A DNA stretch of 49,979 bases, the filler included, from Stramenopiles sp. TOSAG23-2 (lineage: Eukaryota), in the NCBI GenBank assembly GCA_900128395.1. It is 2 parts of 2 records of this genome, joined end to end, with 100 filler letters (N's around TTAATTAATTAA, not from the genome) between each part and the next. Parts side by side here need not be neighbours in the genome. Positions count along the whole stretch, not along the records: positions 1 to 25,026 come from LT649458.1; positions 25,127 to 49,979 come from LT649459.1. One strand, written 5' to 3'. The notes under the pieces are model-generated. The model did no database searches. It was not told where the DNA came from and worked only from the letters and a program-made list of their open reading frames with translations. The position numbers were made by a program, and so were the translations under genes. Shown piece by piece: positions 1-49,979 of the stretch (position 1 is the first letter of the stretch; each line of letters starts with the position of its first letter).

Positions 1-594
1 CTTGATAGGGTTTGCAGCCAATACAGGCAATAGCTCTATATTCCACACCTTTAAGGCTGGTATTATACATCAGTATTCTTCTAGAATAAAATTATGTTAG
101 TTTATTTGTATAATATAGTTTGGTTTAGAAGACCAATTAATATGGGAATTTTATAGGAAGAAAAGTGCAAACCGGCAAACTTGGCAAAACAAAGCCAAAT
201 GTAAAATATTCTAATAATAATATTATATGTACATCACAATGCCTGGAATGCAATGATAATTCCTGCTAGCTGCCTGGAATTAATTCACATATATAATAAT
301 TAATAGAACTCATCATATTATTCTAATTAAGGTTATAGGAGGTTTCATCATCAGATATAATATAATGATTGAAAGAAGAAAATCAACAACAACAATTATA
401 TCTATTTGTTGAAGAAAGTGTATATATATGTATGTAGAGATAGAGAGAGCCGTTTTAATAATGCAATTACCCACTCTCAGTACATACGTACATACATTTA
501 CATACACGCGATAACAAGCTAACATACGAAGGAATAAAAGAATAAAACATATACACAAACATAAGTAGAGAAGGAGAAAAAAAGACAGAGAAAC

Positions 595-2208
595 ATGATT
601 ATATCACAGGACAATGAAAAGAAATTATCACAACTAGCTGAAGATTTAAAAGAAAATGTTACAATAAAAGATAGAAAACATCATTTTCGTAATTATCCAT
701 CAACTTTCCTTGGTCGAGATGCATTGGCGTGGTTGATCGAATCGAAGAGTGCCTCGACAATGGCAGAAGCAAAACAAGTAGGAAATATATTAATTTCTGC
801 AGGTTACTTTCATCATGTCCATGATGAACATACTTTGAAGGACGAATTTTTATTTTACAGGTTTTATGACGATGAAAAAAAAGATGCTAAGAAGAAAAAA
901 GGTAAAGAGGATAAGTTGGATGATTTATCCGTGCCACAACAAGTTGCATTATTGGAATTGCAATTGAATGAGAAAAATGTCGAATTGTCATCCATATACG
1001 AACGATTGTCCAAGATGGAAGAGACTATATGGAGCATGAAAGATTCAATAATACATGCTAATTTTTTTATAAAGATATTTACATATGCGATATCATTTAT
1101 GGGATTATGTTTGCTTTATTTATTATTTAATGGATATATTTTCTTTATATTCTTGTTGATAATGGCACCTTTTCTATTCCAAACAACAATAGCAATATCC
1201 ATTTTATCAAGCGTGTATAACCTTTTAGGATATGATATGACAAAGATAAAACGAGCAAGTTCAAGTGATAAGAGAAAAGTCAAAACATTAGGAAATAAAT
1301 TAGGAAGTAAACGTATCAGCGAAATTTTACAAAATGTAACGTTGGATGAAGATGATGGTAGTAAATTAAATGATATACATGCAGCGACATATTTTGCAAC
1401 AAATCCAACGGTAGATGCAATTACTATTGATAGATATACACGAAAACATTTAAAAATGGGTGATTGCCACCATCCTATGGAAGTAGAAACAAATTTGTTT
1501 AAAGGTAAAATTATTTTAACCTTGCGAGGCAATAAACGTTTAGACCACGGCAGCATACCAACACGCAGTTACTTTGAAGGTAAAAATAGAATAAGTGCAT
1601 GTTTTGTACAAGGGAAATTTAAAAAAGAAATTCCATTCAATGAAGTGTTGACTGGGCAAAATTTTAGTAAAAAGTTGCAAAATTTACCATCATCATTTTT
1701 GATACAAATGTTATTTGGGGTATTGAATCGTATTTCTCCCAATATGGTGGCGGATGTTACTTGTCCAAAACCATATTTATTAACGCCGCTTATTGCTGCA
1801 GCACAAACGGTGCATGTATGTAAGCCAGGACAGAAACCACCAAATTTGTCAGATGTATTTTCTAGAGATTTATCAGATAATGATTTAGAAGATTGTTCCC
1901 TATTGTTTCCACCTTCCCAAAAGAAAATGACGTACAATAAACGTCGTAAACATTTCAATACAATGAAAAACATGGATGGACTTTCATTTGACACTGAAAA
2001 TACTTATACATTTGGTTTTTGGCAAGATATATTTGATTCCACTAAATTCATGGCAATCTTACCATTCGGGTCTTATGATGTTTCAAAATATATGAATGAA
2101 CAACCTATGCAAGTAATGGCAAAGGTTGGGGTTAAGGGTGAATATGTGTGGTGTGCTGAGATGTGGCATCGTAAATTATTTGAAACAAATAAACGAGATA
2201 GCGTGTGA
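595..2208 (+). CDS. DEP-domain / transmembrane / DUF1769-like protein
   Basis: 537-aa ORF. N-terminal DEP-like motif (IKDRKHHFRNYPSTFLGRDALAWL...FHHVHDEHTLKDEFLFYRF), then coiled coil, a hydrophobic stretch at about aa 155-210, and a C-terminal YFEGKNR..VQGKFK..GQNF region resembling DUF1769. Confidence 0.7.
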   Translation: MIISQDNEKKLSQLAEDLKENVTIKDRKHHFRNYPSTFLGRDALAWLIESKSASTMAEAKQVGNILISAGYFHHVHDEHTLKDEFLFYRFYDDEKKDAKKKKGKEDKLDDLSVPQQVALLELQLNEKNVELSSIYERLSKMEETIWSMKDSIIHANFFIKIFTYAISFMGLCLLYLLFNGYIFFIFLLIMAPFLFQTTIAISILSSVYNLLGYDMTKIKRASSSDKRKVKTLGNKLGSKRISEILQNVTLDEDDGSKLNDIHAATYFATNPTVDAITIDRYTRKHLKMGDCHHPMEVETNLFKGKIILTLRGNKRLDHGSIPTRSYFEGKNRISACFVQGKFKKEIPFNEVLTGQNFSKKLQNLPSSFLIQMLFGVLNRISPNMVADVTCPKPYLLTPLIAAAQTVHVCKPGQKPPNLSDVFSRDLSDNDLEDCSLLFPPSQKKMTYNKRRKHFNTMKNMDGLSFDTENTYTFGFWQDIFDSTKFMAILPFGSYDVSKYMNEQPMQVMAKVGVKGEYVWCAEMWHRKLFETNKRDSV

Positions 2209-2299
2209 AAAAAAAATTGGGAATTCTGGACAGTTCATAATTACCCCCTGGTCACAATTTGTATGTACGACATTTTTAAATACTGAAATATTAAAGATG

Positions 2300-2348
2300 T
2301 GGTTAAAATCTAAAGTTATGAATAATTTTACTTCCCGTGGAAAATTAC
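2300..2348 (-). repeat. Truncated copy of the convergent-spacer dispersed repeat
   Basis: TGGTTAAAATCTAAAGTTATGAATAATTTTACTTCCCGTGG is the reverse complement of the shared end of the copies at 9935, 17653 and 37741. Confidence 0.8.
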
Positions 2349-2826
2349 TAAAAAATATTTAATAAAAAGGGGGGGAATATACCAAAAAATATATAATTTT
2401 TGTCTCAATACTTCGTATCATTATTATCATATATTTTTAATATTTAATGTACGAAAGCGTATGTACGATTTTAATTAAATGCCAATTTTATTACTTTCAT
2501 TTACTTCGTGTACTTTATTTTTATATGTGTGATATAATTTAATTTACGCATGTGTGATATGCATGTGTGAAATTTTAAAAATTTATACTCCAACAAAACT
2601 TCCTAAAAACAGGGTGATAAATATAGATTTAGTATACCAATAAATGTATATTTATATAGGGAGATATTATAATATCATAAAATCGGATATTCTGATATTT
2701 TCATTCAAATTAACATTGCCATTTTTGGATTTTATGAATTATCCAACATATAACTATCAAATATATATAAATGGTATACTAAATCTATACTTATTAGAAC
2801 ACATGTTTTTGGTTTTTGGGAAATAA

Positions 2827-2899
2827 GGTTTGCCTGGTTTGCCTGGTTTGCCTGGTTTGCCTGGTTTGCCAGTTTGCACGCGTTTGCCAGTTTTGCCTG
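2827..2899. repeat. 9-bp tandem repeat (GGTTTGCCT)x5 with a degenerate tail
   Basis: Four exact units from 2827, then GGTTTGCCA, then GTTTGC-containing degenerate units. Confidence 0.95.
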
Positions 2900-3028
2900 T
2901 GGTTTTTCGGTCGTACGTGCGTACGGATAGGAATATTATTATCATGATGGGTAGAAATATAAAAAATTATTATGATAAAATATATTCGTACATAATATTT
3001 TACTTGTTGATCCCCATCATAACCCACT

Positions 3029-3778
3029 TCAATCTATTATTGTCATCAACATAAATGCTGCTAATGGTTTAAATCGAAATTTTGTTTCAATATTAATTGA
3101 AAGAATAGATGTGATCATGATTAAAAACGTAGTCATGTCTTTTGTTAAACCATCCTTATTCAATTTCAATGTGCCAGCAATACCCATAGTAATCCAAAAT
3201 ATAAATCCAAAACCATACAACAGTGCCATTGTTCGTATTTGGCCAATCATAAATTGAAAAAGGCCTCGAGGGAACATAGCTTCCAAAATCGATTTGTTGC
3301 TGGATCGTCTCAAAAAGTATCCATATATTTTCCAACCAATGCTGTAGGCCCAATATACGATTAAACTTCCATTTTCAATATTTCGATACATAGCATACCA
3401 ACCACATTTCAATGCTTTTTGAAAAATACTTTGATTTCCAACAAATTCTTTCCATGCATAATCCCAAGGTATGGCATTCCCTTCGTAACTCCTAATGAGA
3501 TGCACAGCATTATCGTCCCCTGCCAATTCTGATACATAATTTCTTGTGCTTCCCCTGGGATGGTGGTAGTCATTTAAAATTTTCCAGACGGATACATATG
3601 TGGCAGCACCAAATAAAGCAACGGATCTCGCCGGTGACAAGTCACCTAAAAAATCGTTCATATAAGCAATAAACGCTAGTTTTTTTCCCCATCTACCATA
3701 TCTTGTAGTTCGTTTTTCAATGTAGTATTTCCATGTATTTGGGGGTTTCCCACCTTTGTTTAATTCTTCTTTCGACAT
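3029..3778 (-). CDS. Membrane protein, possibly TMEM135/PXMP4-like
   Basis: 249-aa ORF with several hydrophobic segments. The C-terminal SINIETKFRFKPLAAFML resembles the TMEM135 'SILIEKKSRR.ELALY' pattern; the resemblance is weak. Confidence 0.45.
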   Translation of the reverse strand: MSKEELNKGGKPPNTWKYYIEKRTTRYGRWGKKLAFIAYMNDFLGDLSPARSVALFGAATYVSVWKILNDYHHPRGSTRNYVSELAGDDNAVHLIRSYEGNAIPWDYAWKEFVGNQSIFQKALKCGWYAMYRNIENGSLIVYWAYSIGWKIYGYFLRRSSNKSILEAMFPRGLFQFMIGQIRTMALLYGFGFIFWITMGIAGTLKLNKDGLTKDMTTFLIMITSILSINIETKFRFKPLAAFMLMTIID

Positions 3779-4564
3779 GTCTCGTAATATAATAATGATT
3801 CCAATAAAATTAATCTATAAAACTTGCAGCAATAATATTGTAACATAAGTTCGATGTAATGTTATATTTATACTTATGTATACTGGTATAATAAATATAA
3901 ATATTATTTTTATGTAGTATTTTATTATTATGTACTATTGCACTACCTAGTCTATTTTTTAACAAATTATTATTATTAAAGGCTGAATATATTACTCGTA
4001 TAGAATTGAAATTACAAATTACAACAAATAATTAATTACAACAACAAAAAAATAACTAAAATTAGTATTATTATACAGTAGAGTCCAGGTAGTCCAGTAG
4101 TCGTCTAGCACTCTATTAACTATTATTAATTTTATTATTTCAAAAAATCGCTTATGGTAAGCTGGTATTATCTAAGCCAGTTCGGCTAGAGCTAGGAGCT
4201 AGCTATAATAGCTGGCCCGCTGGCTAGCTCTAGCAAGGAGCTACACAAGCTCTAGACACAATCTTATTGGTGAACAAAAAAAAAAACACCGCCACGCCCC
4301 CACCCGCCGACTACCAGACTACTACTATTATATTAGTCAATAAAAGTTGAATAATATAATAATAATAATTGTTAGTAAATATTTAAAGACACTGTTGTAC
4401 CAAATATACAACTTATACATAGAACAATATTATTTCATTGTTAATGTATGTACAATATTAAACAGGCACGCAGAAATATAAAAAGTAATATATTTGTGCT
4501 GGTATTTGAGTACTTTTACAGGGAAACGTAGAATAATTGTATATTTATACAAACATATACCACA

Positions 4565-7500
4565 ATGTTAAATCGTACTATTGCTAGTTACTTTATTTTC
4601 TGTTATCTAGTTTTTCAGCAACAAGTATATGAGATCCACGCATTTTGTCGTGCACTTCCTTGTAAGTAATATATTTATAAATATATCATTGTTCTCGGCA
4701 CTACTAAGTTTAAATTGTTTTCTAACATACAAATTGTTTTATTGCATTAAATACTACATAAAGCCGGTGGTCCATTATCTGCCACGGCGCTGTTGAGACA
4801 ACACACTCCCGATGGAGAAAATTGTATGTTGAGAATACATCATCCAACACAATCAGATGCTACGGCAACGGCAAACACAATTGCTAGAGGTATATTATTT
4901 TTAGATACTGCAGCCTCAAACGCAGCTGTTATACAGGTAATTCCAAATACAGTTGGAAGTGCTACAGAAGGAAGTGCGCCGTTGATGGAATTTTTTGTCG
5001 GTGGTGACGGGAACGCGTTTAAATGGATGACGATTAGTACCATGGGAAATATTAACGTACTAGGTGCTTCGTCAACTATGACAGTAACAAATGATTTTAC
5101 TGTAAATGCTGATACCATATTTGGTAATTTAAAAACAACAGATACAATGACAGTAAACTCTGTATCCACGTTGATGGGAGTCACAAGTATACAAAATACG
5201 TTTCATGTTAAAAACCAAGATGCTAGTACAACAATGTTTACAGTGACTGAGAATAACGGTAATGTAGATGTTTTAGGTGACAGTGCACAAATGACAGTAA
5301 CAAATGATTTTACTGTAAATGCTGATACCATATTTGGTAATTTAAAAACAACAGATACAATGACAGTAAACTCTGTATCCACGTTGATGGGAGTCACAAG
5401 TATACAAAATACGTTTCATGTTAAAAACCAAGATGCTAGTACAACAATGTTTACAGTGACTGAGAATAACGGTAATGTAGATGTTTTAGGTGACAGTGCA
5501 CAAATGACAGTAACAAATGATTTTACTGTAAATGCTGATACCATATTTGGTAATTTAAAAACAACAGATACAATGACAGTAAACTCTGTATCCACGTTGA
5601 TGGGAGTCACAAATATACAAAATACTTTCAATGTGAAAAACCAAGCTGGTAATACTGTGCAATTTACGGTTGCTGAAAATACCGGTAACACAGAAGTATC
5701 TGGTACATTGGATGTTACCGGTGCAACTACACTTAGTAGTACAACTAGTTCAGTTGGTAATTTTGATGTAGCTACTAATAAATTTACTGTTACTGCGGCA
5801 AATGGAAATACTGCTGTGGCTGGTACATTGGATGTTACCGGTGCAACTACACTTAGTAGTACAACTCGTTCAGTTGGCAATTTTGATGTAGCTACTGATA
5901 AATTTACTGTTACTGCGGCAAATGGAAATACTGCTGTGGCTGGTACATTGGATGTTACCGGTGCAACTACACTTAGTAGTACAACTCGTTCAGTTGGCAA
6001 TTTTGATGTAGCTACTGATAAATTTACTGTTACTGCGGCAAATGGAAATACTGCTGTAGCTGGTACATTGGCTGTTAGCGGTGCAACTACACTTAGTAGT
6101 ACATTGGCTGTTACCGGTGCAACTACACTTAGTAGTACAACTCGTTCAGTTGGCAATTTTGATGTAAATACTGATAAATTTACTGTTAATGCAGGAACTG
6201 GAAATACTGCTGTAGCTGGTACATTAGATGTTAGTGGCACCACTACATTAGCAACCGTATCTTCAGGTACATGGCAAGGAACTTGCGTTGCAAATGCTTA
6301 TGTTTGCGATTCAACTCAATGGATAGACACTGGCGGTACAGGTTTAACAAAAACCGGGACTTCGTTGAATGTAGATGCTTCCCAAACACAAATAACATCT
6401 GTTGGTACTATTGGTGCAGGTACATGGCAAGGAACTTGCGTTGCAAATACTTATGTTTGCGATTCAACTCAATGGATAGACACTGGCGGTACAGGTTTAA
6501 CAAAAACCGGGACTTCGTTGAATGTAGATGCTTCCCAAACACAAATAACATCTGTTGGTACTATTGGTGCAGGTACATGGCAAGGAACTTGCGTTGCAAA
6601 TAATTATATTTGCGATTCAACTCAATGGATAGACACTGGCGGTACAGGTTTAACAAAAACCGGGACTTCGTTGAATGTAGATGCTTCCCAAACACAAATA
6701 ACATCTGTTGGTACTATTGGTGCAGGTACATGGCAAGGTTCCAAAATTCAAGATAATTACATCCAATCAGCAGGGACTTGGAATAGTAAGGTTGGCACTG
6801 GTGGTACAGGGTTAACGAAATCTGGAACTACATTAAATGTAGATGCTTCCCAAACACAAATAACACAAGTGGGGACTATTAATTCAGGTACATGGCAAGC
6901 TTCTTCAATTCAAGATTCCTATATTGCATCCCAAGGAACTTGGCATGGTAAAATTGATACTGCTGGAACTGGTTTATCCAAGTCTGGGACTACGTTGTCA
7001 GTGAGCATGACAAGCAATGTGGAATATAGGATAGGTGATATTGCTGCGGGCAATGAAGGCGATTTTCAATCAAATTCGGCTACGTATGCAAGTAAAGGAA
7101 GGCTTGCTGCAACTTGGATTTATAGCAATGCTATAGAGGCACCAGATGAGCGGGGTTCTGCAAGCACAGCTATCATGATTGGTGATTCAGGTTGGAGCAG
7201 TGCAGATGGTGATAAGATCATGTTTGTGACTTCTGGGCGCACAAGCACTTATATAGATAGTAATGGAGACTATAACCCCTCAGACATTCGATTGAAAACA
7301 AATATTGAACCTTTTCCTGCAAATATATCTGCCTCAGAAATCTTGAGTAATGTCGAAATATTTTCATACAATATATTGATTAAAGACGATAATGGCACGG
7401 AGACTGCCCATGAAACGCGCGTATGGGGTTTCTCTGCTCAAGATTTAGCATCGAAGACTGAAAATATTGTTCGCGAAGGTGGGGAAGATAAATTTAAAGA

Positions 7501-7777
7501 GCCATGGACTTACAGTGGCAAAAGTTTAGAAGGATTCTTTGTCCAAGCAATAAAAGAGTTAAAATTAGAAAATAAAGAGCTCAAGTCCGAAATAAAAGAT
7601 TTGAAGCAACGTAGGCGATTGAACCCAGATGATTCTGGTAAAGCCCATAATTCGCCGAAAGAGTCCGTGGATACATTTTCAAATATGCTTGCCATTATGG
7701 AACGAATGGAAACGTTGTCGTTTCAGAATACAGAACTTTTGCGTCGGATTGAAGAGTTGGAAAAAAAACATATATAA
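4565..7777 (+). CDS. Secreted tail-fibre-like repeat protein with C-terminal intramolecular chaperone (Peptidase S74/ICA) domain; 2 exons (4565-4661, 4764-7777)
   Basis: ATG 4565 encodes a signal-peptide-like MLNRTIASYFIFCYLVFQQQVYEIHAFC. A GTAAGT donor at 4662 and AAG acceptor ending 4763 splice in frame into the 994-aa ORF. Three Thr/Gly/Val-rich repeat blocks follow, then SDIRLKTNI (Ser codon 7280), WGFSAQDL and a coiled coil. Confidence 0.8.
4662..4763 (+). other. Spliceosomal intron (102 nt, phase 1)
   Basis: GTAAGT donor, TTCTAAC branch-point-like motif near 4720, AG acceptor. Removal joins T+CC (Ser) and restores the frame of the downstream ORF. Confidence 0.8.
5078..6900 (+). repeat. 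Intragenic tandem repeat blocks with periods 213, 120 and 153 bp
   Basis: 213-bp units start at 5078, 5291 and 5504. 120-bp units start at 5702, 5822, 5942 and 6062. 153-bp units have the ATGGCAAGG landmark at 6271, 6424, 6577 and 6730. Units are nearly identical at nucleotide level. Confidence 0.95.
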
Positions 7778-8676
7778 GCAATTGTGATAGTGTATGTTGC
7801 AATTTTCATATCATACCAACATATTTTTTCTTATATCTTATTAATATGTTATGCAAGCTTTATCAAATCCATATGTTATATATGCAAGGCATCTCAAAAT
7901 CAACTATAGTATACACGGCAGGCGCATATGATAAGGTACTTATAAATACAATTTCAAACATTGAAGAATGTGATAAAAAACATCCAATGCGCTATGAGAG
8001 GCTTAATGATTTCGACTAGTGTTAAAAACAAAATTCCAAAAAATTATAAGGATGTTTGCCGAAAATATGATAAATAATTAAATATCCGCAAAAAATACGT
8101 ATTTAGAAAATTTTAGGAGTTTGTATACTTTAAGTATATTTTTATATATTTTATGCTATGAAGTATACCTCTTTGTTAAAATAAAGTGTATAATAATAAA
8201 AATATCGAAATTTGTCGTATTATTTAGTTTCCTAGATATAGTGAAGCTATTATTATAAATTAGAAGGGTCCTTAAACTAAAATTTCAAGAAAATGCATCA
8301 AAAAGTTTGTACGGAAAAAAAAAAAAAAAATAGCAGGTAAATACTATCAGATCACAAATTTTGTACGGAATAAGAAAAAATGCAAATGAAAATACATGGG
8401 AATAGCATTAGCATATTTTGGGATAAAAAAAGCTTACGTAGAAGAATGGGCCTTTATAGTCATTGCTTTACCAGGAGGTATAAGAATAAAGCACTAAAAA
8501 AAAATGATAATAGCTGGATAGCCAGGATAGATAATTACACATGTATTTTTTTGTCTATTTACACATAAGTAACTGGAAAAAGATACACATATCGTATCTC
8601 TATGTATACATATATATACATTAATTAAATCCAGTCGTTTTATCAATTATTTATACAGAGAAGAACAATAACAAAT

Positions 8677-9603
8677 ATGGAACGGACAGAGTTATTGCAA
8701 CCAATTATGCCCCTTAAAGAATCAGCTGTTATAACTTTGAAATGGTGTATTATTGGTTTATTAGCTTTATGCGTTGCTGATTATTTAGTTGCAAGGCATT
8801 ACAAAGGACGTTATTTTATATTGCATGTAGCTGCCAATACATTCATATCCATTGCATCATTGAATGATTTGTGGTTCGTTATGACGGATACCATAGGTGC
8901 TTTAAAGGAATTTGAAGCAACACTTGTACCTCTTGGTTTAGTGTTTTCCATTCATTTTTATCACATGCTTGCACCAGGGTTCAAATTGTATTACGTGGAC
9001 TGGTTGCACCATGTAGTTATGGTTATTTTTGGTTGCCCATTACTTGTACTGGCTAAAATTGGCCCATTGATGAATTTTTGCTTTTTCTTCATATGCGGCG
9101 TACCAGGTGGATATGATTATTTTATGCTTGTTTTAGTAAAAAATAAAGTTATGAAACCATTAACAGAAAAGCGACGTAATAATATGGTACAAGTTTGGGT
9201 TCGTGCAGTAGCTTTGAATATCTCTGTCATGTTGCTTTATATTCAAAATCAAGTTCAAAAGGCAAATGGCCATGATATATCGGCATATTTGCTCTTTATT
9301 CGTGCTGCTTTAATGCTTATTACATATTGGAATGGAAATTATTTCATGGAACGCGTTTGTGGCAATTATTATGTTACTGCATATAAATTGCGTGAGACAT
9401 GGGAGAAAAATAAAGTTAGTGATCCAAAAGATAGAAAAGATTTATCTAGTATGGCAAATTCAGAAGATTTACGCAAGAAGGTATTGGAAGATGAAGTTGA
9501 TGAACACCCATTGCCTGATGGTGTTCAAATGCCTGGGCATACCCGTAAAACTAAAATTTCTAGTATGGGAAAAATCTGGAATTACATTCGTGTCGGTTCT
9601 TAA
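8677..9603 (+). CDS. TLC (TRAM/LAG1/CLN8)-domain multi-pass membrane protein
   Basis: 308 aa with multiple TM helices and the motifs YFILHVAAN, DWLHHVVM, CGVPGGYDY and YWNGNYF. Confidence 0.65.
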   Translation: MERTELLQPIMPLKESAVITLKWCIIGLLALCVADYLVARHYKGRYFILHVAANTFISIASLNDLWFVMTDTIGALKEFEATLVPLGLVFSIHFYHMLAPGFKLYYVDWLHHVVMVIFGCPLLVLAKIGPLMNFCFFFICGVPGGYDYFMLVLVKNKVMKPLTEKRRNNMVQVWVRAVALNISVMLLYIQNQVQKANGHDISAYLLFIRAALMLITYWNGNYFMERVCGNYYVTAYKLRETWEKNKVSDPKDRKDLSSMANSEDLRKKVLEDEVDEHPLPDGVQMPGHTRKTKISSMGKIWNYIRVGS

Positions 9604-9934
9604 AAATCTATAGGAACAACATTATATTTTGGTATGAACATTACCATTAGTAATATATATATGCATTATATATTATTTTAAAAAATTATTATTTTTTAAT
9701 ATATTTTATTAATATATTTAAAAATGATAAAAATATTTTATTAATATTTTTATATAAATAAAAATAAGAAAAGCAAGAAAAGAAGATATCATATACGTAT
9801 AAAAGATGAACGGAAGAGAAGTGAATCGGTCTATTAAAAAAAGTCAAAATTACTGCCAATATGGATTCTTTCGAACTTTAAAAAAATATACGCGTACAAA
9901 TAAAAAATAAATTAGCAACCATTACTTCGTATGA

Positions 9935-10107
9935 TAGAGTATGCATATTGGTTTACAGAGGTGCATTAGAGCGCTTTACTATATACGAAGTATAGTAGGC
10001 CGATAGAAATATTATTCTTGAGATTGAGTATTGAGCATATGATATGCATATTACTTAGCACGGGGAAGTAAAATTATTACGAGTATTTAAAACTTCGATT
10101 TTAACCA
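9935..10107 (+). repeat. Convergent-spacer dispersed repeat copy
   Basis: GTTTACAGAGGTGCATTAGAGC...TACTATA..TATAGTAGG...GATTGAGTATTGAGCA...CACGGGGAAGTAAAATTATT...GATTTTAACCA. Confidence 0.9.
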
Positions 10108-10415
10108 TGTTCCATGTTATCATTAATAAAATTTAAAATTTAAACACTATATATCGTATCTTTTCTCTTTTGTAAAAAAACATAATCATATTAAATATCA
10201 TATTTTGTGTACCATATATCATATATCATATTTAATATTATAATATATATATATATATATATATCCCCTCTGATGCCCTTCAGCATACTGATTTCGTACG
10301 TCTCTCGTCTCTCTCGGACGTATTTTTGTAACAAAATACGAAGCAATTATATTATATATATATCATATATATATAAAAATTAAATTATATATATGATACA
10401 TCGTATATATTTTAT

Positions 10416-11261
10416 TCATGCTGCAAATTGAAATTTTAATGAAGATCCCCATTTGTTTAATAACTTTTTTTCATCAACAATATTGCTACAGCAACTACTA
10501 CTATCACTGATGGTATTATTATTACTATCAATAACATTATCCTTATTTTTTTCACAACAAAAGAAAGCAAGTTTTGGTGAAGTTTTACTATGTTTTAGTT
10601 TAAAACCAATTTCATTCAAGAATTTAACAAATTTTTTACAATCTTGAAAAGCTGATTTACGTATACAAAGCAATGGTAAAATCAAAAATAGATGACCATT
10701 GATTTTTAAATGTTCATAAATATTTAATAACATTTTTAATCGTAGTTCTTTTGTTGGTACACAATTAATAACCATTGAAGATACAACAACATCGTATTCT
10801 TTCCTTGGTTGTAATTTTAGAAAATCTATTTGCTTTATGCGATGATTGCATGAATTCAAATCAATAGCCATTGTATCCATAAACGCAACATCCAAAAGAT
10901 GAGTATTAATAGCACCAATTTCCAACACTTTTAATTTTGGTTCTTTTTTTTTCGGCCTTAAATTTAATTTTGTTAAAATACTACAGACGTATTTGACGGT
11001 TCTATTGTGACGAGTTGATATTTTTGATGCATCTTGGTATCGTTGCCTACCACCTAGTTCATCTAATTGTTGCTTCAAGGCTTCCATACGTCGTTTTTCA
11101 ACATGATCTAATTTTGTATTTTTATTTTCTAACCTTTCAATCTCATGGGTAATTTCATGAAATTTACTCGTTACAACACGAGCTATTTTTCTAGATTTGA
11201 TTGGTGGTGGTGCAAGCGATGTTGCTTTTCTTTTTCTCCTCTTTTTCTTCTTTTTTTTCAT
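10416..11261 (-). CDS. BMT2: 25S rRNA adenine-N1 methyltransferase, Bmt2 family
   Basis: LGGRQRYQDAS, VLEIGA (SAM-binding motif I), IDLNS, SMVINCVP..RLKML, LFLILPLLC; basic N-terminus. Confidence 0.85.
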   Translation of the reverse strand: MKKKKKKRRKRKATSLAPPPIKSRKIARVVTSKFHEITHEIERLENKNTKLDHVEKRRMEALKQQLDELGGRQRYQDASKISTRHNRTVKYVCSILTKLNLRPKKKEPKLKVLEIGAINTHLLDVAFMDTMAIDLNSCNHRIKQIDFLKLQPRKEYDVVVSSMVINCVPTKELRLKMLLNIYEHLKINGHLFLILPLLCIRKSAFQDCKKFVKFLNEIGFKLKHSKTSPKLAFFCCEKNKDNVIDSNNNTISDSSSCCSNIVDEKKLLNKWGSSLKFQFAA

Positions 11262-12030
11262 ATTGTTGTTATTATTATTTACAATTTCGTTGTTGTTGGT
11301 TTTATTGTCCGTGGTTATTAGTTTGTTTTATAACTATAAATTTGAATTTTTTCTATATCTCTGTGTATGCCTGGTAGATTATATGGTCATTTACATGTAG
11401 ATTACTATGGATTAAGATGTTGGCCTTTGGCAACCTTTGGCCTTTTTGCATGCAACTAACGTGAACTCTTTTGGATGATATATGTGATAATGTGTCATAT
11501 TTTGTACTTAAATTACTAACACTACTGTTTTCGACTTCTATCACCTATCACCATAATATCAGCGGACACCCTATGTAATTTCTGTAGTCGTCTACTAATA
11601 GAACTAAGCTTATTTCCACAGAAGTGCTTTTCATATTTTCAGTACCAAATCCGGGGGAATTACAAAGTCTACAACAGGTACAAAAATGAATGAACAGCAA
11701 CAGCCTGGGACAGCAAGACAAAGTGCAAAGACGACGACAGCCAGACGACACAGCATAAATGCACTATTGGCGTACTATTACACTGTACGGATTATTATAA
11801 TAATAAGAATGATATTGTATGTGCTGTATACAGGTATAATAAAAATACAAAAAAAAAAGTATGGTGAATAATAATCCAAAACTAATATATATATACTAGT
11901 ATATAGTATTTTAAATAATAAATAATATATAAATTGAGATATTAATTAGAATGGAAAAAAGAGTTATTAGAAGTAGAATTAATAATCTCTATCATAAATA
12001 CGTACACACACATTGTATACATTTAGGAAG

Positions 12031-12678
12031 ATGGGAGGAAAACATGGTAAACCATTAGCGAAAAAAGTGTTAACGTCTTTAACACAGGAAACAAACTTTG
12101 ATGCAGGAACAGTTAAACGTCTACATATTGCATTTCATATTATTAGTTCTACTGTAAAGGATGATGGTGTGATTGATGCAGAAGAATTCCAAACAGCTAT
12201 TGGTTTTCATAGCGCTAAGTTTTGTCGTCGGATTTTCCAATTGTTTGATGGCGATGACGATCTACTGATTAATTTTGAAGAATTCGTCAAAGCCATGAAT
12301 ATATTAATGTTACCATCTGCATCGAACGATAAAGATGGGCTAGTTGAAGAAAAATTGAAGTTTTCGTTTCAAGTATATGATGAAGATAAAGATAACAAAA
12401 TATCAAAGGTGGAACTTTCAAATGCATTTTCGGATGTCATGGATACCAGAAATATCACAATTACAAAGGCGCAACTGGCAGCTGTTGTCAATGCGACGTT
12501 TAAGCAAGCAAGTACAGCAAATGCTGATTTCATCACATATGAAGAATACCGTAGTCTTATCAAAAGTAATCCAAATAGTTTGCAAAATTTTATAGCAGCT
12601 TATAGTGTCGATATTGATGCCGCTCTTCAAAATGCTGCAGCAATGCATAGAGCAGCAAAGCAAAAGAAAAAGAAATAG
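12031..12678 (+). CDS. Calcineurin B-like EF-hand calcium sensor
   Basis: First ATG at 12031 gives MGGKHGK (myristoylation-type start). EF-hands SSTVKDDGVIDAEEF, FDGDDDLLINFEEF and EKLKFSFQVYDEDKDNKISKVEL. Confidence 0.85.
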   Translation: MGGKHGKPLAKKVLTSLTQETNFDAGTVKRLHIAFHIISSTVKDDGVIDAEEFQTAIGFHSAKFCRRIFQLFDGDDDLLINFEEFVKAMNILMLPSASNDKDGLVEEKLKFSFQVYDEDKDNKISKVELSNAFSDVMDTRNITITKAQLAAVVNATFKQASTANADFITYEEYRSLIKSNPNSLQNFIAAYSVDIDAALQNAAAMHRAAKQKKKK

Positions 12679-13140
12679 AAATGTAAAGGTGCGACTTGTA
12701 AGCCTATATTTTTAATCTATATGTCTGTTACATACGTTTAAGAGCTATGAGAATGGTATAACTTTAAGCACAGACAGGATAAAAATATGAAGAAGTAAAA
12801 ACGTAATAGCTTTTTATTACTGATGTCTATTTTGGATATATTAATGATATATATATATATGATATATATATCATAACATGAAGTGTGTGAGAGAGAGGAG
12901 ATGATTGTATTTTTACGACTTTTCGTATCAGTATTGATATTAATTTCAGGAGTGTATTTATAATATGTTTTTAGCACATGTGTAAATTTTGATGTCTTCT
13001 AAAAAAAAATATGCAATATATATATATTATTTCATTTTAATAAAAATAGATGCGAGATGATGTTTAAAATCTGATTTAAGTTATGTACGTCCAGTGTTTA
13101 TATTATGATATATATATCATATCATATCTCAGGAGAGATT

Positions 13141-15126
13141 TTAATCCCATTTTCTAATCTGCATATATTTAATATCAACATCTTTCTCTTCATCTCCATC
13201 AGCATAAGTAACAAAAAATGTTTTGTCATCATTTACTCCTGTCACAACACCTTCGTAAAAACTTGAGTTTCTTACAGCTTGACCTTCTTCCCTAGAAAAT
13301 GTGACACGACATTCCATACCTTTCTCGACACGTGCACGATTTGCCTCTTTGACCCACGCCCATGGTTTCGCTGCCACTTTTGGTTTATTGTCTTTTGTCT
13401 TTTCTTTCACCATTTCCTTCATCATTTGCTGTGTTGCAGATTCGCCAAAGCCGCTGCCACCTTCAGATTGTGACGTTGCAATTGCATCATGTGGTACTGG
13501 ATTTTCGCATGGAAAATCGCTACATTCGCCTTTTAATTCAATTTTCCACTCTTCTGGCTTTCCTTCGACCACTTTGTAATGTGGATCGGGTACACCATAG
13601 TTATCTTTGCCATTTTTATTAAAATCAAATATTAATCTCCAATGGTTATCATTTGGATCTAATTTGGCATCTTCAAAATGTTTACGCTGGCCGTACCAAC
13701 ATCCATTATATGGGGTAAATGTTAAATCAGTCGATCGCTCTATGATCGGATCGGTACAACTAATCAAATGGAATGTACAGCCCGTGCAATCACGCGTACG
13801 GAGTTGACGGCATGCTATGGTAAACTCACAATTGGTACAGTCTCTAACAAATATACTACTTTCAACAGGACCAACCATGATCTTAGAATTTTTACATCGA
13901 TCAACTTGTACTTGGGATGCCCAACCACACATTGCCGCCTCGCAATCGTCTAAATCCAATATATCGAACGGTTCCCCATTAACTGATCCAGGTGCTTTAA
14001 TAAGTGCATTGGGGCCTTTTTGTCCTGTTTTCTTTTCAAAAGTAAACATTGTTTTCATTAAATATTTACGATACTTGGACCTATCAGTGAATTTCGTTCC
14101 ATCTGGTGCTACGTACCCACCACCTGCTGTTTGTATTTTTTCCAAAATCATATTTTCACCGCCAATAATCCATTTCTTTTGTAAATATTTCATTTCATCA
14201 CCATCTTCAAATTTTACGTGAACGGTGCCATCTTTATTGACTCCTTGCACAACACCATTGTATGGTTTTTGCCAATTAGGAAGCTTTGCTTTGATTGCTT
14301 TGCCTTTCTTTAAAACATTGTCATCGCCACTCGATGGCTGTGCCGTTGCATCGCCACCTGTTTCTTGCCCTGGCATAACAACTTTAGCAGTATCACCACC
14401 AATAATCCATTTTTTTTGTAAATATTTCATTACTTCACCATCTTCAAATCTAACATGAAATGTACCATCGGTGTTAATGCCTAATACTTCGCCATTATAT
14501 GCTTGTTTCCAATTGCCCAATTTTGCTTTAATAGTTGCTCCAACTTTAATTATCAATTGGTCAGAGGAAGCAGTTGTTGTTGTACTTGATGAGGGTGTTG
14601 TTTCCACTTTAGCAGTATCACCACCAATAATCCATTTTTTTTGTAAATATTTCATCACTTCACCATCTGAAAATTTAACATGAAATGTACCATCATCGTT
14701 GATACCTAGCACTTCACCACTATATGCTTGTTTCCAATTGCCAAGTTTAGCTTTGACTGTACCACCAACCTTAATTACTAATTGTCCCCCAACAGGTTGT
14801 GTTGCAGCTGACTTTGGTTTGGTTGTAGTCGTAGCCAAGGCTGTAGGCACTGATGCTTTTTCGACTAAAACGTTTACCAGTCTCAATACTTGTGGCATAG
14901 ATACAACATTCTCATTTATTACATCTGAATGCATTGACGTTAATTTCGTCAATATGGCACCCGCATTATCTGGATTTTCTTGAATTAATTCTGAAATGTC
15001 AACTTTTAAAGCTTTCTTTTCATCCCCATTACCAGTGTTGTATTCAATACCAAGCGTTGGTGGATTGAATTTCACTCCAACACGTGCAGCTTTGAATTTA
15101 TTTGTCAATTTTGAAAGTGCAAACAT
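13141..15126 (-). CDS. RP2/TBCC-domain protein with N-terminal CEP19-like domain and Tudor-like repeats
   Basis: C-CAP/cofactor-C beta-helix (VQVDRCKNSKIMVGPVESSIFVRDC..ACRQLRTRDC..TDPIIE). N-terminal RVGVKFNPPTLGIEY. Three repeats KAKL.NW...Y.G.V.G.N.DGT.HV.F.DG and a fourth Tudor-like unit at the C-terminus. Confidence 0.8.
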   Translation of the reverse strand: MFALSKLTNKFKAARVGVKFNPPTLGIEYNTGNGDEKKALKVDISELIQENPDNAGAILTKLTSMHSDVINENVVSMPQVLRLVNVLVEKASVPTALATTTTKPKSAATQPVGGQLVIKVGGTVKAKLGNWKQAYSGEVLGINDDGTFHVKFSDGEVMKYLQKKWIIGGDTAKVETTPSSSTTTTASSDQLIIKVGATIKAKLGNWKQAYNGEVLGINTDGTFHVRFEDGEVMKYLQKKWIIGGDTAKVVMPGQETGGDATAQPSSGDDNVLKKGKAIKAKLPNWQKPYNGVVQGVNKDGTVHVKFEDGDEMKYLQKKWIIGGENMILEKIQTAGGGYVAPDGTKFTDRSKYRKYLMKTMFTFEKKTGQKGPNALIKAPGSVNGEPFDILDLDDCEAAMCGWASQVQVDRCKNSKIMVGPVESSIFVRDCTNCEFTIACRQLRTRDCTGCTFHLISCTDPIIERSTDLTFTPYNGCWYGQRKHFEDAKLDPNDNHWRLIFDFNKNGKDNYGVPDPHYKVVEGKPEEWKIELKGECSDFPCENPVPHDAIATSQSEGGSGFGESATQQMMKEMVKEKTKDNKPKVAAKPWAWVKEANRARVEKGMECRVTFSREEGQAVRNSSFYEGVVTGVNDDKTFFVTYADGDEEKDVDIKYMQIRKWD

Positions 15127-15828
15127 TGTTGAGTTAATATAATAGGTTCCCCGGCTATGTACTACAAAATTGTTGCTGTATGTATGTATATCTATATATA
15201 TATATATATAACACTTTGCTCGTTGTACGTTGAATGTAGTTTGTATGCGTGTATATATATATATATTAATATGGTATGATCTCTCTATCTCTTTATTTCA
15301 ATGTATATAGCTATTGTATATATATATATTCTACCTGGTCAGCTCGCTGGTAGCACGGTACACCACAGTATCTATTATTTTTTTTTCAGGCCCAAAAATA
15401 TAACGACGACGAGAATTAGAATTATCTCTGGTTCTAGTTCGGAAGATTTAGATCGTTAAATCCAGGTTAAGGTGCGAAGTCAGGCTAAATTAAAATGTGC
15501 CCGGCCCCACCATCATCAACAGCACAGAAGCCACACTGGTCCAAATCTACGTTTTCCAAAACCTAGCATCACATCAGTTGTTGCCCGAGCCAGCTGGGCC
15601 AGCCGAGGTTAATAGCCACCACCACAAAAAAATATAAATAATAGATATAGATCTAAATACATATTATAGAGATGTAGATATATACAGCTATACACATATG
15701 AGTACAATCAATACCACCATTTCAAAGACAATCAGCAATATATCTATCAACATTGAAGAAAACACACACACAAATATAGACACACATATATACATAAGTA
15801 AAGTAAAATAAATAAGAATTCATATACC

Positions 15829-17433
15829 ATGTCCGAACCAATTATTAAAGGTATACAATGGCCAGAAATTACTAATAAAAAAACGAAAAAGTTATCACGT
15901 TCTTCCACAGGTACTGCTACCAAAATTTTAAGTGCTGCTTATAGTGCTGCTAATAAACATGCAGAAGCATCTAAATTGCAAAACGTTGGAGGTGGTAAAT
16001 GGCGTTTTGGCTATCAAAAATTCTTCATACAAGTTACCGAAATGATTGCAAATTCTAATGAAAAGGAAACGCTTGCAATTGCAGAAGCAGTTTTAAATGA
16101 AGCGAAGAATAACTTTGAATTCTATAGAAATGGTATGGGTGTGAATTTAAATACAATTGATGCAGTTGCAACAAATGATTTTTCAACTGGTATGATTACA
16201 GGCATGAACAATGATCAACCAAGATCATCCGTTGAAGTGCCATACAATAAACAAACATATAATGCAAAGGATGGTTCAATACAGAAATTGTTGGATACAT
16301 TTGTACAATATGGCGATATGGAACAAAGTGCATCAGATGCTATCAACAGCTTATTGAACAGTAAAAATACAAAACAATATGAAGATTTATCCGATTTACA
16401 TATTTGTTTAATCGGAGCTACTAGTGAAATGGGTCCTATGGAGTTTTTATTGGACCATGGTGCAACTGTAATTGCACTTGCAAGACCTGGTGAGAAAAAA
16501 TGGAAAAAATTAATTGCACGTGCAAAACGTAGTCGTGGTCGTTTGATTTTCCCAACAATTAAAAATAATGGGGATGAGGACAGCCTTGCAAAAGCTGCTG
16601 GTGCTGATGCATTGGCACAAACACCTGAAATTGGCAATTGGTTGGGATCATTGTTTCCTGGTAAAAAAATCTTTATATATTCATTGATATATTTAGATGG
16701 AGAAAAATATGTCCGTGCAAGTATGGCAATGGATGTAATTGTTGATATGGCCACAAGTATTCGTGGGGCTGATAAGGTTGGATTATTGTATATCGCTACT
16801 CCAAGCGCTGCACATGTTGTTGATGCAAAATGTGAGAGACGAGCTAAGTTATTTTATAAAAATGTTCCATTTTGGCAAAAAATATTTGAAATGGTTGGTT
16901 TATTAAAACGGCAAAAATTTTTAACCTTACAATCGCATACAGATCACCGTGTAGTGGATTGCTTAGCATCCATGCAAGGTCCTAATTACGCACTGGCCAA
17001 ATTTTTACAAACATGTCGAGTATTAATTGCACGAATTAAATATGGTCAATTTGTTTCCGTAAATGTTGCGCCACCAGCATTGACGGCATCGGTAATGCAT
17101 GCACCAAAAATTGCAGCCGCAGCACCATATATCCCATTGTTTAAACCAAATGTAATGTACTATCCAGATACAGCAAGTAGCATCCTTTCATTGTTATTAT
17201 TAGCTGATATTCGCAATAAAAAATCGAATAGTTATGCATCTACTAAATTAGCACATCCGCTATTGTTGATTGCTGATCAAGCATGGCATGGTGGATGTTT
17301 TAATGCTCCATATAGTAGCGAAAGCACTGGTGTTGCATCGTATATATCTTATTTGCTTTATAAAACTATGCCATGGATGGTTGTAATTCTTGTTGCGGTC
17401 ATGTTGTATTTTACTTCGGGTAGATTTTTTTGA
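15829..17433 (+). CDS. Uncharacterised protein, possibly a divergent Rossmann/SDR-like oxidoreductase with C-terminal TM anchor
   Basis: 534 aa. Motifs LIGATSEMGP, YLDGEKYVR, QGPNYALAK, VSVNVAP and WHGG; hydrophobic C-terminus. Confidence 0.55.
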   Translation: MSEPIIKGIQWPEITNKKTKKLSRSSTGTATKILSAAYSAANKHAEASKLQNVGGGKWRFGYQKFFIQVTEMIANSNEKETLAIAEAVLNEAKNNFEFYRNGMGVNLNTIDAVATNDFSTGMITGMNNDQPRSSVEVPYNKQTYNAKDGSIQKLLDTFVQYGDMEQSASDAINSLLNSKNTKQYEDLSDLHICLIGATSEMGPMEFLLDHGATVIALARPGEKKWKKLIARAKRSRGRLIFPTIKNNGDEDSLAKAAGADALAQTPEIGNWLGSLFPGKKIFIYSLIYLDGEKYVRASMAMDVIVDMATSIRGADKVGLLYIATPSAAHVVDAKCERRAKLFYKNVPFWQKIFEMVGLLKRQKFLTLQSHTDHRVVDCLASMQGPNYALAKFLQTCRVLIARIKYGQFVSVNVAPPALTASVMHAPKIAAAAPYIPLFKPNVMYYPDTASSILSLLLLADIRNKKSNSYASTKLAHPLLLIADQAWHGGCFNAPYSSESTGVASYISYLLYKTMPWMVVILVAVMLYFTSGRFF

Positions 17434-17480
17434 AAGAGTGAAATATCACACATATGTCATACGATAAAGTATTTTAAAAA

Positions 17481-17832
17481 GATAGAGTATTGAGCATAAT
17501 ATTTATCGCACGTGGAAGTTGATTAGGTGATTAAAACCGCGGCTTTTTGCCACAACCGTGCACTTCGAGATCTTTCTCCGACTAGTTACCGGTTGTTGTT
17601 CGCAGCAGGATCTTTCACTTTGATAGCCTCGCCGCTTTCGAGTGAACCCGACGAAGGATAGAAACCTACTCATGCTTGTAGAGTATTAGTTTGCAGACGT
17701 TCATTAGAGCTTTACTATAGTAGAGGATTGAATATTATTCCTGTGAGATAGAGTATTTTGAGCATAGTAATTTACCATGTGGGAAAGTAAAATTATTTTA
17801 ACTTATAGATCTTACGCGTAGATTTTTAAGCA
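17481..17832 (+). repeat. Longest copy of the convergent-spacer dispersed repeat, with an extra GC-richer 5' part
   Basis: 17653-17810 matches the reverse complement of 21770-21940. 17481-17519 duplicates 17747-17788. Confidence 0.85.
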
Positions 17833-18073
17833 TTCCATAATACGAGTACACGAGAGTATATATATTTTTATTTCTCTTACTCAATAAATATATATTATAT
17901 ATATATATATATATTATATTAGTTTTTAATAATATCATATATACGTACATCATACGTATCATACTTCGTACGAACGTATATTTTTTATATTTTTTATTAT
18001 ACCGGGCGACATCATCACACAAGAACAGGCTTTATGCCAAGGCTAGGAAAGAAAATTACAACAACGGAAAACT

Positions 18074-19411
18074 TCATTTTCCACTTTTCTTCTCTTCATC
18101 AAATTCTGAAAATAATTTAGTAATAAATGGATGGTTCATCGCATCTTTTGGTGATATACGACATTTTGGATCCAAATGTAACATTGAACATAATAAGTCC
18201 ATTGCATATGGATCATTTGATAATCCAAGTTCTGGATATTTCTTCAAAACGGATGGTAAATTAGATACTACATCGATTTGCCTTGCTATAATCTTTTCTG
18301 GTGTACGCCCATTGACTGCAAATAAACCTTTTAAAAATACATTGCCATTATCTACTTTGGATTTATAACTAAACCATAAAGGGAAACCAGAGCATATTTC
18401 TAAAAATATACACCCAACTGACCACATATCTACTGCATGTGGGGCACTATCATCACGTAATGTTTTTTTAACAGTCTCAGAGCTATGGCCTACTTTACGT
18501 GCACATTGTAAACTCAATGCTTCTGGTGGCAAATACTCTGGAGTTGCACTGTTTACTTTTTCCACATTGTCAAAATCATATGCAGACCCAAAATCAATTA
18601 CTTTTAAACTATGAAAATTATCTTCCCCACGCATGTAATTGACTAATACATTATCTGGTTTTAAATCAGAATGCACCGTATTGCTATCACTGATAAGCTC
18701 TAATGCTTCAAATAGTTTCAATAAAAATTTACGCAATACATTTGTATCTTGCTTCATAGCTTTCCAAAAACTGCGGCGTCTACATGTATAAATACGTGTA
18801 CCTTTATGAAAACTACCTTTCAGCTCCCATAATAATTCCGTTAATGGTATACCGCATTTTTCAAAGACCAACCATAAATCAGTTGATGTATCAATTGTGG
18901 TAATCAATTTAGCGATGGAACGTATACCTGGATATATTGATGGATTTACTTTCCATAACCATGCATTATTACTATCGTCATCTTCATCCTCTGGTGGATC
19001 CATTGCTTCACATATACCTAACATTGTACGTAAGGAACCACCTTCATCAAACCACATCCTACCAAACCATTGTTCGTTCAACCCAGTCTCCACATTACGC
19101 TTTGCTTCACTAGTTGGCCCTTTTACTAATTGTTTCACTGCAAATGAACGTCCACTGTTTTTCATTTTACAATCCCATACGGTACCAAAACCTCCTTCTC
19201 CAAGTTTTGTCGTCTTTTCAAAACCTGGTGGGTTTCTTTTTTCAACAGAGTTATTACTTTTTTTCTTTCTCCCCCCACTGACTCTCTTATTATTATTACT
19301 ATTGATTTTACCATGTGATGATGGTCTACTTGTAGATAATTTACGACTACCAAATGTTGATTTAGTAGTATTTTTTCTACGTCTTGATACGGAACTTCCA
19401 AATGATGACAT
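18074..19411 (-). CDS. Ser/Thr protein kinase (CMGC/DYRK-like)
   Basis: LGEGGFGTV, FAVKQ, HSDLKPDN, IDFGSA, TPEYLPPE, DMWSVGC. Confidence 0.9.
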   Translation of the reverse strand: MSSFGSSVSRRRKNTTKSTFGSRKLSTSRPSSHGKINSNNNKRVSGGRKKKSNNSVEKRNPPGFEKTTKLGEGGFGTVWDCKMKNSGRSFAVKQLVKGPTSEAKRNVETGLNEQWFGRMWFDEGGSLRTMLGICEAMDPPEDEDDDSNNAWLWKVNPSIYPGIRSIAKLITTIDTSTDLWLVFEKCGIPLTELLWELKGSFHKGTRIYTCRRRSFWKAMKQDTNVLRKFLLKLFEALELISDSNTVHSDLKPDNVLVNYMRGEDNFHSLKVIDFGSAYDFDNVEKVNSATPEYLPPEALSLQCARKVGHSSETVKKTLRDDSAPHAVDMWSVGCIFLEICSGFPLWFSYKSKVDNGNVFLKGLFAVNGRTPEKIIARQIDVVSNLPSVLKKYPELGLSNDPYAMDLLCSMLHLDPKCRISPKDAMNHPFITKLFSEFDEEKKSGK

Positions 19412-19413
19412 AT

Positions 19414-19638
19414 TTATTCAAAATCTTCGCGGTTTACTTGTAAGGTATCAAAATAATCCCTAACTTGTGTCTTTATATAATTGACTTTATCGCGTTTAAC
19501 TAATAATTGTTCTGAGTTTTCCTTTTTATATGATAATATAAATTTCTGTTCAGCTGGTTGCTGATCGTTTAAATGGAGTATATATGAGCGTACGTCTGGT
19601 TTACAAGTTAATAATGCAGCTTCTACTCTTTTTACCAT
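19414..19638 (-). CDS. TFB5: TFIIH subunit TFB5/GTF2H5 (TTDA)
   Basis: 74 aa. MVKRVEAALLTCKPDVRSYILHLND....KFIL matches the size and pattern of TFB5 (MV...KGVLI.CDP..KQ.LL.L......FII). Confidence 0.75.
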   Translation of the reverse strand: MVKRVEAALLTCKPDVRSYILHLNDQQPAEQKFILSYKKENSEQLLVKRDKVNYIKTQVRDYFDTLQVNREDFE

Positions 19639-20470
19639 ATGTGTTGTATAGTATATGTATTAAAAAAAATTGATAACTAAAACAAAAAAATAATAAAAAT
19701 GTATATAATTTCGTATAAATACTTCAAAGGAGGAGAATGGATATAATATAATATATGTATATATATATATATATCGTATTTCACAATAAAATAGATAAAA
19801 CCGAAGATGAACGAAGCTATACTTATCTTTGATTATCTATCTTTCTTTCTTTCTATGTATGTATCATGTATATATCATGTATGAATCTCGTGTATTTCTG
19901 TTATACAGTAGTATTCAATCTATATGTCACATATATATCAGTATTCATTTTACCAGCTGGGCCAGCTAACCAGCTAACCGCTAACGTCTATTATAGAACT
20001 GTACCAGGTAGTCTAGCTAGAGCGCTAGCTGGCCCGCTGGGCTAGAGCTAGCTAGAGCTAGCCCTGGGCTAGCCCAGCTAGCTCCTCATAGAGGTAATTT
20101 GCTTATAATAGCAGGTACAAGTACTGTAAATAGTCTATTATAACACTTTACACAGTATACGCATCCTTAGACATCCAATGATCCAATGATCTAAATGGAC
20201 TAATAAGTTGCCAAGATAGAGCAAGATGAAGACAGCAGAGAGGAGCGATGATCTCTCAATTTTATTGTGTGTTACTGCTATTATACTACACGCACCTGAC
20301 ATCACAATGCTATGTAATGCTAATAATCATCAGTGCATAATAATAATAAATAATTCTAAGCACCTAATAATAATTAAAAATGAATAAATAGCTATCCAAC
20401 TAAGAAAGATAATGATTACTAACTATACAACTGTAGCTACGATACCAGGCAGAGAAAAGTATATAGACAT

Positions 20471-20513
<43 letters not shown>

Positions 20514-20530
20514 TATAATAAAAATATAAC

Positions 20531-21607
20531 ATGGTGTTGATTCCACTTCTAATTGTTGCTGCTGTCATAGCTCTTTCGATATGGTTATTAGGGAAAAGCC
20601 TTATTGTTGTACATGTAGCGGAAGGTGTTGTGATTGAACGAGTTGGGAAATTTCGCCGTCTATTATCACCTGGTTTGAACTGTATTGTACCTTTCCTAGA
20701 TAGTCCAAGGATTTTTTTTTGGAGAAAAACATTTATTGATAGGAACAAGCGTGTGCGTGAGGAGAAAATAGAAAATTACCGCGTAGATTGCAGAGAATCT
20801 ATGTTCAATTTTCTGGAACAGCAAGTATATACACGTGATACGATTCAAGTACGTGTTAATGCTTTAATGTATTATAAAATAGTACATGTGAAAAAAGCTA
20901 TTTATGGTGTAGATGATTTGCACTCTGCTGTTGGTAATGTAGCACAATCGGAGATGAAAATGATCTTTGGTTCCATGACTTTCACAGAAGCATTGTCAGC
21001 ACAGGATAAGATCAATGAATTGCTTATTCCAAAATTTAACCAAGAATTCGAAGCATGGGGTGTATATTGTACACGCGTAGAAGTATTGGATTTTATGCCT
21101 TCCCAAAGTGTGGTGAGACAGTTAAAATTACAAATGCTTGCAGAACGTAACAGGCGTGCTGCATTTATTGTTGCGGAAGGTCAAAAAAGTGCTATGAGAA
21201 AAGAATCAGAAGGTATTCGCGTGGAAAAATACCAAATGGGAGTTGCAGAGCAAGAAGCAACACGACGTTTGTCAGAAGGTGAAGCTGAGGCAAAGGTTAA
21301 TTTAGCACAAGCTGAAAGTCGTGCATTACATGTTGTACAAGAAGCTATTAGTAAAGATGGTGCTTCGCAATCTAAATATTTAATAACTGGTAAATATTTA
21401 GATTTAATGGATACAGTCATCGGGAAAAATGTTGGCCAAGTCGATAAGACCATTTATTTACCATTTGCTGTTGAGCCTATTATGGGTTTTGTTGGTACAT
21501 TACCAAAGGTATATGGACGTAATTGTATTAAGAATGGTGGTAACAATAGGAGAAATGTACCAAGAGGAAGAAGAGAAGAAAAATTAAATGATGATGATTT
21601 GAATTAA
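20531..21607 (+). CDS. SPFH/band-7 (stomatin-like) protein
   Basis: N-terminal TM, VVIERVGKFRRLLSPGLN, QQVYTRD, WGV..TRVE, QMLAERNRRA...AEG. Confidence 0.9.
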   Translation: MVLIPLLIVAAVIALSIWLLGKSLIVVHVAEGVVIERVGKFRRLLSPGLNCIVPFLDSPRIFFWRKTFIDRNKRVREEKIENYRVDCRESMFNFLEQQVYTRDTIQVRVNALMYYKIVHVKKAIYGVDDLHSAVGNVAQSEMKMIFGSMTFTEALSAQDKINELLIPKFNQEFEAWGVYCTRVEVLDFMPSQSVVRQLKLQMLAERNRRAAFIVAEGQKSAMRKESEGIRVEKYQMGVAEQEATRRLSEGEAEAKVNLAQAESRALHVVQEAISKDGASQSKYLITGKYLDLMDTVIGKNVGQVDKTIYLPFAVEPIMGFVGTLPKVYGRNCIKNGGNNRRNVPRGRREEKLNDDDLN

Positions 21608-21769
21608 AGAAAAAGATAATTCGTACATTCGTATATTTATGTTACAAACGACAATTACGTTTGGTGTGAGAGAGTGTTGGAAAAATTCTTTTTTTGTGTG
21701 TTGTTTCCAAACATTTTGTTTTTTTATAAAAAAAATTAAAAAGTGATTTTAATATATTAAATTAAATGA

Positions 21770-21940
21770 TGGTTAAAATCTAAGTTCATAATAATTTTAC
21801 ACTTCTCGTGTTTAAGTAATATGCTCAATACTCAATCGCAAGAATAATATGCTATCCTACTATAGTAAAGCTCTAATGCACCTCTGCAAACTAATATGAT
21901 ATGGTCATACTCTACAAGCACAAGTAGGTTTCTATCCTTC
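21770..21940 (-). repeat. Convergent-spacer dispersed repeat copy
   Basis: The reverse complement reads GAAGGATAGAAACCTACTTGTGCTTGTAGAGTAT...GTTTGCAGAGGTGCATTAGAGCTTTACTATAGTAGG...GATTTTAACCA. Confidence 0.9.
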
Positions 21941-22190
21941 CAACATGTTCGAACGTTGAACGCGTTGGACATATTAAATTAATATAACTCTAGACTTGTT
22001 TTAAATAATGAGTTCATATTTTTTTAAAATACAAATGATGTGCGCCGTGCTTTTTTTAAAATATATAATTTTGGTATATTTTTAAAAAACTTCTCTCTTC
22101 TCTCTGTACACCATGTAGAAACTCTTTTTCCTATATCCTCTCATTCACTTTATCATTTTTAAAATTATATTTATATATAACTTAATCATT

Positions 22191-22967
22191 TTAAAAATTC
22201 CAATCGTGTTCCCATGAATCCAAACGTCTTGCTGGTGTTGGTGCTTCTGATACTTTAGCATCTCCAGAATCTGCTGGTGGTGCATCAAATACACCTGCCA
22301 TTGCAAGGACTACAAGTATAATGATCACAAAGATTAAAAAGACCATGCCTTTTAATTTCCAGCCTTGTACCATTTGGTGACATTTAACAGCTTTTGCCTT
22401 TTTGTTAAATCGTTCAGCATTTTCAGCTAATTGAATTGTATTTTGTTGTAATTTGTTTGTTTCGTTCAAATTTTCCAATGCTTTAGCAATATTACCACTC
22501 ATGACATTTGTAACAGCTTCCACATCTTTTGTTAATTTTGCTATTTTACTTTTTTCTTCGATTTTATCGTATTCCTTGAAAAGCTGTGCAAATTTCTTCT
22601 TGAACTTGCTATTGAAAGCACCTTCAGCTGCGTCTTGCCATTTGCCACGAAATGCTTGTTCGAACTGAGCCATAGTATCAGCAATTAAACCAGAATATGC
22701 AACACCTTCTGGTACAGCCATGGAAGTAAACGCAATGACGATTAAATCCCTTTCCCCATAAAGACATACTTTGTATCCTTCGTTTTTATTTGCCCATCCA
22801 TTTCTTTTCCCCATGTTATCTGCCATGAATGAATTGAATTTTGGTTGACTTAGGAACGCTTCAAGCTTAGCAATATATTGGTCTGAACCATATTTTGTCA
22901 ACACTACTTTCGAATTATTGTTCATGCGAACAATTGCCATGAAAAATATATGTTGAAATGTCGCCAT
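22191..22967 (-). CDS. VAMP7: Longin R-SNARE, VAMP7-like
   Basis: Longin-sized N-terminal domain, synaptobrevin coil (VEAVTNVMSGNIAKALE...AERFNKKA) and a C-terminal TM helix. Confidence 0.75.
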   Translation of the reverse strand: MATFQHIFFMAIVRMNNNSKVVLTKYGSDQYIAKLEAFLSQPKFNSFMADNMGKRNGWANKNEGYKVCLYGERDLIVIAFTSMAVPEGVAYSGLIADTMAQFEQAFRGKWQDAAEGAFNSKFKKKFAQLFKEYDKIEEKSKIAKLTKDVEAVTNVMSGNIAKALENLNETNKLQQNTIQLAENAERFNKKAKAVKCHQMVQGWKLKGMVFLIFVIIILVVLAMAGVFDAPPADSGDAKVSEAPTPARRLDSWEHDWNF

Positions 22968-23663
22968 GATGATGAAATTATAACAATACCAATGTATATA
23001 TTGGTTTTTCTTCCTTTTTTTTTGTATGTATATATATATCTATGTATATATCTGGTACTACTTTCTAACGGTGTGACTGTATATGTATATATATAAAGTA
23101 TGTGTGAGTGTGTCATATAAATCTTTTTATAGGAAGAAAAGAAGTTTATATTAGATCCATCCTTTTTTATTATTATAGGAGTGTATTACTATACGCTATA
23201 CATGTACCAATTATTGGATATTTTGGCCTATTACTAGCTTGAAATACAGTCACACAGCACTGACGACTGTTGACTAGTGCTAGTTTTAAAATTGGGACCG
23301 ACGAGTGCACGAGCAAAGTTAAAGTGCCAAAACGAGCGTGAAAAAATATTGAAGAGAAGAGATGATCGTGGTGCGATCTGGAAATTGTGCAATTCTTTTT
23401 TTTATTATTACAACACAAGCACAAAGCACAACACAACAATTAGTCTATTAATATACTGTATCCGGAGTGTTCGGCATACCTTTTCTTCAAAAGAATTATT
23501 ATAATGTAACATATATTGATAGTAAATACATACATACAATATGTAATATAGAACAGCAAGAACAAATAATCAATCAATACAGCAACATAAGATACTTTCG
23601 TATATATACATATTATATCATCACAGTTATATCCCGAATCAAACGAACATCAATAGCAACAAT

Positions 23664-24563
23664 ATGGCAGAACAAGCAAATGCACAAGCTAGTTTACATC
23701 CACTTGTATTAATCAATGTCTCTGACCATTATACACGTGTAAAAGTAAAAAAAATGAAACAAATGGAAGACGTACCGCGCGTATTTGGCATATTATTTGG
23801 TGTGCAAAAAGGCATGACAGTTGATATTATCGAATCGTATGAAATGGTATATACGATAGATGAACAAACTGGTGCAGTTAATTTCGATGCAGAATTTTTA
23901 GAAAAAAAGAAAGATTTAACAACACAAATTTTTCCAGATTTTGAAATATTGGGTTGGTATGCGACAGGGTCTGAAATCAAAGCATGTGATTTAATAACGC
24001 ATAAAGCATTTTGTGAATTCAATGAAAACCCATTGTATCTATTGATTAAACCAGATGAATTGAGTGAAGATGGAGAAACTTTGCCTATATCATTGTACGA
24101 AACGCGTACACAAATGAATACGGAGGATGGCAGTGCAAATACAATTTTTGTTAATGTTGATTTTAAAATTGATGCAATTGAACCAGAAAGAATCTGCGTT
24201 GATCATATTGCACAACAAACACCAAGTGGGAATGTACCTGCTATTGTCCCTCATTTAACCAGTCTACGCTCTGCTGTGGATACGCTTGCATCTCGTGTAG
24301 ATACATTGCGTAATTTTTTAGTTGCAACACAACAAGGTAAAATCCCGATGAATCATGCATTGGTACGGCAAGCAGTTAGTCTATGTAATCAATTACCATT
24401 GATGGAAAGCGAAGCATTGAAAGGGGAATTATTAACAGAATCGAATGATACAATGTTAGTTTCCTATTTAGCAAGTATTACTAAATGTTCAAGTCAATTG
24501 AATGAAGTTATGAGTAAATATAGCGAAGCATATACAGATCAAGCATTAAGAAACTTGCCATAA
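23664..24563 (+). CDS. CSN6: COP9 signalosome subunit 6 (MPN domain)
   Basis: LHPLVLINVSDHYTR, GILFGVQ, ILGWY, NENPLYL, ERICVDHI, ND..LVSYLASITK. Confidence 0.9.
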   Translation: MAEQANAQASLHPLVLINVSDHYTRVKVKKMKQMEDVPRVFGILFGVQKGMTVDIIESYEMVYTIDEQTGAVNFDAEFLEKKKDLTTQIFPDFEILGWYATGSEIKACDLITHKAFCEFNENPLYLLIKPDELSEDGETLPISLYETRTQMNTEDGSANTIFVNVDFKIDAIEPERICVDHIAQQTPSGNVPAIVPHLTSLRSAVDTLASRVDTLRNFLVATQQGKIPMNHALVRQAVSLCNQLPLMESEALKGELLTESNDTMLVSYLASITKCSSQLNEVMSKYSEAYTDQALRNLP

Positions 24564-25026
24564 CTGCTGTTGATTGATGGCATGTGATGAAAGAGATATA
24601 CATGTATCTTACAGTATAGCAGCCTATTAATAAATGATGCTCTTCTTTTTCTATATGTCTAATATGATCTAGTTAAATTTTTTTTTTATTATTATTATTT
24701 TTTTTTTATATAATATTAATACCACACCATATTATCTTCTTTTTTTTTTTTGATATTACTACCAGGTATTGTAATTATTGGAACAACCAGCAGGTATTTA
24801 GTAGACTATGGTGGTTATTATACAGGTATTAGTGGGTGTGGTATTAATAATTATTATAACCCCTCAACAAATAAAATGCTTATATAATATATCATAATAA
24901 ATATGATAATGATAAAATGCCATTCCATTACATATCAAAAATAATCATATATAATGCAGTACTAAACAAATAACACAAATTAGGAGGTCATGTATTGTAT
25001 TTCCAAACAATATATACCACGAAATG

Positions 25027-25126
25027 NNNNNNNNNNNNNNNNNNNNNNNNNNNNNNNNNNNNNNNNNNNNTTAATTAATTAANNNNNNNNNNNNNNNNNN
25101 NNNNNNNNNNNNNNNNNNNNNNNNNN
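25027..25126. other. Artificial scaffold linker / assembly gap
   Basis: 44 N + TTAATTAATTAA + 44 N = exactly 100 nt. The 12-mer places stop codons in all six frames. Confidence 0.95.
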
Positions 25127-25521
25127 AAGGCAAAATTATTAGTCACGAAAAAAGCCAAAACTCGTTGCCAACTTCATACGGCACGATAATATTACAAATT
25201 AAAATAATAATGGATTTGTGTGGTCCGGTGGTCCTGAAAAACATATACCAGATTAGAAAATATAGATTTAATGAGAACCGATGCAAATAGGGGAAATGGA
25301 CATAGTAATATATACATTCGATGAGATATAGAAAAAGGAACGAATAAAAATAGTTATATTCACACATTATACATACATATATACATTTATTCTATTGTAA
25401 TTAGAAGAAAAATTCGAATTAGCAATATATATATATATACACACACATTCAAATTATAATAAATCAATTTTATAATTTATAAACAAAAAAAAAACACACA
25501 CGCGCACACACAAAATAAAAT

Positions 25522-27045
25522 ATGGCAATTCATTTAAGAGGTAGTGGAATTACTTTGGATAAAATTGTAAAAAGGTCAACTGAACCTAGAAAAACAAACA
25601 TTGTATGTACTATGGGTCCATCTTGCTGGGATGTGGAGAAATTAGTCGAGCTTATTGATAGTGGTATGGGTATTGCACGTTTAAATTTTTCACATGGTAA
25701 TCATGAATCACATGCACAAGTTATTAAAAATTTACATAAAGCATTAAGGCAAAGGCCACGTGCACAAGTTGCTGTTATGTTGGATACCAAAGGTCCAGAA
25801 ATACGTACAGGATTTTTTAGGAAAGATATTTTGGAAAATGGTGGTAAGATTCATTTAAAAGCTGGTCAAGATTTGGAAATTGTCACGGATTATGATTTTT
25901 TAGGCGATGAAAATACATTAGCATGTTCGTATCCAAATTTACCACAATCATGCAAAGTTGGACAAATGGTATTAGCAGCAGATGGAACATTAGTTATGAC
26001 AGTAAAAGAAGTGAAAGAAACATCGGTAATTATGAAAGTCATGGGTGATGCAACCATTGGGGAACGTAAAAACATGAATTTGCCTGGCGTACCTGTTGAT
26101 TTGCCAGTCGTTACGGAAAAAGATCGTAAAGATTTGATAGATTTTGGATTGGCACAACCAATTGATATGATTGCATTGTCTTTCACGCAAAAAGGTGCTG
26201 ATATTGATGTAGTACGTGAAATTTTAGGTGAAGCAGGGGAACATATTAAAATTATCTGTAAAATTGAAAATCAAGAAGGTTTAGAAAATTTCAATGAAAT
26301 TTTAGACAAAGCTGATGGTATCATGGTTGCAAGAGGTGATTTAGGAATGGAAATTCCACCTGAAAAAGTATTTTTAGCACAGAAAATGATGATCCGACGA
26401 TGCAATATTGTTGGTAAACCATGTATTACTGCTACGCAAATGCTTGAAAGTATGTGTAGCAATCCACGCCCAACACGTGCTGAATGTACTGATGTTGCCA
26501 ATGCTGTTTTAGATGGCAGTGATTGTGTAATGTTAAGTGGGGAAACGGCTGGTGGAAAATATCCAGTACGTGCGGTTCAAATGATGGCGCATGTATGCCG
26601 TGAAGCTGAGATGTGTATTAATTACAGCTCCGTTTATCTTGCCGTACGTGGTTCAACGATGGAAGAAGTTGGTGCGATGAATACACCAGAAGCGATTGCA
26701 TCATCTGCTGTGAAAACTGCTATGGATATGAATGCGAAAATGTTAATTGTATTGACTGAATCTGGTAATACTGCAAGACTTGTCGCAAAATATCGTCCTG
26801 AACAACCTATATTAGTATTGACACCAAATCGACATGTTGCAAGGCAATCATGTGGTTTATTACGTGGTTGCACGGCACATGTTGTTGGTAGTATGATTGG
26901 TACAGATGGTATTTTATTACGTGCTGCTGAAATGGGTAAAGAATATGGTTATGTGAAAACAGGTGATGCCATTGTTGCTATTCATGGCATGTTGGAAGCA
27001 AGATCTGGTGCAACAAATATGTTGAAAGTATTGACGGTGCCATAA
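25522..27045 (+). CDS. PYK: Pyruvate kinase
   Basis: RKTNIVCTMGP, ARLNFSHG, DTKGPEIRTG, KIENQEG, MVARGDLGMEIP, ATQMLESM, MLSGETA. Confidence 0.98.
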   Translation: MAIHLRGSGITLDKIVKRSTEPRKTNIVCTMGPSCWDVEKLVELIDSGMGIARLNFSHGNHESHAQVIKNLHKALRQRPRAQVAVMLDTKGPEIRTGFFRKDILENGGKIHLKAGQDLEIVTDYDFLGDENTLACSYPNLPQSCKVGQMVLAADGTLVMTVKEVKETSVIMKVMGDATIGERKNMNLPGVPVDLPVVTEKDRKDLIDFGLAQPIDMIALSFTQKGADIDVVREILGEAGEHIKIICKIENQEGLENFNEILDKADGIMVARGDLGMEIPPEKVFLAQKMMIRRCNIVGKPCITATQMLESMCSNPRPTRAECTDVANAVLDGSDCVMLSGETAGGKYPVRAVQMMAHVCREAEMCINYSSVYLAVRGSTMEEVGAMNTPEAIASSAVKTAMDMNAKMLIVLTESGNTARLVAKYRPEQPILVLTPNRHVARQSCGLLRGCTAHVVGSMIGTDGILLRAAEMGKEYGYVKTGDAIVAIHGMLEARSGATNMLKVLTVP

Positions 27046-27320
27046 TAAAATAAAATTGTTGAGATTTGGGGAAATAAAAAAAATAAAATTTTGAGAAATT
27101 TTGCGGGGGATGCCGAAGATTTGTAAGAGTTAAGAGAGGGGCAAGTGTTGTATTAAAATGTAATATATATTCTAGTATGTTTTGATACATGACGTACCAA
27201 AAGTAGGGTCTTCTATCTAGTGTTTGATAAATGAAACATGTGAAAAAAATATCATATTCGAGGAGTATTAAATACGTATTTTATAATTCCCATTTTTTTT
27301 ATTTTTTTATATTAATATAT

Positions 27321-27671
27321 TTATCGTCTATCGATCATTTTTGAAGAACGGAAAAATGTAGAATGTTGCTTTTGTTGAAATGTTTGATTTGAATTATTGT
27401 TATCTGGCCCACATATCCATCGATAAGGTGGTAAACATATCGGATATCCAAAAATTGGATCATCATAACATGTATATGTTTTATTACAACATGATCCTGG
27501 ACCTTCTCCTGATGGTGATAAAATACATCTCAAACAATTTTGAAATGGACAACTTGGTGGTGATATAATAGTATCATTTTTCAAATTGGTTGCATTTGTA
27601 GACGAAACGACTAATATAATTAAAACTGTACATAAATATATACATTTCTTTACTTGGCGATTATATTTCAT
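27321..27671 (-). CDS. Small secreted cysteine-rich protein (116 aa)
   Basis: ATG at 27671, then a hydrophobic signal-like segment (CIYLCTVLIILVVSSTNA) and an 8-Cys domain containing a CC doublet. Confidence 0.55.
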   Translation of the reverse strand: MKYNRQVKKCIYLCTVLIILVVSSTNATNLKNDTIISPPSCPFQNCLRCILSPSGEGPGSCCNKTYTCYDDPIFGYPICLPPYRWICGPDNNNSNQTFQQKQHSTFFRSSKMIDRR

Positions 27672-28400
27672 TGTATTAAATGAGATGATGATGATGAAAG
27701 CATATATTGTTTTCTTTCGTTTTCTATCACTCACACACCGATTTTAACATATATATAGCTTGAACTTATCTGGACCATTTTCATGAATTTTTTGGTGTTA
27801 TTTATTGTTCATTGTCTGTTCGATATGGAACTTATATCGACGAAATATGACCATATTTTGTTATCTAATGCTGTGATGATATAAATTTTTAAAACAATAG
27901 TATATAATGCAATCATTATCACTGGAAAAAAATGGAAAAAGAAGTAACTTTACAAGGTGACGAACACACGAACACACACCCCCCTTGGCTTTTCGAGGAG
28001 GTGGGGAAGATTGGTCACTTTTCGTAGAAAAAGCCTCGATCCTTTTTTTTATAGAAAAAAATATATAATAATAAATATATACATATATATTAATATATGA
28101 ATGTTTTCATCATTGTCATTCATCAATAGAAGAAGTGTAGTATTTGTATTTTATACATTTGTAAATCTCTTTTTTTATACATATTATATATTATAAGAAG
28201 AATTATATAAAAAGATTAGTGGAGATATATATATAAATACGTACATATATATAAACACTGTGTATATTAGGAAATTTTTATATTACACATTTTAGAAAAA
28301 TTAAATTATAATAGTTCTTCGAAGAACAATCATCATATATATATAATATATATAAATATATACACACTATTTGTGAAATATATATATATATATATACATA

Positions 28401-29477
28401 ATGAGATCAACCATTCATTCTATTCTATTCAACGTAATAGTATTATCGTTATTTATCTCATATGTAGTAGTTGCAATCAAAGTCGAAGATAGTAAAAGTA
28501 ATAATAATCATAATCATAATATATGGTCCCCTGTACCTACTATATTTTGGACATTTGATAAGACAAATAAAGTAAATACAGTAACTGCACCTAAATATGA
28601 AAATGATATTTTATCAATGGATACTGTCGTTGAAAGGTTTAATACGCAGTTATTTAATAACAATGCAGCAAAGCATTTAATCATAGGCTTTTTATATGAT
28701 AAATTGAACACACAAGAATTTTCTAAATATATTGGTGCGTATCATACAAAAAATAGTAATAAAATTGGTGAGAAAATTATGAAAGAGGCAAAATCGACGT
28801 TGGTATTACCATATACTGAACGTCCATCATCGATTGAAGCAGGTAATAATCAAATACCATTTTACGGTATGTTGCAAGCAAATGCTGAAGCGAAAGGGTG
28901 GTATGCACATGAACTTTCTGTAACAAGCTTGTTTACAAAAGCAGATTTAAATAAATTGTTAACAAAACATCAACGTGTTTATTTAACAATACGTATGCCA
29001 TCATCATCATCAAGCGAAGAGAAATCGATTTCTTCTATGTATTCCAGTATATTCGCTATGTTGAAAGATGTTGGTCAATATTCCGCATTTATTACTGGGG
29101 AAACATCAGAAATGATTCCATTAAACGTTGGAAAATCAATTTTAATAGATGATGATGACGAATCTTCTATTTTCGTGGAAATGGCTGAATTATCTGGACG
29201 AAGATCATTGGCAGATATGAATGAAAAAGCGGAAGTACCACAGAAAATAACTGCATATGTGCCAACAACCCCGGAAACAATGGCTGCTACATTGATTATG
29301 TTGTTTTTATTTTATGTTTTATGGGCAGCAATTGGATGTATGACAGCAATACCATCTGCACAAAAAATGTTCCAACAACCACCAGGACCAAAAGATGGAG
29401 ATCCACAATATGCAAATACTGTTAATGAAGGTAAAAGGTATTATCCATACAGAAATTTACCACAGAAAGAATATTAA
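28401..29477 (+). CDS. V-ATPase accessory subunit Ac45/VOA1-like type I membrane protein
   Basis: Signal peptide, luminal domain, RRSL motif, then TPETMAATLIMLFLFYVLWAAIGCMTAI resembling the Ac45/VOA1 TM segment. Confidence 0.6.
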   Translation: MRSTIHSILFNVIVLSLFISYVVVAIKVEDSKSNNNHNHNIWSPVPTIFWTFDKTNKVNTVTAPKYENDILSMDTVVERFNTQLFNNNAAKHLIIGFLYDKLNTQEFSKYIGAYHTKNSNKIGEKIMKEAKSTLVLPYTERPSSIEAGNNQIPFYGMLQANAEAKGWYAHELSVTSLFTKADLNKLLTKHQRVYLTIRMPSSSSSEEKSISSMYSSIFAMLKDVGQYSAFITGETSEMIPLNVGKSILIDDDDESSIFVEMAELSGRRSLADMNEKAEVPQKITAYVPTTPETMAATLIMLFLFYVLWAAIGCMTAIPSAQKMFQQPPGPKDGDPQYANTVNEGKRYYPYRNLPQKEY

Positions 29478-29823
29478 AAAAAGATGTGTGTGTGTGTGTG
29501 AATTGTTAGTAGTGAGAGAGAGGAAAATGATTCTTGTGATATGAATACTATAACACATACGCGTCAAATATTTATGTACGGGTAGAAAGAAGAGTCGGTA
29601 TATTACTAGCGAGTGGTACACCACGTGCACCAATTATTAAGAAAAAAAGATTTAAAACACCTAAAATATATGATACGAGTATTTATATTTAAAAAAAGAT
29701 TAATATCATACTCGAATATTAAAATACGAACCCTATAAAACAAAAAATACAGCCCACAAGGATCTTCTTTTTCTTCGTATTTTTTTCTAATTTTCTTTTT
29801 ATTTTTAAAATTAAAAATACATG

Positions 29824-29878
29824 CATGTATTTAAGATTTCACGAGTCAGGGTACGAAAACACCACATCACAGGCAACT
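29824..29878 (+). repeat. 55-bp direct repeat, left copy (upstream of GH86 gene)
   Basis: CATGTATTTAAGATTTCACGAGTCAGGGTACGAAAACACCACATCACAGGCAACT; 51/55 identical to 33577-33631. Confidence 0.95.
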
Positions 29879-30418
29879 ATTAAAACAAATAATCCAGGAT
29901 CTTTTTCTCTATTTCTAATTTCTTTTTATAAAATCCAAGTTAGGGCCTAACTGTGGCGGCCAGCTGGGCCAGCCCAGCCAGCAGAATACTGGCAGACCGC
30001 AGACTATAATATTTCAACTATATATTCTAATTCGAACTTTAACTTTACCAGGCCAGCAGCCAGCAGATATAGCTATTAATAGCTATAATAATAACTGGCT
30101 AACCAGCTGGCCAGCTTAAGCTAGCTATTAATAGCTAACTTTAACTTCTTTATTCTTGTTGGATAATAATAATAATAATAAAATATACCGTACTTTAGTT
30201 GAAACTTATTATTATTATACTAGTAATAATTATTACTATTAATAATAATTATTAATTATTTCAAAAAATAATAATGTGGTATTATAATAATCAGAAATCA
30301 GAAGAGAGGTATATAATAATATAATAATTTCATTAGCAGAATATATAATTCTAGAATAATAGTGCAATAATAAGAATAATAATTAAAAACATCAGCAGCC
30401 ATATCAAAATATATTTAA

Positions 30419-33418
30419 ATGAAGGTATGTCTGCTAACTTTAATAATTAGCTTAGTCATCCCGTCGCTTGCCTACGAACAGCCAACTTGTCGCGCGCATG
30501 AGGGAACTGTCCTCTCCTTCTGCAATGGCTCTCCGTTCCGAAAATGGGGCGTAGGCCCCGAGGGTGAGGAGCAGGCAATCGCGAACTGCCAGTGGGCTGC
30601 TAATAGTCAAGAGTGCATACGCAACACGACCGTTGTCCTCGATCCGTTCACGCTCCGCTCGATCGGCAGGGGTGCAAATGCCACCATCGATCGCATGCAG
30701 TGGTTTGGTGGGCACTGGAACATCTACAAAAGCGGAATTCAATGGCGAGACGAGGATGTGGAGCTCTTCCACGACCGCTACCACGCGCACCCAGGCCGAT
30801 CCTTCTACGTATCCTACCGCATGTCACAATGCGTGGAGGATTCTGCTCGCCCGGGCTTTGTGGACGTGTCCTCGCTCATCGCCTCCTGTGCCAATGCGCG
30901 GCAGTGGAGTCAACTCGCCTGGCCCCTAGATGCAGTGGACATGATCGTCAGCTCCAAGCCTGACCAGCTGTATCCAAACTCCTGTGGCCATCGCAATGGC
31001 CAAGCTCCTAATGGCTTCATGCCAGGTTCGCACGCGGCGGCGGCTGAATTCTTTGCGCTTTATTACCAGCACTGCATGCCACCCACAGCGCAGAATCGGG
31101 TGTTCATGGAGGTCTCCAATGAGTGCGATGTTAAGACCTTCCCTACCGCGTGCAATTCGCCCTGGTCCGAAATGGTTAAGCTACATGCTGCGGTGGGCGA
31201 CGCGATCCACAACGCATACGACAATGCGACAGCGTTGCCACGCCCCATTGTCTGTGGCCCAACCGAAGCTTTCCCCGAGTACCAACGAAAGGACTTCCGT
31301 ACATGGCGCGCTGGCGGGCAGCTCTCCGAGTTTCTGGCAGGCACCGTCCGTAACTCGTCTATCGACTGCTTGAGCACACATATCTACTCGACATACCAGG
31401 TGACGGCCAATGCCACAGGGCGTGATTCGAACACAGATCCGTTCAGCTCCAATTACGTCGCGCGCGAAGTAAATAATGTGGACGCCATTCTGGATATGCA
31501 GGAAGCAGGGATGACGGCAGAAGGGGCTGCGGCGGCAATACTCATTTCCGAGTATGGTGCGGCTTTCAAGGACAAACTACTCTACTACCACCCGGCGCAC
31601 GATTTCTGGATCTTGCGTGCCGTGAACACAATGTTGATGACATTTCTGGAGCGGCCGGATCGTATCCTGAAGGCGCTGCCCTTTATCGTAGATAAGGCTA
31701 CGTGGCACGTGCAGGGCAGTCAAAACAATGCCTCGCAGTCCTACCCACAGGCAATGTGGCGCAAAGTGAACAACGAGTGGCAGATTACACACCTGCACAA
31801 GTTCTATGGAATGTGGCGCGACTTCGGTGGGAAGCGCTTCCCCGCACGAAGCGACCATGCCCAGGTACAAGTACATGCGGCAGTGAGGCACGTAGCTGCA
31901 CTTGCGAATTGGACGGTGGCAGTGAATAATGCGGACCATCTTGTGCCTACGAGGGTGCATCTCGCCTGGCCCCTGCTACCCACAGGCGCCACCATCGTTG
32001 GTGTCAGCGTGCGAAGGTTGGCGTGGGACTCGGTGGAAGAAATACCCACGATGACGGATACTCATGAAGAACAGAGTGTGTTGCCGACGATACTCTTGCT
32101 TGCCCCCGCCGAGCTTGCTCTCGTAACCGTGCACGTTGAGGCGGCAGCAGCAGCAGTGCTTGCCGCGACTAAGCGCATTAACACGCTCACGTTTCCCAGC
32201 CCACAGCAACTTGTACCGCTGCCCACCACGGCAGCCGCCGCCAACAACGTTCCCTTCCGCTTCCTCGGGGTGCTCGCAGGCGGTGCCACGCCCCTTAGTG
32301 TTCGCGTCAGTCTGGGTGGGCCGGCTGAAAACCGCACTGCCATCCTCATGAAGCTTAACATCGTAGTGAACGGCGTGGCTTGTGTTGTCGATCCTACGCA
32401 GCATATCGGAGGTCAGCAGCATAAATCGCCGCAATTGGGTTCCTTTTTTGGAGGTTTGGAGGTGCTGGTGCCAATAACCGCAGTGACGCGAGGCCCAAGG
32501 CCGGGATTTGATGCAATCGTGAAGGTGTGGTCCAACATGGCGGTAGATTTGGAAGGCGATCCTGTGGTGGTGAGTACGGTGGCACTGTTGGTAGAGAACA
32601 CGACAACAATCACGACGTTCACCACATCAACAGAGCTACCTACCACTACGTCGCCAAGTGTTAGTAAGACCACATCAACACCAGCGCAGCCCAGTATTAG
32701 TACCACCACATCATCAAGTATTATTAGTAGTACCACATCAACATCCGAGCCATCCAGTAATTCTACCGCATCATCAAGTATAAGTACCACCACCACGTCA
32801 TCAAGTATTATTAGTAGTACCACATCAACATCCGAGCCATCCAGTAGTTCTACCGCGCCATCCAGTAGTTCTACCGCATCATCAAGTATAAGTACCACCA
32901 CCACGTCATCAAGTATTATTAGTAGTACCACATCAACATCCGAGCCATCCAGTAGTTCTACCGCGCCATCCAGTAGTTCTACCGCATCATCAAGTATAAG
33001 TACCACCACCACGTCATCAAGTATTATTAGTAGTACCACATCAACACCAGAGCCATCCAGTACAAGTACCACCACATCAATACCAAAAACTAGTACACCA
33101 AACCCGTCAAGCATTACACCCGTGCCGTCAAGTGACGCTATTATTACGACATCTAAAGGAAACGTACAAAACACCACTGTTGTTTCTGTGAAAGATTCTA
33201 ATACACTATTTTTATGGATTTTCATTAGTGTGATCGGTGTGATACTTGTTGTAGTGTGCTGTTGTGGATTTTTGACCTTACGAGGAATAGATAGAAGACC
33301 CGATCATATACATAAAAACTTGAATAGCTGGAAAATGTTAACACCTGTTGAGCAGAGTGGCAGTAATGCATACAGAGATGGCCGAGGGGTAGAACTGGGG
33401 ACATATCATAAATCATAA
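30419..33418 (+). CDS. GH86-like beta-porphyranase/beta-agarase with signal peptide, Ser/Thr stalk and TM anchor
   Basis: Motif order matches GH86 porphyranases as I recall them: EVSNE, AFPEY...F..W, DCLSTHIY, N.DAILDM.E, ISEYG, FLERPD.I.KALPFIVDKA.WH, KFY.MW....G.R. Both clan GH-A glutamates are present (codons 31121 and 31550). Confidence 0.8.
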   Translation: MKVCLLTLIISLVIPSLAYEQPTCRAHEGTVLSFCNGSPFRKWGVGPEGEEQAIANCQWAANSQECIRNTTVVLDPFTLRSIGRGANATIDRMQWFGGHWNIYKSGIQWRDEDVELFHDRYHAHPGRSFYVSYRMSQCVEDSARPGFVDVSSLIASCANARQWSQLAWPLDAVDMIVSSKPDQLYPNSCGHRNGQAPNGFMPGSHAAAAEFFALYYQHCMPPTAQNRVFMEVSNECDVKTFPTACNSPWSEMVKLHAAVGDAIHNAYDNATALPRPIVCGPTEAFPEYQRKDFRTWRAGGQLSEFLAGTVRNSSIDCLSTHIYSTYQVTANATGRDSNTDPFSSNYVAREVNNVDAILDMQEAGMTAEGAAAAILISEYGAAFKDKLLYYHPAHDFWILRAVNTMLMTFLERPDRILKALPFIVDKATWHVQGSQNNASQSYPQAMWRKVNNEWQITHLHKFYGMWRDFGGKRFPARSDHAQVQVHAAVRHVAALANWTVAVNNADHLVPTRVHLAWPLLPTGATIVGVSVRRLAWDSVEEIPTMTDTHEEQSVLPTILLLAPAELALVTVHVEAAAAAVLAATKRINTLTFPSPQQLVPLPTTAAAANNVPFRFLGVLAGGATPLSVRVSLGGPAENRTAILMKLNIVVNGVACVVDPTQHIGGQQHKSPQLGSFFGGLEVLVPITAVTRGPRPGFDAIVKVWSNMAVDLEGDPVVVSTVALLVENTTTITTFTTSTELPTTTSPSVSKTTSTPAQPSISTTTSSSIISSTTSTSEPSSNSTASSSISTTTTSSSIISSTTSTSEPSSSSTAPSSSSTASSSISTTTTSSSIISSTTSTSEPSSSSTAPSSSSTASSSISTTTTSSSIISSTTSTPEPSSTSTTTSIPKTSTPNPSSITPVPSSDAIITTSKGNVQNTTVVSVKDSNTLFLWIFISVIGVILVVVCCCGFLTLRGIDRRPDHIHKNLNSWKMLTPVEQSGSNAYRDGRGVELGTYHKS
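32690..33080 (+). repeat. Mucin-like Ser/Thr stalk with 108-bp tandem units
   Basis: TTCTACCGCATCATCAAGTATAAG recurs at 32761, 32869 and 32977. Confidence 0.9.
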
Positions 33419-33576
33419 AATAAAAAAGATTAAAAAAATACTCTTAGAAAAAGTATGTGTAGTAAAATAATAATATGTGAGAACAAATTAAATTTAATAT
33501 TTTACGAAAAGTTATATTAATTTTAATTTTAAATCTATTGACACACCCAGTCTGTACACGTCCCTTCGTACATGAA

Positions 33577-33631
33577 CATGTATTTAAGATTGTACGAGTC
33601 AGGGTACAAAAACACCACAGCACAGGCAACT
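33577..33631 (+). repeat. 55-bp direct repeat, right copy (downstream of GH86 gene)
   Basis: CATGTATTTAAGATTGTACGAGTCAGGGTACAAAAACACCACAGCACAGGCAACT; 4 mismatches to the left copy. Confidence 0.95.
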
Positions 33632-33894
33632 CTCTCTCAATTTAATTTTTCGGTGCATGTTTGTGACATCCTTTTTCTATAATGCATACATTCCTCTGCA
33701 TGATGTTTTCTGAATCAAGATTTAAATATAATATACACAACTCGCGAACACACATGATTTTGTACATAAAACACAACATATATAGTATATACATATACAC
33801 ATACAAATGAGAACATTTTACGCGTATTATTTTCGCACAAACATCATATATATATATATATATATATAAGAAAAAAAACTTCATTTTTTTTTTT

Positions 33895-35010
33895 TTATGC
33901 TTCAACTGTTTTTACAGTATTTGATTCATAACCTAATTTATTCACAATTGCAATCGTTGTTGTTGACATATTTAATGTATAAAAATGTAAACCTGGTACT
34001 TTTTTACTAGCAATTAATTTTTGACACATTTCTACACAATAATCAATACCAAATGCTTTTACTTTTGATTTAAGTTCTGGATCATCGGATGGCAATGCTT
34101 CAAATGCAAGTAATTTTTCATCCAATTCTTTTGGAATTCTAGATTTACAGAATCCAGTCATTCGTCTAAAACCACCTAAATTACCAATCATCATCAATCC
34201 TGGTAAAATTGGCACGGTAATACCAATTGAACGACAATCATCGACGAATTGAAGAAATACATCAACATCGAAAAACATTTGTGTAATAATACAATTTGCA
34301 CCAGCATCAACTTTTTCTTTTAAATATGCCAATTCCTTTGTATAATCTGCATCTTTACATACAAGAATTTCTGGTTCGCCCGTTTCTTTATTTTTGGATT
34401 TAGAATGTCTTTTTACTTCCGATGGCGTTAAACTTCCTAAACCACCTTCTGCTTCGGTAATCACTGTCATTGCATTTGGATGGCCTTCTGGATAACCAGC
34501 ACATGTAATATGGAAATAATCACCATGTTCTTTACGAATGTATTGGATCAAATCCAACGCGCATGAAAATGCTAAATCAGTAGCTTCCCATTTGTCTTGC
34601 CCAGCTGGCGGATCACCACGTAATGCAAGGATATTCGTGATACCATTTGCTTTTGCATCAACTAAAGCTTTGGAAATTTTATCCCCTACAACATTTGTAC
34701 AAGTTAAATGCATATTTGGAACTACATTGTATTCCTTTTTCATTCTAGTACATAAATCCATGGTTAAATCAGACGTAGAACCACCTGCACCCCAGGTTAC
34801 ATCTGCAAATAATGGATTGTACGCCTTTAATCTTTCCAATGCTTTAAAAAGTTTTGGAATATCTACATCTTTTTTGGGAGGGTAGAATTCAATGGATACA
34901 AACGGTTTTGAACTTTGTTTCGATAACTCACTTTCAATTAATTGACTAATTTTTAAGTTATCATTTGTTTTTAATGTTGTCGTCGTTTCGTTTTTCGTAA
35001 TAGCAGACAT
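33895..35010 (-). CDS. MTHFR: Methylenetetrahydrofolate reductase (catalytic domain only)
   Basis: SIEFYPPK, DVTWGAGGST, MHLTCTN, NILALRGDPP, AGYPEGH, ITQMFFD, GLHFYTLN. Confidence 0.97.
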   Translation of the reverse strand: MSAITKNETTTTLKTNDNLKISQLIESELSKQSSKPFVSIEFYPPKKDVDIPKLFKALERLKAYNPLFADVTWGAGGSTSDLTMDLCTRMKKEYNVVPNMHLTCTNVVGDKISKALVDAKANGITNILALRGDPPAGQDKWEATDLAFSCALDLIQYIRKEHGDYFHITCAGYPEGHPNAMTVITEAEGGLGSLTPSEVKRHSKSKNKETGEPEILVCKDADYTKELAYLKEKVDAGANCIITQMFFDVDVFLQFVDDCRSIGITVPILPGLMMIGNLGGFRRMTGFCKSRIPKELDEKLLAFEALPSDDPELKSKVKAFGIDYCVEMCQKLIASKKVPGLHFYTLNMSTTTIAIVNKLGYESNTVKTVEA

Positions 35011-35762
35011 GTTTTTTTGTTTTTTTTTATGTTATTGTTTCACTTGTTTTTTGTTGTTTTGTTGATTTTGATATAAAAAGTATGTATGCTTCCCAAATTA
35101 GAAATTCACCAGTTGCTACTTCACTTTGTGTTTTTTCTTAAGTTCTATATATGACGCTAGTATTTTTTGTGTAATCCATACCATAATAATCTGATAAAAT
35201 GTGTATCTCATTTATAATCCATTATTACATTAATGATATGATAAAATATTGTAGAGATGCAATTTATCCGATTATTATGGTATGGATTAGGTTACTTATT
35301 CACCACGAATTTTAGAGGAGGGCACGAGGAGCTTTATTAGACCTGCTGGGCCTGTGGAAGTGGTAGAGATGCTGAAATTTTACGTCGTATTATCTTCTAT
35401 ACTATTAAGTATACTAAAAAACTTTGTACCGAAAATTGTCCTTACTTCACAGAAAATTACTTTGCTTTTTGTTTAAAATAAACTCAGGAAACAACAACAA
35501 AAATGACAAAATGACAACCATGATTAATTGTATTTGATAGGTAATATAGTGTGTAAATACCGAAAACTGTCCAATCGCTGTATTAGAAGAAATCTCAGTC
35601 ACAATCAGTCTTACGCACTTTAACTTTTTTATAAAAAATATAAAAAAAGATATTTCCATTCCAGTATATAAGTGAACAGAAGTATAGTATAGAACAAGTT
35701 TCAATAATAACAAATAATAACAAATATCTAATATAAACGATTTAAAATAGTCTATAACAACC

Positions 35763-36695
35763 ATGTCACGCGCATTTTTAAAACGACATTTCACATTAAA
35801 TGCGGAAACGGATTTATCAGCGCCAGTTAGTTTATTATCTGTACAAGATTATCCAAAATTAAAATTATCTTATTATCAATCTGGAAACAGTATCATTGCA
35901 AGGATTACATTTAATGATCCAAAAGCATTAAATGCCATTTCAGATCCTGTATTGCAATCATTCAACAAAGCATTGTCACGAATTGAGAATGGTGTTGATC
36001 ATAAAGCAAGATGTTTAGTATTAAGTGGTGAAGGAAGAGCATTTTGTGCAGGTGCAAACATTGGTGGTGGAGGCGGCGGTGGCAGAGGTGGTGAACCACA
36101 AGATCTACAAGTCTTTCCAGATACTGCTGGATTACCAGGAGCAGGATCTTCCTTAGTCACGAAATACCATCCATTGATGATAAGGTTGCGTGATTTGAAT
36201 ATGCCAATTGTTGCAATATGCCAAGGACCAATTGCTGGAGTTGGTATGAGTTTTGCTATGGCAGCGGATATGTGTATTTGTTCCGATGATGCATATTTTC
36301 TTCAAGCCTTTCGTAACATAGGGTTAGTACCAGATGGTGGATCTACGTATTTATTGCCACGTAAAGTTGGCATGGCAAGAGCAATGGAATTATCTCTTAT
36401 GGGTGAAAGATTACCTGCACAAGAAGCATTGCAAATAGGTCTTTGTAATCGTGTTGTTGCGAGAAAAGATTTAGATGATTTTGGTATGAAATTTGCTGCA
36501 AGAGTTGCAACTGGCCCAACAAAAATGATGTCGATGACACGTAAATTATATTGGAGTTCATATAATAATACATATGAAGAACAGATGGCACAAGAGGCAA
36601 GGTTTCAAAATGTTGCAGGAGCTTCAAAAGATGCTGGTATTGGTGGAAATGCATTTCGAAATAAGGAAAAAAACCCAAAATTTATTGGAGAATAA
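35763..36695 (+). CDS. Enoyl-CoA hydratase/isomerase (crotonase family, PaaG-like)
   Basis: ITFNDPKALNA, GEGRAFCAGA, GPIAGVGMS, IGLVPDGGSTYLLPR. Confidence 0.9.
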   Translation: MSRAFLKRHFTLNAETDLSAPVSLLSVQDYPKLKLSYYQSGNSIIARITFNDPKALNAISDPVLQSFNKALSRIENGVDHKARCLVLSGEGRAFCAGANIGGGGGGGRGGEPQDLQVFPDTAGLPGAGSSLVTKYHPLMIRLRDLNMPIVAICQGPIAGVGMSFAMAADMCICSDDAYFLQAFRNIGLVPDGGSTYLLPRKVGMARAMELSLMGERLPAQEALQIGLCNRVVARKDLDDFGMKFAARVATGPTKMMSMTRKLYWSSYNNTYEEQMAQEARFQNVAGASKDAGIGGNAFRNKEKNPKFIGE

Positions 36696-37126
36696 AAATG
36701 TACAAAGGGTGTCATTAACATAAATATATTATGATATATATGATATATAATTTGTTAATAGGCATATGCATAGGCATATATATATAAAATGTTCCTATAT
36801 AAACGATCCACGGCCCACGGCCCACGGTAACAACGGCGTCTAAAAAGTAGAGAGGCCATCATGGATACTTGTAAATAGTGAATCGTGCAATCCATTAAAA
36901 TATAATCGCGTATATATATTATAAGTACAATATTTAGTATTCTAATCTATACAACATATTTATACCACTTTAATTTTAACATATATTTCTACTTTATTTA
37001 ACTTTTTATTGAAAAACATGTGTTTTGTTGTTGAAAATGGTAGATAGAAATAAATTAATACAAGATAAAATATATACATATCGTTATATATTTTAATGTT
37101 TATTAATTGATTAATATTATATAATA

Positions 37127-37693
37127 ATGATATATAAACGAATGAAAACTTTTATCGATGTAAAAATCATATTGCCGTTTAAAAAAGAAATACAAAATGG
37201 AATATCAGAAGAGTTATTAACAAAATCAATTTCAATTGGGTTTACAGGTGGAATTTTTCCAATTCCTGGTTTAACTTTATTGTGTTCTTTTCTATTGCAA
37301 TATTTATTTCGTGGCTCATTTATCATATGTCAATCCGTTAATGTCATTGTGACACCATTACATTTACTTTCTTTGAAAACATTTTATCAATCAGGGATGA
37401 ATTATATATTACCTTCGTCCTATACTATGTCAATTGACAATTTAATGAATATTATTTCAACCCATTCAATTTTTGAAACGTTACAACATTTTTTTGCATA
37501 TATCTTAGGGGCAGTTTGCATTTGGTTTTTGCTTTCGCCATTCTTATTAGGATTCTCTTATTTAGCATCAAAGCCATTATCGCGAGTTATATTGAAAAGG
37601 TTTAAACAATTACGAAGTAGTAGTAGTAGTAGTAGTAACAATAAGAAGAATAACCAAGTAGAACAAAGTAATAATGTTTTAAAATCTGTGTAA
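37127..37693 (+). CDS. DUF2062-like membrane protein
   Basis: QNGISEELLTKSISIGFTGGIFPIPGLTLLC pattern followed by TM helices. Confidence 0.7.
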   Translation: MIYKRMKTFIDVKIILPFKKEIQNGISEELLTKSISIGFTGGIFPIPGLTLLCSFLLQYLFRGSFIICQSVNVIVTPLHLLSLKTFYQSGMNYILPSSYTMSIDNLMNIISTHSIFETLQHFFAYILGAVCIWFLLSPFLLGFSYLASKPLSRVILKRFKQLRSSSSSSSNNKKNNQVEQSNNVLKSV

Positions 37694-37740
37694 GCCGTAA
37701 GAGGTGATGTACATGTAGCTTATACGCATATTATATATAT

Positions 37741-37874
37741 AGTTTGCAGAGGTGCATTAGAGCTTTACTAATAGTAGGATAGAATATTATTCTCTTGTGA
37801 TTGAGTATTGAGCACACATTATTTACTACACGGGAAGTAAAATTATTAAATTATATAACTTCAGATTTTAACCA
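37741..37874 (+). repeat. Convergent-spacer dispersed repeat copy
   Basis: AGTTTGCAGAGGTGCATTAGAGCTTTACTAATAGTAGGATAGAATATTATTC...GATTGAGTATTGAGCA...CACGGGAAGTAAAATTATT...GATTTTAACCA. Confidence 0.9.
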
Positions 37875-38158
37875 GATTAAGATCATTTATTAATATATAA
37901 TAAAAATATTTAATCGCGTAGTTTTCAAATATCATGATGTGTATATATATGTATATTTTCATTTTTTTACTTTTGGCACATATAAAACTTATTTCTCATG
38001 ATTAAATTCCTACTCTCCAGAAAGAATTACAATTAATATATAAAAAAAAATAATTTTGATTCAGCAACAACAAAAATGAAAAACTCAAAATACACACACA
38101 AGATGCGAGACCCCACCATATATATATATACTATTCATGCATCACCCCTTTTTGTTTC

Positions 38159-39763
38159 TCAATCAAATGAATGTTTTCGAAACAAATAATTTGATTGCAT
38201 TGCTTCTACATCAACACCTAAATTTTCCAATGTATTTTCCAATAACAAAGTATATTCTTTTGTATCCATTCGACCTAATAATTTTTTCAAATTAGGTGGG
38301 ATTTGATCAAATGTACTTGTTTGTTTATCATTAAAATTAACATGATCAACAAACCATTCTTGAAAGATCGTCAAATACATCAACGGCCTACGTTTTGGTG
38401 TAGTATTAGCTGTGCCGCGATGAAGAATTCTTAAATCAAAGATAACAGCGGATCCCGTTGGAGCTGGTGTTGTTAATGTTTTTCCACTATGACGACATTC
38501 ATTTAATATCCAATTTCCTAATTGACGTTGTTCTTTTTCAGAGTTTGGACATTGTATATGAGAACCACTTAAAAATTCAGTTGGTCCCATCTCTTCAGTA
38601 ACTTTTACTAACGGTACAAAAAGCACCATACCATGTGGAGGTACCTGTTTTTGTAAATTTGCATAATCAAATAAAAATCCTGCATCACGATGCCAATGCT
38701 GCTGTGGTGTATTTCCTAAGGATGTCACGGATGAATGTGTATCAATCTCCAAACGTTTCGTACCTAATATATTTTGCATCATAGGCATAAATAATGTATT
38801 TGATACAAATTCTTTATCACTAAATGGTGTTTTCAATGGATTAACTAATTCATAACGGCCTGGGCTACGTTGCTCAGATGATGTCGTGTTTGTGTTTGTT
38901 GGATCCTCTGCGATCGTTTCCAAATATGTATCAACAATTTTCGATTGTTCTTTTTTCATTTTTTTCATTAACGCACGTGTAAATAATTTTTCCAATACTA
39001 ATACACCACATATTTTCAATATTTTAAGGCCACGTTTAAACTTTTTAAACTTTAAAATACCTTCCTCACGTTCTTTATTTGAAATTTTTAAACGAATATT
39101 TTCATCCGTACATAATTCATTGATTTGACGTTTTAATATTTTAAATTTGTTTTTTTTATTGCGTTTGCGTGATGATGATGAACTGCTACTACGTCTTGAA
39201 TTTTTATTGTTGTTCTTATTTCTATTATTATTATTATCACCATCATCGTCATCATCTTTGTCATCCATATCATTATCATCATCCAACATATCATCATCTT
39301 CATCATCCCATTCTCCATCAGCAGATATCTCACCAGAATTTATTTTCTTGTTTTTACTGTTACTACTGCCACCAATGTCTCGTATGTAATTCTTTGCAAG
39401 CTGTAAATTGTCTGCCGTGTTGCCATCTCGTTTCAATGATAAACTTCGTTTGAATAATTTTGCGGATTCTTTTAATTCTTTAATATTACCATTATCAACA
39501 CCATGTCTCATTAAAGCAACACCTAAATTATTATAACCCATTGCATCGTATGGATCCAACTCAACTGCTCTACGAAAGTCAAGTATGGCACCGTCTAAAT
39601 TTCCCGCGTTACTTTTCTCAATTGCAGCTGATTTATAATCACCAGCAGTTTGTATAGGTAATTGAAACGAATGTACAGGTAGTATAATAACTAGAAAAAT
39701 TGCCATCATTATCATACATGCCATTCTAATAATTATACCATTATTATTATTAATATTATACAT
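38159..39763 (-). CDS. Signal peptide + TPR + PhyH-family Fe(II)/2-oxoglutarate dioxygenase
   Basis: First ATG at 39763. Hydrophobic leader, TPR (FRRAVELDPYDAMGYNNLGVAL), acidic/basic linker, then QHWHRD, GPTEFLSGSH, IFDLRILHRG and RRPLMY. Confidence 0.85.
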   Translation of the reverse strand: MYNINNNNGIIIRMACMIMMAIFLVIILPVHSFQLPIQTAGDYKSAAIEKSNAGNLDGAILDFRRAVELDPYDAMGYNNLGVALMRHGVDNGNIKELKESAKLFKRSLSLKRDGNTADNLQLAKNYIRDIGGSSNSKNKKINSGEISADGEWDDEDDDMLDDDNDMDDKDDDDDGDNNNNRNKNNNKNSRRSSSSSSSRKRNKKNKFKILKRQINELCTDENIRLKISNKEREEGILKFKKFKRGLKILKICGVLVLEKLFTRALMKKMKKEQSKIVDTYLETIAEDPTNTNTTSSEQRSPGRYELVNPLKTPFSDKEFVSNTLFMPMMQNILGTKRLEIDTHSSVTSLGNTPQQHWHRDAGFLFDYANLQKQVPPHGMVLFVPLVKVTEEMGPTEFLSGSHIQCPNSEKEQRQLGNWILNECRHSGKTLTTPAPTGSAVIFDLRILHRGTANTTPKRRPLMYLTIFQEWFVDHVNFNDKQTSTFDQIPPNLKKLLGRMDTKEYTLLLENTLENLGVDVEAMQSNYLFRKHSFD

Positions 39764-40159
39764 TTTTATAATAATGTATATATCTTTTTTTTTTGTCGAA
39801 ACAACACCAAATGTATATATATATATATATGATATATTAGGTGTATCGCTTTTAAACAAGATAGATAGATAGGTAAATAAATATTCGTTTCTCTCAAGAA
39901 TCTTATTATTTATACACTTATGTACAAGTTGTCACACACAGCTATTTCTACATATTTATCTTTTTATTATTCCAATCTAATAAATCATCAATTATTATTA
40001 ATCATTCAATTTACTTCAACTTTTTTCACTTCTTCTTTTACTTGAATGAAAAATGAATAATAATATAATGATGGAACATACTAATAGTAGTAAAAGTAAA
40101 TTATTTGTATATTTATATATATAGAAACAATTTTGAAAACGATAACAACAATAATAAAC

Positions 40160-40403
40160 AAAACAACACAAAGGAAAATTATTACAACATGTACTCCTCG
40201 TTAGACGATGAACCACAAAGAAGAAAATCACAAAGAGGTTCCGTAGTTGCTGGATTAATATTTGGTATAGCGTGTTGGTTAAAAACAACACAAAGGAAAA
40301 TTATTACAACATGTACTCCTCGTTAGACGATGAACCACAAAGAAGAAAATCACAAAGAGGTTCCGTAGTTGCTGGATTAATATTTGGTATAGCGTGTTGG
40401 TTA
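40160..40403. repeat. 122-bp perfect tandem duplication over a gene 5' end
   Basis: 40160-40281 = 40282-40403; ATGs at 40189 and 40311. Confidence 0.95.
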
Positions 40404-40808
40404 ATGGTATCAATTATGGTAAATAATAATGAAGATTGTAAATTTCGTTTTTTGTTTGCTTTGCCATTTATTGGTGCTGTGATTGGATTTGTCATGATAA
40501 ATGTAATATCATGGGAAAGTATGGATGCGCAAAATGCATATCAATATACAAACCCAAATGTTCCATGTATTAATCGTTCAGTTATGATATTTGGTACCCT
40601 TATTGCATTATCTTGCATTGGTGGTAGTGTTGCTATATTAGTTAACTGGTATGCAGAACCGCAATTTAAAGATATTACACCAAAATGTGATCCAGAACCA
40701 GGTGATATTGGTGATGGTTTATTAAATGTTACATCTACTGTTTTAGTTTTTATTAGTGCATGGGTAATGCGATTAGGCAATACACCACTTGGTGATGATG
40801 ATTATTAA
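40311..40808 (+). CDS. Vps68/TMEM50 (UPF0220)-like membrane protein
   Basis: 165 aa from ATG 40311, four TM segments, VAGLIFGIACWL and IGFVMINVISWE. Confidence 0.7.
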   Translation: MYSSLDDEPQRRKSQRGSVVAGLIFGIACWLMVSIMVNNNEDCKFRFLFALPFIGAVIGFVMINVISWESMDAQNAYQYTNPNVPCINRSVMIFGTLIALSCIGGSVAILVNWYAEPQFKDITPKCDPEPGDIGDGLLNVTSTVLVFISAWVMRLGNTPLGDDDY

Positions 40809-40992
40809 CAAAACGGAAGAATAATATATATATACGTCGGAATATATATACGTATAACCTTAGATTTTTAACCAATCAAGTAATGCGATTAGGCAATACA
40901 CCACTTGGTGATGATGATTATTAACAAAACGGAAGAATAATATATATATACGTCGAATATATACGTATAACCTTAGATTTTTAACCAATCAA
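40764..40992. repeat. ~115-bp tandem duplication over the same gene's 3' end
   Basis: 40764-40879 vs 40880-40992 differ only by 3 nt of indel. Confidence 0.95.
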
Positions 40993-41433
40993 TAATTTTA
41001 ATTTTTATCTTTATATATATATATAATATATAAAATACGAGTATCGAGACTTATGTACGCGTATGGTATGTACGAGGTACGCTCGTATCATATTATATAT
41101 ATAATTTTCTCTTACTCATATATTATATATATATATTAATTTTTATTCTCTATTTATGACGAAATAATTTTTTTTCTTTTTTTTTTTCTTCATTTTTTTT
41201 AATCTCTCTCTCTCTCTCTCTAATATTTTCTTACGTATTTTGTATCATACGTATCATATCATAAATGATACATATAGAATATTTAATGTATGTCATACAA
41301 AAGAACATGTATCCCATTAAAAATTCTCTCTTTACATTTTGTTTTATACTCGTATGATATGATATATATACATCATATTACGAGTCCTAATATATACAAC
41401 TTCGTATAACTTTCAAACACACTCACACAAATT

Positions 41434-44400
41434 TTAACTTGGATTTTTACTGATATAATCGGAAGGAAATTTATCAAGCACATTACTTCTCTTGCCCATA
41501 CCTAATTCACGATCTCCATTTGCACCATAATTTTTAAATCTCGGACCATTTAATTCACCAGATGCTCTTTTTTGAGCTTTAGTCATGGCCATTTGGTTCA
41601 ACGTATGTTTCCCTGCTATTTGTTTATTTGTTTCTTTAATATTAACTCGTTTTCCTTTCTTCTTCCTTTCCCTTGGCGCGGTAATGGTTCTATTAGCTAA
41701 AACTTCAGCTTCGAATTGTCGCTTATATCTACGACCATCTGGAGACAATGTCATTTCCCTTGCCTCTTCGACAAGTTGTTTACCAGTCTTATCAGTTGGC
41801 ATGAAAGATGATTTGATAGCATTTGTTTCCAGACCCATTTTTTTCATCAATGCACTGAATGCACCTGGTAGTACAGCACCTGCAGTTTTAGCTGCTGCCA
41901 TAAAACCTGAACCAAACGTAGCTTTAATAGCATGTTCAGCTTTTGCTAATTTTCGTTTAATTTGATTCTCAGTCAATTGATGTCCGTAGTCTAAGGTACC
42001 GTCATCTGGAGCACCTTTTTTATGAAGACGTAAATTGTTACGCAATTCTTTTAAACGCCCTACCCACACAACTAAGAAAAATTCCATGAATTCATTGTAG
42101 CGGATGGTACGATCAAAGTTTGCATCCATCATATTAATTAAATGATACATTTGTCGTTTCGTCAAACCATAGCCACCTAATGTTTTCATTAAAGAGGCAA
42201 ACTCAGCCACAGAAATTTCCCCAGAAGCGTTTCTATCAAAACTTTCAAATGCTTCACGTAAGTTTATATGCGATTCCTCCAAGGTGCGCAATACACCATA
42301 TAACGCATCCAAAATTTGTCTCCAATCCTCATCACCTTTTTTCGCTCCCATTCCATGGTAACCCTCTTCGCGTGATAAATTACGATTATGACGTCGACGA
42401 CGACCTCCCTTACGGGATGCCTCACCAGCTTTATCGTTCCGAAGCAAATCAGATAATTTACCTTTTGACCTAAATGCAGCAACAAACTCATCTTGTTGCA
42501 GCGTGCCATCATGGTTTGTACTAAGAGTACGGAAAAATGCATCAAATTGTTGCCAGTTCATGTCTAATTTTAATAAAACTTTAATGGCACCTTGTAATTT
42601 CAAGCGATTTAATTTGTCATGGAAGCCCGTCCATGAACCACTTTTACCGTGTTGAACCGTTTCATTATTTTGCAAGTTCGAAAACGCAGTGAAAACATCA
42701 GCAAGTAGCCGGTCCTCTTCTTCCGCCATTGGTTTCATATCTGGCAAACCTTGCTTAGAACGTAATTTTTTAATTTTCAAACGACGATTCTTCATATCTT
42801 CCTCAAATTGTTCTTTTGGCATATTCTTTTTCCTATGGCTTTCTAAATTTCTACCATACTCAAGCACAGCTTGGCGCACAACTGCAAGAACCTCTTCCGT
42901 AGTTGCAAGATTTGGAATTTTCGTTCTTCGTTTACGTGGCTTAGGTCTTGTTCCACCCTCACCATCGTCTTCCATCTCCTTGTCATCGATTGTCATCCAC
43001 CAAGGCGTTTTATTTTTAAACCAAAATTCCGGTGGCAATTGGCGAGTTTCCCTCGCAGCTTCTGTTTGCGCATAGATGGAATCTCCAGTTTTTAATTTAA
43101 GATTCAATTTTTTAATTTCAGGCTCTTCAACAGCTTCGTAAAATGATAATTGATTTTCCTTTGCAAACTTCATAATAAACGCATATGGATCTGCTTTTGC
43201 AGATTTGCCTGCACCTGGTGCATCATCTCCAAATGCCTCTTCAGCGGCAACGGTCCAACCATGTTGCTTTGCCATTTCAGCATCTTTCTTCCACACGTTT
43301 GTCATGGCACGACGAAATTGTGCTTCTTCTGGTGGCTCATCTTCATCGTCAATGATCTCCCGACCAAATGGATCGTCTTCTTGAAATTGATCTGCCCAGT
43401 CATTATCAAAGTCCCACATGTTAACTTCTGTTACTAAATCAACATTAGCTGGATTATCATATTGAAATGGCCACACAGCATCTGCTTCTTTATCTTCTGC
43501 ATTTTCTTTCCGTACCTGTGCTTCTACCTTGTTTGTAAATTTCTTCAATTTTAAGCGCATTAATTCAGGCGCAGCAGCAATTCCAGCACCACCACTTTTA
43601 CCAATCTGAATTACGGAACGTCCTCCTCTCTTTTTAGCAGTAGTGCTAACAGTACCGCCACTGCGAGAATAGTCATTCGGTGGCAATCCAGCCATTTCTC
43701 TTAATCGCATGATATGTACAAAAATCTTAGCTCTGTGCAATTTTTTATCCACATTTAATTCTTCATCTTTCATATCATTTTCAGTTAAAGACAAGAGTAA
43801 TAAGCCATCAACAGATGCTTCACTAAATCTCGATGCATACTGTGGTAATTCCAATTTTGTGCGGATCCATTTTTCAACATGATATGGTTTCCAGTGCATA
43901 ACTTGTTTCTCAGGCAAATCAACATACTTAATTTTGTTGCGTTCTAATTTCCGTTTCTTTTTGTCCTCTGCCAATCGCTTTGCCTCCGCTTTTCTTTCCT
44001 TTTCTTCATCCGCTTTTTCACGGGCAAGACGTGCTTCTTCTCTATACTTTTGCATTTTCAATTCTAACTCCAATTCTTTGTTTCTTGATTCTTGCAATTT
44101 GAGATCATCTGCCCTTTTCTTTTCCAATTCTTGTTCATGTAATTTTGCTAATCTCTCTGCTTCCTCTTTTTCCCTCTTTTTCTTTTCCGCTCTCCTCTTT
44201 TTCATTTCATTTCTTTTTTTTCTAGCTATGTTATCAGCATTTATCTGCTCTTGGTTATCAAATTTCTCCATCATATTTGATAAAGCATTCATTTTCTGCT
44301 TTGCCCTTGCAAGTTTTCCATCTCCAGATGGCTTGCTTTTATTTTTATTTTCCTTTTCTTCGCGTTGTGCTATAATGTTTCTGTCAGTAAATTGTACCCA

Positions 44401-47400
44401 TTCCTGGAATGTAATAGTATCATCCCCGCCAACTCCTTCAATCATATCGACAACATTATCAGCGTTATATTCTTTTGGCGCAGGTTGTTTATCCTTATCG
44501 TCCTTGGCAAGATTATTTTGTACTTTTGTATAAGCTTTCCAAGCTTTTTGCAAAAATTCTGAAATTTCTTTATTACTTTCCGCAGAATCCATTATGACAG
44601 TTTTTAATTCTTCCTTAGTAATAGTGTCACTATGATCTTTATCAATTTTGTAAAACAATTCTTTAAGCTTCATTATTTTTGTTGCATCTTCTTTTCGTTG
44701 TTTTGTTTCCTCAGACTCAGGTACATTTTCGCCTTGTTGGGCCTTTTCATTATTTTCTACAATCGCTTTCTCTTCTTTTGCTGTAGTTTTTGCTATTGCA
44801 GCTTTGCCATCAATGTAAAAAATGATTTCAGCATCAATCTTACCATTAGTAGGAGAACCTTTTTCGTTTGTTAAAGTTTTCCCTTCTAAAATTATTTTAC
44901 CACCAACATTATGTCTCAATATATCGTAGAATGGAACAAGATACTCCCCAACAAATTTGTTTGGTACGTTTGTAACTTTTATCTTGAGATAATCCGGTTG
45001 TTTTTGTTTCCCATTTGTGTATCTTAAAGTCATTTGTGGATTTGTCCATTCAGGATTTCCTTTCTCAGCATCTTTTCCATTGCTTGGAGCAGATGGTTGC
45101 ATGTCTGTTTTCCTAGATGTAACTTCTTTTCCATCTATTACTGGTATCATTTGTATACGAGGTTTCTTTTCTTTGAATGGTCCTAATGGCAAATTGTAAG
45201 CTTTTGACACGCCAACTTTTATTTTACCAGCAACAAACGGTATATAAGTCAACCTGACCTTTGCACTTCCTAATGTTATCGTTTCATTGTCTTTAACGAT
45301 ATTTAATGGCACATCGTATTCAACTGGTGGTTTAGGTGGAAAATTATCTTCATTCTTTCCTGGTTCTAATGGATCTAAAATTTCCCATGGAATCGTTCCC
45401 ATGGCAAATATTTTTTTCTTACCGAACACTCCTTTTTTCGGTACATAAAGTTGAAATGTTACATTGGTTTCTTCCAACTTGGCACTAGTGTTTCCAATAT
45501 TGGCCTCGTATGGCAAGACAAACTGGAAATTCTTAGGATTTTTCTGCTTTGTACCACTTGCAGTTTTATCTTTCGACGTATCATACTTCCATGTATTTGT
45601 CTTTTCATCTTTCGTCTCTTCATCTAACGTAAATTTAAACGATTCCTCTGTCTTTCTAAATTTTTTTGCCGGGTTAATGCACAATCGTACCTTGAATTTG
45701 CTATTTTGAATGAAATGGTCTGGATCTTTAAAACCTTGGAAATTTAATACATCTACATGTAATCTACCATCTGCTTCTCCATCATCATCATCATCTTCCC
45801 CAAAGTCTTCTTCAACTGTTGTATCACCTAGACCCCGATTTTGGCCATCGTCTCTTCCAGTAACACCTTCAAATTCCTCTCTGCGTAAATCTAAAAGCAA
45901 CTTGCCTGCATCCTTTCCATTTTTTTGTAACATCAATACTTCTGGCACAACACGATACTCCACAAGCTCCTTGCGGAACGGATCTGGTACAGAATCTTTC
46001 GGTTTTTCCGATTCCATCGGTTCCATAATATCAGACGTTAACGTGATTTCTTTTTCTCCAATCAATGTGTTACTTTTGCCATTATTATCAAAAACACTAA
46101 TTTTAAGCTTTGTTTGAGCTTCACCGTCTGATATATCAACAGGAAAGTATGAATCCCATGTTGGTGTTTTACCCTCATCTACTGCAATATCGCTATCTAC
46201 CTTAGTATCTTGATCGACCACTTCCACCCGGACAAACGGATCCATTTTGTAATCACCTCCAAAAGCAGAAAATGCACTAGTAACATCTAATAGTCCCATA
46301 GCTTTTTTAACATGAATCCAAAGAGGCTTATCCCCACCAAGTTTAAATTGCATACCACTCGTTGCGCCCTCAGGCAACCATTGCATAACCAGTTGTACTT
46401 CACCTGCTAGTTCAGATTTGTTCCCATATTTAATTGGAAACCAATCCTCCCACATATGCCCACCAAATATTTGAAATGGCATTACTGGGATCGTGATTTT
46501 ACCTATTAAATCATCATTCGAATGTTTATCGTAATCAAAGACTTGCAATTCCAACATTAAAGAACTTACACTGCCCGGTGTCATTTGACGATTATCAACA
46601 CTGAACAGCATAGTCTCATTTAATCTAGCATTTGAACCGCCATTTGTTTTAGACCTTGTCTTGTCTTTTACACCTTCCATTCCCAACCCTGCTCCATATA
46701 GACGCGCTTGTACATACGGATCATTCCCATCGCCCGTCAGTTTCCCGATAACACCACCTACATCTTTTAAATTTCTTAATTTGACAACCATGACACTAAC
46801 GCTACCCCATGTATTAAAATTACGTATTCCTTTAATCGCCTGTTTAAAATATTTTGTATCAGTTCTGTCTAATTCACGCTTGTGATCATCAAATCTTATA
46901 GCTATTTTAACATCAATACCTTCTTTTATTTCCATCCAAAATTCTGCCGGTTGACCTGGTGCTTGGATAAACGGAGCAAGGTCTACTTCACAGGTTCCTT
47001 CAGATCCACCTTTTTTTCTCCTCAACTCAACTTTCATTACTGGTAACTTAAGATCCTCACGCTTCCAGGAAATGTCAATTTTTTGCCTATGATTGAATAC
47101 AGCCTGGTCACCACTTGCAACGTATTCATCTACTTGGGTGTCAAACTGACCACCTGGTAGCTTCCTAAAATTAATCGCGCCATCAGCTGCAACGACTTTA
47201 CATCTTACGAAGTAATCAACACCTCTGCTTTTTTTCGTTTTTGTTCCCCTTGCAGCAACAATTGTAACATCAAGCATACCTTTACCAGATATGAAACCTT
47301 TTGGTGCATTATTAGATAGTATTACCTTGTCAGCTTCTTTATCTTCCGGCTCGCTTTGTTCGTATGTAAGTGACATACGGACGTTTGAAGTATTTCGTTG

Positions 47401-49979
47401 CCCTTCATACATTAATGGAAACCATCCTTCTATCTTTTTACTATCAGTCGTTTTTTTGCAATAACTTCCAAATTCACCAAGCGGAATATCAAATGAACCA
47501 ATGACCTCGATTTTTTTCTTTGAATTTTTGTACATACCACGAACGTGTAACATGTCCAATTCAATATCATGCGAAATTAAAACACCAGGAGGCTCATCCC
47601 AAGCAGGGGATGCACCACCATCTCGATGTTCATAGGTTGTATGTGTTGCTCCGTCCGGCTCATCACTTTGATTGTGGTCAGAAGTATACCCCCCCCGCGT
47701 AAGACGTAGTTGCATGTAAGGATCTGCTGTAACCTTTAATGGTTTCGTAGTATATGTAGCTTTTTTTTTGATAGTCATTTGTAACCCACGGCCTGATTTA
47801 ACGTGGAAGTCAATGGTACCTGGAATAGGGTTACGCGAGTTCTTTTTAATCATTTCTTCGGTGATTACATAAGATTTTTTATCACCAGTAAAGTCTTTAA
47901 CAAACTGAAGCAATACTTCCAGTTTCCCTCTATTACCCATGCAATCTTCATCCATCAATGTCAATTTTCTACTGTATACTGCACCATCATTTTTAAGCAT
48001 GGCATATAAAGGAATATCAACACGTCCTATTAAAGTATCTTTCTTCTTTTTATCATCAATATCTACAATTTTTATACGAAGATATGGTGATGATGCATAC
48101 CCTGTAGCATCTTTCAAATATTGTGATGTGTATTTAAGACCAATAATTTCAGTTTTTTCAAATTCATGCGATTCCCCCGCACTATCAGCTGGCTTCGTCT
48201 CGCCTTCTTCAACGGGCTGGTCTTCCCCGGTACCAAAAAATGCTCTATCAAATAGCTCACATACTACTTTTATATCATTTTTACCATCCGAATCAACATT
48301 AGTAAGACTCAAAGCTTGAATAGGCTTACAAAATACCATACCTTCTAAAGCTAGGAGTTCTTCATTTGGAGGATCAAGGAGATCAATTGGACGACCTACG
48401 GCACCAGCTTTAGGTGGAATATATCCATTTGTAAAGTTTCCATCACCTTCTTCTTCAAACCATATTTCAGCTGTTACAAATGAATTTTTTAAAGCACTTT
48501 TCATTATTCCCTTGCCATATCGACTCAAAGGATATTTTGCAGTAACAGGAATGATCAAATCTTCACCCTTTTTCAAGCCATCAAAACCATCATTGAATAA
48601 TTTAGTGCCAATGGAGACAGTGGAATATGCCATAATATCATGCCCGTAGGTACCTTTGGACTCATCAAAGTTACTTACTTGAAGATCAAGCGAAGCAATC
48701 GTAGCATCCTCAATCAGAAAATCCCATTGACCTGGAGTTTTATCTTTCCAATGCCATACAGGATTTGGCATCCCATCCATGTGTGGATAGTCGAATCTTT
48801 TTAATTCATCATCCGGTAAAAGCAATGCAGTTGGAAATGGATCAGACTTAGAGAAAATTTCATTACCTTTAAGATTTGTGGCATTGTGAACTCGGACTTT
48901 CAATGTTCCTGGTTTACAACATGGGTTTAATACACTGGTTTCATCATCAAAAAAAGCTTTTAAAGCATCCTCATCGTTTGCTTCTTTTTTTTCTTCCTCA
49001 TCTTCCATATCGTCCTCTTGATATATCCATGCCAATTCAATACGACATTTCACTATGGAAACTTTGGCTTTTTTCTCAGTACTTGATGTTAATGGTATCC
49101 ATTTTTTTACAATTTTATTTCCACATTCTTTAGAAACGCAAAAAGCTGAGTATAATACGTCAGCTGGCAAAGTAGTACTCGCAACGACTTTGTTTTTATC
49201 TTCAGTTACTAAATCAATTCGAAACTTTGGCGAAGTTTTATCCTTTCCTGGTATGCTGTATTGCATGTCTCTAGCAAATTTTCGCTTGAAATCAAACATT
49301 GTTTTAATATCTGTCGTTACGCCAGTAGTTTCTATACTAGGATCTTGCTCTTTCGCTTTGCTTAAATCTGTGATCATGACTTTAAAACTCGCAGTTGTAA
49401 TTTTCTTTTTTGCTACCATGTCACTGCAAGAGACAGAGCCAGCATAAAACGAAAATTTACCTTTTTTAATAGGCGCAGCTTTAACTATGTCTAATGGTTT
49501 AGGATCAGGAACAAATTGAGTTGCAAGTCTAACTTGTCCGCCTACTTTTTTCTCTGCAAGGGCACTATTCATTTCTTTACCTTTATATATATCAAAAAAT
49601 TTACCCCCTGGGTTCTTAAACAATTCTATCAATGGTATTTTGGCAACCCCAATTAACGTCGACGAGACTAAATTTGCATCCCACACAGCGACAAGTGCAC
49701 TTAATTTATTAATATCAATATTTTTCATTGTCTTTCCCCAAGGTAATTCTAACCATTCGTGCCAGAAAGCAGTTTTACCAGCCCCGTCTTTAACACTGGT
49801 TTTATCCCATTTATCTTTATTTGTTTTGTCTTTTTTATAGTTTGTATCTTCTTCATCAATAATGCGAATTTCAACATAAGGATCTTGTTTACCACCCATA
49901 ACACCTTCCACATTAACAAGTTTCTTTGCATCCATTACCAAAATTTGGCATTTTCCAGTCCTTTCCTTTAAGCATTGTA
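41434..49979 (-). CDS. Giant multi-C2-domain / EF-hand / SAM-domain protein, N-terminus beyond the window edge
   Basis: The frame stays open to the edge (..QCLKERTGKCQILVMDAKK). About 10 C2-like units (DPY/DPF motifs), EF-hands (DKDHSDTITKEEL, DRNASGEISVAEF, DANFDRTIRYNEF), a coiled coil and a SAM domain (W...HVEKWI...LELPQYASRF.EASVDGLLLLSL). Confidence 0.85.
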   Translation of the reverse strand, partial: QCLKERTGKCQILVMDAKKLVNVEGVMGGKQDPYVEIRIIDEEDTNYKKDKTNKDKWDKTSVKDGAGKTAFWHEWLELPWGKTMKNIDINKLSALVAVWDANLVSSTLIGVAKIPLIELFKNPGGKFFDIYKGKEMNSALAEKKVGGQVRLATQFVPDPKPLDIVKAAPIKKGKFSFYAGSVSCSDMVAKKKITTASFKVMITDLSKAKEQDPSIETTGVTTDIKTMFDFKRKFARDMQYSIPGKDKTSPKFRIDLVTEDKNKVVASTTLPADVLYSAFCVSKECGNKIVKKWIPLTSSTEKKAKVSIVKCRIELAWIYQEDDMEDEEEKKEANDEDALKAFFDDETSVLNPCCKPGTLKVRVHNATNLKGNEIFSKSDPFPTALLLPDDELKRFDYPHMDGMPNPVWHWKDKTPGQWDFLIEDATIASLDLQVSNFDESKGTYGHDIMAYSTVSIGTKLFNDGFDGLKKGEDLIIPVTAKYPLSRYGKGIMKSALKNSFVTAEIWFEEEGDGNFTNGYIPPKAGAVGRPIDLLDPPNEELLALEGMVFCKPIQALSLTNVDSDGKNDIKVVCELFDRAFFGTGEDQPVEEGETKPADSAGESHEFEKTEIIGLKYTSQYLKDATGYASSPYLRIKIVDIDDKKKKDTLIGRVDIPLYAMLKNDGAVYSRKLTLMDEDCMGNRGKLEVLLQFVKDFTGDKKSYVITEEMIKKNSRNPIPGTIDFHVKSGRGLQMTIKKKATYTTKPLKVTADPYMQLRLTRGGYTSDHNQSDEPDGATHTTYEHRDGGASPAWDEPPGVLISHDIELDMLHVRGMYKNSKKKIEVIGSFDIPLGEFGSYCKKTTDSKKIEGWFPLMYEGQRNTSNVRMSLTYEQSEPEDKEADKVILSNNAPKGFISGKGMLDVTIVAARGTKTKKSRGVDYFVRCKVVAADGAINFRKLPGGQFDTQVDEYVASGDQAVFNHRQKIDISWKREDLKLPVMKVELRRKKGGSEGTCEVDLAPFIQAPGQPAEFWMEIKEGIDVKIAIRFDDHKRELDRTDTKYFKQAIKGIRNFNTWGSVSVMVVKLRNLKDVGGVIGKLTGDGNDPYVQARLYGAGLGMEGVKDKTRSKTNGGSNARLNETMLFSVDNRQMTPGSVSSLMLELQVFDYDKHSNDDLIGKITIPVMPFQIFGGHMWEDWFPIKYGNKSELAGEVQLVMQWLPEGATSGMQFKLGGDKPLWIHVKKAMGLLDVTSAFSAFGGDYKMDPFVRVEVVDQDTKVDSDIAVDEGKTPTWDSYFPVDISDGEAQTKLKISVFDNNGKSNTLIGEKEITLTSDIMEPMESEKPKDSVPDPFRKELVEYRVVPEVLMLQKNGKDAGKLLLDLRREEFEGVTGRDDGQNRGLGDTTVEEDFGEDDDDDGEADGRLHVDVLNFQGFKDPDHFIQNSKFKVRLCINPAKKFRKTEESFKFTLDEETKDEKTNTWKYDTSKDKTASGTKQKNPKNFQFVLPYEANIGNTSAKLEETNVTFQLYVPKKGVFGKKKIFAMGTIPWEILDPLEPGKNEDNFPPKPPVEYDVPLNIVKDNETITLGSAKVRLTYIPFVAGKIKVGVSKAYNLPLGPFKEKKPRIQMIPVIDGKEVTSRKTDMQPSAPSNGKDAEKGNPEWTNPQMTLRYTNGKQKQPDYLKIKVTNVPNKFVGEYLVPFYDILRHNVGGKIILEGKTLTNEKGSPTNGKIDAEIIFYIDGKAAIAKTTAKEEKAIVENNEKAQQGENVPESEETKQRKEDATKIMKLKELFYKIDKDHSDTITKEELKTVIMDSAESNKEISEFLQKAWKAYTKVQNNLAKDDKDKQPAPKEYNADNVVDMIEGVGGDDTITFQEWVQFTDRNIIAQREEKENKNKSKPSGDGKLARAKQKMNALSNMMEKFDNQEQINADNIARKKRNEMKKRRAEKKKREKEEAERLAKLHEQELEKKRADDLKLQESRNKELELELKMQKYREEARLAREKADEEKERKAEAKRLAEDKKKRKLERNKIKYVDLPEKQVMHWKPYHVEKWIRTKLELPQYASRFSEASVDGLLLLSLTENDMKDEELNVDKKLHRAKIFVHIMRLREMAGLPPNDYSRSGGTVSTTAKKRGGRSVIQIGKSGGAGIAAAPELMRLKLKKFTNKVEAQVRKENAEDKEADAVWPFQYDNPANVDLVTEVNMWDFDNDWADQFQEDDPFGREIIDDEDEPPEEAQFRRAMTNVWKKDAEMAKQHGWTVAAEEAFGDDAPGAGKSAKADPYAFIMKFAKENQLSFYEAVEEPEIKKLNLKLKTGDSIYAQTEAARETRQLPPEFWFKNKTPWWMTIDDKEMEDDGEGGTRPKPRKRRTKIPNLATTEEVLAVVRQAVLEYGRNLESHRKKNMPKEQFEEDMKNRRLKIKKLRSKQGLPDMKPMAEEEDRLLADVFTAFSNLQNNETVQHGKSGSWTGFHDKLNRLKLQGAIKVLLKLDMNWQQFDAFFRTLSTNHDGTLQQDEFVAAFRSKGKLSDLLRNDKAGEASRKGGRRRRHNRNLSREEGYHGMGAKKGDEDWRQILDALYGVLRTLEESHINLREAFESFDRNASGEISVAEFASLMKTLGGYGLTKRQMYHLINMMDANFDRTIRYNEFMEFFLVVWVGRLKELRNNLRLHKKGAPDDGTLDYGHQLTENQIKRKLAKAEHAIKATFGSGFMAAAKTAGAVLPGAFSALMKKMGLETNAIKSSFMPTDKTGKQLVEEAREMTLSPDGRRYKRQFEAEVLANRTITAPRERKKKGKRVNIKETNKQIAGKHTLNQMAMTKAQKRASGELNGPRFKNYGANGDRELGMGKRSNVLDKFPSDYISKNPS

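Follow-up and report, generated by a model that had tools for sequence, protein, structure and literature searches.

Truncated copies of a probable R2-type LINE in spacers downstream of genes, mostly convergent ones, in a stramenopile genome

Results

The window, a stretch of 49,979 nucleotides (filler included) joined from two records of the Stramenopiles sp. TOSAG23-2 assembly (GCA_900128395.1), contains nine convergent, eight divergent and four tandem intergenic spacers. A dispersed repeat, hereafter referred to as family A, occupies seven of the nine convergent spacers and none of the 12 others, as an earlier note on this DNA had counted; five of the occupied spacers were recovered by profile matches and two by terminal remnants. 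The profile, which was based on 32 copies from other parts of the genome and gave no match in a reversed 757-kb control, matched the copies at the positions listed before. Their places were right, but two limits had to be moved: the 17.6-kb copy begins at 17527, not 17653, and the 21.8-kb copy reaches 21970.

The longest copy in the window (17527..17832, + strand; 243 bits over 17527–17812), which we read as a 5′-truncated LINE, comprises on translation the end of an ORF (17527–17661; 44 codons, stop TAG) and then a 3′ UTR of ~170 nt, and it is 83% identical to the family A ORF of locus L090. The least diverged copy (21767..21970, − strand; 184 bits over 21970–21771) carries the last ORF codons and the 3′ UTR, ends with the terminus AACCATCA and shows 91% identity to a close copy. 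This insertion is flanked by a 12-bp target-site duplication (TSD), with the 5′ copy at 21971..21982 and the same word as the 3′ copy at 21754..21765 (both − strand). Other 3′-UTR copies lie at 37740..37874 (+; 84 bits over 37740–37873) and, in degenerate form, at 9935..10107 (+; 75 bits over 9946–10106). The spacer orthologous to the latter site in the relative L092 has a 1.23-kb copy in the identical orientation. A terminal 40-nt copy was detected at 2300..2342 (−; 27 bits over 2339–2300 with the terminal profile, E 2e-7).

The remnant at 13057..13084 (−) is probably real, with an alignment score of 32 and less than 8 bits with the profiles; a terminal-remnant score of 30 was reached in 0/96 real divergent spacers and 2/300 reversed controls. 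Of the two further remnants that the earlier note had listed, the one at 40855..40878 (+; score 31) is present, but it is the first copy within a 113-bp tandem duplication, and the sequence at 40968..40991 (+) is its duplicate, not a separate insertion. Two fragments had been overlooked: an internal coding fragment from the endonuclease region (17988..18071, +; E 6e-6, 79% over 24 aa), which adjoins the stop codon of a kinase gene, and a short, weak internal 3′-UTR fragment (17481..17515, +; 11 bits). Since coding as well as UTR fragments are present, and longer copies reach upstream into the ORF end, the element is not purely non-coding, as it had been described. A second truncated repeat, tail C, is represented by matches to its end motif at 17872..17883 (−), in the same convergent spacer as the longest copy, and in a convergent spacer at 41107..41118 (−); this motif occurs in 4/102 convergent, 3/102 tandem and 0/96 divergent spacers.

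The copies have one end in common and are variably truncated at the other, as previously noticed: matches fall on moving upstream from the common end, with first-look candidate counts of 654 in the last 171 nt, 107 in the next 156 nt and 48 in the next 211 nt. The 3′ end was fixed in 77 junction rows, a few of which are chance matches. TSDs of 8–13 bp were found, the longest word common to both flanks averaging 8.8, against 6.7±0.25 in shuffled pairs (0/200, n=44); two of the 44 rows are tandem duplications, and the mean is ~8.1 without them. At an orthologous empty site (L104 versus L138), the duplicated word is present once. The truncation gradient and the 8–13-bp TSDs therefore point to 5′-truncated LINE insertions. 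The 3′ terminus, AACC(A)TCA, is followed by variable AT-rich filler and lacks a poly(A) or simple-repeat tail; several LINE families with a restriction-like endonuclease (RLE) likewise have no poly(A). The targets are unrelated AT-rich flanks, and the duplicated words have an AT-rich start in common, without a motif. Such unrelated flanks are not those of elements that enter a single site in a multicopy target, such as R2, Utopia or SLACS/CRE1. Targeting of tRNA genes was also rejected, there being no tRNA gene in 44 loci.

The copies are almost certainly dead-on-arrival, 5′-truncated insertions of a protein-coding R2-type LINE with an RT and a C-terminal restriction-like endonuclease. Family A copies extend into an ORF of more than 530 aa, which is collinear with an RT-bearing ORF of a second family, B, in the same genome (32% over 424 aa, E 1e-54; also 35% over 175 aa). 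In family B, the endonuclease lies downstream of the RT in a single open frame of 872 aa, and this collinearity suggests the same arrangement in one ORF for family A. At locus L043, the 3′ UTR of family A directly follows an RT ORF of the same strand. This RT had no Pfam match; RT motifs are present in the collinear family B ORF, whose RT stayed under the Pfam cut-off (E 0.0055), and a profile of the element RT pieces matched seven long proteins, six of them with RVT_1. The motifs follow the order expected for R2-type LINEs (C..H..C, HD, RTDI, YFD/YVD, K..Y, PF..T.G) in diverged form, without the canonical CCHC spacing or RG.W; the RLE LINE set comprises CCHC, RH, D..D/E, K..KY and RG.W (PMC4838377). 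No continuous family A copy from RT to 3′ end was found: no single sequence carried both the family A RT and its endonuclease, and a chain of overlapping fragments leaves a gap of ~5 residues. The RT motifs may resemble those of the CRE clade.

The C-terminal domain of family A, as modelled by AlphaFold (pLDDT 68.7), is predicted to have a PD-(D/E)xK-type endonuclease fold. Compared with 48,161 chains, the model matched R2Tg (Z 9.3) and R2Bm (Z 9.1) best (rmsd 3.8–3.9, 154–159 residues aligned), and after the R2 proteins came other PD-(D/E)xK nucleases from Z 8.1. With Foldseek, ranks 1–7 were all R2, the best E being 0.013 and none reaching 0.001. A PDB sequence search with the element gave no match, and an ESM Atlas search gave unnamed clusters only. 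Among the best 150 of 306 matches to representative proteins, there were only fragments of 53–272 aa, and none of 1,976 candidates was a long homolog of the family A middle region, which is weak evidence. The earlier reading as a 5′-truncating retroelement in convergent spacers was thus largely right, but the copies derive from an RLE LINE that encodes protein and do not form a non-autonomous family of their own: a SINE or other non-autonomous retroposon was rejected, since the copies run into the ORF and have no tRNA or Rfam head, and no Rfam match was found in the window. Readings as a Helitron, a DIRS or a Penelope-like element were set aside in view of the restriction-like endonuclease and the TSDs.

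The TACTATAGTA palindrome, said earlier to be kept as a hairpin, is exact in 32/67 copies, and many variants disrupt its symmetry; in conservation across the 67 copies, its 10-nt window came 50th of 131. The two halves belong to a longer stem, formed with upstream sequence, in which compensatory change breaks the palindrome, and we rejected the hairpin as a conserved feature. A structure with compensatory change is present in the 3′ UTR of family A, five of the six double-change cells falling at one column pair.

Families A, B and C were counted per spacer type in a blind sample comprising 756,696 bases. Family A was present in 8/102 convergent, 4/95 tandem and 0/98 divergent spacers; the corresponding counts (convergent/tandem/divergent) were 14/1/0 for family B, 3/1/0 for tail C and 21/6/0 for the three together. 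The claim that the repeat occurs only between convergent genes was therefore too strong, with tandem spacers occupied too, and the 7/9 of the window is atypical, since ~8% of convergent spacers carry family A genome-wide. The bias itself withstood the alternative that copies are spread in proportion to spacer length (p 3e-10), and under a null weighted by AT runs the probability of no divergent copy among 27 was 3e-6. AT content as the sole cause was rejected (73% in convergent spacers versus 72% in others). With a model-free gene caller, divergent copies were again zero at three thresholds, and family A alone had 6–7 convergent versus 5–6 tandem copies. In related assemblies, after de-duplication, family A occupied 22 convergent, one tandem and no divergent spacers among 35, 25 and 27, respectively, so that all but one of its 23 two-sided sites were convergent.

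In tandem spacers, eight of 10 copies were closer to the upstream stop codon and two to the downstream start. Long copies were convergent in 22/23 cases (p 0.008 against a ‘per 3′ end’ model) and short copies in 8/12; against the same model, the blind sample alone showed no excess (25/31, p 0.09). Occupied convergent spacers were longer (median 497 versus 332, p 0.016). The placement rule is not a restriction to convergent spacers, as proposed before, but a position downstream of gene 3′ ends: copies lie in spacers with a gene 3′ end, mostly two, and none was seen in divergent spacers.

As a control, 14 other repeat families occupied 22 divergent, 14 tandem and one convergent spacer (Fisher 2e-11). 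Of the spacer classes, the divergent one is the longest, and 22/96 divergent spacers contain other repeats of 45–390 bp; this class therefore tolerates repeats. Since they may represent DNA transposons that seek promoters, or else promoter motifs, these control families are not neutral.

Discussion

We consider it somewhat probable (roughly 0.55) that the placement arises because insertion favours Pol II termination zones, with selection sharpening the result. By analogy with established RLE LINE biology, the element protein would bind the structured 3′ UTR, nick AT-rich DNA and prime reverse transcription at the nick, and reverse transcription would usually end within 50–600 nt. Termination zones could be preferred for their accessible or supercoiled DNA, for R-loops, or through tethering to the 3′-end machinery, and selection against long copies near promoters would presumably sharpen the bias. 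The placement may reflect an undescribed aiming at transcription-termination zones.

Selection alone might account for the same pattern, a possibility that we regard as doubtful but real: the same LINE would insert blindly save for a liking for AT-rich DNA, and purifying selection in a genome with a coding fraction of 0.71 would purge copies in genes and promoters, convergent spacers holding no promoter. The AT-rich targets without a motif agree with this, as does the stronger convergent bias of long than of short copies, which selection would yield; a LINE tail may also damage a promoter more than the control repeats do. Bacteria provide a precedent, with an excess of IS in convergent spacers in 68/116 genomes, but their divergent counts are lowered, not zero (PMC2942039), whereas here 22/96 divergent spacers bear other repeats, yet 0/96 a LINE remnant at score 30. 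Moreover, copies 95–99% identical to others are placed alike. It is very unlikely that the tails have been co-opted as 3′-end formation or mRNA-stability elements kept where transcripts end, akin to the bidirectional terminator or 3′-UTR element suggested earlier. They do sit where 3′ UTRs are expected, their structure shows compensatory change and the orthologous spacer in L092 also carries a copy; however, family A is missing from ~92% of the convergent spacers sampled, its presence varies between relatives (empty orthologous spacer, L104 versus L138), copies occur in both orientations with lengths that track truncation and no conserved module, and the 3′ UTR of an active LINE requires structure anyway, the double changes being concentrated as noted above. 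With the hairpin not conserved, the suggestion is unsupported.

The slimmest chance is given to an endonuclease that recognises a short motif overrepresented in 3′ spacers, such as CpG palindromes, which would make the bias one of sequence targeting. Most RLE LINEs are sequence-specific (PMC4640811), and TACG-N(0-3)-TA words occur at 4.2/kb in convergent, 2.0 in tandem and 1.4 in divergent spacers, with ATATCAT at 3.1 in convergent spacers versus 0.9–1.0 elsewhere. The duplicated target words nevertheless have only the AT-rich start and no motif, and palindrome density is similar in occupied and empty convergent spacers (5.2 versus 4.1/kb).

RLEs are encoded by the CRE, R2, R4, NeSL/Utopia and HERO clades of non-LTR retrotransposons (PMC4640811). 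The present element is like these LINEs in its RT, Cys/His region and C-terminal PD-(D/E)xK-type endonuclease (in one ORF in family B), its 5′ truncation, its structured 3′ UTR and its fold match to R2Bm and R2Tg. Unlike those that target rDNA, snRNA, spliced-leader or microsatellite sequences, family A is not tied to one repeated target, and it consists of hundreds of dispersed tails, without poly(A), whose placement tracks host gene orientation. Entamoeba EhLINE/EhSINE elements similarly have a restriction-like endonuclease, are non-site-specific and only intergenic, have TSDs and T-rich DNA nearby, and differ in insertion points between syntenic spacers of sister species; they are not known to show a gene-orientation bias, and SINE partners dominate there, whereas family A copies are truncated LINEs (PMC3118788). 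Leishmania SIDERs are also short, degenerate retroposon copies in gene 3′ regions, but they are reported to be extinct and to have a demonstrated regulatory function (PMC2323293, PMC5689007), whereas family A has near-identical copies.

Dictyostelium TRE3 and Skipper-2 resemble family A in using the downstream side of genes as a safe harbour in a gene-dense genome, but they use Pol III (tRNA) genes and a narrow window, the TREs with an APE endonuclease (PMC5006619), as against Pol II genes, a broad window and no tRNA genes for family A. Bacterial IS share the convergent excess and divergent deficit, but are DNA transposons with a milder bias that is attributed to selection (PMC2942039). Cryptococcus T1 and, in yeast, Hermes show that gene-orientation bias can arise at insertion; they are the mirror image of family A and similar to the control repeats, new T1 insertions being 63% divergent, 37% tandem and never convergent (PMC9942834). 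The targeted retrotransposons compared here aim at repeated sequences or tRNA genes, and no eukaryotic LINE restricted to the 3′ or convergent spacers of Pol II genes emerged from our search of open-access full texts.

Elements of this class are known already, and their tails are inert; any wider significance would lie in the placement. Should the bias be set during insertion, it would represent a new kind of safe harbour in gene-dense genomes, and an enzyme like that of R2 that reads transcription geometry, not sequence, would be relevant to R2 engineering for gene insertion. If it comes from selection, this is a clean eukaryotic case of the bacterial pattern, with two repeat classes dividing the spacer types almost fully. 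We tentatively propose that a group of marine-protist RLE LINEs has abandoned sequence-specific targets and aims at Pol II termination zones, best at convergent genes, which would serve as safe harbours throughout the genome and match, for Pol II, what tRNA genes offer to the elements that target them. The machinery of these LINEs would also jump to the 3′ end of a 1.08-kb non-coding RNA, RNA X, giving RNA–LINE chimeras.

Locus L101 was rejected as a second insertion at one host site, its common flank being a mobile sequence, X. Sequence X had no Rfam match, and elsewhere in L096 there were only two sub-threshold miRNA matches. Tandem duplications of the 113-bp type number 84 in 757 kb, with 25 within coding sequence and only two near family A, which rules them out as a feature of the element; the 113-bp-period duplication at 40855–40991 is probably an assembly artefact. 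Twenty sequencing runs containing the region were listed, six of which are RNA.

Placement of family A relative to gene orientation

We assessed placement in a blind sample of the host genome assembly, consisting of 20 contigs taken by number regardless of matches (C650-659 and C700-704 whole, and the first 20 kb of C1260-1264; 756,696 bases), with genes called by a codon model. Family A occupied 8 of 102 convergent, 4 of 102 tandem and 0 of 97 divergent spacers (p = 8e-4 by length; Fisher 0.007 for convergent versus divergent); three further sites at contig ends, having one flank only, were left uncounted. When family A, the related RLE LINE family B and tail C, a third truncated repeat, were considered together with the elements masked, the occupancies were 21/102, 6/95 and 0/98, respectively. 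The bias by spacer orientation holds beyond spacer length (p = 3e-10 against the length null), and the zero in divergent spacers gave 3e-6 against an AT-run-weighted null. A model-free caller, at three thresholds, kept divergent at zero and placed family A in 6-7 convergent versus 5-6 tandem spacers. Family B tails occupied 14 convergent spacers and 1 tandem spacer of the sample, and none of its divergent spacers.

A search of the genome itself gave 11 convergent, 4 tandem and 0 divergent family A loci, 30 of the 45 sites having at most one callable flank. Related assemblies, after de-duplication, gave 22, 1 and 0, respectively; before de-duplication, 83 of their 86 callable flanks were 3′ ends. 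These assemblies are not fully independent, because some are probably of the same species as the host assembly. The positional rule is real and strong. The earlier note had placed the repeat only between convergent genes; the convergent majority and the absence from divergent spacers stand, but tandem spacers are occupied too, so the rule becomes one of location downstream of gene 3′ ends, mostly in convergent spacers, with no copy seen in divergent ones.

Within the window, a profile built from 32 copies outside it in the same genome detected five family A copies and one fragment, with zero matches in the reversed 757-kb control. Two terminal remnants scored 31-32; a score of 30 was reached by none of the 96 divergent spacers and by two of 300 reversed controls. 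The occupancy given in the earlier note is upheld, with 7 of the 9 convergent spacers occupied and none of the 12 others. The remnants noted at 40855 and 40968 are present, but as one remnant inside a 113-bp-period duplication. Near-exact tandem duplications occur at window 40160-40403 and 40826-40991, and the 757-kb sample contains 84 similar ones, many with a period of 95-125 bp and 25 in coding sequence; these duplications are probably assembly artefacts. The convergent spacer orthologous to window 9604-10415 in a relative with ~80% DNA identity in genes (L092:5260-6830) carries a 1.23-kb copy with matching orientation, through either shared ancestry or repeated insertion.

Family A copies are very probably truncated tails of an RLE LINE

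The repeat had been described as non-coding; translation showed that the sequence upstream of GAAGGATAG is the end of an ORF. First-look candidates, which are not copy numbers, dropped upstream from 654 (716 by another query) to 107 and then 48. Family A had 19 matches in 757 kb, scaling to ~800 genome-wide. Family B adjoins a family A copy at L013. One end of its 872-aa open frame shows RT motifs, and the C-terminal part is homologous to that of family A (35% over 175 aa); RT and endonuclease lie in one frame (L023:5228-7860; L009:306-720; L040; L042). Using 55 loci from related assemblies, we extended the family A ORF to family B residue 332 (32% over 424 aa, E = 1e-54). For a structure model of the C-terminal 264 residues of this family A ORF (pLDDT 68.7, pTM 0.65), the top matches were R2 proteins (Z 9.3 and 9.1, rmsd 3.8-3.9), ahead of the following match at Z 8.1; Foldseek ranks 1-7 were likewise R2, none at E 0.001. 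At L043, an RT ORF 33.5% identical to the family B RT and lacking a Pfam hit leads straight into the family A 3′ UTR; a profile from such RT pieces retrieved seven long proteins, six with RVT_1. No continuous copy from RT to 3′ end was found among the loci searched. Family A is of an ordinary element class; it was judged to be neither a SINE nor a site-specific element of the R2 or Utopia kind.

Tail C comprises an ORF end, without a Pfam hit, and a 3′ UTR, and lies in 3′ spacers (window 17872-17883 and 41107-41118; L135:6740-7231; L104). Among other RT pieces of the genome (L044, L045, L047, L048, L050, L051), we take two to be DIRS-like and two gypsy-like from their appearance, and presumably there are one further non-LTR RT and a long ORF resembling telomerase RT.

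The 3′ end of family A reads AGATTTTAACC(A)TCA; AT-rich filler comes after it, and poly(A) is absent. The longest word shared between the flanks averaged 8.8 over 44 copies versus 6.7±0.25 in shuffled pairs (0/200), or ~8.1 once two tandem-duplication rows were dropped. Clear TSDs measured 8-13 bp, including 12 bp flanking window 21767-21970, and L138, whose flanking genes are ~90% identical, is the empty site of L104 with a single copy of the duplicated word. Targets are AT-rich without a fixed motif. These features fit target-primed reverse transcription as described for RLE LINEs (PMC4640811, PMC4838377). More than one piece is present at several sites (L004, L006, L009, L015, L017, L099, L106, L093), arranged in tandem or inverted, or combining A with B or C; of the 102 convergent spacers sampled, 3 contained both A and B (p = 0.08).

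Targeting and selection

Self-comparison of all sampled spacers yielded 14 other repeat families, which occupy 22 divergent and 14 tandem spacers but a single convergent one (for example C657:5170-5362, C658:31451-31585 and C704:17200-17460); four of nine checked families had MITE-like inverted arms. Divergent spacers therefore accept repeats, yet those sampled contain no LINE remnant, which favours a bias at insertion. We take targeting plus selection as the likelier explanation of the placement (probability roughly 0.55), in which case the insertion machinery would recognise termination zones. New T1 insertions in Cryptococcus are reported to show an orientation bias that mirrors that of family A (PMC9942834).

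Selection alone is a less probable account. It would accord with the convergent excess of bacterial IS elements, ascribed to selection in PMC2942039, and the other repeat families do not make a neutral control. Long copies were in excess of what a "per 3′ end" model predicts (22/23, p = 0.008), whereas the blind sample was not (25/31, p = 0.09). The occupation of divergent spacers by other repeats, with no LINE remnant among them, speaks against selection alone. Co-option of the tails seems improbable, and targeting of a motif still more so.

Family A resembles Entamoeba EhLINE in using a non-specific RLE (as described in PMC3118788) and Dictyostelium TRE3 in lying downstream of genes (as described in PMC5006619). 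Searches of the open-access literature brought up no eukaryotic LINE placed in this way; the element class is already known.

Fusions, 3′ UTR structure and other observations

Sequence X, a ~1.08-kb stretch ending at one fixed nucleotide (L094:125-1208), has no long ORF and no Rfam hit. Its fixed end is joined to family A copies at six truncation points (L094, L096, L097, L101, L022, L204) and to one family B copy (L203), X being almost complete in some fusions and shortened to 118, 352 or 975 nt in others; at L101 the end of X also follows the family A copy in reverse. X has six matches in the assembly, and in four of them a fusion with an A or B piece was observed. The fusions resemble WEIRD-LINE chimeras of Magnaporthe (as presented in PMC2104539) and U6-L1 chimeras (as presented in PMC6789731), suggesting template jumping or RNA ligation; alternatively, X may be the element's own 5′ end in inverted orientation.

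The central palindrome, which the earlier note described as kept as a hairpin, ranked 50th of 131 sequence windows in conservation over 67 copies; it is exact in 32 of them, some insertions preserving symmetry and many changes disrupting it. In a consensus fold of 14 hand-picked copies its halves pair with upstream sequence, and one A-U/G-C change in five sequences leaves that stem intact and the palindrome lost. Paired cells reached 98.6% (0/500 shuffles) and pairs with double change numbered 2 (192/500). Since the structure was derived from the same, related sequences on which it was tested, this pairing and covariation offer modest support for a predicted 3′ UTR stem. In the sample, convergent spacers have three times the density of CpG-containing near-palindromes (TACG-N0-3-TA) that divergent spacers have, and such words also occur as insertions within old LINE tails, including that near window 9980.

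The host assembly, of an AT-rich, intron-poor eukaryote, comprises 32.8 Mb in 9,146 contigs, the window being C1252 and C1253 across the N gap; sequencing runs containing it are mostly marine. A 983-aa repeat-rich protein (window 4826-7777, +) ends in an intramolecular chaperone domain, Peptidase_S74; the layout of this eukaryotic protein is like that of a phage tail fibre. A 999-aa protein without a Pfam hit (window 30419-33418, +), probably secreted or membrane-bound and possibly acquired, lies in a stretch of 53-56% GC versus 34% for the window.

Follow-up and report, generated by a model that had tools for sequence, protein, structure and literature searches.

Stramenopiles sp. TOSAG23-2 carries a gene coding for a GH86-type glycosidase whose GC-rich body lies between AT-rich ends, and the whole reading that on balance explains it best, with a slight preference only, is an old transfer from another eukaryote to a stramenopile followed by fusion, tethering, selection, relocation and drift. 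The body (a Cys module, a barrel and two beta-sandwiches) would have come from a very GC-rich eukaryote, with no direct bacterial source, and have entered the ancestor from which a small group of uncultured marine stramenopiles with AT-rich DNA descends. There it would have been joined to an AT-rich signal-peptide start, a Ser/Thr stalk, one transmembrane (TM) helix and a short tail, so that an enzyme normally secreted in soluble form became a type I membrane enzyme held above the plasma membrane or the food-vacuole membrane. Since then the gene would have undergone purifying selection, chromosomal moves, expression and slow drift toward the host composition.

Translation of the window, which is the whole analysed stretch of 49,979 nucleotides, gave 999 open codons at 30419..33418 (+), with the following features:

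30419..33418 (+): ORF of 999 aa plus stop, no intron seen, RNA-run contigs being collinear with it and having no joint inside
30461..32595 (+): GC-rich island with GC of about 0.58 and GC3 of 0.65, composition and codon usage unlike those of the host
30419..30472 (+): signal peptide, aa 1–18, the first 14 codons AT-rich (by inspection)
30482..30616 (+): four-Cys module, C24...C66, with a WGVGPEG core, in the ingroup only (alignment)
30620..31738 (+): GH86 (beta/alpha)8 catalytic barrel (AF2 model, Foldseek, PDB phmmer)
31121..31123 (+): E235, probable acid/base, in the N-E motif (N234-E235), matching EViNE of 8h97 and 5ta1 in the alignment
31550..31552 (+): E378, probable nucleophile, in S377-E378-Y379, aligned with the Glu of the 5ta1 ISEY motif
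31757..32590 (+): two beta-sandwich (Ig-like) domains (model secondary structure; GH86 chains matched over their full length)
32588..33193 (+): stalk rich in Ser, Thr and Pro, carrying tandem repeats of 108 nt (TRF, composition)
33206..33280 (+): single TM helix, aa 930–954, followed by RGIDRR (by inspection)
33281..33415 (+): cytoplasmic tail of 45 aa with conserved KN-x-NSW and (V/M/I)EQ (alignment of the window protein, L002, L003, P0002 and P0003)

By sequence, modelled fold and catalytic Glu pair the protein is a GH86-type glycosidase, as the sequence-only reading had proposed. A phmmer search against PDB returned 8h97 (E-value 7.8e-22), 5ta1 (1.4e-16), 5ta0 (3.5e-16) and 4aw7 (3.7e-15), and the seven best Foldseek matches of the AF2 model (pLDDT 88.6, pTM 0.90) were all GH86 structures, with E-values from 2.8e-44 to 2.6e-39, TMt of 0.79–0.84 and 675–707 columns, followed by GH51 with an E-value of 1.5e-15. 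According to PMC5849685, two Ig-like domains follow the (alpha/beta)8 barrel in BuGH86, and this layout is present in the window protein according to the AF2 model and Foldseek. The Pfam models built on GH86 are PF18206 and PF18040; the Pfam search of the protein itself returned no family at E-values up to 1, and PF18206 is matched by 16 of the 26 clade members with a best E-value of 5.1e-11.

Both catalytic Glu motifs recognized earlier were found, E235 and E378 being invariant in alignments A2, A4 and A5 (16, 30 and 26 sequences, respectively). The Glu of the 5ta1 ISEY motif (chain index 325) corresponds to E322 once the 3-residue tag offset is subtracted, and E322 is the nucleophile of BuGH86 according to PMC5849685. 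At the −2 subsite position, represented there by T82 in BuGH86 and F77 in BpGH86A, the window protein has F129, a porphyranase-like residue, and K180 occupies the Q138/H114 position in the PDB alignment. The protein would be a retaining GH86-type endo-glycosidase and presumably a beta-galactanase of the agarase/porphyranase kind, agarose and porphyran being candidate substrates for which these two residues are the only hints. The residue at 5ta1 chain index 399, where M396 was sought, is a Glu in the phmmer alignment.

BuGH86 (5ta1), Aga86A_Wa (8h97) and BpGH86A (4aw7) share the fold, the catalytic Glu pair and significant sequence similarity with the window protein. Despite that, identity in the structural alignments is only 18–20%, and the window gene is eukaryotic and nuclear. 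Compared to bacterial GH86 enzymes, the protein has an additional N-terminal Cys module, mucin-like stalk, TM anchor and tail, and it has none of the carbohydrate-binding or T9SS domains that its bacterial relatives carry.

The composition of the body is foreign-looking in GC, GC3 and codon usage alike. The overall GC of the window is 0.341, whereas between 30501 and 32500 the values in consecutive 500-nt windows are 0.586, 0.560, 0.566 and 0.590; the value is 0.468 at 32501–33000, and outside 30501–33000 no 500-nt window exceeds 0.414. GC3 in 50-codon windows is 0.56–0.76 over aa 1–725 and 0.28–0.40 from aa 726, with overall values of 0.65 for the body and 0.34 for the stalk, TM helix and tail, while the 20 other window ORFs of at least 150 aa have 0.184–0.308 and the pyruvate kinase gene of the same window 0.215. 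None of the 50 Leu codons of the body is TTA and none of its 38 Arg codons is AGA, compared with 48% and 29% in host ORFs; both codons are used in the stalk/TM/tail part. The 5′ switch in composition is located within the signal peptide (GC3 0.38 over 13 codons) at codons 14/15, about 30461, and the 3′ switch is the start of the Ser/Thr stalk at about 32595. The uninterrupted ORF, the GC-rich catalytic region and the AT-richer TM/tail region reported from the sequence alone were all found again in these measurements.

The Cys module has no Pfam family match and an AF2 pLDDT below 50, and tandem copies of it occur in other proteins (P0078, P0121, P0129 and P0131). In the stalk, TRF detected 2.9 units of 108 nt with 98% identity at 32745–33062; its 203 aa include 37% S, 28% T and 8% P, and the repeat copy number differs by strain, with cluster members of 926, 933 and 962 aa versus 999 aa. 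This layout suggests a type I membrane ectoenzyme on a mucin-like stalk with a predicted surface location. Animal brush-border glycosidases such as sucrase-isomaltase are stalked as well and have type II topology. By analogy, a Ser/Thr stalk of the O-glycosylation type, next to a single anchor, would keep the glycosidase at a distance from the membrane, although the families are unrelated, the topology is opposite and homology is absent.

Among the 15 outgroup proteins examined, 13 have no C-terminal TM anchor and end directly after the last beta-sandwich, with a signal peptide only or a cut N-terminus, and the Cys module is absent from all 15. Since 13 of the 15 do not have the C-terminal anchor, the recasting as a tethered enzyme by fusion to a stalk and anchor, already suggested in the sequence-only reading, is plausible. 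P0034 has an apparent N-terminal anchor with a Ser/Thr run, and P0004 from the sister group possesses its own C-terminal TM helix, given which anchoring might predate the transfer.

The transfer had also been taken for a recent one, which does not agree with the presence of the chimeric gene in at least three other related lineages; the gene would predate the species. The same architecture, consisting of signal peptide, Cys module, GH86, Ser/Thr stalk, TM anchor and tail, was found in L002 (92.5% aa identity), L003 (78.7%) and P0002 and P0003 (77–79%), and the GC island is present in L002 (background GC about 0.33) and L003 (about 0.41), the two readable as DNA. The existence of orthologues across the lineage, mentioned earlier as part of the opposing case, is borne out in part, namely by these other related lineages. 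The body dN/dS of 0.09–0.17 indicates that purifying selection has maintained the gene in four or more lineages.

The dS of GH86 between the window and L002 is 0.26–0.30. All seven differences between the window and L001, an independent metagenome assembly, are GC to AT, as are nine of the 11 recent synonymous third-position variants polarised by L002, and the pairwise tables fit decay from a GC3 of about 0.76 in the ancestor shared with L002 and about 0.91 in that shared with L003. The substitution pattern agrees with a gradual decay of donor sequence whose GC3 was near 0.9. Polarising the differences between the window and L002 by L003 (29:10 and 21:18) was rejected as uninformative because 29/(29+18) = 0.62 equals the outgroup GC3, the outgroup being effectively random.

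It is possible, though rather unlikely, that this eukaryotic GH86 gene is old and was inherited vertically, its body being kept GC-rich by a gene-specific force (synonymous-site selection, GC-biased gene conversion and a local mutational regime were considered) and being no relic of transfer. The three lineages are separated by a nominal dS of about 1.3 with body codon usage almost unchanged: body GC3 is 0.65, 0.69 and 0.61 despite host GC3 of about 0.22, 0.27 and 0.45, and the body contains 0, 0 and 1 TTA and 0, 0 and 2 AGA codons. At 298 fourfold sites compared between the window and L003 (SS 125, WW 52, mixed 121) the strong/weak state is almost randomised, with both genes still GC-rich. 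Such near-constant codon usage could mean that the GC-rich state is maintained and not decaying, and the spread of the GH86-like family across distant eukaryotes is consistent with vertical descent. However, the polarised synonymous changes go from GC to AT by 9 versus 2 and 7 versus 0, as in decay, and the pairwise tables fit pure decay from a starting GC3 of about 0.9 as well. The composition borders are also domain borders within one transcript, which expression selection would not produce, and the pyruvate kinase gene of the window remains GC-poor at third positions. As for vertical descent, no named stramenopile homologue was found among 18 hits, the 25 hits of profile search A5 (with no further named eukaryote) or the 27 clusters looked up; these lists carry few names, while a pyruvate kinase search, by contrast, returned many named stramenopiles.

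The relocation that is part of the preferred transfer reading concerns the surroundings of the gene, where the following features were noted:

29824..29878 (+): upstream member of a pair of 55-nt direct repeats, 51/55 identical to the downstream one
29944..30127 (+): CCAGC/GCTAGC-type motifs clustered upstream of the gene, probably host-type and promoter-associated (direct reading, pattern count)
30393..30418 (+): probable 5′ UTR; an X15 contig starts at 30393 and L002 homology at 30396, contigs being no proof of a start
33577..33631 (+): downstream copy of the 55-nt repeat, with only 2 copies in the window versus 0 expected

The host-type upstream motif noticed earlier proved to be real: CCAGC-N3-CCAGC has four matches in the window versus 0 expected, at 4211, 19962/20028 and 30103 in three intergenic regions, and similar motif clusters lie in the intergenic regions 4180–4240 and 19950–20090. 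Expression is supported by six X15 metatranscriptome contigs, all within 30393–33387, and by the oligo-dT run X18 covering 32235–33413. The locus of the gene differs in each of the three lineages, as neither blastn nor tblastx matched flanking genes of L002 (10 kb on each side) and L003 (3.9 and 1.5 kb) to the window or to each other.

A cassette still moving between loci or related stramenopile species after one primary acquisition, its divergence thereby being decoupled from that of the hosts, is another explanation that deserves some, if limited, credence. It would account for the lack of common flanks at a dS between the window and L002 of only 0.26–0.30, and for the GH86 identity of 92.5% between the two compared with 85% and 84% for the nearest non-conspecific pyruvate kinase clusters. 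A 132-nt X18 RNA contig, moreover, joins 29934 to 33553 via ‘ATA’, skipping the upstream region and the gene; its flanks match the window, a 94-nt piece being listed with 1 difference, and this points to a cassette-free allele within the species. That joint, however, is seen in a single short contig, which belongs to an RNA run and has a shorter side of 35 letters, and none of the pyruvate kinase relatives can be assigned to the L002 or L003 host. In addition, the gene has one and the same locus in the window and in L001, where dS is similar for GH86 (0.014) and MTHFR (0.0215), and neither transposon features nor a target-site duplication was found at the locus.

The 55-nt repeat was considered as a target-site duplication and rejected, as L002 and L003 do not have it and the cassette-skipping contig keeps both copies; structured RNA was rejected too (fold z-scores from −0.21 to 0.60). 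Its 14-mer core occurs in none of six loci, and short RNA-run contigs cover 33558–33622 at higher depth. Rfam gave no matches at the gathering threshold in the window and L001–L003, and the scan of viral contigs gave 82 pattern matches, none of which was confirmed.

The source of the transferred body was addressed with a tree (LG+G4, short search) of 64 rows, 19 of them with deviant composition, which comprised the window protein, L002 and 62 hits out of 109 with a length of at least 500 aa, the other 47 being omitted. The window protein, L002, P0002 and P0003 form one clade (SH-aLRT 100), nested in a 9-row clade (SH-aLRT 100) with the Gly/Ala/Arg/Pro-rich proteins P0004, P0005, P0006, P0008 and P0009. 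Picozoa SAG proteins join in a 29-row clade (SH-aLRT 99), together with Didymoeca costata and a further protein from EukProt. The eukaryote-type GH86-like proteins of this clade (Picozoa SAGs, Didymoeca costata, metagenome P0004–P0016) are 33–57% identical to the window protein and share invariant motifs with it, among them HPGRSF, SSK, EV-NEC, SEYG and RPDRILKALPF; the clade is about 19–25% identical to the characterised GH86 enzymes. From the amino-acid make-up, the 63% GC fragment L006 and the tree position we infer that the donor was another, very GC-rich eukaryote. The Cys module specific to the ingroup is GC-rich as well, unlike what an addition from the host would be; either the direct donor already had it or this model leaves something out.

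That an agarolytic marine bacterium passed the gene on directly and recently would agree with the foreign composition and with the bacterial origin of characterised GH86 enzymes, but is very improbable: bacterial GH86 proteins are only 22–30% identical to the window protein (P0018 from Echinimonas, P0017 and P0344 22–25% by BLASTP, P0017 29% by HMMER; P0017 and P0344 carry T9SS-tail Pfam domains), P0018 and P0017 are placed outside the 29-row clade, and the relatives at 38–57% identity come from eukaryote sources. Of the two donors named in the sequence-only reading, a bacterium or a GC-rich eukaryote, the former is thus disfavoured and the latter agrees with the nesting among sequences of GC-rich type. 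That the island is an assembly chimera or a contaminant joined to protist DNA has next to no probability, the sharp composition change being its sole argument, since L001 is collinear over 30230–35182 across both junctions into MTHFR, the X4 DNA contig (30255–32731) and the X5 contig (33017–33438) cross the transitions, the stretch or part of it was found in 20 runs of 13 studies and the frame is continuous. X4/X5 joints with 20–21 letters on the shorter side were disregarded as weak.

The preferred old transfer may, as a tentative and so far doubtful extension, belong to a eukaryote-type GH86 branch spreading laterally among marine phagotrophs, with the stramenopile copy as a stalked, locus-changing, presence/absence cassette. 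Picozoa, choanoflagellates, uncultured stramenopiles and perhaps molluscs are named in that reading, and the cassette may cross species. Doolittle reportedly proposed under the words ‘you are what you eat’ that genes pass from prey to predator in phagotrophs; a GC-rich island that lies amid AT-rich genes of a bacterivorous protist and is related to sequences of other marine eukaryotes resembles such a transfer.

GH86 enzymes are treated as bacterial tools against red-algal galactans. Judged by titles and abstract openings, no eukaryotic GH86 is the subject of the listed papers that pair GH86 with eukaryotes, those that pair it with protists have bacterial subjects only, and seven supplements of PMC5778133 have no mention of GH86, agarase, GH16, GH50 or GH117. 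The setting here is an expressed, selected and predictedly tethered GH86 in abundant uncultured ocean flagellates, with kin in Picozoa and a choanoflagellate. If the reading is true, tiny bacterivores would have their own tool to cut sulfated-galactan gels in seawater, and small phagotrophs would directly help to break down marine polysaccharide gels. The locus, combining a putatively foreign body with a host-type promoter and host-type targeting parts at less than half-complete amelioration, would provide a natural time series, of a kind seldom available, for transfer between eukaryotes, and as several lineages carry the gene at different loci, rates of compositional decay and relocation could be measured in a protist. 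Genes of this kind on short contigs tend to be dropped by deviant-GC contig filters in assembly pipelines, one of which is described in PMC8163842. One Atlas cluster, a lead only, is labelled ‘beta-porphyranase A-like’ and is mostly from Mollusca.

The plus-strand open reading frame at 30419..33418, with its 999 open codons, is a real gene, coding for a eukaryote-type GH86 glycosidase which has probably been rebuilt as a tethered enzyme. By inspection, with composition listed for the stalk, the encoded protein is made up of the following parts, all on the plus strand:

aa 1-18: signal peptide
aa 22-66 (window 30482-30616): four-Cys module with the core WGVGPEG
to about aa 724: GH86 body
after the GH86 body: stalk some 200 aa long (Ser 37%, Thr 28%, Pro 8%)
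aa 930-954: single hydrophobic helix
C-terminal to the hydrophobic helix: tail of 45 aa

No family was matched by the protein in a Pfam search. A phmmer search against the PDB retrieved the GH86 agarase 8h97 (7.8e-22), the BuGH86 entries 5ta1 (1.4e-16) and 5ta0 (3.5e-16) and the porphyranase BpGH86A, 4aw7 (3.7e-15). The AlphaFold2 model of aa 20-725, with 30 sequences as input, has a pLDDT of 88.6 and a pTM of 0.90, and its predicted fold is a barrel with two beta-sandwich domains, which is the GH86 family fold according to the BuGH86 paper (PMC5849685). Foldseek ranks 1-7 are occupied by GH86 chains only (E from 2.8e-44 to 2.6e-39, target-normalised TM 0.79-0.84), followed by GH51 at 1.5e-15. 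In alignment with the solved enzymes, N234-E235 falls on their EViNE motif and E378 on the ISEY Glu of 5ta1, which is E322 of BuGH86 given a three-residue tag offset derived from the cloning description; E322 is named as the nucleophile in that paper. Neither E235 nor E378 varies in any of three alignments, which contain 16, 30 and 26 sequences, and together with the PDB and Foldseek matches this supports the GH86 assignment made in the sequence-only reading. At the -2 subsite, F129 takes the position of agarase T82 and porphyranase F77, and Phe is almost invariant there across the eukaryote clade, while K180 stands at the position of the bacterial Q138 or H114; the two residues may be hints of specificity, too little to define the substrate.

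The four 500-nt windows from 30501 to 32500 have GC contents of 0.586, 0.560, 0.566 and 0.590, every window outside 30501-33000 has at most 0.414, and the value for the whole stretch is 0.341. In 50-codon windows the GC3 of the ORF is 0.56-0.76 up to aa 725 and 0.28-0.40 beyond, and the remaining ORFs of 150 aa or more in the window, 20 in all, have GC3 values of 0.184-0.308 (pyruvate kinase, 0.215). Both the window GC and the GC3 sliding window, a check suggested with the sequence-only reading, thus agree with its description of a GC-rich body and an AT-richer tail region. The 5' switch in composition lies between codons 14 and 15, within the signal peptide, and the 3' switch at the start of the Ser/Thr stalk. 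The codon usage of the body differs from that of the host, with TTA in 0/50 Leu codons (48% in the host), AGA in 0/38 Arg codons (29% in the host) and enrichment of both G-ending and C-ending codons.

Six loci came out of a metagenome scan. The first, L001, is collinear with window 30230-35182 and is a conspecific or near-conspecific copy of the same locus, with a dS from the window copy of 0.014 in the GH86 body and 0.0215 in MTHFR and with flanks diverged by 1.6-2.4%. The body in L002 shares 91.1% nucleotide and 92.5% amino-acid identity with the window copy and lies in a GC island of 0.55-0.61 on a background of about 0.33 (flanking ORF GC3 0.21-0.31); the gene in L003 is 78.7% identical, with an island of 0.56-0.59 where the surrounding DNA has about 0.41 (GC3 of the flanks 0.42-0.46). 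GC3 values for the window copy, L002 and L003 are 0.65, 0.69 and 0.61 in the body and 0.34, 0.38 and 0.45 in the stalk, TM helix and tail. Because L002 and L003 carry the gene with its GC island, the chimeric gene is older than the split of the three lineages, and the acquisition is not species-specific and cannot be called recent, as had been proposed; the body is foreign in composition, yet old enough to be present in several lineages. The dN/dS values are 0.09-0.17 for the body and 0.44-0.93 for the stalk and tail.

With the close L002 as the reference for polarity, every one of the 7 third-position differences between the window copy and L001 runs from GC to AT. Among 19 variants in L001 and the run contigs 17 could be polarised, 12 being GC to AT and 5 AT to GC, with synonymous third-position variants split 9 to 2 in the same direction. 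The window copy and L002 show strong/weak differences at 112 sites out of 652, which under pure decay gives an ancestral GC3 of 0.756, and the 298 fourfold sites compared with L003 (SS 125, WW 52, mixed 121) fit pure decay from a GC3 of about 0.91. The GC-to-AT excess and these fits make slow amelioration the simplest reading, with about 60% of the excess GC remaining, and the acquisition would have taken place shortly before the lineages split. The body could instead be maintained at a GC-rich equilibrium: TTA and AGA are almost missing from it in all three lineages, and the Cys module, found only in the ingroup, is also GC-rich, both of which the simple decay model leaves unexplained. Polarising with L003 as outgroup carries no information, as this outgroup behaves as random.

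The host is a stramenopile, with a pyruvate kinase 61-65% identical to oomycete, labyrinthulomycete and brown algal ones; other relatives of this enzyme show 99, 85, 84 and 71% identity. A word-indexed search with the GH86 body found 18 proteins, including one cluster at 100% and thirteen proteins at 38-52%, and an exhaustive search found 451 at E <=0.001 and 46 at E <=1e-30. Two proteins, P0002 and P0003, are 77% identical to the body and have the same full architecture. Cluster look-ups named Picozoa SAG proteins (P0011, P0015 and their cluster members), the choanoflagellate Didymoeca costata (P0024) and another EukProt protein (P0030); a protein atlas cluster, 'beta-porphyranase A-like', 97% eukaryotic and with Mollusca most frequent, is a lead only.

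In the tree (64 rows, LG+G4, short search, SH-aLRT support), 19 rows are compositionally deviant, which calls for caution on deep branches. The window copy, L002, P0002 and P0003 form a clade (100), nested in a 9-row clade (100) with P0004, P0005, P0006, P0008 and P0009, in which Gly, Ala, Arg and Pro together make up 0.36-0.43 of the residues. This lies within an 18-row clade (100) including the Picozoa group, itself inside a 29-row clade (99) including Didymoeca. The Gly/Ala/Arg/Pro-rich sister group could plausibly supply a donor of GC3 near 0.9; the sole sister-like DNA fragment, L006, has 63% GC. A bacterial donor, one of the two sources suggested earlier, is not borne out: the bacterial-type matches, P0018 (Echinimonas) and P0017 (with a T9SS-tail Pfam domain), are only 23-25% identical and fall in a separate 21-row clade, with several intermediate clades carrying no taxon label.

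In the ingroup stalk, TM helix and tail GC3 is host-like and both TTA and AGA occur, which is consistent with their origin from the host. Of 15 outgroup proteins whose ends were inspected, 13 have no C-terminal TM helix and either stop directly past the last beta-sandwich or carry a different C-terminal extension. The proposed fusion to a stalk and anchor is therefore plausible; P0004 in the outgroup does have a C-terminal TM helix. The 794-aa P0034 of the eukaryote-type clade seems to have a hydrophobic segment near its N-terminus with a Ser/Thr run behind it, and may represent independent tethering of the same enzyme at the opposite end. Members of the family may have become tethered on more than one occasion. 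The stalk carries 108-nt repeats of 98% identity, and near-identical copies (P0001 cluster) have 926, 933 and 962 aa as against 999 aa here, owing to a varying repeat number (window 32661-33062); stalk length is thus polymorphic in the population. Tail motifs KN-x-NSW and (V/M/I)EQ are common to the window copy, L002, L003, P0002 and P0003. The Cys module, whose core reads F-C-x-G-x-P-F-x-x-W-G-[IV]-G-P-E-G, matches no Pfam family and is repeated two- or threefold in tandem in the secreted-looking proteins P0078, P0121, P0129 and P0131. In one tandem-copy protein it stands, by eye, beside ShK-like Cys-rich stretches.

Most likely the protein is a retaining enzyme of the clan GH-A type, with E235 as acid/base and E378 as nucleophile; its substrate would be a beta-linked galactan, either from the agar/porphyran class or a sulfated one of related, marine kind. 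Export would be co-translational, the stalk is probably O-glycosylated, and the one-helix anchor would hold the catalytic head off the cell surface, to face the food vacuole lumen once engulfed; a role in sorting is possible for the conserved tail motifs. No description of a eukaryotic GH86 turned up in literature searches that paired GH86 with terms for eukaryotes or protists. The word GH86 is absent from the text and 7 supplements of PMC5778133, in which this family may already have been counted. An assembly step that drops contigs of divergent GC is described in PMC8163842.

An assembly error is excluded, as L001 spans both composition transitions and continues into MTHFR. The junctions, for which read support had been called for, are further covered by contigs of the DNA run X4 (30255-32731, with 12 differences, and 33417-33820) and of run X5 (33017-33438), and the stretch is present, whole or in part, in 20 runs from 13 studies. 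Clusters of CCAGC / GCTAGC / GGCCAGC motifs are found upstream of the gene (29944-30127) and at 4180-4240 and 19950-20090; all three regions are intergenic, two of them between divergently oriented ORFs. Their recurrence in two other intergenic regions makes the upstream region host-type, as had been noticed, and the clusters are a candidate promoter element of the host. No flanking gene is common to any two of the window, L002 (which has a P5A-type ATPase, ankyrin proteins and astacin beside the gene) and L003, so the gene stands at three different loci. A 55-nt non-coding element with a branch-point-like TACTAAC and no Rfam match, at window 11491-11545 and L002 16097-16150 (92.7% identity), suggests that the two hosts are related.

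The gene is flanked by a different 55-nt direct repeat (29824-29878 and 33577-33631, 51/55 identical, two copies in 50 kb), which gives neither a fold signal nor an Rfam match and whose 14-mer core is absent from L001-L006. Short RNA-run contigs of raised depth lie at exactly 33558-33622, as if the 33577 repeat were a dispersed or expressed element. In the oligo-dT RNA run X18, a single contig of 132 nt passes from 29934 directly to 33553, with 'ATA' at the joint; it omits 3618 nt that comprise the upstream region and the gene, and retains both repeat copies. With 35 letters on one side and from an RNA run only, it may represent an allele that lacks the cassette. On its left, the omitted stretch starts beside the palindrome GTTAGGGCCTAAC (29939-29951), which consists of two telomere-like units in inverted orientation.

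In the metatranscriptome X15 there are six contigs, all within 30393-33387 and none in flanking bins, and X18 has contigs over 32235-33413; contigs of these RNA libraries may include DNA, and levels and ends are not readable from them. No joint within the ORF was seen in the RNA-run contigs. One X15 contig begins at 30393, in keeping with position 30396, where homology to L002 sets in.

Elsewhere in the window, the 994-aa ORF at 4793-7777 matches Peptidase_S74 (endosialidase chaperone) over aa 830-886 with E 1.8e-07; here a eukaryotic gene carries a self-cleaving module of the phage-tailspike type.
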